A DNA stretch of 59,913 nucleotides, counting the filler, from Dugesia japonica (taxonomy: Eukaryota), in assembly GCA_001938525.1 (NCBI GenBank). It is 6 parts of 6 records of this genome, joined end to end, with 100 filler letters (N's around TTAATTAATTAA, not from the genome) between each part and the next. Parts side by side here need not be neighbours in the genome. Positions count along the whole stretch, not along the records: positions 8,667 to 19,870 come from MQRL01638626.1; positions 19,971 to 32,361 come from MQRL01570450.1; positions 32,462 to 41,977 come from MQRL01622612.1; positions 42,078 to 51,215 come from MQRL01596736.1; 2 more parts are not named here. One strand, written 5' to 3'. Below are positions 1 to 59,913 of the stretch, one piece after another (within the stretch, counting starts at the first letter, position 1; each line of letters begins with the position of its first letter). The notes beneath the pieces were generated by a model. It saw nothing but the letters and a program-made list of their open reading frames with translations, did not search any database and was not told the origin of the DNA. Position numbers and translations under genes: made by a program.

Positions 1-976
1 GTTTATATTTCAAATATTTATTATCTATTTAAATCAATTAATTACTCTTAAATTATTTTTATCTTAGATTTTGTTTTCTTGATCTGATTGAAGAAACAAT
101 TTAAATTGTTTTATTGATTATAATGCAATTTCTTTAAACAAAGTAATTTTTGATTTCACCATTGATCTGTATTTGCCAAAAAAAGTTTTTCCATCAAAAT
201 TAGTTCCTTCTATTTTTATATATCAGTTCCAGTCATAATGTGGCGACTAACTTTCCTGTTAATCAGCATTTTATTTAATCTCCGGAGATTATTCAAGGTT
301 TGGGTTAGTATGCAATGTATTTACAAATTACAATATTCAATTTGTTAGAGTTCCAAATTTTCCACAGTAGTTTTCAGTGGTTCACTTGAATAAATATTAC
401 TTTGTTGAAATAATTTGTATTATAATAAGTTAATTATACGAAAATCTTCTATTTTCTTCAATCCAATTTATTGAAATAAAATAAATTTATGGATTTATTT
501 TGATCTGAATAGAATGTAAAGCTCAGTACAATTGAAATGAAAACATTCAAATTGTTTCGATAGATTTCAAAAGCTAGTGTTCTAAATACCGGGAATGTGG
601 ATTAACCCAGTTTTCGGGATTAATATAGATTTGGTTTATAAAAGAAAATTATTATATTACCGAATAATATGAGTCGCACTATTTAATTAGTATGACCAAA
701 AAGAATAATTTAGATAATTAATCAGTTTCCTCATACTATTAAAATAAGAGCTTCCATGAAATTTTTATGGGTTTTGTTGTTATTTCGAAAAAATTCAATT
801 CCTCACGAATACTGTCGAAATATTATCAAAAACAAAAAAAATTTGATCGAAGCTTTTATTTTACTGAAAAACACTCCGTGGTTATGTCCAACAATTATTC
901 TATTTGTAAAACAATTTTTATTATTGTTATTCAAAAATGAATGTCAATTGGAGAAAATAATAAGCACTATTTAAAT

Positions 977-1394
977 CAGGACTGTCCAACCTTTAGGAAC
1001 CCTCCAAGAGCCGCAATACAAAAATAAAAATTATCCGCGGGTCGCACCCAAAATAAAAAAGCATTTATTACAGTTTAACAAAGTTTTATTGAAATATTAT
1101 TGTGGGTTTCAATGGAAATTTTGCTGTAGTTCTGATTCCTTTACTAATCTAGCTATATCAATTTCTGTTTCTAATAGTCAAATCCAGTAAATTTGATAAC
1201 GATTTGTCCATAATGGAACTTCTATATTTAGATTTATAAATTTCATTGTTAAAAGGTTCTTTCACAAAGATAAGCACAGCCGAGCATTGATCGCCAGTAC
1301 TATTTAACTTTTCATGAAATAATATATGCATTATGGACAAATGATTCGCGGGCCACAGAAATCCCATTCGTGGACCGCGTTTTGGACAGCTCTG
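977..1394. mobile_element. Non-autonomous hAT-type MITE
   Basis: Imperfect TIRs CAGGACTGTCCAA ... TTGGACAGCTCTG, GCGGG(C/T)C subterminal motifs, and a perfect 8-bp TSD ATTTAAAT at 969-976 and 1395-1402 (8 bp is the hAT signature). Confidence 0.9.
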
Positions 1395-1915
1395 ATTTAA
1401 ATAATAATATCCATTATATAATCAAAACCAGTCACGATTGGTTGTATTTGGAATGTAGCTAGAATGTGACCTGTTGAATTGAACTGTTAAATGTCACGTA
1501 TTCAATATTGTGTACCATCGTACTTTACACATTTCACTGCGCAATTTTACTGAATGAGCAGGGAACACTTGAAAAACACGCCCGGACCAGGTGCAGCGAA
1601 ACGGTACACTGGGAGAAGTAAAAAATTGAGAACCGTGTTACCCGCTGGGATTGGTTGATAATTGAAAAACAATTTGTGATTATTATTAGTAGTATTATTA
1701 ATAATAATAGTATTATTAAATGTCAAATCGAATGCCAAATTAAATAGCCCAACAATACCAAGTGAATTAGTTCTACTAATCATTATATTTCAAGAAAACA
1801 ACAGCAATCAAAATCTAGACTCAAATTATAAAACATACCAATTGAGAGAGAGACATAACCGAGACATATACGATGATGACGATTAAGAGAGATATATGTA
1901 TGTATATATCTATAT

Positions 1916-4900
1916 CTATACACCCAACAAATCGTAAATTTCAATGTCATCTTTCTGTTCTTCTTGGGAAACAACAATATTATTTCCAGTAACTAAATTT
2001 GCAGTTTCTATCGGAACATCTGAGTTCTTTATCACAGCAACGACTGGTTCCAGGTAATCCAATTTTGCTGGTGCTGATTGTGTGTGTGCCACTGGTGCTG
2101 GTACTGATGCTTGTGCTGGTGGACTGGCGCTGGTTTTTGACAACATCGATTTACTGTGATGCCTAGACGAGCTAGAACTCTTCTGTGATTTCTTCTGACG
2201 AGAATCTTTACTATTAACTGATGTAATGAATGAACTGTTGAATAGATTCTCAATTCTTGCATCGAGAGCGCTCGAACTGCCATGTCCATTCAATTTTTCC
2301 ATAATCGATAATGTTTCCGGTTCCGGTAATTTGATTGGAACTTCTTCAATTCTCCTGACAATCGCTTCCACATCGTCCTCGTCATCATCATCGTCGTCGT
2401 CACTGTTGCCATTATTAGCATTATCGTATTTGTCTTTATAATTATCTGATTTATCGTTCACCGATTTCCATTGGGTTGGTAATTTTATGGTGAAATTTTC
2501 ATCTGGTGTCGGCAACAAATGTGACAAGCTTTTCTGGTTCATTACGTCGACATTTCTCTCGATTTTGTTGAGCATGTCACTCACTTTTGCTTCTAGATCG
2601 ATTGATAGGAGGCGCATTTTCTCTAAGTTGATCTCTTCCTTAGTTGGAGGCGGAGGAGGAAGAGGTTTCGACAGTTCTACTACAGTGACGGTATCAGTGA
2701 CGGTGGTCAGTGAAGAGGAATTGGTTGTAGAAACGTTAATATTGACAACAGCGGAATCATCCTTATTGTTACTGTTGTGTTGTGATTTATTTGTCGAGTG
2801 ATGGGAGTCAGATAATCTGTTCTGGAACATATCTGCTACACTAATAGGAATCGATAAGCCGTTAGATTTATTCGATGAATCAACTCCGACATGTTGGTGC
2901 TGCACGTTATTCTGGTGACGATATTGTGCCAGTAACGATTGGGCTGTGCCGATCTAGATATAGTTTGCATTTAATTACAATGTTCAAATTGAATCAGTGT
3001 AACTGAAATTACCTCGTCTTTCGATGCCTGAGTGTAAATCTCCATGAAACGCTTATAAACCAATTGAGCTTCCTGTTTTATATGCTCATTGCGTTTGTAA
3101 CGTCGACACTGGAATGATAGAGATTAGTAAACATACAATCTAGCTTCAGACTCACTTTCTTGACGGTGTCCATCAACTGCCAGACCTTGACCAACGAGAT
3201 GAGATCGATTTGCATTTCACATAGCGATCTGAACCTCTCCAAACATGTTTTGTAATCTTCTTTACCCAAAACCAGGCTTGATCTGATATCCGCATTGAAA
3301 TTTTGCAGTATTTGCAATTTATCACAACCGCCTTTATCATTATTGCTATCGTCAGATTCTGAGTTTCGATCTATCATCTTTTGTTTCTTCGGTTTCGGTT
3401 TAGATTCTTTTTTAACGATCTCGACATCTGAATCAGAAGACGAAGATAATTTCCGATTTCGTTTCCGACTTAATTGTGGTTTGACTTTGCTTTTACTTTT
3501 ATTCACTTTAATTTCCTTAAGATTATTCTTGTTTTTCTTGCTCTTCTCGCGAGATTCAAGATTTTCCGACACATTTTCATTTTCATCTCCCGAATCAATT
3601 ATTATCATAGATTTCTTTTCTTTATCTTTCTGATTTATTTTAGTCGAAGTTTCGTTGACCAAATCATTATTTTCATCGACACCTTTATCATCTGGTACCG
3701 CTACTACTTTTGTCTCGGTTTCTTTTCCTTCGATTATTTCGTCAGTTTTACAGTTTTTTATTTCATTTTCCACTTCATTTTCTAAAACTACTTCCACATA
3801 TTTATGATCTTGTGCAATTTCTTTTTCAGATTGATTATCCTTGATTTTCTCATCTGAATCTTCCTTGAGTAATTTGGGACTTTTTTCCACATTTTTAACA
3901 ATAGTTTCAGTAGTTTTGCTAATGACAAATTCCTTTGAATCTTTTAATTGCAATGTCGGTAAATGAATAACTTTGGGCTTTTCTTTTTCTTCAGATTCTT
4001 TCTTTTCAACAGGTAAATTCCATTCTTCTACAGACGATAAACTACTCAAGGAATCGTCTGAAACTACTTTCGATGATACTCTCTTTTTAGATACTGTCTG
4101 TGTTTTAGCTTTAATATTTCGTTTCGGTTGAGAAACAACGGATTTTCTTATATTGATTTTTGTATGCTGCTTTGGACTTTTAATTTTTTTAGACAACTTT
4201 TTAACCTTTGTCGCTGGTCGGAAATCTTCATCATCAGGATTATCCGAATCGACAGACAATGAATCACTTTCTGTGTCTGATTTGATTATTGATTCTTTTT
4301 TACTCGACACTTTTTTACCAATTGATTTATTTCGATATCTAGTTTTAGGAATCTTGTTATCATCATCATCATCATCTAACTGTTCAGATCGATCACTTTC
4401 ATTGGATTTCTCAGATTGCTTATCATCATTAGCATCCTTTTTCAGCATTTCCGAAATCAATTTATCATCTAAATTATTCTCCAATTTTACAACAGATGCT
4501 GGCATCAATTCCAAAATACTAGTTTGATTAACATCATAAATTATTTTGTCATCTTTAATTGGTTCTTCAGATAAATCACAATCCATATTAACTTTCGATT
4601 TATCATCATCATCATCCTCATCATCATTATTAACTTTCGATTTAACGTCCTCATTACTATCATTTCTATGGCGTTTTCTGGAGACACTCCTTGATTTATT
4701 AGATTTACTATTAGTAACAGCGATGAGGGGATCATCATTACCCGATACTTGACGTCTTCTGGTGACCACACCATTATCAATATTCGGTTCTACTTTTGCG
4801 CTCATCTCACAATTATTATTTTCTTTAGCACTTAGTGCTGAACCAGATCTCTGCCGTTTCTTTGGAGGAGTCATATTATGTGATACGTCCAATAAATCAT

Positions 4901-5629
4901 TAATTGATTCTGGAGATTTAGAATCGTCAACAGTTAATTCTGTCATCGCATTAGACTTGACACTATTGCTTTTATTTTCTTTCGTGCTTAACGTTGATCC
5001 CGATTTATTTCTCTTTTTTGAAACGTTTGCAATTTTAGCAATCGACTTATTCTTTATTTTTCCATTTTCATCTTCATCAACTTCACTATTTTCTTGTTTA
5101 CTAAGTTTATTCGGTGTAGTATTTTGACCATTTGACCTTTTAAATTCATAAAATTGCGATAAAAAATCTTCAGCAGTTGAATCCTTAATATTATGTTCAA
5201 AATTTTCAAAATGATTATTTACTTACCACTCCATATTGGTAAATAGTTGATTTATTTTCAATTTCATCCATACCTTGATTGAAATGAGCTCGAGATTTGG
5301 GTTTTCCCCATTTAGCTTTATTTTTTTCATCATACGGCCAACACGATGTAGGTGAAATAAAAAATACTTCATGAGTGCCATAAAAAAATATCGGAATTTT
5401 ATTTGGTGGAATAGTAATATCTACTGGAAGTGGATTAACCTAAATGAATAAAATTATATATTACATAATATCATTTAAACTTCATAATAATTTCTGTAAG
5501 AAAAATTACCCGTGCTGGCCAATAAACAAATCCTTTGACTTTTGCAAAAATTTTATCTCCGGGATTATATTTGCAAGGTACCTTCTAAATATTTATTAAA
5601 AAAATAATGCTACAATGAAAATATACCAT
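1916..5629 (-). CDS. HDGF-related/LEDGF-like chromatin protein (N-terminal PWWP, long Lys/Ser/Asp-rich linker, LEDGF/IBD-type domain, C-terminal extension), about 1150 aa
   Basis: Hand-spliced exons 5627-5629, 5510-5584, 5227-5439, 3156-5183, 3013-3108, 1916-2953; all GT-AG and all phase 0. PWWP: [20 protein letters not shown]...[13 protein letters not shown]-like: [23 protein letters not shown]...[28 protein letters not shown]. The ATG-only first exon is the least certain part. Confidence 0.9.
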
Positions 5630-5944
5630 GAATAATTTAATTAAATAATCACAGCAAAATAAATATAATTCAACTAAGTTGTTAAGTTAAAAATAATAAT
5701 AAAAATAGCTCAGTAAAACAAAAGTCCATAAATAATAAATTACAAATTCGCTACCTTAAAAATTAACACTAATTGGCAAATAAATGTACGAAAATAAAGA
5801 ATTCAATTTTTATTAAATACATTTCAATAACCATGACCAATAAAATATATTAATCAAAAACGATTACGCAAAACAATTGTTAACAGAAATAACAATTTTA
5901 CAGATAAAAGATCACAAGAAATTGTTTTAAATAGTTTTTGCAAA

Positions 5945-8024
5945 TTATGAATTATTAGGTTTGGAATTATCATCTAAACCATTATTATGCGAAATTTCAT
6001 TTTCATCAATGACGTAATCATCGTTGGTACTTTTAGAATTAGTCAATTTAGTCTGAATTTGAAATAATGATTTGTTAAAAATTAAGAAATTCCACATTAA
6101 AAATTTACATAAAGTTAGTGGGTACAACATCAAAAATTTTAACCACGAAGTTTGATAATTTTAAAAATTAATTATAGTTGTAATATTTATAAAATTGGGC
6201 TTATTTTGATCATGATGAAATAGAGAAATTATACAATTTAATTTCGTCATTTAATTTCATTTTTGTCATTTGACGTTAGAAAAAAATCAAAATTTTTAAT
6301 AAGTACAATATATTAATTTTTCTGAATAAACCATTGATAGATTAATAAAAAGTAATTCTTAATATTTGAAAGAAGTAAAACTTTAACAAGCCAATTGTGA
6401 AACGAGCATTTATCAGAATAATTTTGTCTGCTGAAAGCAAGATACATGTCGACTTGTTAAGCTATATTTGTAAATATCAATAAAAGAAATCATTACTGAT
6501 AGTTAAAGAATTAAATCAAATGACAAAAGAATTAAATTANNNNACTAAAAGTAAATTAAAAATTACTCAATCTAAGAATTAATGATATTACAAATTCAAA
6601 TAAAATGATAAATACCTTACATAAACATCCGTTTTAATAATAAGAAACATTGATATTTATTTTTTAATAAAGAATTTCCACAAAATCAGCATTTAATTTC
6701 ACTAATTTCCAATAACACTACGTTAATGTATTTTCAATTTAAAAGTTAATTACCAAACACAACTGAAAATATTGCCAAGTAATTTAAATTATTTCTAATC
6801 AATAATAATAATAATTAATGAAATATGTCTGCTCATTTATATCAATGATAATTATCTTGACAATTCATTTATGTGATTATTAATTCCTACTATAAGAACA
6901 CTGACACAATATCAAAAACATGGAAATTACAACACAGAAAATTTAGCACTAACTAGCTTATTTGGTATGGAGCCCATCGATTTTGATTGCTGCACAATAA
7001 ATTAATAAGTAACGTATTTAAAATTCATTTGATTAAATCCGCAATTTAATAATTATAATCAAATAATGTGAAATCAATCACAGTTGGTAATATTATTATT
7101 TCAATTGTAAATAAATATTGCTTATACAAATGGATTAATTATTCATTCAAGTTGCCAACAAGCATAATTCGATCAAATTTTAAACACTTATCGTATATTT
7201 AACTTTCATTTTCTAATATTATCATGATTTTTATAAACATAATTTATTTGTCTAAAGATAAACACGTCTATATATAAATTGCGGACGTTAACAGTACAAA
7301 ATAATTACCTTCACAGATGTATACGCAGTTCCCATTTTACCTTCAATGGATTTAAAAGTATTTGTATTTCTATAAAATACATAATCCTGTAAAGCATTCA
7401 ACTTTCTAACTACCTTAACAATCCAATTTTTTGCGAAAATTTGGATGAAGCTGTAGATATTGTAGTTGACGTTTTATCTTTAACATTTTTCATAACATTT
7501 GTAGTAGCTTTAAATCTAATTTTAGCTTCAAAATTACTTAAAATATAATAAAGAACAAACGTATTAGATTCTTTAATGGTATTTATTCCATGAATTATGT
7601 CTCCCTTCATTTCATTAATGACAGTAATACCCAGTTGACGCTTTATATCTTGGGCAAGTTTCAATTTTACATTGAGAACCTGTCGTAATGTGATGATTTC
7701 TTCCTCGGTCTTTAAAAGTATATTAATAGGATTGCCTGGAAATACTAAATTACTTTGCTTAACTGTTCTCTTAAAGATTCTTCATCAATGATGTCTTTGT
7801 TATTATCTGAGGAATGTAGATCTGTTTCGCCTTCTGATGACTTAGAATTCTCAGGCATATAATAATTATCGCCTGGAAACATTAAAATAAAATAAAACAT
7901 TTTAAAAATGAATTTTTTTAATGTAAATTTTAGTGGGTAAATATTATATCAAATATTATAATTTTCAAATAATTTAGCTACTGAAAATTTAAGCCATACC
8001 TTCTAAATATGGTGCCGATTGCAT
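5945..8024 (-). CDS. Tumor protein D52 (TPD52/D53/D54) family coiled-coil protein, about 190-200 aa
   Basis: Exons 8000-8024, 7754-7872, 7561-7709, 7414-7515, 7309-7369, optional 6954-6989, terminal 5945-6052; phases are consistent. Family motifs LREQLSKTEEEIITLRQVLNVK...IKRQLGIT and RNTNTFKSIEGKMGTAYTSVK. 3' exon usage is uncertain. Confidence 0.85.
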
Positions 8025-8566
8025 TTTATTAAAAAACAATAGAATAAAGACGTAAACAATATTTCATTAACTTATTGATATTCAAACAAAGATATCAATT
8101 AAAAAATTTTCAATTTGATAAATTTGTAAATTAATGTGTTGTTTTATTTTTTATTTGTGCAAAATGAGAAAGTTAATATGAAATTAAAAATAAAATGGGT
8201 TTTACTTTATTNNNNNNNNNNNNNNNNNNNNNNNNNNNNNNNNNNNNNNNNNNNNNNNNNNNNNNNNNNNNNNNNNNNNNNNNNNNNNNNNNNNNNNNNN
8301 NNNNNNNNNNNNNNNNNNNNNNNNNNNNNNNNNNNNNNNNNNNNNNNNNNNNNNNNNNNNNNNNNNNNNNNNNNNNAAATGTCAAAATAAATTGTAAATA
8401 CAGTAATACCTCTTGTAGCGTTACCCCCTTTAATGTGAGTTTCATTATAACGTGATTTAAATTTTACTTAAAAAATTGATAAAATTTTTGTGAACTTTTT
8501 TTTAATTAAAAAATTTAAAAGCCGTTGATAACATAGGGAAATCATAGGAATTTGGAACGCATTCTT

Positions 8567-8666
8567 NNNNNNNNNNNNNNNNNNNNNNNNNNNNNNNNNN
8601 NNNNNNNNNNTTAATTAATTAANNNNNNNNNNNNNNNNNNNNNNNNNNNNNNNNNNNNNNNNNNNN
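8567..8666. other. Artificial contig spacer (N-TTAATTAATTAA-N)
   Basis: The same 100-bp six-frame-stop linker recurs at about 19871, 32362, 41978 and 51216. Confidence 0.95.
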
Positions 8667-9198
8667 AACTACACCAACACAAACAATAACAACGTCTGTT
8701 ATGGACAACAATAGAAATTATTCACAAAATTTTAGAAGTATTCTACTTGATGAATGGAATAATATTCGACCGAGCAATATGAATGTTACAATTAGAGATT
8801 TCAATGATTCTGTAGTTGCATGGTTGTATTTTGTGGTGGAGAAGAGTGATAATCTCACTTCTTGGTTTACATTAGGAAACTTGCAAAGCTGTTTTCCTTG
8901 GAATATTCAAACATTAAAAAGTACAACATATTATGTATTCAGTATTATAGGATTAGCAAGCAATTTTAGAAGGTCATTTTTTATTAATGAGATCTTGATT
9001 TCTTGTGAAAATGACAGAGGAGTGTTATCGATTTATGAAGTAACGGATTTTTGCGCATATGCAAATAAACCAAACGGTTATCCTTTGATTGCGTTTGCAG
9101 TGAAAGATGGAGGTCTTAATTTATGGAATCAATTAATAATTTCTAGATCATTAGAGATAATTGGAATGTATGATGTAGCTTATAATATTTACACGTAA
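8667..9198 (+). CDS. Uncharacterised protein, probably the 3' exon of a gene whose 5' part lies beyond the contig edge
   Basis: Stop-free frame from the contig edge to TAA at 9198 in AT-rich DNA. The pattern FRSILLDEW...SWF...FSIIG...RRSFFINE..SCENDRG...C...YPLI resembles, from memory, an unnamed domain common in mollusc and other invertebrate proteins. Confidence 0.6.
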
Positions 9199-9864
9199 CG
9201 TTTCTACAATATGCAGTTACATTTCTCACGTAAACATTTCTTTTATTCACTTTTATATTGATCAGTTTANACTCGATATTTATGTTGTAAAATTTGATAT
9301 TTATTCATAATTATATTCATTCATTTATAAAATTTAAATATGAAGTGAATTGTGAAGTACGGAGAACCACAAATCAATGTTGAAATATTTTAATAAGTAG
9401 TATAATCTTCGACAAATCATCAAATAATTTATCATNNNNNNNNNNNNNNNNNNNNNNNNNNNNNNNNNNNNNNNNNNNNNNNNNNNNNNNNNNNNNNNNN
9501 NNNNNNNNNNNNNNNNNNNNNNNNNNNNNNNNNNNNNNNNNNNNNNNNNNNNNNNNNNNNNNNNNNNNNNNNNNNNNNNNNNNNNNNNNNNNNNNNNNNA
9601 TAAATAGGAAACAGTACTTAAGTTGATAAAGGCGCTTTGGTACAGCCACTGTGCTTGAAATTAATATATTTTATGCAGTTATTGCGTAATAATTTTCTAC
9701 AATGACTCTACCAGAAATTCATATTGCTTGATCAATTATTCCAAAATGCATAATGATTATAGTATTACGTTGTAATTTTTATTTGATTCTAATTATGCCG
9801 TTTNTTACATAATTTATTACGTAATTTAATTGCTTGTTTAAATTAAGTGAATTGATTCACTTTT

Positions 9865-10010
9865 TGTTTAAATTAATCTTCATAACTCTACATTCAAAAG
9901 CTTTCCCAGAATCTAGTCTTATTTCTCTCGGACATCCTAATTTCAAAATCCATTGATCAAAATTATCTTTTCGTAATGTTTCTTCGTCTTGCCTAGGCAA
10001 TGCTAGTAGG
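9865..10010 (-). mobile_element. Ty3/Gypsy integrase fragment
   Basis: LPRQDEETLRK..FDQWILKLGCPREIRLDSGKAFECRVMK aligns with the integrase at 20980-21393 (LPRQEEETIRK..FEKWILRFGCRRKIKLDCGKAFESRVMR). Confidence 0.8.
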
Positions 10011-10449
10011 TGGTTACGTGCGGACACGGGCAGAAGTGACGCAATCACCGTTCATGAATCTTTGAGTAAACAACAGTAGGTGTGAATTTTCAAACTTTGA
10101 GGTCAATTTTCACACCTTAATTTAAACAATGGACATTGATACTCAAGGAGTGAATTTTAAAATAAACAATGACGTTAGGTGTGAAAAATCACACTTTAGT
10201 TGACCTCAAAATAATTTTTTGTTTTAATTAACAAGAAAAATTTCATACATTATTTATTTTACTAAAAAATTAAAAGCGTGGCGTATTGAGCATAAAAAAA
10301 TTTTAAATTAATTAATTGATTTTTTTAAATAATGAGTAGGTAGATAGTAGCGCACTGTATCACCCCCCGAGAAGAAATTTTTTCAAGGTCACTGATACAG
10401 TATACTTGATTCTGGTTGGTCTGTGATCTAGTATACTCTATTCTGATTA

Positions 10450-11324
10450 GTCAAAAATTTGGAGATTTCGAATCTTTTCCAAATGAATACACATTTGAAG
10501 TAGATATGGTTATACCAACAGAAATCCAAGATGAACTGAATGATTTACCGGTTGCAGCAGAACATCAAAGTGCTCCAGGATCAAAGATTAAAATGTTAAG
10601 GCTGACTCATTACCCGAAAGAATATTATGCCATACACCGGAGAATGTTATGACAGTACTGGACTTAAGTAAGTTAAGAATGTACAAATTACAGTACATTG
10701 AGTTGGAAAAGTACAGACAGGAAGAGAATTGTAAGATAAATATAATAACCGCCCATACGGATAGTTTTTTCTTAGAAATGGTAGACATAAGTTTAGATAA
10801 ACAAACCGGATTAATGATGAAAGATCAGCTATTGGACACATCGAATTACAGCACAAGCCACACTCTTTACAGAAATAGTTTGAATTCAGTAATTGGAAAA
10901 TTTAAGGATTAGTGTAAAGGAAAGAAATATCAGGAGTAGATATTTTTGAGACCGAAAGTAGATAGATCCTGGCGCACATAGCCACCCCTCCCCCTCCTCA
11001 AGGTCAAATTTTTCAAGGTCAAAGTGGCTCATTTTTCTCGATTCTGATTGGCTGATCCATTTCNNNNNNNNNNNNNNNNNNNNNNNNNNNNNNNNNNNNN
11101 NNNNNNNNNNNNNACCGAAGTGTAATAGAATACTTAGTGAGAAAGAATCAATGAAAGCTAAGGCCATAATATTAATAGGTACTGGAATTTATTATCAGTG
11201 ATATCTTGATTGTTATAATAATGAAACGGTTTCAGTAGAGCAATTTCGAATAACATCAAAAAATCATCAGCTCTACAGTATCAAAAGTAAAAAAGTAGCT
11301 CTGTCTAATAAGGATGATAAGTGA
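10450..11324 (+). pseudogene. Polinton protein-primed family B DNA polymerase, C-terminal fragments
   Basis: YTFEVDMVIP...NDLPVAAE; VLDLSKLRMY; TAHTDSF (YTDTDS-like); LDTSNYSTSHTLYRNSLNSVIGKFKD; FRITSKNHQLYSIKSKKVALSNKDDK. Deleted, frameshifted and interrupted by an insertion. Confidence 0.85.
10957..11113. mobile_element. Second Polinton-type element nested in the pPolB gene (interior collapsed into an N gap)
   Basis: Starts AGTAGATAGATCCTGGCGCAC. The 6-mer ACCGAA precedes it (10951-10956) and recurs immediately after the gap (11114-11119). Confidence 0.75.
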
Positions 11325-11489
11325 GTATGGACAGCGAAATATTTAAGTCTAACATACGAGCATTATACATTGTAATACTGTTCTTCAATAAATATCAAGA
11401 TAACAAAAATAATGTATATATTTGAACGTTTACCGGTCCTCTTTAGGACCACAAAATTTAGGGCTCAAAATATTAAGTTCGATAAAGAA

Positions 11490-14160
11490 ACTGAAACAAA
11501 GAAAATACAATACAGATGCAATTCAAGAAAACACTATGAGTCAAACTTGTGAAACTCAAATGCAAGTTAAACAAAGAGATGACAACACGAATGCAATTAG
11601 AACAAAGAGCATGAGTCATATTTGTGCAACATGAAAAGTTTGGAAGTTACTGTAAATTTTCAATATTGATTAAAAAGTTTATGGAAATTTTCAACGATGA
11701 TTAAAAAATATTGCGCAAATTTTAAACTAGTTTTAAAAAGGTTCATGTGAATTTTCAATGATTTTTAAAAAGTTCTAGTAAATTTTAGAATTACTTTCCC
11801 GCTCTTTTACACAGGACATTGTGATTTTAGAAAAGGTCATGTAAATTTTTTAAAAATGTTTTAATCATTATTGAAAATTTACAGTAACTTCCAAACTTTT
11901 CTAAAGCTGCTTAAAATTTACATACACTTTTCTGTAATAATGACACTAATACTGACAATTGACTATATACAATCTACCAATTGTTCACTCAATTAATTGT
12001 ACTCTAGTTGTACTATCAATCAAACCAAATAATTCAGTCGATCAATCATATTTTTTTCCATCTTAATATAATAAAATCCTTTGAAATTATAGGTTCATTC
12101 CAAATAATGTACATTATTCACATATTAATCATACTTATTATAATATTTGCTATCATAAGGTTTAGGTCATAGTACACAACTCTCGCTATCACTAAATTTT
12201 ACCGTACACAATAGTCTCTATCAATAAGTATTAACATATACGATTCTCACTATCATCAAGTATTAACATATATAATACTCACTATCATCATTTACCTATT
12301 GATTATTCAGTTAATGATTTTATTTATTCATCGCTTATTCTTATAGTCAGGTATATACTTCACACTGAATATATACCTTGTAATCAATAATTAATTATTA
12401 ACATATTTATCTCTCAATATAGACAACTCATTAATAAACAGATCCTCTAATTTGTTTTATTAACCAAGAAATCATCAACTTGTATCATAAAAATTTATTC
12501 AATTATCAAAATTCTAACCATTTTTTCATTAACCTATTATTAACATGTCAAATTAAATAAATAATTAAATCCTCAAATAGACATTTTATTCAATCAAAGT
12601 AAAATAATTAATGAAACACGTATGAAGTTTTAAAATTAATCAAAATATACATTTAAAATCATTGAAAAGCGAGACTATCGAAGAGTGAGAAAATTAGTAA
12701 AGAGTGAAAACCTGTTAAGAGCGAGAAAACCATTGATAGTTATAGATCAGTGCACAGTGATCAGAGCTCTGATGACTGAGCACTAGTGTTCAGAACTCTA
12801 ATGACTAAATGTAAGTGAACAATGAGCAGAGCTTAGATGACTGAAGACCAGTACACTGTGAACAGAACATTGATGTCTGAAGACTAGTGAACAGAGCTTT
12901 GATAACTGAAGACTAGTGAATTGTGAGGAAATACCAATGAATAGTAAATTATCACATAAAAGAGTCAAAAGTTTAGTCAAAAAGTAGACCTTATTCAATA
13001 TTAATTTTGACTGATAGGATATACTTTTAACACTAATACTGTTCGGAATCAGCAATTATTTAATATTACTAGAAAACAACCTATATAAAGTATATGTTTT
13101 TTGATTTATTTCATTAAAGATAACGTTTGTTGATTATTAAACTAACATTAATAAATTTTATGTCTGTTTAGTCGCATCAAATTAGTTAAAAAAACATGTG
13201 TAATCATTTTATATGAACACGTTTTATTTTGTCATAATTTTTTTAATAAATAGATCTACTATAGATTTTAATTAATTTTAATTAAAATTAGTAATTAACT
13301 GTATTAGAATCTTAAATATCTCTTGTTTAAATTCATTGTTTTCAATAAATGTAATATTTTCAAATTTCCAAAATTTCCATTCGTATAAATAAGTCAATTC
13401 ATTTAGAAATTGTTCAATAGTGCAAAGGAAATTTTGACAACACTTGTATACCTTTTATCTAGATGAATACAAATCATTAAACCCTATACATTCATTAAAC
13501 CAATACAGTCAATAAACCTACTACATTGAATGCATTTGATACATTTATTAAACCTATGCATTCAATTTATTTTCTTATTTGACTTACATATTGTATTCAA
13601 TGCTTTCATTTATCTTAATCTAATCGATTAAGTTAATCAATGCAGACACTTAATCCATTGGATATGCTTAATTTGTTCCATTAGATATCAATATATAAGC
13701 AATAGTCATTATTTTCATTAAAATAAACACTAAGTTGATTCTTATGTTTAATGAGGGTTAACATAATTTTATAGTTATAATATATTTCATCTTACAACTA
13801 ATGATACAGTTAATCCAATTACATAGTTATTAAGTTATAAAAAATTCTTCAAGGCAAATACAGTAAATTAATTCATTAATCAATGAAAACAGCAAAGTCC
13901 ATATGTGTTATTTTTATCATACAATTATTTTCAATCTTCTTCATAGATAAATAAGTTTAGTAACTTAATGTAATAGAATAAAATAAATGGAACACCGTAA
14001 AACCAATTCATAGAGTAAGCATATTAGTACAATAAGCCAATGTGAAAGAGTAAATCCTAAGTGATGCAGTATACTAATGTCTAACAGTAAAACTGATGAT
14101 CACAGTAAAGCCCATGTGTTACAGTAAAATCAGTGTAAGATAGTAAAGTCAATTAATATC
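11490..14160. repeat. Series of degenerate minisatellites and an inverted repeat inside the Polinton derivative
   Basis: About 70-bp duplication at 11490-11632; about 30-bp AAATTTTCAA...AAAAAGTT units at 11636-11920 with inverted copy AAAAGTTTGGAAGTTACTGTAAATTTTCAAT / ATTGAAAATTTACAGTAACTTCCAAACTTTT; CTATCA units at 12180-12290; GAAGACTAGTGAA units at 12760-12920; CAGTAAA units at 13995-14150. Confidence 0.65.
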
Positions 14161-15879
14161 ACACATAGTACCAGATAGAATCAAATTGTTCAAATAAATT
14201 ATTTGATTTCTTGCTTATTTATCAATTGAATATGCATCAAGACTAAGCATTTATATACCAATTTTATTAATTAATGAATAAATTGTAGTCACATACAGGA
14301 AAATTATCACCAATTATATACTAATTACAACAACCTCTGATTAAATTGTATTCATATATAAACAAATTGTCAACACCTATGTGTAAACTATAGTAAACTA
14401 TATACAGATTGTTGCCAGTCATGTGTAAATTATAACTACCTACGTATCAATTGAGACATTAGTTTGTAGTTTTTCAAGTCAAAATTTTATTTGGATAACC
14501 AGATTTTATAAATTCATATAGATTTACTGAAAACAGTAAATTCATTAAAATATAGACTAAATTTATTAAGATTTGTGGAATTTCCATTAATTTTCTTAAG
14601 TTTCATAAATTTTAGTTATTAAGTAATTTAAAATGAATTAATTGCATTAAAATTCATCGAATCTAATAGGTTTAATAGATTCATAGTGTTTGTTAAAGTT
14701 CAGCAGTTGTATTTACACAGTATACCATTGGTTATAGTATATGAATAAGTAAAAACAAAATTTTATCATATGGACATTGTAGTATTTTATTCCTCGACAA
14801 TCATGATTCAAATCAAGAATAGTTACAAGTTATTATTTTATTTCGATACTTCATAATAGTATAATTGTAACATTTAGTCATTTCAATCAAGATAGTAATC
14901 AATCGAGTCATCCATTCATCAGATTTTCATTTTAATAAATTTTATTTATAAAAAATATATTTGTATTGATATTTTGTTTGTTACTTTGCTTTTTATAATA
15001 AAATTTATATTGTTCAGTCAGTAATCCATAAAAGTACTTGTTTTTCACTTTATTTCATCCGGAATAAATATTGTTGATTTGTAACCATATTTGTCTTACT
15101 CAGCGTCAAATTCTCTATCGAATAGACACTTTGATGTTCAAATTCGAGTTACTCTTTCCAAAGTTCATAATTTCCTCAGGCGATACTCTCAAAGAAAGTA
15201 CTTGTTTTTCTATATATTCTTTTTATTTAGAAGGTTTGACTATTTTTAAGAATGTTTTTCTGACTTAACGTAAAGTTTTCTATAGAATAGAAACCTCATT
15301 GACCAATTTTGGGATACTTTTAATTTTTTCGAAAATTTTACCAAATCTGAGAGGACAATATCTTCGTTAGGAAGTATTTTTCCTGAGACGATATTTTAAC
15401 TTTGTATAGTCTTGTTTTTCTCATGAGCAAAACAATACCAAATTTGAGTCGATAGCTGCCATCGGCACACAGAGATCAGAGCGCTAAAGTCCGAGTTTTG
15501 AGATTTTTTCAGCACAAAACTTCATTTATTTCATCAAGTATTAACTTTGGCGATTTTTAACTGCAACCATCATGATTAGCAAAGAATTCTTGAGAAGAAA
15601 AAAGTTTTTCGAAAAATCTTTATTTTTGAAAAATAATCTTCATAAATTTCTCCATCAATTAATTTGGAGAATCTAAACAAAAATTGTTTCAAAAATTTTT
15701 CAAATTTTGAATGTTCCCCAGAAATCCCATAAAAATTTATTCATTTAAATTATTTAAACAAATTTGTATATTTTCTATGAATTTCCGTAAAAATTTCTAC
15801 CCAAACAAACCAACCAGAGGAAATAATTGCCTAAAATCATACAAAATCAACCTTCTCGAAGAATTTTCATATTAAATCA

Positions 15880-15961
15880 ACCATGTAATAATTTTTTACA
15901 CACAGGGGGGGTGAAGGGTTACTGAATGTGTGAAGAGGCTGACAGCTACTATCCATCTACT
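15880..15961 (-). mobile_element. Orphan Polinton-type terminus
   Basis: Reverse complement reads AGTAGATGGATAGTAGCTGTCAGCCTCTTCACACATTCAGTAACCC, similar to the terminus at 32260. Confidence 0.6.
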
Positions 15962-16556
15962 CATATTCAACGAATATCATAAAGAAGATATTGAGTGTGA
16001 ATATTGTTTTGGAAAGAAGAAAGATTTGAAGAGAAAATTTATTGACTATATCTATCCTGAGTCTAATAAAAGACAATGTTAATAAATTTATGTTAATTAA
16101 TTTAGTTTGTTATTACATAAATGTTAATTAATTTAGTTTGTTATTACATAAATGTTAATTTATATTTTAATTTATTTATTCTTTATTACTGTATTAAATA
16201 CTTTAAATAAAATTTTTAAAAAAAATTGAAACATTAAAACAAACAAAAAATATTAATATTAAGTCTGCGCGGGGAATTCAAATATTAAGTCTGTCCGGGG
16301 AATTTAAATATGAAGTCTGCCTGAGAAATTCTGAACGGATGACCTTGAAACGCTTTGACCAATCACATCACAGGATACTATATCACTTTGACTTTGAAAA
16401 TATTTTAATCAATCAGAATCCAGTATACTGTATCAGTTTGACCTCGAAAATTTGACCTTCAAATTTTCAACCAACCAGAATCAAGTATACTGTATTAGTG
16501 ACCTTGAAAAGGTTTCTTCTCAGGGGGCTGGTACAGTGCGCTACTATCTACCTGCT

Positions 16557-17220
16557 AACATGAAAAATTAAACACCTTATTAATGTTTTATTAAAAATTA
16601 AAAGCGTTGCGCATTGAGCATTATAAAATTCAAGTTAATTTTTTATAGTTTTAATTAACATGAAAAATTTAACACCTTATTAATGTTTTAATGAAAATTA
16701 AAAGCGTTGTGCATTGAGCATTACAATATAAAACACATTACTATATAAAATAATAATTATTATTTTTAATATTATTTAAAATTTTAAGTGTAAACAATGA
16801 TTTTTTTATCTGCGTATAAATTTTCACACATTATTTTTTATTATTATTATTATTAAAATGTTTTTTATCGGTGTGAATTTTCACACTTTTGGCTTGAACT
16901 TTCGCACCTTAATTATTTGTATTAATTTATGAATATTAAAAAACATATAATTGTTGTTTTTTTAATGTACTTTTTTTTCGCACCTTTGTCGCTAACTTTA
17001 ACTTTTAAAACCATAACTTTAAAATAAAAACAATAATTTTTTATTGGCGTGTAAAACTTCACGTAATATTTATTATTTTTTAAGGTGTGAACTTTCACAC
17101 CTTAAACTTTACAATATTTTCGTTCATTTTCATGGAATGATGAGCCTCAAATATTATTGCTTTGTTATTGAATTTTCACACCCTAAACTTTACAAATTTT
17201 TTTGTTTAAATTTCCATGAA
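16557..17220. repeat. Older repeat with about 100-bp tandem units and GGTGTGAA..TTCACAC motifs, split by the Polinton insertion
   Basis: AAATTAAAAGCGT(T/G)GCG(C/T)ATTGAGCAT units at about 10268, 16597 and 16696; GGTGTGAATTTTCA motifs at 10079-10200 and 16870-17180. Confidence 0.65.
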
Positions 17221-17280
<60 letters not shown>

Positions 17281-17281
17281 T
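17221..17281. repeat. (ATT)n microsatellite
   Basis: Seen directly; similar tracts at 20407-20457, 42078-42110 and 53344-53408, and (AT)n at 29761-29790. Confidence 0.95.
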
Positions 17282-17463
17282 GACGATAAATTAATAATTA
17301 ATAATTAACTAGCGTAAATACTTAAAGCACCTTTTGAAAAGAAATATTTTATATATAAATTATTATTAAGAAATTAATTTTAATTAAGTAATAATTATAA
17401 ATTATAAGTATTTATTTTAAATAATCAGAAATGGAATGTTTATGAGGCTCCTCCAGCATTTTT

Positions 17464-18163
17464 TCATTTCTTTTCCATTGTCCAATCGTTTGGATTTCTA
17501 AATTATTGAAATCAGAGATAATTTAGTTGAATATTTCAAACCCAATTGTATCTTGTGAAATATAATAAAACGTTTTCTCGATCTCTACCACATCTTTCCA
17601 TGAATTTCCAATGTTGTATATTTTAGCTAATTTGAAAATTATTTCCTTTTCATAAATCACATTAATTAATCAATTATTTAAAACGATTTACATCAGTTTT
17701 CTGAGGATATTGTCTAAATTTACTCATTCCATCTTTAACTCTGAATTCCTTCGTCTCAATCACAGTTATATTTCCATTATAAATAATATATGTTTGGTAC
17801 GGAGTAATTATTGCTAGAATATATTTATTGATTAACTAGAAATTCAATTTCCCTATAATAGACAACTTGCTTTATTTTTGAATTTTTTTTGTTTTCTATA
17901 ACAGAATATATTATGAACCATAACACAGTTGACATTATTCCAATAAACCGCTCCGTAAATCAAGCTATGTATGCAATTATCGGTGGTTGCATTAATGACT
18001 TTACTAGGAAATTCTCATAGAATTAATTATAGAAATTCTCACATTACTGTAGTAGAACTCTCGATCCATCCCGATAGAAAACTTCACCATTTTGCATTGA
18101 ATCTCCTCCATCCACCCAAAACGATGGAAAGTAAAACATTTTCGATAATGCAACGAGATTTAT
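17464..18163 (-). CDS. C-type lectin domain protein, 3' exons (5' part not found)
   Basis: Exons 18048-18163, 17867-18003, 17692-17813, 17542-17645, 17464-17497 with phase-consistent GT-AG introns. CTLD motifs SFWVDGGDSMQNGEVFYRDGS and DNCIHSLIYGAVYWNNVNCVMVHNIFC. Absent from the ORF track. Confidence 0.7.
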
Positions 18164-18499
18164 CTAATTCTTATTTTTTTCAATATTTAATTAACTAATT
18201 ATATTTTAATAAATATTTTCTATTAAAAAAATTTAAATATNGTATACGCAAAAGAATTAGTTGTATCATCGATTGATTTATTTGTGTTATTGGTTAATTT
18301 TTATTATCGATTTACCTGGTTTTATGACAAACGCCATCATCATTGAACCCGACATTGGCAAAAGTCTACAATTTTGTATTTATCCGACATGTTTATTATT
18401 TTAATCTCGATTTTGTCTTGTTTTATGAGGTTGATTACAGCTAGTGTTAGTTGATTATTTATTGTTTTTCTTATATAAATGTTGTGATGTTGTAAAATG

Positions 18500-19870
18500 A
18501 AAATAAATACTTATTCGTAGAATGTCTTAGGATATAAATAATTCTCCATATAATAAAATCTCATTTAGAATTAAATCAAATAAAAGGCAAATAAAGTAGG
18601 AAAACATTTTAAGAAATAGTAACTAATGTGTATTCAATAGTAAAATATTATATTTAAAAAGTGTTTTTCATAAACCAAGATCAAGAAACGTTTAGCAAAT
18701 ATAAAGAAATAAGTTTTTGCAATAAACAGAAGAAAATAAGTATTCTACTTAATGAAAAATATAACTCTGAAAACAAAATCAAAATCAAAAAAAATTCAAA
18801 TCAAAGCTCTTATACAACTGTTCTTTCTTTCAAAACTCTTACTGAATGGACAAGGAATTAAATTTACTTAACAAAGGTCCAAGCTATATCTGGGCCAATT
18901 CAAAGGTTTCTGACTCATCAAATATTTCAATGAATAAAGCTTTCATTTACAACTTAAAATGTCAATTACAAAGATTAGAAAATACAGCAAATGAAACATC
19001 TAATGATTCCTCAATCAATTATCTTTACACTGATAAAATAAATAAATTGGTAGCTCTTTCTGAACAAAAATGCAATGAATTTTTTTATGAACATTTAAAT
19101 AATTATGAAACAATAGCCTAGAAACAATTAATCTAAATAGCAGTAAAATATAAAGACCCAATAAAATCTCTACTTTCATCAGTTAAATTTCATGAACCAG
19201 TTTCATCATCGATGTATGTGTTCCTAAGGATCACAAAGAAAGAATGAAAGGAAGACCTATTGTAAACGCTACTGAATTATGCCAACTTTTAGCAGATATA
19301 TTAAAATCACTATTAAATTTCATTCCGGCACATTTAAAGAACAGTTATGAGTTGATCGAACAAATTAAAATTTATGAATGGAAAAGTGATGATAAGTTTG
19401 GTTCGTTAGATGTAACAAATCTATATGGATCAATTCCAATTGAAAAACCTGAAAATGTCATTGATATTGTAAGTGACTTCTTTGAAAGATACAAAGAACA
19501 TACAGATATTCCAGAGATCACAAAAAAATGATTTTAAATGTCTTATCAATTTGTGTCTTTTCTCAGATAGCATTTTCATCGGTGAACAACTTTTTAAACA
19601 AAAATGGGTAATAATCTATCTCCAATTCTAACGATAATTTTCATGAACTTCATGGAAAATCGAATAATTCTTAAATCAAACAAGAAAATTCATCTATGGT
19701 TTAGATACTTAGATGATATTTTAGAGAACATTCTAGAATTAGCTAACAGTATTAATGATAACATTAAATTCACTTTAGAAAAATCAATGGACTTTTAGAT
19801 TCGTTTTCTGAACACTTTAATTCAAAAGAAACCTGGTGAAATATTAACTACCCAATTATATATGAAACCA
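18500..19870 (+). mobile_element. Penelope-like retroelement RT, pseudogenised and cut by a contig end
   Basis: LLNKGPSY, KGRPIVN, IPAHLKNSYELI, FGSLDVTNLYGSIP, MGNNLSPILTIIFM, WFRYLDDI, NSINDNIKFTLE, TQLYMKP; multiple frameshifts. Confidence 0.9.
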
Positions 19871-20406
19871 NNNNNNNNNNNNNNNNNNNNNNNNNNNNNN
19901 NNNNNNNNNNNNNNTTAATTAATTAANNNNNNNNNNNNNNNNNNNNNNNNNNNNNNNNNNNNNNNNNNNNTAATAACTAATCAAAGTTTATTAATAATTT
20001 ATTTAATAATAATTATCTATTTATGGAAAAGAAATTATCAATTACTACTAAAAGATTTATTAATTAATTGTCAACGTTCTAAATTTACAACAAAATAATA
20101 AACGTTACAATACGCAAAACAAACAAATACGCCTATATATAATTTCAATCACAGTACCAAATTAAACTTTTAATAAACTGATGATTACTCCTAGACAATG
20201 TGCGACTGATAAGACAATAAATATAGTTCNNNNNNNNNNNNNNNNNNNNNNNNNNNNNNNNNNNNNNNNNNNNNNNNNNNNNNNNNNNNNNNNNNNNNNN
20301 NNNNNNNNNNNNNNNNNNNNNNNNNNNNNNNNNNNNNNNNNNNNNNNNNNNNNNNNNNNNNNNNNNNNNNNNNNNNNNNNNNNNNNNNNNNNNNNNNNNN
20401 NNNNNN

Positions 20407-20457
<51 letters not shown>

Positions 20458-23400
20458 TCTTTGGTAAATCTTCAAAAAACTAATAGTTTGAGACATTATT
20501 TATTTTACTACTAAAACTCTGCTATTTGGAAATAGTTATCTTTAAAAGAACTGATTGGAACTTATTGCCGAATTAACTCACTTTCTATTGGCTAAAAATA
20601 TTAAATAATAATAATTTCTTTATATCCCTCTTCTTAAGAAACTTCTATGTTTTCCACATTTCTTTCTAATCGCAGTCCATTTTCTCCTTGTACCACAAAC
20701 CGTCTTTCCTGAACTCTCTTAATTATTCGATAAGGCCATTCAACTCTGTTTTGACTTTATTTCTTAATTCTATTCTGATGAGTACAAAATCGCTCACTTT
20801 GAATTCTTTATTTGTATTCCCATCTGAAGTGTTTTCTTTAGTTTTATCTGAAACGTCTGATTAATACCATTTTTTCTGCAAATTTTCTTTTCAAAAAAGA
20901 TCTCAGCTGGGCTCTTTCCAGTCGTCTTCTGCTTTGTTGCGTTCATTGTGAATTCTATTTCCGGTAAAAGATCTGCCCATTACGTTGACTTTCTTTCTTG
21001 AAATGTTGCATTAATCAAATCTCTAATTGTCCTGAACTGTCTTTCAATTTGTTCGTTTGAATTATTATGGTAGGGACTCGAAAAGCAAAGTTTAATATCT
21101 AACTTCAGTGAAAACTTTCTCATAACTCTGGATTCAAAAGCTTTTCCACAATCTAGTTTTATTTTTCTTCGACATCCAAATCTCAATATCCACTTTTCAA
21201 AAATAGCTTTTCGTATTGTTTCCTCTTCTTGTCTAGGCAATGGTATAAGAACCAGATATTTACTATACTGGTCGATTATTCTAAGAATGTATTTTTTTTC
21301 GTCCACATGTTTCCCGCATTGGCCTGTGAATATGACTTCAAACAAATTTGTAGCTTCTAATCTCTTTGTCTTCTCTTTAGTTGATGTCATCACTACTTTG
21401 ATCTTCTGACAAATTTCACAACTTCAAACTATCTTCTGTATTTGGCTCCACAAATTCATCGCAATGTATTTGTTTCTCATATATTCGTACACCTTTTCAA
21501 CTCCTGCATGACATAATAATTTATATATTTATTCGATTGTCTTGTGTATTTTTTTCATCCGGAATTTCCATTTTCTTGCTTAAATTTGTTTCCTCAGAAA
21601 TATTTAATTGTTCTTTTTTTTCCTTTTCAATCATGTTCAGTATTCTTGTTTTAATCTTCCCTTTCTTGTGATCTTCACGTGACATTTGAAATTGTACACA
21701 TACCTCGCATCTTGCTCTAGATAACATATCTACATTACTATATTGAATTCCTTTTCTATATTCCAAACTATGTCTAAATTACTCAGATAATTAATCCATG
21801 TCTGGAATTGTGACATAATTGGTTTCTTCCTCGTCATCATGAAGGTTAAAGCTTTATGATCTGTTCTAAGAGTAAATCTTCTACCGTACATGTAATGTTT
21901 GAAATGCATACAGAAATAATAAACAGCCAATAACTCCTTTCGTGTAATGCAATATCTTTTTTCATGACTCGTCATTGAGTGTGATCGAAACGCAACTACT
22001 CTTTCTCTTCCCTTTTTTATCTCTTTGTGACAATACTGATCCAATTGTATCAAAACTGGCATCTGTATCTAATATAAATTCTCAAAGCACAATATTGGTG
22101 CAGTCATTAGAGATTTCTTTAGACCCTCAAAAGTATCGTTTATTTCATCTGTCCATTCTAATTTCTTGTAGCTTGGTCCGGTAAACAACTGCTTTAAGAC
22201 CCTTGATTTTCTTGCGCAGTTTTCTATAAACTTTCTGTAATAAATATATATTCCTAAGAAACGTCGCAGCTTCTTTACACAGTTAGATTTGCCAAATGTT
22301 CTTATTCTTCTATTTTAGACAGGTCAGTTCTAACACCATCTCTGCTAATTATGTGTCCAAGAAATTTGATTTCGCTTTAAAGAAACTTACAATTCTCTGG
22401 ATTAATTCTTAGACCACCCTTCATTATTTCCATCAATACTCTTTCAATTACTTCATAGTGTTGATCTTTATTGTCCGTAAATATCAGTATGTCATCAAGG
22501 TAAACCATGGCTCCATTGATTCNGCCTACCACTTTTGTCATCATCTCTTGAAATGTCCCTAGTGTTGCTGCGATGCCAAATGGGATTCTATTAAAACAAT
22601 ATTACCCATGCTTCATTGAAAACACTGTTTTTTCTTGTGATTCTTCTACGAGCTCTACTCGATAGTAAGCATTTCCCAAATCTATTGAACTGAAATATTT
22701 GGCTTCATCTAACTTGTCCAGCATTTCATCGACATTATGCATAGGAAAGACTTGTCTTTTCATTACTGTTTTTAATTGACTGAAATCCAAACATATTCTT
22801 ATGTCCTTCGTTTTCTTTTTCCAAACACAATTCAATGGGGGTATTCCATTAAGAGTTGCATTTCTGGATAATATTATTCTCGAAAAGGTTTTGTATAGCT
22901 TCTTCAATTTTAGATTCTAAGTTCATTGGTTGCCTGTAAGGTTTTACATTTATTGGTTCACCCTTTGTGATTATTTTGTGTCTTGTTAGATGTGTGCGTC
23001 CTACATTTCAATTATTTGCCATAAAAGCATCTTCTTTACTTCCAATTATTTTCAATAATCGCTGAACCTCTTTAATCTTCTAAATATTTAAGGCTCTTGT
23101 CAATCGCTCTACTTTTTTAATTTGTCTCCTAAATTTCACTTCAATATTGCAAATGTAAATTCCAAATTTTTCATCCATTTTGCTATCGACCTTTTGCATA
23201 AGCTGGTATCCAAAAATCTTCTGTGTATCTATTCCTTCTATCAGATCGGGTCTTACTCTTTCAGCAACTAAGAAAGTAATCTCTTTGCAAACATCATCAA
23301 TTATCACTCCAGTTTTAAATTTTCCAACAATTTCAAGTGTACAACTTGAAATTATTTGTACAACTTGAAATTTATTTGTACAAGTGTACAACTTGCATTA

Positions 23401-24955
23401 TTTGCACAACGCAATCTTTCATCATTGACTTTTAAATGAATTTCTTGTAATTTATTAAAACAACTCAAACTCATAACGTTAATTCTACTGTATCTAAAAG
23501 ACATTTAACTTTATTTCCTTGAATTAATACCGTAACACTTGGTATGCCTTGCAATATATGGTACGAAATATTTATTTTCTGTTCTGCTTCAACTGTTCCA
23601 ATCCATTCTACTTTTCTATCATCCGCAAAATTTTCCCTCTTTAAGAACCTGTATACTTTTTCTGAAACTTCTTTGATTCCTTGAAGATAATCAATTACTT
23701 TATTTAACAATTGATGACTTCAAACAACTCCTCTACTGGTGGAGCTCTGCCTTTTGGGTACTCTCTTTTAGAATCACTTTCATACACTTCATATCCATCA
23801 TTTGTATTGGCATCTTCATCTTCAATCGCATGTACTCTATTATATCGGTTTCTTGATCTTTCCGCAGTCATAAATTTCTCACTTGTTTTTTTCATTTTTA
23901 AATTTGTGTAGCACTCTTCTGCTCTATGTCCATCATAACCGCATCGCTTACACATTACTTCTTGACATAACCTTCTAATATGGCCAACCTTTCCACAGCC
24001 AAAACATTTTGTTGGTTTTTTAGTTGAACAATCTCGACTTATATTTCCTGTCTTATGACAACTCCAGCACTCTACCACCTTTTTTCGTCGGGCAATTTCC
24101 TTTAGTATGACTGATCTTATGACATGACCAACATTCGATATTTTGTTTTTCCTTTCTTTGCTTCACATGTCTATTCACTGTATGATTTTCAGGTTTCTGA
24201 TAATTTCGATTTGTAACTCTCGAGTAACTTCTAACTACATTAACTCGATCTCTGTTTTTCTCTACTCGATCTACTAACGTCATTGTTTCTTCAATTTCTA
24301 CCATATTCTCTCGTTTTCGGACAGTCACTTCTTTATCAACGTTTTTGTTATCTGAACAATATACTAGCATCTTTGTTACCATTTTTTCCTCAGTTAAATC
24401 TTTATTTGTAAATAATCTTTTAACTAAATCTTTTACATTTTTAAAATAAACTTGAATATTTTTATTTCCACTCCTGTAGTTAATAAAATTTTGAAAATCT
24501 TACACAATATCTTTCTCTTTCTCAAATGCTTAAGGTAAACGAGCCTGAAAACCTTCAACCTTTTTCAACGTCTTTGCATATTCTTCCAACAAATCTTCAT
24601 CTAACAAATAATAGACTAATCTCTTCTGTTGTTTCACATGGATGATGTTTATAGCTTCAAAATTCAATTCAAACCACTTGATGAATTTCTCAATATCATC
24701 TCCTCTGCAGAACATTTTCGGCAATAACCTCTCTGTAATAGAATCGATATTTACCGCTGTCAGCATGTTAGGTAAATTTTCAATTGGTAATTCATTTTGC
24801 TAATCAAAACTAATAGTTTTAGACATTATATGTTTTAGTACTACAACTCTGCTATTTGGAAATAATTATCTTTGAAAAAAACAGATTGAAACTTATTGCC
24901 GAATTAACTTACTTTCTATTGGCTAAAAATACTAAATAATAATTATTTCCTTATA
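20458..24955 (-). mobile_element. Full-length, degenerate Ty3/Gypsy LTR retrotransposon (gag-PR-RT-RH-IN)
   Basis: LTRs at 24766-24955 and 20458-20624; ATAAT on both flanks (5-bp TSD, but within TAA-rich sequence); PBS-like TGCTGACAGCGG after the 5' LTR; PPT AAGAAGAGGGA before the 3' LTR; CCHC knuckles, CLLDT protease, IDLGNAYY and YLDD RT, ITRKELLAV/TDHKAL RNase H, rve integrase. Many stops and frameshifts. Confidence 0.95.
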
Positions 24956-26089
24956 ATAATAATAATCTATAATAATTATAATAACACCGATAAAAAAAGA
25001 AAAACTAAAGTCTTTTATTCTGTTTGTCATTTGATGGATCCCGATTGAAATTGACTTCATTTTGATGCATATTTGATTGGATTGACATATTATCAATAAT
25101 CTAGAAATAAATTTAAGAAATAATTAAATAGAAAAATAATTAAAAGTACCATCTTTCTCTTCATGCTTGGAACATCATTCTTTTGGATATTGTTGGAATT
25201 TATAATCTGAAATTTGAAAACAGTAATTAAAAATAATAATAAATAAATCTTACTTTTGCTGTTGTATTTGAATGTGAAAAATTTTAAAAAATGAAATAAT
25301 GAAAAAAAATGATATAAATACATACTTTGATATGTCTAGATTGTTTCTTGATAAAAATGTAAAATGATAAATAACATTCTTACATTTAATATTTTGTTGT
25401 ATAGAATTTTCTAGAATAAATAATCAATAACATACAAAAAATTACATAAATACATACATACATACAAAATCTTTAAATTCTACTTACGTAACTTACACAT
25501 TTGAATCAGTTACACTATTTATAATATTAAATTAGGAATTGATATTTAATGATTAAATATAAATTTCAGATTTATATATAGATTGATATTAAACTAAAAC
25601 AATATTTTACTAATTTTTTATATGATCAGTGATCACTAAATTTATTAAACGTATTACATAATTAAAAGGTTAAATTACATAATTCCGTGGTGCGGTTGTG
25701 AATTCAGTAAATTCCGCGGTGTGGTAAATCGTGCGCAGTAATTATACTACAATTTTATTTTTTGATTTTAATAATTTCACTTTATTTAATGTACTTACTC
25801 CTTCCCATGAAAAGGTTATTTTTAAAAAAATTAAAAACCAAAAGAATTTGTATTTTTCAAATATATACGACATAAAATGTTAATATTAATCATTTATGAG
25901 TAACAATAAATTTATTAAATCTACTTTTTCTATGGGATTTATATAATATATAATTATAAGTATATAAATATTCTGATTTTTCTGAAAAAATATGATATGA
26001 TGATTGTAAATTAGTGATACAAAATGATAATTCTAATATACAGATTAATATCAACACAAAAGGTTATTGTCACACAGAAGTCTCGATGA

Positions 26090-28480
26090 TTATTTGGAAA
26101 AATATTTGATGCAGAAAAAAATAATTCTATTGTCTATTCAGAGCTAGATTAATTCGCACCAGTTACAGGGAGTGGGGCACACCACTTGTTGTCGATAAAA
26201 ACAAAATGGATTGTGGAGACTAGAGACAATTAGATAAACCATAATAGGTAAATACCCTTTACGTAGAATCCAAGATCTATTGGATAAACCTCGGGGCTCT
26301 ACCATTTTCTGCAAACAAGACCTTAAAAAAGCATTTAACCAGATACCGATAGCAGAAAAGGACATTCTTAAAACTACGGTTATCACACCACTTGGTTTAT
26401 GTGAATACTGCGAAATGCTGTTTGGATGTAAGAATTGCTCAGCTATTTTTCAAATATTTATGGATACAATTCTGAGAGAACATCAAGACTTCGCAATATC
26501 ATACGTCGATGATATTTTCAAAAAATGAAGTGGACCATGAAGATCATACACAAAATGTAACTAGTACTATCCGTTCTATTGGGTTGGAGATCAATACGGA
26601 TAAATATATTTTTCAGTCGCATCAAGTAGAATTTTTAGAATTCAAGATATCAGAAAATTGAATCCTTTCTAAAACTAAAATAGTTTTCTATTTAATAGTT
26701 TTATATTTAAAATAGCCTTCCAGATTTCACCACTCCACAAGCTAATCATAAAAAAGTAAAAATTTAAAAGAGGCATAGTCGAATACACCAGTGATCAGAC
26801 AGATGCTTCCAACACTATCACAGATACACTACTGCATTTACAAATATTGAATTACCCAGCCATGTAAAAACAGTTTGTTTTGAGAACAAATGCATCATTA
26901 GAAACAGTTAGAGTTGCGTTGAAGCAAGTAGAATCAGAAGGAAAACATATTCTAATTGCATTTTTCTCATGAAAAGTGTCTTCTGCAGAGAGAAACTACT
27001 CAACCTTTAACAGAGAACTGCTAGCAGTAGTACTTGGAGCTAGGAAGTTCAAGCACTATTTTGATTCTACAACATTCGCTATATAGACAGATTACCAGCC
27101 TTTATTAAAGATTGCAACTAAAATATCCAAATCCCAGACAAGGAAGATGGCTTGAATTCCAAACTAAATTTTTCATCAAATTAAAATATTTGAAGGAATC
27201 GGAGAACACAATAACCGATTTTCTTTCAAGAATAAATGCACTTAGCAAGAAAACTGCGAGCAATCGAGATTCCCTGAAAAAATTCCTCCTTAAAATAAAG
27301 TGACTCTAAGTAAAAAATATTTATAGACATATTAATACCCAAACGGCAAATAATTCTCACTCTGGTGCAGATAATTTAAAAGAATTTACGATGGCTGCCA
27401 CGCTGGAGTTATAACAACAACACTGCTGGCTGAGAAGTATGTTTGGCCAGAAATGTAATCAGATATTTGCGAATATGGCAGAAGGTTTAAGAATCGCAAA
27501 CGTTCAAAAATTTATAGGCATTGCTCATCTCTACTAGAAAAATATCCTGACACTGAGAGATTTAAATAACTACATGTTGACTTAGTAGAACCACTACCAG
27601 CAATAAATGATATGCGGTATATATTGTTGATTATCAACAGAAAAACCCTCATGGTTCGACGCAGTGTCATATCAGGACTTTGCATCCGATTATCGTCTTA
27701 TAAAACACGTGGATCAATCAATTTGGATTTTCAAAAGTCATTATCGCGGATCAAGGACGACAGTTCTAAGCAAAAGCTTTCGAAAAATTTTGTAAAGCTA
27801 TTGGCACTGAACACAGATTATTGATGTCATACCGCCTACAATCGAATAGCAAGATTGTAATGCAAACCAATATCACAGAACCATAAAGAACGCACTTCAA
27901 GCTGCGTCAATAATTGCAAACAAGGAATGGATCCAAAGACTACCGAATATACTATTATTTTTAAGAAACTGTATGGGTTCAGACAGCAAGGCGTCACCAT
28001 CTCAATTGACACTAGGAATGAACACAAGCTTACCAAGTGATAGCATAACTTCAGTTGACATTTTTGATGACCATGAATCATCTGTCGAAAAAATTAAAGA
28101 CGACATCAAGAATTTAGAAGTGCTAAAAACTAATCGATGATCAAATAGAAGCTTGGAAAGATCTGTTTAACTGAGAAAAAGTTTTGTTGATAGTAGAAAT
28201 TCCTATTGGACTCAATATTTTATATTCAAGGTTCTTAGTTGTAATGACGATGACAAAACTTTCGAAATCAATTTAGATGGCTCTCCAAAGATTATTTCAA
28301 TAGCGAGATTGATGCCAACAATTTTATTAGAGCACGCAATTCAAAATTGGGAGTGATGTAGAATTCTTATTAAAATTCTATATTAAAATTAAAATTGCAA
28401 TTAAATTATATTTGTTTGAATATCATATTTGTAATAATAATAAATATTTTAAAAAGTGTAATTGAATTGAATCATGAATA
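26090..28480 (+). mobile_element. Degenerate Ty3/Gypsy pol relic (RT-RH-IN), second family
   Basis: DLKKAFNQIPIAEKDILKTTVITPLGL...FGCKN...YVDDI; NYSTFNRELLAV; HVDLVEPLP; purine-rich GGGAGTGA followed by TGTAG (probable 3' LTR start near 28358). Confidence 0.85.
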
Positions 28481-29332
28481 CAACATTTCGACGAATCAAC
28501 CCTCGTCATTCGACAAAAAGATAAATATGATATAATTTAGTCTATATTATTCAAACAAAGATTTAAGCTATAAAACTTATGGATATAATAAAAATTCAAA
28601 ATTGTTTTTTAAAATTCTTTTGCTAATAAAATTTTAATGAAATTCTCCACATACTTTATATATCACGAAACTTAAAGTAATACTATATCATTGGTTTGCA
28701 TTTACACGCATTACCGCTATTATTATTTTTAAATATTCCTTAATATCTTTAATTATTATTTTTAAAGTCATTATTATGATTGCCCATAAAATTTTTATAG
28801 TTATATGAACAGTAATTTCGCCTGTAAACAAGCTGTATTTTCATGTATATAAAACGATTCTAGTGAATACGTAATTAAACATCGATACATAATAATTTGA
28901 TTTTAAACAGAACAGTATTTTAAAATAATTATAAATCAACATTTTTATTTTGATTCAAAAAACAATTAAAGATTTATATATTTTATGTTACAATTTAACA
29001 ATCATAAGTATAAAAACTCTAAAACGCCATTTTAATATATATTTTTTACTAAATTTTTCCGTCATCTTCAGATACAATATGTAATCCTTTTATAATAAAA
29101 TATGCTTATATATAAAAAATCTGATTATATAATCAATTATGCAATCTCTCCAATAAATCAAATTAATTAAAAACATTCAATAAAGATTTGGGAAGACCAG
29201 TTTGAATATTTATTTTTTGGATCAATTGATCTAATCATCAATGCTCCTAATACCCTTTAAAGTTTCTGCACAAAATTTTAAAACTATTTTTACTAATAAT
29301 TGATGATTTCAATTTATGAAGTGAATTATAAA

Positions 29333-29562
29333 TTCATTTAAAAAAAAGATTCTATCAAAAAATTTTTTATGGATTTTTTGAGATTGATTCGATATTTCGA
29401 CTTTGTCTTCTTCAGGAATTGACTTTTTAAAAATCAATTTCTGACGAAGACAAAGTCGAAATATCGAATCAATCTCAAAATTCAATAAAAAAAATTTTGA
29501 TCGAAGCTTTTATTTTAAATTAATTTTGAAAAACGATCAATGGTTACGTCCAACAATTATTT
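29333..29562. mobile_element. Palindromic (foldback) MITE
   Basis: Arms GAGATTGATTCGATATTTCGACTTTGTCTTC / GAAGACAAAGTCGAAATATCGAATCAATCTC. Related copies at about 738-900, 50757-50930, 53508-53752 and 57970-58075 share TAAAATAAAAGCTTCGATCAAAATTTT. Confidence 0.8.
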
Positions 29563-29757
29563 TTGCAATAATTGCAATTATAGATTATGAATGATTAAAT
29601 ATTTCAAAGATTCTCATTCACATTAAGGATAATCTTTATTTATTTACAAAAATAGGTCAGTAATATATTTCTTGTGAGACAAGTGTAGACGGCATCTATA
29701 ATAAATATAAATTACTTGAAGATTAATTTGATGTTTTAATATATATTTTTAATTACA

Positions 29758-29793
<36 letters not shown>

Positions 29794-32259
29794 TTGAAAG
29801 TAAGAATACAGTTTAAGATATCAAATATATTATTCGAAATAATCAATATTATTAATTATTCTTTTATTGCAGTTTTACTTTATTAAGGTATAGTTCACTT
29901 TAAAATCAAACCAGTTATTAGTGATGTTTCAGTTTCAAGGGTAAAGTTGTTTGATCTAGACTTGCCGAAAGATTTGGAACTCTACGAACATAAAAAAAGT
30001 ATGTCACTTGTTTTTCAAAAATTTTTTGAGTATATTAATATTTGAATAATGCGAATTTAATTACTTAATATCTGATGGTATAGATATATGACTATATAAA
30101 TAATTCACATTATAATTTAGCGATAAATAAATAAATTTTGATTTATTTAGAAAACAAGTTTTTTGGGTTGCTAGGCTTTTTGATGTTGTTTTAATATTTG
30201 ATTTTATTGCTTTTAGTTTCATTCTCTTAATCATAACTGCTTTCTCTTCCGATTATCTGTTCTGTCTGGGGGATGACACCTAGCAACCACAGAAATTTGT
30301 GTTACTCTCTTTAGTAACACGATCCCCCTTTTCTCGGATTCATCGGGACTATGCTGTATCTCGTCTTAGGTCCAATTTCTTTCTATCCGGTTCTCGTTTT
30401 CCTTTAAAAAATCCATCAATATTAATTCGTGTTAATATTAGAAATTTGAAATGCATTATATACAAAGATTTTATTTTTAAGCAAGGTTGATCACAAATTC
30501 AATGTCCGCTACTCATCTAGTTCGATGATTTCTTTCGATCTTGTTTTAGCAACTTCCGCTACTGGATTGGAGGCTTGAGTTAATGTTCGGACCGTCGCGA
30601 TCAGCACACTTTCCCGGTCCCATATGCTTTGTTTATATCCGCCATAGCACGGCAAGTCTGAGATAGGGCGAGATCTCGTTCTTTTAATTTACTTATTTTC
30701 TCACGGAGTTGAGTGTTTTTGCATTGTAACTCGGTGATTTCCGTCTTTAATCTTTTTTGGGTCAAACACCATTTCGCCCGTATGTCTGCGATTGAATTAT
30801 CCGTTAATCTCTTGTTTTCAGACTCTATAAATAATAATAAGCAAATTAGTAGCATAACTTGTAATTTATTTCAGTATAATTTGTAAATTTTATTTTTAGA
30901 TTAATATCAAAATTCAAATTTTTATCAAGCTCACATTAACTAACTCGACATTCTTAAGATCACTGGTAATAGTCATGACAAAATCGTTTGGTATTATTAA
31001 TCATTATAAACAGTTAATAAATAAGTAAACTCTTTCAAATGAAAACTATATTGCGGTTAACCAAAGTAATCACACTACTGTTTCAAAATTGTTTGTGTCA
31101 TCCAGTGGCGCTAACCCTTACTGGAGTACTGTTTCGACTTTATTATTCATCCGTTCTGATAATTTGGTGTACTCATCGGCCTCCAATTGAGCTGCTCTCA
31201 TCGTCCGCATCACCTGTTGTTGTTGCTTGGCGAGTTCCGTTGACCTGATCAATAGTGATATCAACTCTTTCTCGCGTCCCTGCTGCCACTTGGTCATCTC
31301 CTCCAGTTGTGTCTGATGTTGTTGCTCTTGTTTCTCCACTCGTATCTGGAGATTATTTATTCTCTGGACCTGCTCGGAGAACTGCGTTCGTTGTCGAATG
31401 ATTTCCCACCGTAATTCTTTTACCTCCGTATCTTTAGCCCGCAGTTGATTCTGAGAAATCCACCAAGGATTGTTGTCTGTCTCTTCAGTGCTGACAGAGT
31501 CCCAAAGAGGTGGCATACAATTGCTTGTCTCAAATGAATAACCAGTTGGTTCCAGAGTCTGCATCGNNNNNNNNNNNNNNNATGTTGTCGTCATCTAGAG
31601 TAAAATATACTAGAACCATGTTAATAATAATATACAACGACTGAATCTAATTATTATGGAAAAATATATTTTCTCTTCTGACATTACAGGCATCGATCAC
31701 CTGTCAGCATGGATGGATGTGGATCATCAGGTTGTTATTAGATATTCATATACATTTCGTTGTTACCCAATCGTTATCTCATATCTCTTGGCATCATCAA
31801 CCAACTATCATGTCATCATCCTCATCATTAAGCTTAACATTTGTACAATACTTTATGGATGATCCATATCCCTCCAACTGTCAGATGGTTTTCCTGCGAT
31901 CAACAATAATAAAGTCCAAAGAATCTCTAATATTATAATTATTAATCAGCAATTTAAAATAATTTAAGTAATAATAATATTTTATAATCAACATCAATAA
32001 AATAACTAGTTATTAGAGTAAACCGAATTAATATTTTCATCACATCTACATGGTATTCGTAGCAATGTACAATTTAATTAAATCAACGTGAAAGGACTCA
32101 ACCACACCACCACCGACTCAAATTTATTAACTCCTTCAACTCTTTCATATTTCCTAATCAGGTATTCATGTGAACGTAGCTCTCATAATTTGTAACACTC
32201 CTTTTGTAAACATTCATCTCGCATTATCATTTATTAATTATGGTCTCGCATATCACTCT

Positions 32260-32361
32260 AGTAGATAGATAGTAGCACACGACCTCAGCACACATGCAGT
32301 ACCCCCCCTCCCGACGTAATCGGATTATTACATAACTGAGGTTGTATTTTTCTAATGTAAA
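32260..32361 (+). mobile_element. Polinton-type terminus at a contig end
   Basis: AGTAGATAGATAGTAGCACAC...GCAGTACCCCCCC. Confidence 0.6.
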
Positions 32362-32518
32362 NNNNNNNNNNNNNNNNNNNNNNNNNNNNNNNNNNNNNNN
32401 NNNNNTTAATTAATTAANNNNNNNNNNNNNNNNNNNNNNNNNNNNNNNNNNNNNNNNNNNNTATTATGCATATATATATATAATGCATCTCATTATTATT
32501 TCTTGTAATTTTTTAAAT

Positions 32519-32893
32519 ATGAATTCTACAAATATAAAAATAATGGAAGAACAATTCAGCAAACGAGGTTTGAATTTTTTAATTATTTTATGATTTTATT
32601 AATTTTATAATTTAGGAATGCTTATAGACATAATGGAGAAAAGAAATAGGCTTGATGAAGAACGAAAACCAATGCTTCCAGAGTGCATTGTCAAAGGGTA
32701 CATGGGGGCTAAATTTTGTGAACCTGATTGTATCGGGTGCGCAGAGTTTAACGTCTATGTCGCCAAGCAGAACAATCTGGATGCTTTTAATAAATATAAT
32801 GCCTATTTTTTTAAAGTTATTATTACAAGATATTTATGCATGTTATTTGCAGTCTTGATATTTTTTAAGATATTATTACAAGATATCTGGTAG
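32519..32893 (+). CDS. Small putative spliced ORF with Cys cluster (CEPDCIGC)
   Basis: ATG at 32519 to CGA G|gtttg ... tttag|GA ATG joins in phase to ORF 32618-32893. No homology recognised. Confidence 0.35.
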
Positions 32894-33939
32894 TCTTGAT
32901 TGAAGCATTATTAATTATTTCTTTATATTTTACTTTAGATGGCTCAGTTTTGATATATATTCTTTGTAAGAGATTCAGGCATTATTGATTTTTAAAAAAA
33001 ATATTTTTGCTTTAGATGTGCCAGTCTTGTTATTTTGCAAGCAATGAACAGTCTAAAATTCATATGCACGTGATTTTCAGTGTATCTGTGTTGCATATGA
33101 GTTGCATCTGAGTGGCATACCTATTGCATTTATTTTAAAAATTCAAAATGGTGGCTATATTGAGTTTTAAAAAAACAAATTGGTGGCTATGTTGAGTTTT
33201 AAAAATTCTCAGACTTGTGATTTTCAGTGTATGTGTGTTGCAGCTGTAATGCGTCTGAGTTGCATTTATGAAAATATATCTATTAAAAAACTTCAAAGAT
33301 AGGAGTCTTTGTGATATTTACATGATAAAAATATAACTATTAAAGTTTTAAAACTTCCGATCAAAAATTTTTTTTTGAATTTTCCCCCAAAAAGATTTTT
33401 TTTGAATTTACAACCAAATTAATTTTTTTGAATTTCCCGCCAAAAAAGTTTTCAAAAATATCAAGACTTCCCGCTTCCCCGGTCGAAAATCTTACAATAC
33501 AACACTTCCCTGATCAAAATACCAAAAAATAACCAAACATACATCAAATACTAAAAAATGACATTACTTTCATTAAATTCATCAAATTAAGCAATATACA
33601 TCATTTTTTTTACCAAATTAAATATTTCAAAAATTTATGACATCATAACCAATTGACAAAAACTTTCAAATAAATCTTATAAAATCCGATAATTAATTTT
33701 CTTTCCAAACATACAAACCTCCACCTCACGAAAACTTTTTTAACACACTTATACTACTTACAAAATAAACCAATCAAATAGTAGCCCTTAAAATNAAAAA
33801 TCAAAGCACATTCGACAACCAACATCTTAACCATCACATTACCTCTCCAACAAGCCATCAACCAACAAATTCCATAAACAACATAATAACCTACAACCAA
33901 AACAAAAATCCTCCACGATAACTCATACGCCTGTGCCTG

Positions 33940-34444
33940 TGTGCCACTAAGTTTGTAGTGAAAACCATCCATCCAAACTCATAAGTCCATTAGACAATAT
34001 ATAGACCAAATTTTGTCCAACAACAAATAAATCTTCAAAGTCCCAAAAATATTATCTCCACAATCTCCAGCTACTACTCCTTGTTTTTTCCAGTATTTTA
34101 CACACACACACACAACCACAATTTGACCAACTTTTTAAAAACCACCTTAACAACCCAAACACACAGAAAATTTAAAATTTAAAAATACACACACACACAC
34201 ACATTTTCAGGATAAAAAAAACTAATCAAATCAAAAAAAAACTTTGATCCTATCAAAAATTTTTGATCCCAAAAATATTAGGAAAAAAAACGATCACAAA
34301 AATCATGGTTAAAAAACGCAGCTCAAGCGTAATGTGTTTCTGAGCCCCCGGGGGGAGGGAGGGGCTCGATAACTGCTTAAAAATAATTTTGCCCGAATTT
34401 TGGCTCATTNCCAAATTATGCCCGTGTGCCACTATCTACCTACT
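33940..34444 (-). mobile_element. Long terminal region of a Polinton-type non-autonomous element
   Basis: Ends ...GTGCCACTATCTACCTACT; about 500 bp is an inverted, diverged copy of 41481-41977. Confidence 0.75.
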
Positions 34445-37400
34445 TTAAATAATTAATATTACATAAATCAAGTAAATAATGCCGGGAAAAGATGAGAGAA
34501 ATAACAAATGAAAATGATAAATCAGGCGAAAATGCACTTGGAAAAATAGAATATATTATTTTTATAAGTGATATAAATTTAATAAAAGTAGAAATATTTT
34601 TGGGTTCCACCTTAGTTTGTGTGCCAAATGCTGGTCTAAGGTTCACCACAGTGATTGGCCGCGGGCTTGTGACTGCAGCACACACGTTGGGATGCATGAG
34701 TTCACTGCCAAATCTGATGCCAAGTATGTCAAGTCAATGAGCGCAGTTCTTTTCGACCTGCCTGCATCCACCCATAAATGTGTTGGAACTTGGATTACTT
34801 TCTATGTTTCACTAATTAAGACAGAACGAATTTGCTGCTGACTGCTAAGTGTTACTGTGTCTCTTTCGATTTCCGAGTAGTCAATAGTAGACCATTAGTA
34901 TAGTACTGTGCATACAACCTGATATATCGATATCTAAATAAGATTTATGTTTCTGGTCATAGGTTACAAAATCTGAAGTCTATAGACTAGGTTTAGCATA
35001 CGATTGATATTCACCTGGTTTTACTTACTTAAACAATTATTTTTCAACACAATAAAAGGCAGCGACGGATCCAGGAATTTTACATGGGGGGCGATAAAAA
35101 TAATTATGTCATTTATTATTTAATCAACCGGGAATTTAATTTTTTGTTTAAAGAAAGAAAAATTAATGACTTTTCTCTATTATTAATAGCTGTCATTACA
35201 TAACTCACAAATATTTATGGGAAATAAAAATACATGAGTATAATGAAAACTTTTCACTGTTTAAAACACATTTAATAATTTCTATAGAATTTATTAATTG
35301 AATCTATAAATTATTGTTTTAATTTAGACAAATTAATTCAATCTTGTTAAAGTAACCACTAATTTATAATTTGAAGTTGAGTTGGTTTAGAATCATCAGC
35401 CGTCATTATCTGAATTTAAAAATATTATATTTAACGTAAAATAAATTGTGTTTTACTTTCTTTTAATAATTTATGTAAGAATATTGGTTGTTATTTTATG
35501 CTTAAAACAAACTTAAATAAAAGGTATAAAATAAAAATTGTATTTAAACAAAAACATCGATATCTGTTTGTTATGCATTTCTATAGAACACTACTAAATA
35601 TTTCTTGGTTTAATTAAATAACTGCAATCAAATGTTACAAATTTATTTGATCAAAAATGATGTTGGGGTTTAATCTGAGTTGGGTGTTTTAACTGATGAC
35701 TGCGGATCAGTCACCCAGTGGAACCCTGCTAAGAATTTGATCTACCGTCCATAAGCTAGATTTTCATAATGAAGCCGGTGACTCGTAGCCCGTAGCTTGA
35801 GTGCTTGCTGGTATCCCTTTGGTTTAGGTTCATTCTTCCCCCTTAAATATGTTGTTCAAGAGAAAATGTAACAAAAGACGTAAAATTAACACATTTATTT
35901 TTATTTTAATACTTATTATTGCGTTGCAGGTTCTTCGTTAAAATCAAAAGCGTCCCCGTCTTCCTGATCATCCCACTGTTAGGTTTTCATAGTGTTACAC
36001 TGCGCAGTCAGGTCTGCTATATATTGTGTCAGAAATGAGACCTTTTGAAAGAGCCAATAAGCGGTATTATTAGCGATCTCTAACTGTTTTTATAAACAAA
36101 TTCTAATTTTCTTATTGTTTGGTTCTTACGTTGGATGTATTTTAATAACATCTGTTCGTATCGCTTGCTGCATTTGCGTTCCAGTGTCAATCCACGTAAC
36201 AACTGGTGGCATTTATGTAATTGTCGTGGTAATTGGATAGTGGACACTAAAAGAATAAGATTAAACTACGTGGTGATTACGAATACTAATTAAAATTGAA
36301 ATTAATAAAAATTGAAAAATTAAAAAATATACATATATATATATAATAGTTTATTTACAGTTAAAAAACAATAAGCAATCAATCTCGCGTTTCGATTGCT
36401 TTGTCTATGATTAGCGTGTCAAGAAGCACGCGCTGTCGTCGTTTACTAATCTATTTTTTCTCTCCTGCAAGGACCGTATGACTTCAGCGAAGGTTTCAAG
36501 TTGAGCTTTCCATATGTGGTCTTGAGAATGTAAACGTTCAGCTTCCTCTCGGTATTCACGACACCGTTTTTTATATAGTTTATTACTTGCCTTCTCGGTG
36601 GTAATTTGACCCTTCCAATTCATCTTAGCGACCCTGTATAGCTCCCAGGTCGTTTCCTGATCATCGCTATATACATGTATGCGCTTACGTGTAGAAGCTG
36701 AGACATATTTGGTACAATTGTTGCTCAATAAAAGGAAGAGAAATATTTTTTAATTTAATATTAATAATAGTTTGGAGTTAGAGTCACGGCAAAAATTTTG
36801 ATAAAGTTTATCGCTGTTATTTTATTTAATTAGCGATTCAAGAAGTACTTCATTATTGGCAATATTTAAGTTTTAATTAGCAAATAACAACTAAGGTAAA
36901 ACACTAATTTCCATTACAAGATAAAAATAGCACTCAATAAGTTGGTCAACCCACCAAGGGAGTTACATCCAAATCCTCGGTAAATGAATCGGTAGGCGAT
37001 GCTGGTAAAGTTTTTATCGAAATACCTACTTACTATCTAAAATTTTCTTTTCTGCAATGGATTGAAATTAGATTTAGACGTTTTTTCAGTTAGCAAATGG
37101 ATTAAAAAGGTTTTTCTGTCTCGTTTAACTCAATATACTTTGTGAAAAATTGTTAAAATTTCTAAATTTCAGGGGGAGGGCTTATAAAGTTTTATTTTTG
37201 CAACCCGATTCTCCTCCAATTGGATAATTATTTTAAAAATTTGTTTTTTGATTGACTTTTTACTTAAAATTTCAAATTTTTCTAACTTGTTCTTAGTTTC
37301 TTATTGGGGATTTTTTTAAGTAACCTGATTTTTATTTGACTAAGAATACGATGTCCCTTATTTAACTTACACACACTGATTAGAGTATAAAGAAACAGGA

Positions 37401-40366
37401 TAAAAATAAGATTATACATCCATACAAGTGTTCATGCATAGTTCAGATATCAATAACATTGTTTGCTTACGATTATTAATAGTTAATATGTTGTTCATAA
37501 TTACAAGTTATTTACACCAATCCTTCTTCTTCTAATCTATTTCTTCTTCTACGTTTTGGCGAGTTTAGAATGGGATTGATGCTTTGTGTTTGGAGAGAAT
37601 TTTAGTGACGATTGACTGAGAGAGGTTGGTATACACGCGAAATGATGGTTTAAACTTGACTTCCTCTGCTTTTGTTCGTGGATTTGGTTTCTAGAGCTGC
37701 TGGGTTTAAGGTTTGTTTGGGTTTTTATTTTGGTGGGTCTTGAATTACTGGTCCTCTTAGTCGTAGTGGTGCAGGTGCGATTCCACATGTAACTACTGTC
37801 TGCAAAACTGGTTGTAGAGCCATATTGGTTTGTTCTAGGTTTTTATCATATCAATTTGCTCGATTAGTTCCTGTTTTCTCGGAGTTAGTTCCCTGTCTTT
37901 GTTTTGGCAGATAGCTCTCAATTTTATGATTTGTATTGCTCGTAATATTTACATTTTTTGTTGATAATCTTGAATTACATGTTCGAATTCTCGGGAAAAT
38001 TTGCCGATTCCGATTCGGGCTCTTTCTCTATTAGTTAAGGATTGGTAATAATTGGTTTATGAATTCTAGTTTATTTTTTAAGAATTGGGTTATGAAAGGT
38101 TTTAATTGTAGGGTTTCTTGTGTGGATCAATTATTCCTTTGTTTGATTAGTAGTTTATTCTTGAGTTTTTTTCTTTCTGGTTCTAAACATTCAAATTTGC
38201 TTTACCAATTTCTAGCCTGAGTTAAGGAATTTATTTTGGCTTTGGTTTCATTGAGAGTTCGTTTCACTATTTTCTTTTGGCAATGGAAAAGTTGTTGTTT
38301 GATTTATAATTCTTTTTTTACTTTATTTATTTGTATTTCCAAGCCGCCCATGTAATTCCGTAATTGTATATTAAGAAGTGCATTTTGTTTTGCGTCGAAT
38401 TCCCATTTTCGGGCTTCTGGAATGATTATTAATGATTTATCTTGCTCTCGCAAGATTTGGATTTCATTTCGCAGGTTCATTTTCGTGGTTCATTTTCTGA
38501 AAAAAATAAGAATGATAAACAATAAGAAGATTTAGAGAAACACGATTTTTTTAGATAAAGCAATTTTATATACAGTAATTTACATAACTATATTTTTGAC
38601 ATCATTGGTTTAATTTTATCCCATGTTCTCGATTTGCTTAGTTATCAAATCATGTTGCATAGCTACTAGTAGCATCGTGTAATTTTGTTTTTCCTCTGTA
38701 TTATCTATCATTCGTCGATTTTATATCACTTTCTGTCGATACATTAAGGTTTCTTCATACATGCTTTTGCTTTGTAATTGCAGTACTTTAATTTTGAATT
38801 CTAGATTGCACCATTCATGGGGTTTCATGATTATCAAGGTTTGTAGTAATTGGTTTTCACTATGTTCTATTTCTTCTCATCTTTGTTGGATCCATTGAGT
38901 TTGGGTTTTGAGCTATCCCATAATTCTTTATTTTAATTTTTCCATATTTCATTTATAGTGACTTACGGGGGTACAACAGTTTGATTACTGTATATTGTAG
39001 GACTACTACATATGTGACTTGTTGAATTTGAGCTGATTAGATCGATTTTGGATTCCATTTCTTCGGTGTCACTTATATTGGAATATTAATTTTTTGTTTC
39101 TGTGATACTCATTTATGAATAAGAAGGATTGATTATTGCTATTTTCATATATACTTGCATATATACGTAAGGTCATCTTATTANTGTTGCATTTGAAGAT
39201 ATTTACACAATTTACAATGAGTCACTTTTATTTAATATGTCGCTATCCCCATTGTCTGATAGTACATAGGTACGAAGGGAGGTAAGTCGCTTGGTACAGG
39301 CCCGCTTGGGATCCATTTATAATTTGATGGGATAATGGTTTTTGCCGTTCTCTTCTAGTTTAAGTAAGTCTTTTTTGATTGGACTTCGATTTTTTGCATA
39401 TGCAAATACATATTATACTTATTACTATCACCGCCGTTGTAGTACCTCCAACTTTTAGTGCTTATTCCGTCCAGTAGTCTTTCGTTATTTCGATGTAGTG
39501 TCTGGTAAACTTTCTGTGGTTGGCATGTCTGTTAAGTCTATGTGATTTCCATTCGGTTTGAATTTTCCTAGATTTTCCAATAAATTCTTTAGAAATTTGG
39601 ATCGACTTTCTTTAATTTCTTCTTTCTCTTCCATTGCTTTGTCTTGTGTGGTTAGCTCTTGTGTCTCTTGTAATTTAGAGGTATACGTTGATGTAGGTTT
39701 TTCAATCTCCTGCTTTGTTTTTCTAGTAGTGTTTAATTTCGGTAATTTTATAATGATAACTTGGTTTATAGCTGTGGCGTATTCTATTTCCAGCAGTTTC
39801 CTCTTTAATTTCCACATTTCCAATCCTTTTTGGAAACATTTTTATATTCCGTAAATATTTCGTTTCTTTCTCATAACCATTTTTCGAACCTGTAGTATCT
39901 TTGTATCAGTACTCTTTCTATTTTTTCATAGAATTCCCAATCAATATCTTTATCTCTTGATATAACATCAACAATAATTGTCGCATTATTATTTCAGTTG
40001 GCATTTTGTTTTCTGCTGTGTTTCCACCATATCTCCCCTGAGATACTGCTGCTAACTTCCGGGTTTGATGGTTTACTGAGGTTGTCAGTGGTTTTATTTT
40101 ATTGCTTCCTCCTCGTGTTGACTTGCTGGTGATCTCGTTCTAGGTCTACCTCAATTCCTTCGTTCCTTTAGTGTTTCCACATCGACCTTTATTCCCATAG
40201 TTTCTGATTCTCTTTCTTCCTCTGCTTCTGTCAGGTTTTCTATCTCTAACGGGTGGTTTTGGTCCATCAGCTCTTCCATTACCGATGTATGAAATTCATT
40301 TGCAATCTTTCTCAATATTGGGGACAATGATAGTTCTTAGATTTCATCTTTCTTGTCTATGTCCAT

Positions 40367-41390
40367 TAGGGAATGAAAAACCGAAAGGAATTTTGAAAAC
40401 CGGTTTACCGAAAATTGGATACTTCAAAAAAGAATTCAGAGGATTAAATTATTGAACTGTATTTCATATTTTATTTCAATGTAATAATATTATTCCATCT
40501 TTATAATAATTTATTAAAAAATGATATATTGTAATAGAAAATTACAAATTAGCGTTAAATAAGCGTTTTAGTTCTATATATTTTTAATTGTTTTTATGTA
40601 ACCTCACAGGAAACCAAAGCGTCAATTGACTCATCGTTCAAGTTTGTTCGAAGTTTCAAACAGATTTGACCTGCAGCCAAAAATGATCATCAGCCTTAAC
40701 ACCTGTAGGATTGTTCATAAATTTGTTGGGTAAATTTGCCCCGTGTTCCATCTTCTTCAAACAACGCCATTTCTTTTTTCAAAAAATTAGAATTATCTTG
40801 GGTTTTTGTTTTTTCCGGTAATCACACAATTTACTTTTATTGATTTAGCTTGATCAAATAGTTCCTTCATACTAAGGTTTCCAAATCGGTTCTGTGGTTC
40901 CTTAATTTTTTAAACTTTACAATCATTATAGTCTTCATCACTATTTTCATTACTAACGTTCTCTTTTACATTAATTAAATAGTATTTATGTGCTAATTTC
41001 AACAAGGATTTGAGTACTACAGTTTTGATGAGTTTAGGAAATAAAATCTTTTCATAGTCATCTGCTGTTAACGTTTCTTTAATTACTTCAAATGCGTGAT
41101 ATAAATAATGAATAATATCCAAAATTTTGGCGCAACGTTCATGAATACGTTTTGTTATTGCATTTAATAATTCAGTACCTATTGGTCAAGTTCATGGAAT
41201 AAGAATTTAAATGTTGTGTCAGCATTAATAAAATTAGCATCATTGCGATACAATGCTTCAACCGCTACTTTAACAGGAACTAAAGAAGAAATAGCCTATG
41301 AAATGATGTTATATTTATTGTCAGAGACACTGATTGTCAATTTCAAATCTATATTTGATTTTTGAATTTAGCTTCTTAGATGGCTATAAC
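40367..41390 (-). mobile_element. hAT transposon relic (C-terminal transposase and one terminus)
   Basis: SLVPVKVAVEALYRNDANL...KRIHERCAKILDIIHYL; dimerisation-domain-like FLAAGQICLKLRTNLNDESIDAL; terminus TAGGGAATG with ACCG subterminal motifs at 40367. Confidence 0.75.
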
Positions 41391-41480
41391 TCTTAATTTT
41401 TAAAATTTTTAACAATTTTTCAAAAAAAACTAATTTATTTTCTCATAAAAATGTTTTCAATAATAATATTTTATTAAAAT

Positions 41481-41977
41481 AGTAGGTAGCTAGTGGCGCT
41501 ACGGCATATTTTTTCCCAGCACAATTTGGGGGGATCCCCCCTCCCCCGGGGAGCTCGGAAACACATTACGATTGTACTATGATTTTTTAGTTAGTTTTTT
41601 TTTCTAAGATTTTCGGGATCAAAAATTTTTCGATCGGATCAAAAATTTTTCGATCGGATCAAATTTTTTTTGATCGGATAATTTTTTTTGATCCTGAAAG
41701 TGCGTATTTGTGTATTTTTTTTAAGTTTAAAATTTGTGTGTGTTTTGGATGTTGAGAGCTTTTTTAAAAAATAGGTCAAGTTGAGTTTGTGTGTGTGGTT
41801 GTGTGTGTGTGAAGGAATGGTTTCGGATTCGAGGAGTAGCTGGAGATCTTAGAAATAATTTTTTTGTTGTTTTTAAGATTTGTTTGTTGTTGGACAAAAA
41901 TTTGGTCTATACATTGTTTAATTGACTTATGGTGTGTGATGGATGGTTTTTACTAGAAGGGTAATGGCGTCACGGAA
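41481..41977 (+). mobile_element. Polinton-type terminal region, same family as 33940-34444
   Basis: Starts AGTAGGTAGCTAGTGGCGC; about 20-bp GGATCAAAAATTTTTCGATC tandem; runs into the contig end. Confidence 0.75.
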
Positions 41978-42077
41978 NNNNNNNNNNNNNNNNNNNNNNN
42001 NNNNNNNNNNNNNNNNNNNNNTTAATTAATTAANNNNNNNNNNNNNNNNNNNNNNNNNNNNNNNNNNNNNNNNNNNN

Positions 42078-42111
<34 letters not shown>

Positions 42112-42817
42112 TATAAAATGAAAGATTGTTGAAAGTTTTTCTGTCAAATTATGAAATAATAATATCACATGAAAAAACTTTAAATAAATTACAATTATTA
42201 TTTATTTTAATTATTAAATTATAATTTCATTTTAGATTCGGAAATTAACAAATGATACCATTGATGAATACAAAGCCAGTATTAGCCGCCAAATTGCTGA
42301 TCTCGATGCTAGAATATTACATTTACAATCACTTAGTTCAAGAGGATCAGTTGATTTCGATGAAAGAATAAAAGAGGTAAAATTTATTTTAATTTTATTG
42401 ATAAAAATTATTTTTATAATTATAATAAATATAGCAGTTTATTTCGAGTAATTATTTATTTAAAACATGTGTGCGTTGTGAATATATTCTCAATTCTTTA
42501 TAGAATATATAAAATGTAATTTAAAATTGTAATAAATTTATACGTTGATTGATCCTTTATACAGAACTTAGCGCACTGTATCACCTCCCGTACTGTACTT
42601 TATCACTTTTCAAAGTGATATAGAATCTCATTGGTCGAAAATCTATGAGCGGGAAATATAAAATTATTTTTAATTTTCGTTTTTTATTTAAATAATGTAT
42701 TGGTTTTAATGAAAATTTTTTGCGGATAATTTGAATTTAATTTTTTTTACAAGAAAATATTTATTTTGTTTTAAATGAATGAATAAAATGTTTTTCTTTT
42801 GAAAATATTTATTTGTT

Positions 42818-43330
42818 TTAATAACATGAAACATTTTTACAGGTAATTATATAATCAAGTGTCAAGAAGTCACGTAGAGAGAATGACATAAATGATTTAC
42901 TTGACCGTTTTCGATTTGCGTCTGTTCCATACCCTATCGGTGCAATACAAATGTGCCTACTGTCTCCATTATAATTTAAAATAGCTTTAATCATTGCTTT
43001 TTTATTATATGTTTCACTAGCACCTTCGATTTTTATATTATTAAATGAAAGAATTACATCTTCAAACAATCAATGAAACTTGTAGTTGCTGGGCACCACT
43101 TCGGTATTATCAGACAAATTTTTTCAATATTTATTAACTACTTCTACTTTGACATACAATAAAGTATCATTCAAATCTAGATATTCCGTTTGTGATCTGT
43201 TTATATAAAACTATCATTTTTGGATTCAGTTATTGAATTCATTGGAAACACATCTTCAAATGCACCATATTTAATTCGCTAGTTTGTTTTTCCAAATACT
43301 TCAATAACATCATCATTGGTAATCAATATT
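42818..43330 (-). pseudogene. Polinton major capsid protein (double jelly-roll), N-terminal relic
   Basis: EYLDLNDTLLYVKVEV...VVPSNYKFH*LFEDVILSFNNIKIEGASETYNKKAMIKAILNY fits the recalled consensus YIDL..T.LYVK...P.NN..HSLF..V.V.LN......Y.YRAYIETLLNY. Confidence 0.75.
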
Positions 43331-43589
43331 TTTTTTGTTATCAACTGTAACATTCATCTTTTCCTGCTACTTATTCAATTTCGGATGTGTTATAAAAGGG
43401 AAAATTTTACAAAGATGAAATCCAGCTATGCTACTACCCATTGACCTTCCAGATAAATCGAATTTTTAAGCTTAACAATGATATTATTAGCATTATTATA
43501 CGGAGGAATAAGTCAAAATCTATTACTCGGTAAAAGTGTATAGAAATTATTATTTTTGTTCATTTTTCTTTGTAGAATTCTTCTTAGTT

Positions 43590-44591
43590 CAATTAACTGA
43601 TTGAGATGCAGATACTCAAATAGGTTTCTCGTATCCATGCCAATTTACACTTAATTATTTATTTTCATTACTCCCATTTGATTTGATAATCTTTTTGATT
43701 CTAAATACGATTGGTTTTTATTGCATCACTTGCAATTCTTGTTTATTAAATTTCCCAACTGTGAAATTATTTTAATTGTCTTTAATCACATACGTTATTG
43801 AATTCTGTTTGGTATTGATTTTTAATATTTGAAAAATTTCATTGCTCCAATTACTATTGAAATTCTTGATGAATGGTGAAGCCGATATCTGTGAGAATCT
43901 AACATGATCACCAACTTTATTTAGGTTTCTTAATTACTTTTGATTGTTGTCTCAAAAACCATAACTTCATTGAATTATCCATTTAATCCCTTGTGACTTC
44001 TATGGTTTTATAACCATCAATTATTTTTTGCTACACATGAATCCAGGTTTTATTACTAGTATGGTCAAAGTACTGTTTCAATGCATCTCTCAATTTTCAA
44101 TTAAATCTTTCAACATATACTGCTTTTTACTGAAAAAATGTAGAATAATGGTTAATGTTGAGATAATATAATATTCTTAACTTTTGAATTGTAGAATTCT
44201 TCACCCATATGAGTTTTTAAATTATCTGGATGTCAATATGTAAACATTTACTTGATTGCGGCTTCTATTTCATTATCTGATTTTGGTTTTACCGGAGTAG
44301 CTCTCGCAAATCTGCTAAATACATTAATACATGTCAAAATGTACTTATATCCCGTATTAATTTTCGAAAAGGGCATCAAATCCATTTGCCATAACTCATC
44401 AATTCCAAATATTTTATGCGGTCTTATCGGAAATATTTTCAACTGTGGTTTGTTCATATTGTATGCTAACTGGTTCGATAACCACATTTTCGATCGCTTT
44501 TGGAATTTTTTGTTGCTTCCCATAAGTTTTCTACTCCTTTGAATTCTGATGGATTTCGTGGATCTGTCAATATCGTTTTGATTCTGTCCAT
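43590..44591 (-). pseudogene. Polinton-type retroviral-like integrase with C-terminal chromodomain-like tail
   Basis: MDRIKTILTDPRNPSEFKGVENL; GIDELWQMDL..FSKINTGYKYILTCINVFSRFA.ATPVKPKS; VGDHVR; NWSNEIF; VNWHGYEKP. Frameshifted. Confidence 0.9.
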
Positions 44592-45958
44592 TACAACAGT
44601 TTGATGTAAAACTGATATAAGATCTTTATAATGATTCCAAAATACTCATTGACTATGTAAAATTTGATAGACTTAATGCTATTAATTCGATTGCTATTAA
44701 TGCCGCTATAAAAATCCCGTTTTGTTTATACATTACTTTACTCATCAATTTCTCATTATTGACATTTAGAAATATTAACAGTGAATTTTTGTGATTTTGT
44801 AATACTGGATTTTTAACTTTGCTTATATTTGTATTACCACAATCAACATTTATGATTATCTCTAGTAAAGTATAAACAACAAATGATTGAAATGATTTTA
44901 AAATTTTCACTATAATTTCTTTTGGATAAATACATATGATAAATAAATACATGAATGTTTTTTGTATATAACTTTATCCATTTTTCATTTTTAAGTTTCT
45001 TTCCTCTCGCTTTCCTTTTCTTTCTAAATATGTTCATTTGATTCTTCGATTATATTTTCTTTATCTGTTTCTTATCTTCAAGTCGTTATTACTCTCGAGT
45101 TTTGAACAACTATTTTGTTGATCAACTAAAACTTTTTGAAAGTTTGTCATTGTATAAATAGATAATTAATTCAATTGTTTATACACTGTGATTCCATTCG
45201 GGATGAAAATATCAGTTCCCACTCTAGGTTTGTTTGGGCATTGTTATGTAAAGTTATGTAACATATTTGAATAAATCCATAAAACCTGTTAATTATTTTG
45301 GTTATTATTTGATAGAAAATCAAAAGCAGTTTAATCTCTTGGATTTTTAAATATAACCAAGTATTGCACATTCAATTTAAATTCTCTGTGACTTTCTCCT
45401 TGATGAAATAAATTTTTAGTAATTAAAACCACAGTCACCTTACAGTGATATCATTGTGAGTAAATTGTTAAAGTAATTTTCTTTGTTAGCTTCTTGATAT
45501 AGATCATTAACAATCACATCACCATTAGTCAATGTCTTGCACCAAGTTTCATTGAATTCGTTTATAAGTTTCATTTTTATATCACAGAATTCAGATTGAG
45601 TTAATCTATGCTCTTTATCAGCTCCTCTATGCTGGTATATTTTATTAAATCNTGATTTAAATAAATTTGATTTCAAAATCTGACACACAAACAATGTTTT
45701 CATGATTGGAAATATTTTAATTTAGATATATGTTGATGTTAGCTTTATATTTCATTAAAAGGTTATTACAAATAATTATTGTATAATTATTAAAGTACAT
45801 TTGTTATAATAAGGCGTGTTAGTAAAATTTTGATATTACTTAAATATATAAACTATTTTAAAGTATTCATTAATTTTTTAAGTAAAAACTATATTTACAA
45901 TATTTTACTCTTTGTTACCTAATATATTCGTATAATTTTATAAATATTTGTGTTAAAT

Positions 45959-47243
45959 ATGGCTTTGATATCGATAGATATTAGGAAATTAGTCATTCAA
46001 AGATTGAAAGAGGGTTTGTCTCAGAGGAAAGTTGCAATTCAACTTAATATTTCAAGGCTTACTGTAACACATATTATACTCAAGACGAAACAACAGAAAT
46101 TTATTTAAAAGTAGATGTAAGCCGAAAAATACACAAAGATCTGAAAGATCACTTATTCGTATATCAATGAAAACGGCATGTCATCTTTTGATTGATTGGA
46201 AAACAAGTCAAACTTCCTCAGTTAGTACTATCAAGCGTATTCTGAGAAAGTACGGCTTGTTTAGACGGATTGCAGCGAAGAAGCCCTTATTAAATGGGCG
46301 ACATATCAAGAATCGCTTAAAGTGGTACAAAGACTATGGAAAACTGCTTCTTTCTTTTTTGAATAACGCCATATTTACTGAAGAATGTAGGATAGAACTN
46401 TTCTCCAGAAGAAGAGAGTACGTCTGCAGACAACAACGATCCCGATATAATCCGAAATATACCAAGAAAACTGTGAAATTCGGAGGTAAGAGTTTGGTGG
46501 TTTGAGTCGCAATCAAAGAAGATGGCTCCGTAGTTCTTATAAGGTGTTTAGATCGGATTAATTCTGTTGCCTATATAGACGTATTAAATAAAGGTTTGCT
46601 GCCAATATATGAGGCACAGAATATATTTCAGCAGGACGGAGCTCCATGCCATAAATCAAGATTTTTGTCTTCATTTTTGGAAAAATCAAAATTATGTGTG
46701 CTCAGTGATTGACAGGTCCAGTAACCAGATCTGAATATAATTGAGCCATTGTCGGCAGATCTGAAAGCCAGGGTTGTGAGCTGTAGGCCGGTAAATATTG
46801 AGACACTTTTGAGGAATTCTGAGGAGCAGTTGATGATGATTCCGATATCTAAAATTAAAAATCTGTATTCAAACATGCTAAGAAGGATCCAAGAAGTAAT
46901 CAAAAATAAAGGCATGAATACAAGTTACTAATTTCGAGTAACTGAATTTTTTATGAGGTATGCCGTTCAATAAAATGTGTTAGGTCAATTGAAATGTTAA
47001 TAAAAAAATGTTTCATGGTCTTACATTCTTGTATTCAAATTGACTTAAAAATTCATGTTTTTGAAAAAATCAGTTTTTCTACATTTACAAAAGTTATACT
47101 TTGGAAATATTTGATTGGAAACATGTACTTCAACATATTCTNNNNNNNNNNNNNNNNNNNNNNNNNNNNNNNNNNNNNNNNNNNNNNNNNNNNNNNNNNN
47201 NNNNNNNNNNNNNNGGGTGGCTCAAAACATTTGGACGACATTG
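45959..47243 (+). mobile_element. Tc1-family (DD34E) transposon, pseudogenised, nested in the Polinton relic
   Basis: HTH GLSQRKVAIQLNISRLTV; AAKKPLL; TVKFGGKSLVV; FQQDGAPCHKS; PDLNIIE; ORF remnant 45959-46931; right TIR-like GGGTGGCTCAAAACATTTGGACGACATTG followed by TA. Left TIR not found. Confidence 0.9.
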
Positions 47244-49498
47244 TATATATTGTATTGTATTATGTTTAATGAAATTGTTTAATGTACGTAATCAGACTGA
47301 ACCATTTACATTATCATTGATATCTTAATAATACTAGATTTGAATAAATTACCCGAGAAAATATGAATGATTGAGCAATACGAATACAATGCGAGTGCAA
47401 TACTAATACAGTTGATGACCAATACGAATGCAACTAAAAAAAATTTTAAGAATATTATATTGTGGTATTTGAAAAAAAATTAACAACACGAAAAAAATCT
47501 ACTTCATAAAAAATAAAATATCAAATTATCAAATGTTAAAATTTATTTCCTAAAACTAAAAATTCAAACTTAAAATTTATAACCAAAACTTTTTTCAAAG
47601 GTAAACTTTACAAAATTAAAATTTATTAAATTAAAATATTTTTGAAAAGACAAATTAATTTACTTAAAATTTAATTTTAAATTAAAATTTGAAATTATAA
47701 TAAAAAAATAAATAATACAAATGCAATAAAATAATAATTCAAATTACCTTATTATTGTTCGTGTAATTAAAACAAATAAAGAATTTTCCTCAAAAACGTT
47801 TGAATTAAAATTTCCCGCGGAAAATTTTTCAGCCAATGAAATTCTATATCACTTTGAAGAGTGAGCGAATTTTTTTCTTAAAAGTGCGATGATCATTGAC
47901 AATTTTTCCTTAATAAAGTGATTCTTTGATAAACATTCTAAGGTTTTAGTGATTTCTGCAGAAAGTAAGTGCAACATAGACTTGACATTTAGCGAAAACT
48001 GGTTTAATCAAATGCGCACTAACTTTATCAAAACGATTAGAGTTGGACCTTATTAATAGTCATGGGAATGCCAAGATTACTGAAAAATTTTAAGCAAATA
48101 AATTAAGATATACAGGCTTAAGATTTAAAACCTTAAAATTTATAAAATATTTTGTGTAACTGAAGTGTTCAAGAGTGAGTCAGTCAATGTGTGAATTGGG
48201 TAATCATATTAAAGATATTTGAAAATAATTGCTTTTAAAATTTATTTAAACTTTCATGTGAATTTACAAATTTTAAATTGCTAAATTATTTTTGTCAGAA
48301 ATGTTGAATTAAATAAGTACGTTTTAATTAAATCACGTTGCAATTATTTCTAAAACAATTATATGACATTCTTATTTATCTCATAAAATGTTCCTTAATA
48401 GTTAAAACCATTTTTTTAACAATTTCAAAAAGATTATTTTGATTCATATTTTTTACTTTTTTTGAAAAATTCAAATTTATATAAAGTATTATAAATAATT
48501 ATCAACCAATTAAATTTGTTGAATATCAACAGTTAAACAAAGTTTACGAGAAGTGTTTTATTAATGCTGAAAAAGAATAAATTCAGTGACTATTTTTCAC
48601 ATACAAATTTTTGTTTTTCTACATGTTTGTTTCAAAGAAAATGAAAACACACACTCCTTAATATTTTTGCCCAAATTGAAAATGGGATATATTAAAAATA
48701 GTTTATTGAAGAGAATTTGTTTTCAAATTGACAACGATGATGTTATATTATATATTAGTAGAAATTTATTTACAAACGTTTGTTTTATTAATTATTTATT
48801 CATCATTATCTTTTCTTATTGTCTGCTAATTAAATTTCCTTATCTGTATAATTTTTGAAATAATTAATCCAATTTTTAATTCATTTATGTTTCAATTTAA
48901 ATTTTTATTATTATTGTAAATCCGTTATCATAAAAATCGTTGTTGTATTTACCTGTTTAACTATAAATAGGGATTATAATTATTTGAAAAATTAAAATGA
49001 ATTAAAGTAAAATAGATTTCATTAAAATAAAGGTTGCCTGTATCTAGTATTGCTTAAATCTTTGTTTGAATAATCTCATTTTTCATTTTGTCTAATTATG
49101 ACTGTTGATTCGTTGAAATATATCACAATAAAGTTTCATTTTAAATGGCATTATTTATTTTTTATAACAATTATTATTATTATATTAATAATAATTATTA
49201 TTAAAAAAATTTTATTTATATAAACTTTATAAATTTGCTATTTTATTATTTAGAAAAAAACATTTGAAAGGTATGTATTAATGTAGATTTTCATTAGACC
49301 TATTTTCATGANTAAATATTTTATTATATCTGAATTATGGTTATAAAAAGCTGAGATATATTTCTGAATTACTATTAAAATAACTACTAAGGTTATGTTT
49401 ATTATTCAGTTTTCATCGATTTTAAAATTTTTCGTACTTTGAAAGTTCTTATGATATTAAATATTTTTTTTTATTGAATCATTTTTTTTGTAAAAAAA

Positions 49499-49743
49499 AG
49501 TAGTCACGTACATCAGCACTGTACCACCTCGTCCACCCGGAGAAGAAAATGCTTTATTCAGTTATCCAGAAGGTTGCAATCCGATTTAATAATTTTTTTC
49601 CTTCTTATTGTGTATGTGTGTTGAATTTTTATCGAGCGATGAGTCATTTATTGCGTCATGCTGAGTAGTGTGTAAGTAGCTGATTATTCAGCTGCTTACT
49701 TACTTCATTGTAAGAAGGTAGTATAGTGCTGACGTATCTAATT
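49499..49743. mobile_element. About 245-bp MITE with Polinton-like ends
   Basis: AGTAGTCACGTACATCAGCACTGTACCACCT versus inverted AGGTAGTATAGTGCTGACGTATCTAATT. Confidence 0.55.
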
Positions 49744-50756
49744 ATTCAAAAACTCATTCTTGAACATGAACAACCTACTTAGTTTTACTAATTTGAATAT
49801 TGCTATAAATTATTAACGAAATCCAAAAAAATATTATTCCTGGGTCAATTTTAGCTGCTTTCTAATAAAATTCCATTTGTTTTATTTAAATTTCAAGAAA
49901 TTTATGAAAGAGTGATGCAAGTGAATTGTGTACATTGGTGTACAGCAAGCATGTTTACTTTTGAATAGGGATTGGCAAACAACCGAAAAGTAGAATCAAG
50001 TTGGTTAAATATTATACCGTTTCCAATAGTTTCTATAAATTGTAAAATATTCATTGCAGCTAAGCAAAATAAATTCGCGAAAATATTCCGTTTAATTGTA
50101 CTAAAATCTCTCTTGAATATGGAGAAATTTATTAAGATTTATAAATATTTTAATCATTAAATGCTTGCAATTTATTAAATATTATTAGTTATTTATTATA
50201 TATATTATTTTAGTTGCTTTTTAAAAAAGATTATATTTTTATATCATATATGAATAAAATTCATTATATTAATTATTTATATTATACTTGAGAATATAAT
50301 TGCTGAAGTTTTAAAAAACTATAGATATACTGCAAAAATACATAATATGCCTCTGAAATTTTGTATATCGCATTATTATTATTATTTATAACTATTATAA
50401 TTTTTTGTCACAATAAAATTGCATTTATTTTCACGCATTTATTAATTTAATAGTAGTATTGCTAGGATTATGTGAGTTTTACCTTTTCATTTAATCATGC
50501 ATTGGTTTTGATTATTTAATTAGTTGATTTTTGCAGTTAATGGGTTATTATTGATGAAATTACTAGTTGATAATAATGGTCACCCGTCAAAATAGGCCCA
50601 TCAAAAATTTTATTGTTATTAATAAATTGTTTTATTATATTATGTATTATTATTATAATCATTATTATTATTTTTAAGATATTTTGTATTGGTCTTTTTT
50701 GCTTGGGATTATTATAATTAATAATAATAATGATTTTACAATTACAATTATTGTGA

Positions 50757-50930
50757 GAATAATTATTGGACATAACCATTGATCGTTTTACAGCATTCAT
50801 TTAAAATAAAAGCTTCGATCAAAATTTTGTTGTTTTTATTTGGTATTTGATAACAATTGTTGTTATAACAACAATTGTTATCAAATACCAAAAAAAGAAC
50901 AAAATTTTGATCGAGGCTATTATTTTGAAT
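50757..50930. mobile_element. Palindromic MITE copy with perfect spacer-less core
   Basis: Perfect palindrome at 50839-50892 inside the family arms. Confidence 0.75.
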
Positions 50931-51318
50931 AATAATGATAATATATAATATTGTTGGGGTGAAACACTTGAGATTGAAAAATAAACCAGCAATTAGGTCC
51001 CACTGAAATTCGAAAGAATGTCATAAGAAAGAAAACGAAGAATACAAACCACAGAAGGAGTAAAATTAGTTACGGTAAGGAATAATTGAAGAAAAAGATC
51101 GTGATTACGGAACTAAAGAAGGAGAGATGACTCGTACAAATAGAAGGAAATGTTGAAAAAACACAAACGGACCGAAAGAACAAAAAAAGGACAATTGATA
51201 ACAAATAAAAGTAATNNNNNNNNNNNNNNNNNNNNNNNNNNNNNNNNNNNNNNNNNNNNTTAATTAATTAANNNNNNNNNNNNNNNNNNNNNNNNNNNNN
51301 NNNNNNNNNNNNNNNTCA

Positions 51319-51720
51319 ATGATGAGAAATAGTTTTTATACAGTTTTACCGAGTAATGATAGTTTTTTTGTTCATCAAAATAATACTGATAGTAGTTCCG
51401 TTGATGAGCTTCTAAATTCGATTTATTTGAAAGCCACATGGCGTATTTCACCTTTGTATATTCCTCCAGTCATTTGTATGGTAAAGCAAAGATTGAACAT
51501 GAAATATTTATACCAATTATAAAGGAAATGTATATTCTTAATAACAACAAAGATAAAGTATTGCTCGTAGAATAATATTCTACTGACAAAAATAAAGGTC
51601 GTACTGATGGAGCTATAATAATAAAGGATAATACGAAAACTTTTTATAATAATACTAATATTGGTTTAGAAAGCACTATAAAGTTTTATATTATTGAAAA
51701 TGCGGAACGATTTTAAATTG
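51319..51720 (+). pseudogene. Polinton minor capsid (penton) N-terminal relic
   Basis: SFYTVLPSNDSFFVHQNNTDSSSVDELLNSIYLKATW fits the recalled penton start FY.TLPSNSS...FP.NT.S.F...L...I.L.G.W. Confidence 0.7.
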
Positions 51721-53359
51721 ATAATCAGAAAATAAAAAAAAACTGATACTTATAACCGTTTGTTTGAGAAATCATTTTTATTCGCTTTCAATAATTTCAT
51801 GACTCAACGGAAAAAATAAAAACTACATTTTCATATTTCAATACAACTAAACATAAGTTTTTAATTTGAGGATGAATTGTAAATAAATGGAATATTAAAA
51901 TTCAAACGTTTCTCACGTTTTTTTTCATTAAGATTAAAAATTTCCAAAGGTTCATAAGTACAGGTTTAAGTGATAGATCTACAAACATTAATAATTAAAA
52001 NNNNNNNNNNNNNNNNNNNNNNNNNNNNNNNGCAATACGAAAATAGTCGAAGAACTAATATGTATTCATATTCACAAATGTGGCGCCTAATGTATTAAAT
52101 TAGAATGTTCAAATCATAGAAGTATTGTGTGTAGTTTGCAAAAAATATTAATTTATATAATTATAATATAAATAAACTCGTCTTTGACAACAAATAATTT
52201 TTTATTTCAAAAAATTATTTAACAAGCAAAGATTAAAACTGATGTTCTTTTATTTTCAATAATAAATAACAATAATACATAATTTTTTAAGTTTTAAAAC
52301 AATTAAAAAAATAGATCTATTATAATTATAATATAAATTAAATAAATGATAATTTTTATTCATGTTTTTCAATCAAGTTTTTTTTCGAAGTTATTCATTT
52401 CTCAATTGTTATTTTATCGATTATAGCCAAATAGAATAGAATAGTAAAACAACTATAGCAACTATTTTCATTAACTAATTTTCTTTATGAAATTGTTATT
52501 ACATTCTTTTGTTAATGATTTTTATGTGGATAAATATTTAATTGATTTTATTTTAGTCTCAAGTCCGAGGTTTACTTTGAATATTTGTAATCAAATTTTT
52601 AATTGACAACTTTAATTATATTTCTTCGTGTTTTAAAATTGTAACAAAAAAAACAAAAGAAAAAAAATAAATGTTTTAATTTGTATTGAAATTTGAAAAA
52701 TTTTGCAATTTGAAATAAAAAATAAAATAGTAAAATTGCATTCTGATGAAAGAGAAATTTTTAAAAATAATCACAAAAAAAAGAAAACTGAAAATACTCA
52801 AACATGTAATTTATTTGTCGAATTTTCATTTTTGGAGGAAAATATTTGTTTTATTAAATATTTACTGAAATGAAAAATTTTAACGTAAACAAATAAAATC
52901 CGATTTATGAATAGAAATAGAAATAATGTGTGTTTGTGTGTGCGTGTTTGAATAACTTTTTACATACATAAATCACAAAACGATTTCTAATTAATTATTG
53001 ATCAGATATTAATAACAGTTTTACATAAAAGAACGTTCTGTAAAAGTAGTAGAAATATGAAGGGAATGGAAATTGATTAATTGTTCGTCAACTATAGTTT
53101 TTATTTAATAATGTAAAAGCGCTTCTAAACTCGTAAATCTTTTAAAATGTAATTTTATAAACATGTATAAAAACGGTGCCCTTAATGTAATTAACAATTT
53201 TATCGATATAAGTTATATTTCAATTTAATGAAATTTTCTATTGAGGATCACAAAACATTTAGATAATTGCTATTCAATTCACTACACTTGAAAATGAAGA
53301 GGGAAATAAAATAGGATTTTTTAATCTTAAAAGGTAATAAGTATAATAATAATAATAAT

Positions 53360-53408
<49 letters not shown>

Positions 53409-53507
53409 NNNNNNNNNNNNNNNNNNNNNNNNNNNNNNNNNNNNNNNNNNNNNNNNNNNNNNNNNNNNNNNNNNNNNNNNNNNNNNNNNNNNNNNNNNNN
53501 NNNNTTT

Positions 53508-53752
53508 CGAGAATAATTGTTGAACGTAACCATTAATCGTTTTTTAAAATTCATTTAGAATAAAAGCTTCGATCAAAATTTTTTTATTGTTTTTTCGAGA
53601 TTGATTCGATATTTCGACTTTTCCATCGTCAGGAATTGACTTTTTAGTCAAAAAGTCAATTCCTGGTAAAGGTAAAGTCAAAATAACGAATCAATTTCCA
53701 AAAAACAATAAAAAAAATTTTTTTGATCGAAGCTTTTATTTTAAATGAATAA
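53508..53752. mobile_element. Palindromic MITE copy
   Basis: CAGGAATTGACTTTT...AAAAGTCAATTCCTG core with the shared outer arms. Confidence 0.8.
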
Positions 53753-53789
53753 TATTTTTATTATTATTATTAATTATTAATTATTAATA

Positions 53790-56585
53790 TTTAATTAATT
53801 TTTTTTGGATATATTCTATAAGGGTTTCTTAATTCTTCCTTTAATATATTTATGCAGATTACATTGTTTACATTTTGATAGTTGTTCTCTTATAATTTTG
53901 TCCATACAAGGCTAATAATACTCATTTTATATAACTCCTATTGTTTTCTCTACTCCTGAATACCCCAATAACTTATGATATTTCTAAATGACATCTTTTC
54001 TTTTATGTCTGGACACAATAAAAAGATATTTCTCATACTTTTCTAAATATAACATCTCACCTTGTATTCGTAGTTCTTTCTTTTTCTCCCAATACGATTT
54101 TATTTCCTTATTTATCTTTACGTCACGAAATTTTTTCTCGTTTCTTTCAAGAGCCTGTAGTATTATTCGTATATTTATATTTTTTCTTTGTTCCCATTCG
54201 TCTTCCTGTTATATTTTATTTATAACACTTTCTGATTGTATACTTTGTTCTTCATCTTTGTCTGTTGTTTTGTATATTTTAACATTTCTTTTTTTGGATC
54301 ATTGTGTTTTATTAAACACTGTTCGCAATCTAATAAACGTGAAAATGCATCAGCATTAATATGTTCATCACCTTTTCTTAATTATACGATCATATTAAAG
54401 ATTTTCAATTCAGCTTTTCCCATGCAGTATTGCGACGTGTTTGGGCGATTCTAATTTATTTTAATCCTTGGTGATCCTTTTGTAACACAGTTTGTGATCC
54501 CATTAAATAGTGCTTAAAACTTGAGGACAACCACATTTATGGCCAAAAGCTCTTTACTTGTAATACAGTACTGTCTCTGTTTTTGTTAATGTCTTCAGTG
54601 CATAGTATAATACTCGTTCCTCACCATTTTTTACTTTGAGAAAGTAGTGTTAATTGCATTATGAGAAGCATTTGTATCCAATATACATTTTCAATCTTTT
54701 GTTGACAAAGTTAATACTGGTGGTTTCTTCAGCGTTTTACGTAACTTGTAAAAATATTCTTTATTTTCATCTGTCCACTGAAATTTGTTTTCTTTCTTTA
54801 GCATTGAACTGAGAGGTTCTGATAAATTTGCATAATTTTTGATGAATTGCCTATACTATTTACAAAACCTTAAAAATGTTTGAAGTTCTTTTCGACATTG
54901 AGGAATCTCCCATTTTTGAATTGCCATTATTTTATCAGGATCTGTTGCGATTCCTTTTTTAGTTAATATATGTCCGAGATATTGTATTTTTTCCTTCAAG
55001 AATTTACATTTATTTGATAATAATTTAAGTCCAGCTTCTCTTATTCTTCTTAATATTTGATCCAGTCTTTTATTGTGCTCTTCTACAGTTTTACCAAATA
55101 TTAAAACATCTTCTAATTATATTACGCGCGTTTTTCAATTTTTATTTTGCAATACAATATTCATCAGCCGCTGCTGCTGAGCATAATCCAAACTGCATTC
55201 TGGTAAATTCATGTTGTTTAAACCTTGTGCTGAATTCTGTTTTACCCTGATCTTGTTTAGCTATTGGAACTTGGTGATATCCACTTGAAAGGTCTAGAGT
55301 TAAAAATAGTTAGCTCCAGTAATACTGTTCTTTGATGATGGTATTGGAAATATTGGTCGGTTTGTTTTAGCATTTAGTGCCCTGTAGCCAACACACATAC
55401 GGTTATCACCGTGTCATCAGAAATTTTCTAATCTGAGTGGTCTATTTTTCACCAGTTTCACTTACATCTATGTTTTCAGATACTGCAATTCTATAATATT
55501 GGTTATCATTAAAAGTTTAATGAGCCTCTGTTTTTCCAAATACCGTATTACAACTCTTTAACACGGTCGGTGTTAGTATTTTATTTAGTCAGGTAGAACT
55601 GTTGTTGAAATAAATGGAATCTTAACATTTTGTATTATTATTCCATCATTAGATGCATCCACCATGGTTTCGTATTTTTCATACTTCTTAATCTAATATA
55701 TATATATATATGTGGAAATATATTTGGCATAATACCAAATATGTGTGCGGTCATTACAAGTCCAATTGACATATTTAATTGTATCTTCCCCAAACATTCT
55801 TTTGTTGTACCATTTGCGCGTGTTACTTTTGTCATAGATTTAAAAGTTCTTATAGCAGGGTTTTTTTTACAGATACGCTCGGCTAATTTCTGGCTTATAA
55901 CATTGAAATCAGCGCCCGTGTCAAACATTGTTTTAACTGATATCCCTGCAACCTGACATTCAACAATTGCTTTATTTCTTGCTTTTTCTGGCTTTGATAC
56001 TGATATTAGTGTTAGTTTATATTTTTAAGTGTTTGTCTTGACCATTCTTTATTTCTTTCGATAAAGTTATCTTCGAGTGACGGTTTAAACGTTTTAATTA
56101 ATAATTAATAATCTTTTTCTTCTGGTTCCTCATTGATTATGGATTCTGTTTGCTCTTCTTCTTCTTAAGTATCTTAAATTCCTTGCTTTTTTGCAGTTTC
56201 TTTTAAGATGGTCACCCCCACACTTGAAACATTTTGTGATATTGCAGTCTCTAGCTATATGGCCTTTTTATCACATGTAAAGTATGTTCTTGTTTCTTGT
56301 CTACCCACGGTTATCCATTTTTGTGGTTTTTCCGAACTATGTGCATTATTATTCCTATTTTTATTAAACATATTTGGTGCACGAGATTTGTGATTGTGTC
56401 TTTTTAGTTCGGTAATTTCATTCTTTAGCTTTCCTATTTCAATTTTTAAATTCTTTATAGTTTCATTTTCCTGGCATATATTACATAATAAATTTTAATT
56501 TGTTTCGTAGTCATCTGTCATCTATTCATCTTTTATACTTTCTGCTGCCTCTTTCAATGAATTTGGTTCGAATATTCTTCTTTTG
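53790..56585 (-). mobile_element. Degenerate Ty3/Gypsy relic (gag-PR-RT-RH-partial IN), third family
   Basis: Knuckle TCDKKGHIARDC at about 56243-56278; protease MFDTGADFNVIS; LDLSSGYHQVP; YLGHIL; DTNASHNAI; YCITSKELLA. No LTRs found. Confidence 0.85.
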
Positions 56586-56609
56586 GAGATTAATGAAGGA
56601 CAAAGTTCA

Positions 56610-56762
56610 TAGTCGAAAACCAAGAAGTGTCGGTGATTTGGAAAATTAAATGAGATATGCTATTCTAGATATTAATACCCAAAGAAACATGTGCAAAGCT
56701 TTTTTGTCGAAACGTAACAGATAAACCTCAAAGCTGTATAAATTGTGATGGAAAACAGTTTA
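56610..56762 (+). mobile_element. Tc1/mariner transposase C-terminal fragment
   Basis: RKPRSVGDLE...MCKAFCRNVTDKPQSCINCDGKQF resembles the mariner-like C-terminus KPRT..EL....R...CI...G..FE. Confidence 0.5.
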
Positions 56763-57685
56763 ATAATTATTAATATGTTAGTAAATATAACTTCATGTAT
56801 ATGTAATCTCCAAATAGATACTATCATTCACTGTTCTCCTACTTTTGTACCATCCTATAAATATAAATATATATTTGTGTGTGTGTGTTGAATTATACGT
56901 ATTAGGTTTGTTTATATAAAATATTGATTTTAAGATCAGACGCTTATCAATATTGAATTAATAAAAGTTTCTTCGTCCAAAAAAATCGATTGCATTTTAT
57001 AAAAGAAATGTTATTATAAAATATTTTCTAATATGTAATTAAAAGAAATTTATTAATTATTAATAATTCTAACTCCTTTTTAAGCAAATTAATAAAAATC
57101 GTTTTTTTTAAATAAATTTCTTATTGATTTATTTCAACGAAAACTTTGTCAAATGGATTCATCGATTCAATTAATTTCAATTATATTAATTTGATATTTC
57201 AAACAAAATAAATAGTATTTCTTATTAATGGAGATTTCAATATCTTTACACTAATGATTTATTAATCAATATTCAGAAACAAACTGAAGTTGATGTGTCA
57301 CAAGAAATTTTAATAATTGAGACATTTCCAGAATAATTATTATCATTATCTTCTTAATCTCAGAAGACTGTAAACTAGAAATCATTATCGTTCATTTAAT
57401 GGATTGTTGTGAATTATTAATAATAAAAATTAATCAATAATTTATGCTTTGAATTTATCGATAATAAACAAATATAATATCATTATGTAGCTATTTAATT
57501 ATAAATGAAATGATAGTTTTGTATTAAAGTTAAACAATTAAATTTATCATTGTTTATTATTATTAAAAGCTTTTTGGATAATGGATTACTTTAAAACATT
57601 AGCTAAATTAATTTTATTTCAGTTGATTTTAATGAAGATTTTATTTTCTATGACAATCTTTATCAATAGTTAAACATTTATTAAA

Positions 57686-57758
57686 TAATGTTATCATATT
57701 ATTATAATGTTATCATATTATTATAATGTTATCATATTATTATAATGTTATCATATTA
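57686..57758. repeat. 19-bp tandem repeat, about 4 copies
   Basis: (TAATGTTATCATATTATTA)n. Confidence 0.9.
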
Positions 57759-58870
57759 AATAAATTAATATGGATTGAAGAGACTTTTAATGTTTGATAT
57801 AATTTAATAAAAAAATATAATTTAAATGTATTGTTTTTAATTATAACATGAATTTGAATTGTTATATCGTTCGACGGGTAAACTGTCATTATCAGACAAA
57901 AATTAAAAAAATGAGTTTATTCAGTCTTTATTATTTAAACAAAGATTAATGCGATTATACTGCATATAAGATTCATTTAAAATAAAAGCTTCAATGAAAA
58001 TTTTTGTTTTTTTTATTGATATTTGATAAAAATTCGATATTTCAACTAAGTCTTCTACAGAAAATGACTTTTTAATTTATTAAACAGAACAAGTAATTGA
58101 AAATATCTGTGTAAATAAAGAAAAGGCGAGAAAATTAACAAAAGAATGTTCAATCTCAAACATTTCCTTGTCAGCAAAGATCTGGTACTTCCATCGAAAT
58201 GGTGTTCTGCCTCCTGGTCAATAAAATGAAATTTAAATTGTAAAAAAAAGAATAATGTAAATAAATTATGTTAATATAATTAAAATGTTAACATAATGTA
58301 AGTAAAATACGTATTATATAATTAATTTGTAAAAATAATGTAAAGAATTTAAAATAACAGCAAAATCATGAAAAAAATTTTTAAAGTTTAAAAGGTAGAA
58401 TCTGACTTAGCAAAGCAATGGACAATATTCGAAACCAAAATTATTCCAAACAAAACAGTTTGATGATCAACTCAATCAAAGCCTCAAAGAAAAAATCGAT
58501 TTTATCATAAAAGACATTTGATGGCGAGTTCCACGCAGAACTTTTTCTTTGTTTTTGTAAAAAAATTGTTACATTTAATAAATAATTTATTTAATATTTA
58601 TTCTAATAAAAGTAATTTTCTTTGAATAAATTTATTTTTACTAAACTTTTATTAGTTAATTTTAATTTTAATTTAATTATTTAATTATTATAAATTACAT
58701 TTATTTTAGGATTGTTTTTTTTAATTAGTAATTCTTCATGTTATAATTCTTCATGAATATAAATTCTTAATTTTTTAATTTTAACAATTTTTCAACAAAT
58801 TATTTTTCTCTATAATAATATTTTATTAAAATTACTGTTTTACAACTATATAATTTTTTAATTTTATATT

Positions 58871-59063
58871 TGTTAGGTAAATCTTTAATTGGTAATTGGT
58901 TATTCAAATCAGAACTAATATTTTTAGACATTATTTATTTTTCTACTTCAACTCTAAATTTAATAAGAGAAATCAAAATTGAATAGTAGCTTAAAACTCT
59001 TTATCCAGAATTAACTCAATTTCTATTGGCTCCAAATTATTAAATAATAATTATTTCCTCATA
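58871..59063 (-). mobile_element. Solo LTR of the 20458-24955 Gypsy family
   Basis: Colinear with both LTRs (TGTTAGGTAAAT...AACTAATA...AGACATTAT...GAATTAACTCA.TTTCTATTGGCT...ATTATTTCCTCATA); 5-bp TSD ATATT on both sides. Confidence 0.85.
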
Positions 59064-59519
59064 ATATTATATAAATGTTTTTTCCTTTAAAATTTATTCA
59101 AAACCTATAAAATAAGTAAAATTGAAAATTATTTTAGAAACTACAATACAAAATCTATAAAAAATACATGAAAATATATTAAAATGTTTCAAAAATTGAA
59201 AAACTATTTATATCTAAAAAAGTTTAAAAATTTTAATCAATTTAGTTGAAAGAGCTGTCTGTACATTAATGCTTGGATTGTCAAATCTAATCATTAACGC
59301 TTCATACAACACTCTTTACCAGTAATTTTTAAATTGCTAAGACAACATTTTTAAATTTGAAATTTCAACATTCGCATTGCATTTATTTCTAATAAATAAA
59401 ATTTATTTCTCATAATAAAACTACTATTGAGTATATAAATAAGAATTCAAAACAGGATGTTAGTGATTTTAAAGTGTTGAAGGTTATATAAAGGGGTTAA
59501 TATTTGTAAATTTTACAGA

Positions 59520-59781
59520 GGTTTGGCGTTTTTAAATGATTTTGATTATTTGGCCAAGATGGGAGCAGTTTTAAATGGTCCACAGTTTTTAAAGATTGAC
59601 AAAATTTCGGAAAAATGAAAAATTACCACCAATGAAAGATAAGGAATATTTAAATACATTGAATTATAATCTAATCTCAAATGGACATATTTCTAAAGAA
59701 CTGGTTAAAAGTTTACATTCTAAAGGATCTCAACCAACAAAACTATATGGTTTACCTAAAGTTCATAAAAATGGAGTTTAG
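59520..59781 (+). mobile_element. Penelope-like RT N-terminal fragment
   Basis: LHSKGSQPTKLYGLPKVHKNGV motif. Confidence 0.8.
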
Positions 59782-59913
59782 TAAAAATTAATTAACTTTG
59801 AATATTAGCCCAGTACTTCAAATATGAAGTAGAAAGAGTCCACGACCTATCAACAATCCTTTAATGATATATATATATATATACGAATTCATATATTCCT
59901 TTGGAATTAGTCA

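Follow-up and report, generated by a model that had tools for sequence, protein, structure and literature searches.

Polinton/Maverick elements are characterized by a 6-bp target duplication, ends of the form AG...CT, long inverted repeats and a gene set with a protein-primed DNA polymerase (pPolB), an rve integrase, an ATPase, a capsid protein and protease-like genes, most copies being decayed (Barreat and Katzourakis, 2021, PMC8097293; Arkhipova and Yushenova, 2019, PMC6431247). The elements that we report here from Dugesia japonica resemble them in these respects, the protease being a candidate one, as far as the accessible parts of those sources go, and differ in that a terminus of about 29 nt is conserved across many families and in the order of 14,000 insertions. 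Several further described systems are close to them. The non-autonomous and polymerase-less Polintons: these are already known and likewise keep their ends upon loss of core genes (PMC9341505, in which Polinton-1N1_DR is named; bioRxiv 10.1101/2025.02.07.637071); against the accessible text of these sources, the elements here stand apart by a reduction to 103-512 bp with zero genes, in small forms that do not form families. The Tc1/mariner microhomology MITEs: here too a deletion between short homologous sites yields a small two-ended element, but in the available part of that study the MITEs amplified, with 116 identical copies, which our small forms did not where tested, and the source of homology in our case is a palindromic unit found in both arms (Yang et al., 2013, PMC3814204). 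The MELD viruses with an adintovirus-like PolB: these share a TBP-like gene in a Polinton-type element; in the portion of that paper at hand TBP is a figure label on mostly non-animal elements, whereas here several families within one genome have the gene head-to-head with the ATPase (Starrett et al., 2021, PMC8502044). The Maverick expansion of Dugesia planarians: the Maverick load is similarly large, and the accessible part of that report gives no ends, families or small derivatives (bioRxiv 10.64898/2025.12.11.693146). Repbase-type family lists may hold a prior description of these ends. The 'N' in Polinton-1N1_DR presumably denotes a non-autonomous element.

The window, i.e. the whole stretch of 59,913 nucleotides analysed here, is a pack of six stretches of the D. 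japonica genome whose parts are not necessarily neighbours. A terminal motif recurs across it, which is very likely the conserved outer end of the long inverted repeats of one Polinton/Maverick clade: the window copies would then be decayed, nested and centre-deleted members of at least three families, and the tiniest gene-less forms elsewhere in the genome likely independent deletions between the arms. The features of the window are:

10335..16556, no strand assigned: centre-deleted family P Polinton whose two ends match in inverted orientation at 92% over 87 nt and whose interior is collinear with that of relatives carrying pPolB
10335..10460, plus strand: left terminus, with the 126 nt that remain of the left inverted repeat; mid-polymerase sequence follows immediately, at 10461
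10461..11398, plus strand: protein-primed DNA polymerase remnants (10461-10646, 10651-10956, 11114-11398), 81-90% nucleotide identity to the relatives L093, L112 and L113
10957..11113, plus strand: nested element of the P/D end type within the polymerase gene; ACCGAA at 10951-10956 and 11114-11119
11636..15961, minus strand: 4.3 kb without genes from a second family with type B ends, nested in the family P copy; the right terminus is kept at 15961 and the left end is missing
15962..16556, minus strand: outer part of the family P right inverted repeat with tandem subterminal repeats and terminus at 16556, collinear with relatives ending in the same terminus
32260..32361, plus strand: type B terminus at the very end of a contig, partner not visible
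32519..32810, plus strand: accessory gene of Polinton family C, small and with two exons around a predicted intron at 32568-32615; matched 40 times elsewhere at 86-94% (best 40 scored)
32805..34444, minus strand: rearranged family C inverted-repeat arm with minisatellites, terminus at 34444
41481..41977, plus strand: terminus of a further family C arm with its first part, which runs into the contig end; inverted match of 73% to 33953-34362
42560..47870, minus strand: older decayed Polinton of the same clade, ends eroded; inverted arms 42603-42657 / 47810-47864
49499..49743, plus strand: diverged single copy, a worn terminus with a subterminal block in common with an AGTAGGGACAT-ended family, without target duplication

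A preliminary description of this DNA had listed eight related termini. Seven are real, matching AGTAGRTAGNTAGTRGC at the exact positions with 0-2 mismatches (10335, 10957, 32260 and 41481 on the plus strand; 15961, 16556 and 34444 on the minus strand) against a mean of 0.02 in 100 shuffled sequences. The eighth, 49499, had been taken for a more diverged copy; it has no match to the motif even at 3 mismatches and shares its subterminal block with another AGTAG-ended family. Most ends were said to be followed by a C-run, and a run of at least five Cs indeed follows six of the eight, 34444 and 49499 being without it. The genome-wide scan proposed earlier recovers 11,343 copies of the exact 17-mer of the terminus as against 3 for the control, and 30,036 copies of its 11-mer as against 1,362; by end count, the insertions in the genome are of the order of 14,000. 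The count for AGTAGTAGTAG reflects a microsatellite only. The terminus is absent from the viral_contigs collection searched. The assembly is in 648,594 contigs, and many ends break off at a gap or where the contig finishes; each sequence search scored 40 candidates at most.

The ends read AGTAG...CTACT, and their conserved core is about 29 nt rather than 17. Base 6 is A or G and not T, giving AGTAGR in place of the (AGT)2 or (AG)3 hexamer of vertebrate Polintons, a hexamer described for vertebrates only, such that the mismatch does not bar membership (PMC8097293, accessible part). Beyond base 30 the window ends resolve into three types: 10335/16556/10957; 15961/32260; and 34444/41481. Local scores within a type range from 36 to 98, the shuffled maximum being 30, and 49499 fits none of the three; genome-wide, 180 sampled ends fall into 57 inner-arm clusters. 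The copies have more in common than the terminus, contrary to the earlier claim that they share it alone: beside the longer core, each type is tied to Polinton genes, type B through one contig that is itself without a terminus. A gene link was found neither for the subtype of 32260 nor for a family with palindromic arms, considered below. The transcription-factor names given to inner-arm motifs were picked after the sequences had been seen, and the motif counts are descriptive only.

In family P, 9 of 33 contigs run collinearly past the polymerase to this terminus. The polymerase is recognized by PF03175 (2.2e-8, in the L093 frame), together with an Endonuclease_7 match. Contig L196 has the order terminus, arm, ATPase, integrase, polymerase start; the rve integrase (PF00665 at 1.3e-11 on L194) lies inside the terminus in both L196 and L192. 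A capsid fragment, L189, with no match in a Pfam search, is 77% identical to a full-length homologue, P0076, whose predicted fold is a double jelly roll (pLDDT 90; Foldseek 2e-15) matching the capsids of iridovirus, PBCV-1, Sputnik and mavirus. The A32-type packaging ATPase, with Pox_A32 as its best match (E 1e-4 and 22.3 bits, the cut-off being 22.8), is 77-81% identical between families C and P, and the pair formed by it and the TBP-like gene is found inside C, AP-1-type and, in one contig, B ends. Relatives of the TBP-like gene were absent from the viral_contigs collection. Two of three fragments of a candidate adenain-type protease match Peptidase_C5 under the cut-off (E 0.0015 and 0.007). 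In family P the long inverted repeats, which start with AG and end with CT, span about 1.6 kb; those of family C span at least 1.1 kb. Arms of this size lie at or beyond the top of the range of 46-1,447 bp given for vertebrates in the accessible text of PMC8097293. All the polymerase copies seen linked to these ends are broken, and no intact autonomous copy with these ends is present among the contigs fetched from this fragmented assembly. In a check of 46 polymerase-bearing loci or contigs none ends in the motif, a nested insertion being the single occurrence; such intact Polintons as were found are of a different clade, their ATPase being about 36% identical over 42 aa.

The ends could alternatively belong to another DNA-transposon superfamily that nests in Polintons, given that copies frequently nest in one another and a lone adjacency may mislead. 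For family P this is refuted by nine contigs that run collinearly from polymerase to terminus and by L196, which does so from terminus to integrase; moreover, the 6-bp duplication and the AG...CT ends match those of Mavericks (PMC8097293), and no transposase was seen inside these ends. Hence, we regard such an origin, which would have overturned the Polinton assignment, as extremely unlikely.

The duplications themselves agree with the earlier attribution to Polinton-type ends with 6-bp target duplications. Among 26 paired loci, 15 have an exact 6-bp duplication, three more have five of six bases alike, and eight are without one, where chance gives 0.0007 per pair; in one family all seven members possess it, including five of five further members. 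Across 137 ends, the composition of the flanks shows its greatest symmetry when a 6-bp window is assumed. In a looser pairing search, a count by eye gives just 13 exact duplications among 50 listed pairs; many of the pairs without one join an end to an internal inverted copy. Genome-wide pairing was limited to ends up to about 530 bp apart, and full-length elements were linked contig by contig. Within the window the duplication is exact at the 10957 copy, four of six bases at 10335/16556 (ATAATG / AACATG, decayed) and absent at 49499.

The element at 10335-16556 sits in a tandem repeat of about 100 bp, and its flanks rejoin into one tandem unit. Its polymerase remnant has an internal deletion at 10646/10651 and is interrupted by the nested element at 10957, whose own end is 86-90% identical to L092; relatives without this insert overlap by its duplication. 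The far end of the nested copy falls within the assembly gap 11064-11113, so its true length may differ from the visible span. The inner part of the family P right inverted repeat is at about 11490-11635, and family P sequence picks up again at 15962, after the type B piece. That piece has no ATG-independent frame longer than 85 aa and is non-coding in its interior; two parts of it each match about 40 contigs, with 40 candidates scored per search, and in the relative L369 the same arm joins an ATPase and a TBP-like remnant. Two pairings were rejected. The ends at 10957 and 15961 are unlike in flank and in end type, and 10957 shows a separate duplication on either side of the gap; the CATATT at 11618, considered as the counterpart duplication for 15961, belongs to the family P arm. 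Likewise, 32260 does not pair with 34444, lying 102 bases from a contig end with a pack joint between them. The termini at 34444 and 41481 point away from each other.

The preliminary description interpreted the copies as a satellite-like system of mini-Polintons, with only the end in common, carrying unrelated cargo and moved in trans. The common end, the 6-bp duplications, the diversity of inner-arm clusters and the multi-copy gene-less piece at 11636-15961 are consistent with this. However, the interiors consist of polymerase remnants, family-specific long inverted repeats and a gene of the Polinton block. The small spliced ORF at 32519-32810, one of the supposed cargoes, is an accessory gene without a Pfam match, which in relatives comes after the TBP-like gene, itself facing away from the A32-type ATPase. 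The supposed 245-bp MITE at 49499-49743 is a worn single copy: its ends are decayed, it lacks a 6-bp duplication, and none of 40 scored candidates is a second copy of full length. No amplified mini family emerged in seven tests, small forms being single-junction wherever tested. The satellite interpretation is thus largely refuted for the window copies and improbable in general. One part of it stands: the window copies are non-autonomous and cannot move unaided, and their mobilization in trans after gene loss is plausible. The older Polinton at 42560-47870 retains a capsid remnant (42926-43210), an integrase (about 43700-44560) and an ATPase (45175-45700), and is interrupted by an insertion that, judged by eye, is a Tc1-like copy.

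Short gene-less forms with inverted ends and a target duplication span 103-512 bp. They are few, with 13 exact end pairs within about 530 bp as against 11,343 ends, and none of seven queried shares its junction with a second site (at most 40 candidates scored per search; in this fragmented assembly young identical forms may be collapsed into one). In the palindrome family they measure 139-267 bp at seven sites, and at six of these a 14-bp palindrome contains the switch between arms, a pattern that suggests separate collapses rather than amplified MITEs. This rule was tested in that one family; four other small loci (three distinct elements) have no clear switch point. Collapses of long elements during short-read assembly could in principle mimic such forms: the contigs are numerous, many ends border a gap or the limit of a contig, the 10957 copy is itself gapped in the middle, and public contigs aligned to one 139-bp form neither spanned it nor spoke against it. 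Nevertheless, junctions vary from copy to copy, and one 117-bp form occurs in two separately assembled copies of the same site that are 96% alike. Assembly words are usually longer than 14 bp, and the overlap of the arms is a unit of just that length. Hence, we consider an assembly origin very unlikely.

A further possibility is that the small and mid-size gene-less forms are fresh insertions and not collapsed fossils, i.e. defective genomes that arise from template switches at palindromic repeats as the free element replicates by protein priming, and are then integrated by a helper integrase. Near-perfect arms with exact duplications (L316, L317), an end in four tandem copies (L085), an end motif folded into an internal hairpin (L081) and an inverted internal copy of the end motif, found beside one and the same flank in nine contigs, would fit such an origin, as would the mobile polymerase-less Polintons of Pieris, as described in the accessible part of bioRxiv 10.1101/2025.02.07.637071. 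Against it, the small forms are scarce relative to the ends, collapse in place gives the same junctions with one step fewer, and neither a helper nor free DNA nor an empty-site allele came to light. We therefore view this origin as possible but unlikely, and favour collapse after insertion over collapse in free replicating DNA.

Polinton replication and integration are understood mostly through sequence models. By analogy with these elements, the integrase would bind the conserved end and make a 6-bp staggered cut, and the polymerase would take the same end as its origin; this dual use would explain a fixed end next to inner arms that have diverged, family by family, into different arrays of short repeats. 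Where the repeat unit is palindromic, its left- and right-arm copies would be direct repeats, such that slippage or microhomology repair could delete the whole middle. The product would be a remnant of 100-500 bp that keeps the original duplication, comparable to a solo LTR.

With the Polinton reading the class is unchanged: a Polinton clade plus its debris. Around 14,000 insertions sharing a 29-base end, along with remnants of little beyond two ends, likely delineate the cis signal for the integrase and polymerase, and a target preference. It is conceivable, though doubtful, that the clade spawns 100-500-bp gene-less defective genomes by template switching at arm palindromes, which helper proteins replicate and integrate in the manner of defective interfering particles. 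If so, about 60 bases per end would be the whole cis requirement of a Polinton, and the swapped inner arrays of transcription-factor-like sites would be a family-specific activation cue. Palindrome collapse, if general, would be a solo-LTR-like route by which giant elements are shed, leaving behind clusters of factor-binding-like motifs.

The terminus AGTAG(A/G)TAG.TAGT(A/G)GC is a real feature of the window. Seven of the eight ends listed in the preliminary description match this 17-base pattern at their places with 0-2 mismatches (shuffled sequence: mean 0.02 matches), whereas the one at 49499 has no match even allowing 3 mismatches; the eight comprise three types and one worn copy. The C-run said to follow most of them is present at 6/8, and in the first 30 loci 24 of the 28 ends have one. 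The genome (854 Mb in 648,594 contigs) contains 11,343 exact copies of the pattern and 3 of its reversed control; for the 11-base core the figures are 30,036 and 1,362, giving an insertion number of the order of 14,000. These counts are lower bounds because the patterns used miss a further end variant, AGTAGGGACATAGTRGC (L233, L236, L237, L246, L249 and L250, contigs of the same genome). In 180 sampled ends, a set biased by the choice of queries, the conserved terminal stretch extends to about 29 bases: the 17-mer, GCAC, five variable bases and CAC.

The window joins six separate stretches of sequence, and the copies in it have the following anatomy:

10335-16556: a single element of family P, inserted into a 100-bp tandem repeat; 126 bases of left arm joined to mid-polymerase, followed by the right arm
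10957: nested relative in the family P polymerase, with an exact ACCGAA duplication spanning an assembly gap
11636-15961: 4.3-kb gene-less, multi-copy piece with end type B; left end lost
32519-32810: small spliced gene, which in family C relatives comes after the TBP-like gene
34444 and 41481: family C ends
42560-47870: further decayed Polinton of the clade, with minus-strand capsid, integrase and ATPase remnants and eroded ends

By eye, a Tc1-like insertion lies at about 45965-46930 within the last of these. Several of the stretches also contain a different family of palindromic repeats, about 130-240 bp long (29330-29560, 50720-50930, 53505-53750 and 57965-58075), which is unrelated to the AGTAG ends.

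The ends are those of Polintons (Mavericks). Window positions 10461-11398 match a polymerase gene family at 81-90%, a relative of which has a frame matching PF03175 and Endonuclease_7. In family P, polymerase, arm and this terminus are continuous in 9/33 contigs, the remaining contigs ending early or being interrupted. At the opposite end of the element, one contig (L196) runs from the terminus through a 1.6-kb arm, an ATPase and an integrase up to the polymerase start. The integrase matches PF00665 (1.3e-11); the capsid fragment has full-length homologues whose predicted model is a double jelly roll; protease fragments match Peptidase_C5 below the cut-off. The ATPases of families C and P share 77-81% identity, and the TBP-like gene is present in both families. 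In one contig the type B arm seen at 11636-15961 is linked with an ATPase and the remnant of a TBP-like gene. In family C relatives the ATPase faces away from the TBP-like gene (PF00352, 8e-12; solved TBPs, 1.6e-8), which is followed by the small spliced gene. All copies of this clade that we observed are broken, and among intact Polintons of another clade in the same genome none was seen with the motif as its terminus.

Several observations concern the neighbouring genes. In several families of this clade, the TBP-like gene, of about 150 aa (L283:1946-2440, minus strand; also L274, L273, L188, L185, L194 and L369), and the packaging ATPase stand back-to-back. Public protein sets contain 75 homologues of the TBP-like gene, and the contigs of some of these equal in length (16,321, 18,985 and 22,064) contigs with capsid homologues. 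Beside the TBP-like gene in a type B relative is a small multi-exon gene remnant (L369:60-350) with Cys/His spacing resembling, by eye, a CCCH zinc finger. A near-intact Polinton of a different clade (G000 C529426, L061-L062) has a capsid, an ATPase and a 1,527-aa polymerase frame, its ends being unassembled; its integrase carries a phospholipase A2-like domain. Long single frames beside Polinton remnants match Otopetrin (L161:2027-3604, minus strand; 4.8e-11) and HEAT/PBS-lyase repeats (L172:7641-8558, plus strand; 3.7e-22), and are probably host genes.

The preliminary description had proposed a satellite-like system carrying unrelated cargo. Since polymerase pieces, arms and the TBP-like/spliced gene block are found within the ends, the 'cargo' is Polinton DNA, the interiors being polymerase, arms and the neighbouring ATPase and TBP-like genes; the satellite reading fits worse and is improbable. 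The guess in the preliminary description that the ends are Polinton-type, with 6-bp target site duplications, was correct. Two ends face each other at 26 loci: 15 of these carry an exact 6-bp duplication, three match at 5/6 bases and eight have none, the chance of a 6-bp match per pair being 0.0007 from base composition; in the 15, six is the sole fitting length above 2. Looser pairing gave 189 pairs, and among the 50 listed 13 are exact and four match at 5/6 by eye. Many non-duplicated looser pairs consist of an end and an internal inverted copy with a recurring flank, TTTTAC in 9 contigs. Just outside 137 distinct ends, base composition is symmetric over six positions, with asymmetry lowest at the 6-bp window (0.12 vs 0.16-0.42); such symmetry is expected of a dimeric integrase. 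In one family, represented by G000 C42074 (L214) and eight further contigs, an inverted end-motif copy lies about 100 bases inside the end with a constant downstream flank, so that each end can fold back on itself.

The inner arms are family-specific, with arrays of short motifs chosen after inspecting the sequences. In 48 P/D ends TCAAGGTCA occurs 67 times and a CCAAT-type motif 54 times (flanks 0); TGASTCA occurs 29 times in 9 ends (flanks 0). Such names are presumptive. Ends L319-L339, L208 and L217 have arrays of the palindrome GTTRCCATGGYAAC, which we take to resemble the RFX X-box, alternating with AGGTCAAGGTCA.

Gene-less elements with exact duplications span 103-512 bp. Seven minis of 139-267 bp belong to one family and occupy seven sites, with exact duplications in all; in 6/7 of them the left arm gives way to the right arm within the 14-bp palindrome GTTRCCATGGYAAC. 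Four other small loci (three distinct elements) had no clear switch point. Because a palindrome reads alike on both strands, a palindromic unit that occurs in each of the inverted arms forms a direct repeat across the element; a deletion between two such units would remove the middle and retain the duplication. Formation of the minis in free replicating DNA, with insertion by a helper, is compatible with a Polinton clade as to identity, and we consider it rather unlikely. Among seven small forms used as queries, none had its own junction at a second site among the candidates scored (at most 40 per search), and one 117-bp form had a second copy at the same site, 96% alike. That the small forms are assembly collapse fits worse and is improbable. 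Public contigs compared with a small form neither spanned nor contradicted its junction. Two minis carry possible marks of slippage at the replication origin: in one (L085:9-264) the terminal ~53 bases are present as four tandem copies, and in the other (L081:172-558) two end motifs form an internal hairpin.

Most probably we are dealing with a widespread Polinton clade. It would have spread while its inner arms diverged, the end staying constant because integrase and protein-primed polymerase would both require it; copies would afterwards have decayed, nested and collapsed. Arm size, 6-bp duplication and gene set are like those described for Mavericks (PMC8097293; PMC6431247), though the end, AGTAGR, differs from the vertebrate Maverick hexamer in the former. 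Gene-poor Polintons are known: an element named Polinton-1N1_DR (PMC9341505), mobile copies without polymerase (bioRxiv 10.1101/2025.02.07.637071) and Tlr1 elements, sometimes regarded as gene-poor Polintons (PMC5499653). Polinton-N1A_NV is likewise a named element (PMC11296320), miniatures formed via microhomology are known in Tc1/mariner (PMC3814204), and a TBP label appears in PMC8502044. In literature represented mainly by titles and abstract openings, we found no report of 100-500-bp Polinton remnants or of collapse at palindromic arm repeats. The motif is the end of a large decayed Polinton clade, ordinary in kind; what is modestly new is a 29-base end common to many families, and the solo-like collapse that may occur at palindromic repeats.

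Follow-up and report, generated by a model that had tools for sequence, protein, structure and literature searches.

Polintons or Mavericks ('polintoviruses') are on record from planarians, with Polinton-1_SM and Polinton-2_SM in Schmidtea mediterranea (PMC4028283, PMC8097293) and capsid-coding members listed for a planarian in Table S1 of PMC4028283. Adintoviruses and MELD viruses combine PolB, integrase, FtsK, penton, hexon and adenain genes, and pX-like C-termini have been described in adintoviruses (PMC8502044); an HNH form of pPolB2 Polintons has been reported for nematodes and oomycetes (PMC10748475). Herpesvirus TBP mimics, such as KSHV ORF24, are an earlier example of a TBP-like viral protein serving as a late-gene switch (PMC12529657, PMC7498053). 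For Polintons, the accessible literature holds only a figure label: in the available text of PMC8502044, 'TBP' appears solely in the Fig. 5 legend (MELD viruses, section on non-animal datasets), while the wording of supplementary Fig. S2 does not include it, and subscription papers or Repbase may hold a prior mention.

We analysed a window of 59,913 nt from Dugesia japonica (the whole stretch of DNA, filler included) and found at 42569–47864 the relic of an element whose family resembles these systems as far as the accessible parts of their descriptions go. Like Polintons/Mavericks, the family has an rve integrase, a packaging ATPase, PX one gene from PY and, in sister copies, a protease and pPolB; its long terminal repeats begin AGTAG, and the majority of its copies have decayed into fossils, as they have in vertebrates. 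The gene set is also that of adintoviruses and MELD viruses, and adintoviruses share the small pX-like accessory gene and the endogenised, broken relics (PMC8502044), while the endonuclease VII/HNH-type domain beside PF03175 in the family polymerase recalls the pPolB2-class Polintons with HNH (PMC10748475). Unlike Polintons/Mavericks, the relic measures 5.3 kb, without polymerase, protease or Gly-rich gene; family ends read AGTAGG or AGTAGA rather than (AGT)2, the S. mediterranea elements being compared by description, not sequence; and the family has a TBP-like gene, whereas TBP and TATA receive 0 mentions in the accessible text of PMC8097293, PMC10748475 and PMC11161782.

By itself the relic is an ordinary fossil, broken capsid-coding Polintons being common and known for planarians, and it is unsurprising because such elements are already on record (PMC4028283 Table S1). 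The value of the locus lies in the TBP-encoding family behind it.

A dead Polinton with an internally deleted gene module

The segment 42569–47864 is an old, internally deleted Polinton/Maverick in which the ATPase, integrase, penton and major capsid genes are broken. Its gene remnants (packaging ATPase, small basic protein, rve integrase, penton start and part of the capsid gene) all lie on the minus strand, and the features of the locus are as follows.

42569..42852, no strand: left terminal-inverted-repeat remnant, from repeat comparison, AGTAG-terminus matches and other copies
42848..43275, minus: 5' part of the major capsid gene (predicted double jelly-roll), residues ~20–163 of ~406, in two frames with 2 stops, the rest deleted
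43276..43551, minus: 5' part of the minor capsid (penton/PX) gene, first ~90 codons, ending at a ~1.15-kb deletion
43592..44609, minus: rve (DDE) integrase with C-terminal chromodomain-like tail, in three frames with 9 stops in the aligned parts
44656..44964, minus: small basic gene, conserved in the ATPase–integrase interval, with a C-terminal KQ.GGF.AALL-type motif
44965..45174, minus: Lys/Arg-rich remnant between ATPase and small basic gene, from six-frame translation, with partial DNA matches to sister copies
45175..45720, minus: A32/FtsK-type packaging ATPase, in two frames with 4 stops, the match beginning after the Walker A region
45785..47243, plus: nested decayed Tc1/mariner transposon just upstream of the ATPase, from Pfam transposase domains and comparison of its ends
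47245..47864, no strand: right terminal-inverted-repeat remnant, outer end lost, junction shared with copy L293
47868..48230, no strand: dispersed repeat unrelated to the Polinton, starting where the right arm stops

The analysis shows which genes the relic has and in what order, as well as its deletions, stops and terminal repeats. Its ATPase matches an intact homologue at tblastn E 7e-40, and that homologue scores above the cut-off for Pox_A32 (4.8e-6). The predicted minus-strand integrase with a chromodomain-like tail was confirmed at 44609–43592 by an rve match (E 2e-5, below the curated Pfam cut-off) and by 39–55% identity to an intact homologue that itself matches rve (1.3e-12) and Chromo (6.5e-4). 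The small basic gene is 53% identical to a sister ORF (E 8e-29) and has no stop across the aligned 88 codons; one sister copy gives a weak Adeno_PX match (E 0.072). It is this copy's best candidate for a pX/core-like protein, and the names PW and GasderminX-like serve as leads only. The ORF remnants at 44650–45700, unassigned in the original prediction, are the packaging ATPase and the small basic gene.

Pfam had no match to the capsid, penton, Gly-rich or small basic ORFs, as fragments or intact, and their identities come from homologue searches, folding and a published alignment. The capsid fragment, the N-terminal 40% of the protein, aligns with residues 20–163 of the 406-aa homologue P0034 (tblastn E 1.4e-44, 60–81% identity), which upholds the predicted capsid N-terminus; the match, which lies within 42818–43330, is strong. 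The full-length P0034 model (pLDDT 88) retrieved iridovirus, PBCV-1 and Sputnik capsids in Foldseek (best E 6.8e-16); by this modelled fold, the fragment is a predicted double-jelly-roll major capsid protein.

The penton stands one gene upstream of the capsid in sister copies, where its conserved frame reads FYTLLPSN...LEGQWVVA and agrees by eye with the published PX rows (FY.TLPSN...G.W.V.L). A penton protein search gave no informative names among its matches; its Atlas neighbours include a Preplasmiviricota cluster. Relative to copies L097 and L106, the relic lacks 1144 and 1147 nt between penton and capsid, a deletion that took the larger part of the penton along with the genuine Gly-rich gene. 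The family Gly-rich ORF has no match in the relic and retrieved only unnamed clusters in the Atlas search. A peptide GRSMGSSIAGF..IFPF had been proposed at about 43400–43460 as a possible pVII-like core protein. The peptide is there, yet it is the start of penton/PX read off-frame: across 21 sister segments, stops interrupt its frame in 20 and the penton frame in 11. We therefore rejected a pVII-like gene at this position, where no open, conserved Gly-rich frame exists. Integrase and capsid genes had likewise been described as consecutive; both are present, but the family has the penton and Gly-rich genes between them.

None of the relic's ATPase, integrase, penton and capsid proteins can be encoded any more, and it is a real Polinton/Maverick but a dead copy. 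Domestication or continued function of a virus-derived gene cluster at this locus, as the core-protein reading implies, is extremely improbable: the small basic ORF is stop-free over its aligned 88 codons, against which stand stops and frame changes in the ATPase, integrase, penton and capsid genes, the off-frame Gly-rich peptide and the relic's long terminal branch.

Sister copies and the history of the relic

Sister copies hold the genes in the order ATPase, small basic, integrase, penton, Gly-rich, capsid, protease, ORF and pPolB, with a divergently oriented TBP-like gene before the ATPase; this set lies between long AGTAG-ended repeats in elements of ~13–18 kb. Searches with the element and its capsid protein returned about 10^4 first-look candidates in the genome. 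These candidates and the complete gene set of the sister copies bear out the Polinton/adintovirus identity of the relic, the capsid assignment and the spread of a capsid-coding lineage in this host.

The protein-primed family B polymerase has no match in the relic, from which it was deleted. Sister copies with the same module (L099/L100, L101/L102, L108 and L173) have pPolB; an intact homologue matches PF03175 at E 9e-28. The adenovirus-like cysteine protease, absent from the relic, follows the capsid gene in sister copies (weak Peptidase_C5 match, E 0.041). Replication of the family would be protein-primed from the termini, integration would proceed through rve, and the ATPase would package DNA into a double-jelly-roll capsid.

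The relic was likely inserted by the integrase of its own family. After insertion, one loss ran from mid-capsid to the terminal repeat, taking protease and polymerase, and another removed the 1.15 kb between penton and capsid; a Tc1 landed at the ATPase promoter. Taken together with the inferred family mechanism, we hold with high confidence that 42569–47864 is a decayed Polinton with a nested Tc1.

The short form might instead belong to a mobile non-autonomous family spread in trans by full elements, as opposed to one copy decayed in place. In its favour are the partial survival of both terminal regions, the frequency of deleted AGTAG-ended derivatives in this genome and the repeat-to-ATPase junction that L293 shares. 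Against this, neither a second penton–capsid junction nor a second capsid–repeat junction was found when 40 candidates were scored per search, other copies are only 67–78% identical to the relic, and both extreme ends are lost. We regard spread in trans as highly improbable, and decay in place as the probable history of this copy.

Terminal inverted repeats

The enclosing inverted repeats of the original prediction are real (local alignment score 79, whereas none of 300 shuffles exceeded 59), with arms longer than described, at about 42569–42852 and 47245–47864. Their core (42603–42662 and 47805–47864) spans 60 nt at 82% identity. The first base of the left arm corresponds to roughly base 14 of a terminus of the AGTAG type. 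This arm lacks ~230 bp present in copy L061, and a deletion has fused it to what is left of the capsid gene; the inner end of the right arm aligns colinearly with the junction of repeat and ATPase in L293. No target-site duplication (6 bp in Polintons) is readable because both outer ends of the relic are gone.

The AGTAG-terminus pattern had 114 exact matches, with varied outer flanks, versus 0 for a control pattern, and a co-oriented AGTAG end lies 120–600 bp outward at 9 of 50 arm loci. Family genes occur at 8 of the 50 arm loci (7 contigs) versus 0 of 24 control loci. The arm follows capsid, Gly-rich or polymerase genes in the expected orientation in L290, L050 and L294, directly after pPolB in L294, and precedes the ATPase as expected in L065. 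Two loci count against a terminal-repeat reading, L272 with a TBP piece outside the arm and L313 with a polymerase match >5 kb from it. A search for the arm repeat at both tips of the longest sister elements gave no convincing match; the sister element with both ends readable, L099/L100, has a different AGTAG terminus type.

Two other origins were weighed. An unrelated MITE pair lost ground to the L293 junction, the AGTAG ends and the gene-bearing arm loci. A separate non-autonomous, AGTAG-ended fold-back element might flank genuine Polinton genes by chance, as would suit the short gene-less fold-back elements at L048, L270 and L275, the 42 of 50 arm loci without a family gene and the longest sister elements without this arm at their ends; it is quite improbable given that the arm-to-ATPase junction recurs in L293, that arms stand correctly oriented beside genes in L290, L050, L294 and L065, and that genes occur at 0 of 24 control loci, the gene-less arm loci being mostly short contigs. 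By comparison with these copies, the inverted repeats are read as remnants of long AGTAG-ended Polinton termini, and the pair belongs to the Polinton.

A TBP-like gene in the family

Comparison of 16 genomic loci showed a ~150-aa TBP-fold gene among Polinton genes at 11 of them. Metagenomic searches with this gene yielded 80 loci, 40 of which carry other Polinton genes; a scan of viral_contigs gave 0 loci. The protein exceeds the Pfam cut-off for PF00352, and its model (pLDDT 95) matches TBP in Foldseek (E 2.4e-9). With this domain and a predicted two-repeat saddle fold (TM about 0.7), the sister-copy gene belongs to the TBP family. It shares the fold of cellular TBP (PF00352) but differs in its length, shortened first repeat, lack of an N-terminal extension and 21–26% identity to solved TBPs, and so extends the family by a divergent branch. 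Reading frames are open in 68 of 80 loci, with a median dN/dS of 0.26 over 95 pairs. Three Phe positions and the second repeat's EPE.F stirrup are invariant; in the alignment, the stirrup region of the first repeat is without the Phe that cellular TBP numbering would place there. No other transcription machinery was seen in TBP-encoding elements.

The relic has no TBP gene, nor has L293, its nearest ATPase relative (support 0.87), at that side, and the gene is absent despite enough flank at 3 of the 16 compared loci. In the relic's sub-branch the gene may therefore have disappeared or changed position ahead of insertion; the node joining the relic and L293 to TBP-bearing copies has support of 0.17.

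A candidate promoter motif for the virion genes

In the TBP-bearing family, TATAAACA precedes the virion genes (ATPase, small basic, penton and capsid), with a median position of about −37 to −54 before the ATPase, small basic and capsid genes, a TATA-like distance; before the capsid gene it falls inside coding sequence. It occurs before 0 of 74 TBP genes, which often lie behind an ordinary TATA box, and is mostly missing from protease and Gly-rich genes. The motif is also absent before 70 ORFs of a TBP-less lineage, a control drawn from one other lineage, and all counts come from related sequences.

We propose that the TBP-like gene would be read early by host machinery through its TATA box and that its product would then recognise TATAAACA as a variant box, turning on the virion module; on these sequence patterns, the protein likely switches on the capsid genes. 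The fuller reading, that the relic comes from a widespread Polinton clade whose own minimal TBP reads a private TATAAACA box before packaging and capsid genes, is one that we favour by a little.

The TBP-like gene might alternatively be cargo with a different function, acting as a decoy towards the partners of host TBP or binding the replication origin, with TATAAACA read by a host forkhead-type factor. The motif contains the core RTAAACA, which we take to be a forkhead site, the first TBP repeat is shortened and without its stirrup Phe, and some family copies have no TBP gene. The TATA-like distance, the 0 of 74 TBP genes and 70 TBP-less ORFs without the motif, and the invariant EPE.F stirrup speak against cargo, which we consider rather unlikely though still a serious contender.

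If the TBP-like protein does act through TATAAACA, a 13–18-kb integrating element would make its own early-to-late switch as herpesviruses and giant viruses do, and this would be direct regulatory evidence for a genuine virion phase. Known viral TBP mimics differ in setting, the family gene sitting in an integrating element of ~13–18 kb (PMC12529657, PMC7498053). A TBP homologue under purifying selection in many elements, together with a fixed promoter motif ahead of the virion genes, makes it testable how Polintons time these genes and whether they form particles.

Nested transposon and neighbouring repeat

The dispersed repeat at 47868–48230 has Polinton genes at 0 of its 24 loci. The element nested upstream of the ATPase is a Tc1/mariner transposon by its paired HTH and DDE transposase domains (HTH_Tnp_Tc3_2 7.3e-10, HTH_SB 5.7e-6, DDE_3 4e-4), terminal repeats and TA target; its left outer end is lost, an assembly gap falls inside its right end and TA follows that end. 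This Tc1, at about 45785–47243, and the ~1.15-kb deletion fusing penton to capsid are features beyond the original prediction.

A decayed Polinton with recognizable virion genes

The relic sits in contig G000:C596736 (window 42078-51215) of an AT-rich, fragmented 854-Mb genome. Gene remnants were mapped by six-frame translation and tblastn against sister copies from the same genome and an intact metagenomic relative, giving the following identity, order and decay of its parts:

Gene remnants and neighbouring repeats of the window copy
45720-45175, minus: packaging ATPase (tblastn E 7e-40; two frames, 4 stops)
44964-44656, minus: small basic gene (six-frame translation and tblastn)
44609-43592, minus: integrase (tblastn E 2e-71; three frames, 9 stops)
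43551-43276, minus: penton start (six-frame translation and tblastn)
43275-42848, minus: capsid remnant (tblastn)
~45785-47243, plus: decayed Tc1 transposase (one clear end, then TA)
from 47868: a different repeat

The predicted inverted repeat is confirmed (82% over 60 nt; local score 79 versus a maximum of 59 and mean of 40.5 in 300 shuffles), and the minus-strand ATPase, integrase, penton and capsid remnants support the Polinton reading. The integrase remnant matched Pfam rve at 2e-5, under the cut-off; intact homologues matched Pox_A32 (4.8e-6), rve (1.3e-12) and Chromo (6.5e-4). No Pfam model matches the capsid protein. Using a sister capsid fragment as query, we recovered 51 full-length proteins of ~406 aa; the window remnant corresponds to residues 20-163 of the full-length homologue P0034 (E 1.4e-44), bearing out the predicted capsid N-terminus. 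A model built from 50 of the 51 sequences (pLDDT 88) matches double-jelly-roll capsids of iridovirus, PBCV-1, Sputnik and mavirus (best E 6.8e-16, TM 0.64).

The window copy is dead and of an already known kind. Polintons combine protein-primed replication, rve integration, ATPase packaging and protease maturation. It would have inserted as a longer element and later lost its outermost ends together with two blocks from its interior. PMC8532177 describes PIWI/piRNA silencing of Polintons in a planarian.

Penton and glycine-rich genes

The original prediction stood for the repeat, integrase and capsid but not for a Gly-rich, possibly pVII-like peptide (GRSMGSSIAGF, 43400-43460). Overlapping it in another frame is FYTLLPSN...LEGQWVVA, which by eye agrees with the PX/penton rows of a published Polinton alignment (supplement file 3 of PMC4028283). 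We rejected the pVII reading because the peptide is off-frame to the penton start and its frame is stopped in 20/21 sister segments; the penton frame is stopped in 11/21. The true Gly-rich gene of sister copies lies between penton and capsid, and a 1144-1147 nt deletion removed it here with most of the penton. In the window copy, the small basic gene may be the stronger candidate for a core protein, a lead drawn from a sister ORF's weak match to Adeno_PX (E 0.072) and from the pX-like tails reported in PMC8502044. A second penton N-terminal remnant, 74% identical to 43446-43551, occurs at 51328-51731, where the next stretch begins.

Termini

The first 17-21 nt of the left arm are identical to bases 14-34 of an AGTAG terminus. 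The terminus pattern, which came from another element in the window and contains the left-arm bases by design, had 114 exact matches (control pattern, 0), and outer flanks varied sharply at the 30 terminus loci seen. Locus L061 carries the AGTAG terminus and, ~250 bp inward, the arm itself. The arm was compared at 50 loci, two contigs being counted twice: an AGTAG end in the same orientation lies 120-600 bp outward at 9, and family genes are present at 8 (on 7 contigs), versus 0/24 loci of an unrelated repeat. The arm-to-ATPase junction recurs in the TBP-less locus L293; in the window copy, Tc1 inserted within it. Against a terminal-repeat reading of the arms, part of a TBP gene falls beyond the arm in L272, L313 has its family match far from the arm, and the only long sister element that can be read at both ends carries a different AGTAG end type. 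In vertebrate Mavericks the termini read (AGT)2 or (AG)3 and are accompanied by a 6-bp duplication (PMC8097293); the window copy lacks both outer ends, where such a duplication would lie. Further AGTAG-type Polinton termini lie in other stretches at 15961 (-), 32260 (+) and 34444 (-).

Family and related Polintons

First-look searches of the genome gave 9297 candidates for the element (40 scored, mostly 67-78% identical) and 11757 for the capsid protein (102 scored, nearly all carrying stops). Sister contigs share the order TBP-like gene (divergent), then ATPase, small basic, integrase, penton, Gly-rich, capsid, protease, ORF and pPolB. Next to PF03175, the family polymerase has an endonuclease VII-type domain and in this domain content recalls the HNH-bearing pPolB2 of PMC10748475. 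The genome also holds a second, TBP-less Polinton lineage (L296-L312), whose polymerase is 24-28% identical to that of the family and whose gene set differs; its capsid was unmatched by the profile of the window copy's family. At 10335-16556 lies another internally deleted Polinton, 6.2 kb long, with inverted ends of AGTAG type (92% over 87 nt); within it, 10703-11174 keeps the remnant of a polymerase C-terminus, 73% identical to family pPolB. One sister copy has the ATPase 5' part tandemly duplicated (L107:2855-3742). Four Schmidtea Polintons appear in Table S1 of PMC4028283.

A TBP-like gene and its candidate motif

The window copy lacks the TBP-like gene. Of 16 genomic loci compared, 11 have it next to the ATPase, 3 are without it and 2 are too short. 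The ATPase tree pairs the window copy with L293 (support 0.87) and links this pair to TBP-bearing copies with support of just 0.17. The ORF scores above the PF00352 cut-off, and its model (pLDDT 95, from 32/33 homologues) matches TBP structures (E 2.4e-9, TM 0.71). Median dN/dS is 0.26 (95 non-independent pairs). In the 50% library, 70 representatives match the profile at E<=1e-30; a scan of viral_contigs for the gene gave no loci.

We kept the best 80 of 161 metagenomic relatives; the ORF is open in 68 of these 80, and 40 of the loci also contain genes for ATPase, integrase, capsid, protease or polymerase; most of the remainder are short contigs. The position of the TBP-like gene varies: ahead of the ATPase, behind the protease or at another place. 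One TBP-bearing metagenomic Polinton locus, L191, encodes, besides two penton-like genes in tandem, a ubiquitin-conjugating E2 enzyme (222-719, minus; PF00179, E 1.7e-12).

The motif TATAAACA was sought within 90 nt before genes in genomic and metagenomic sets, with shuffles as control. It precedes the ATPase (7/15 genomic, 15/29 metagenomic; shuffles 0.6, 0.4), small basic gene (12/16, 9/9), capsid (14/24, 7/10) and penton (7/23, 2/10), just 1/15 and 0/8 proteases, 0/22 and 1/6 Gly-rich genes, and no TBP gene (0/10, 0/64). A canonical TATA precedes 26/64 metagenomic TBP genes (shuffles 7.0) and just 3/10 genomic ones (1.8). Among the ORFs of 8 TBP-bearing metagenomic loci, 24/118 are preceded by TATAAACA, compared with 0/70 in 12 contigs from the TBP-less lineage. 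The window copy keeps the motif at 45183, 44730 and 43205 (minus strand). Because the sequences are related, the capsid site lies within coding DNA and the TBP-less control is one lineage, these counts are only suggestive of a tie to virion genes of the TBP-bearing family. The lineage is a variant marked by the TBP-like gene and matching motif; the TBP-like protein would serve as a late-gene switch acting on TATAAACA.

In the text searched, PMC8502044 names TBP solely in the legend of its Fig. 5, on MELD viruses, and the searched supplement text had no match to the label; the searched text of PMC10748475, PMC11161782 and PMC8097293 had none to TBP or TATA. Among openly readable papers, we found none describing a Polinton TBP.

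Other features in the window

LTR-retrotransposon remnants lie at 20980-24499 and 55638-56024 (rve integrase, 6.5e-12; zinc-knuckle gag; aspartyl protease). Long low-complexity host-type exons (1916-5222, minus) had no Pfam match, and the exon at 7410-7781 (minus) belongs to the TPD52 family (E 7.7e-13). Members of a small family of palindromic repeats recur at 50737-50930, 29327-29582, 53509-53750 and 57965-58075.
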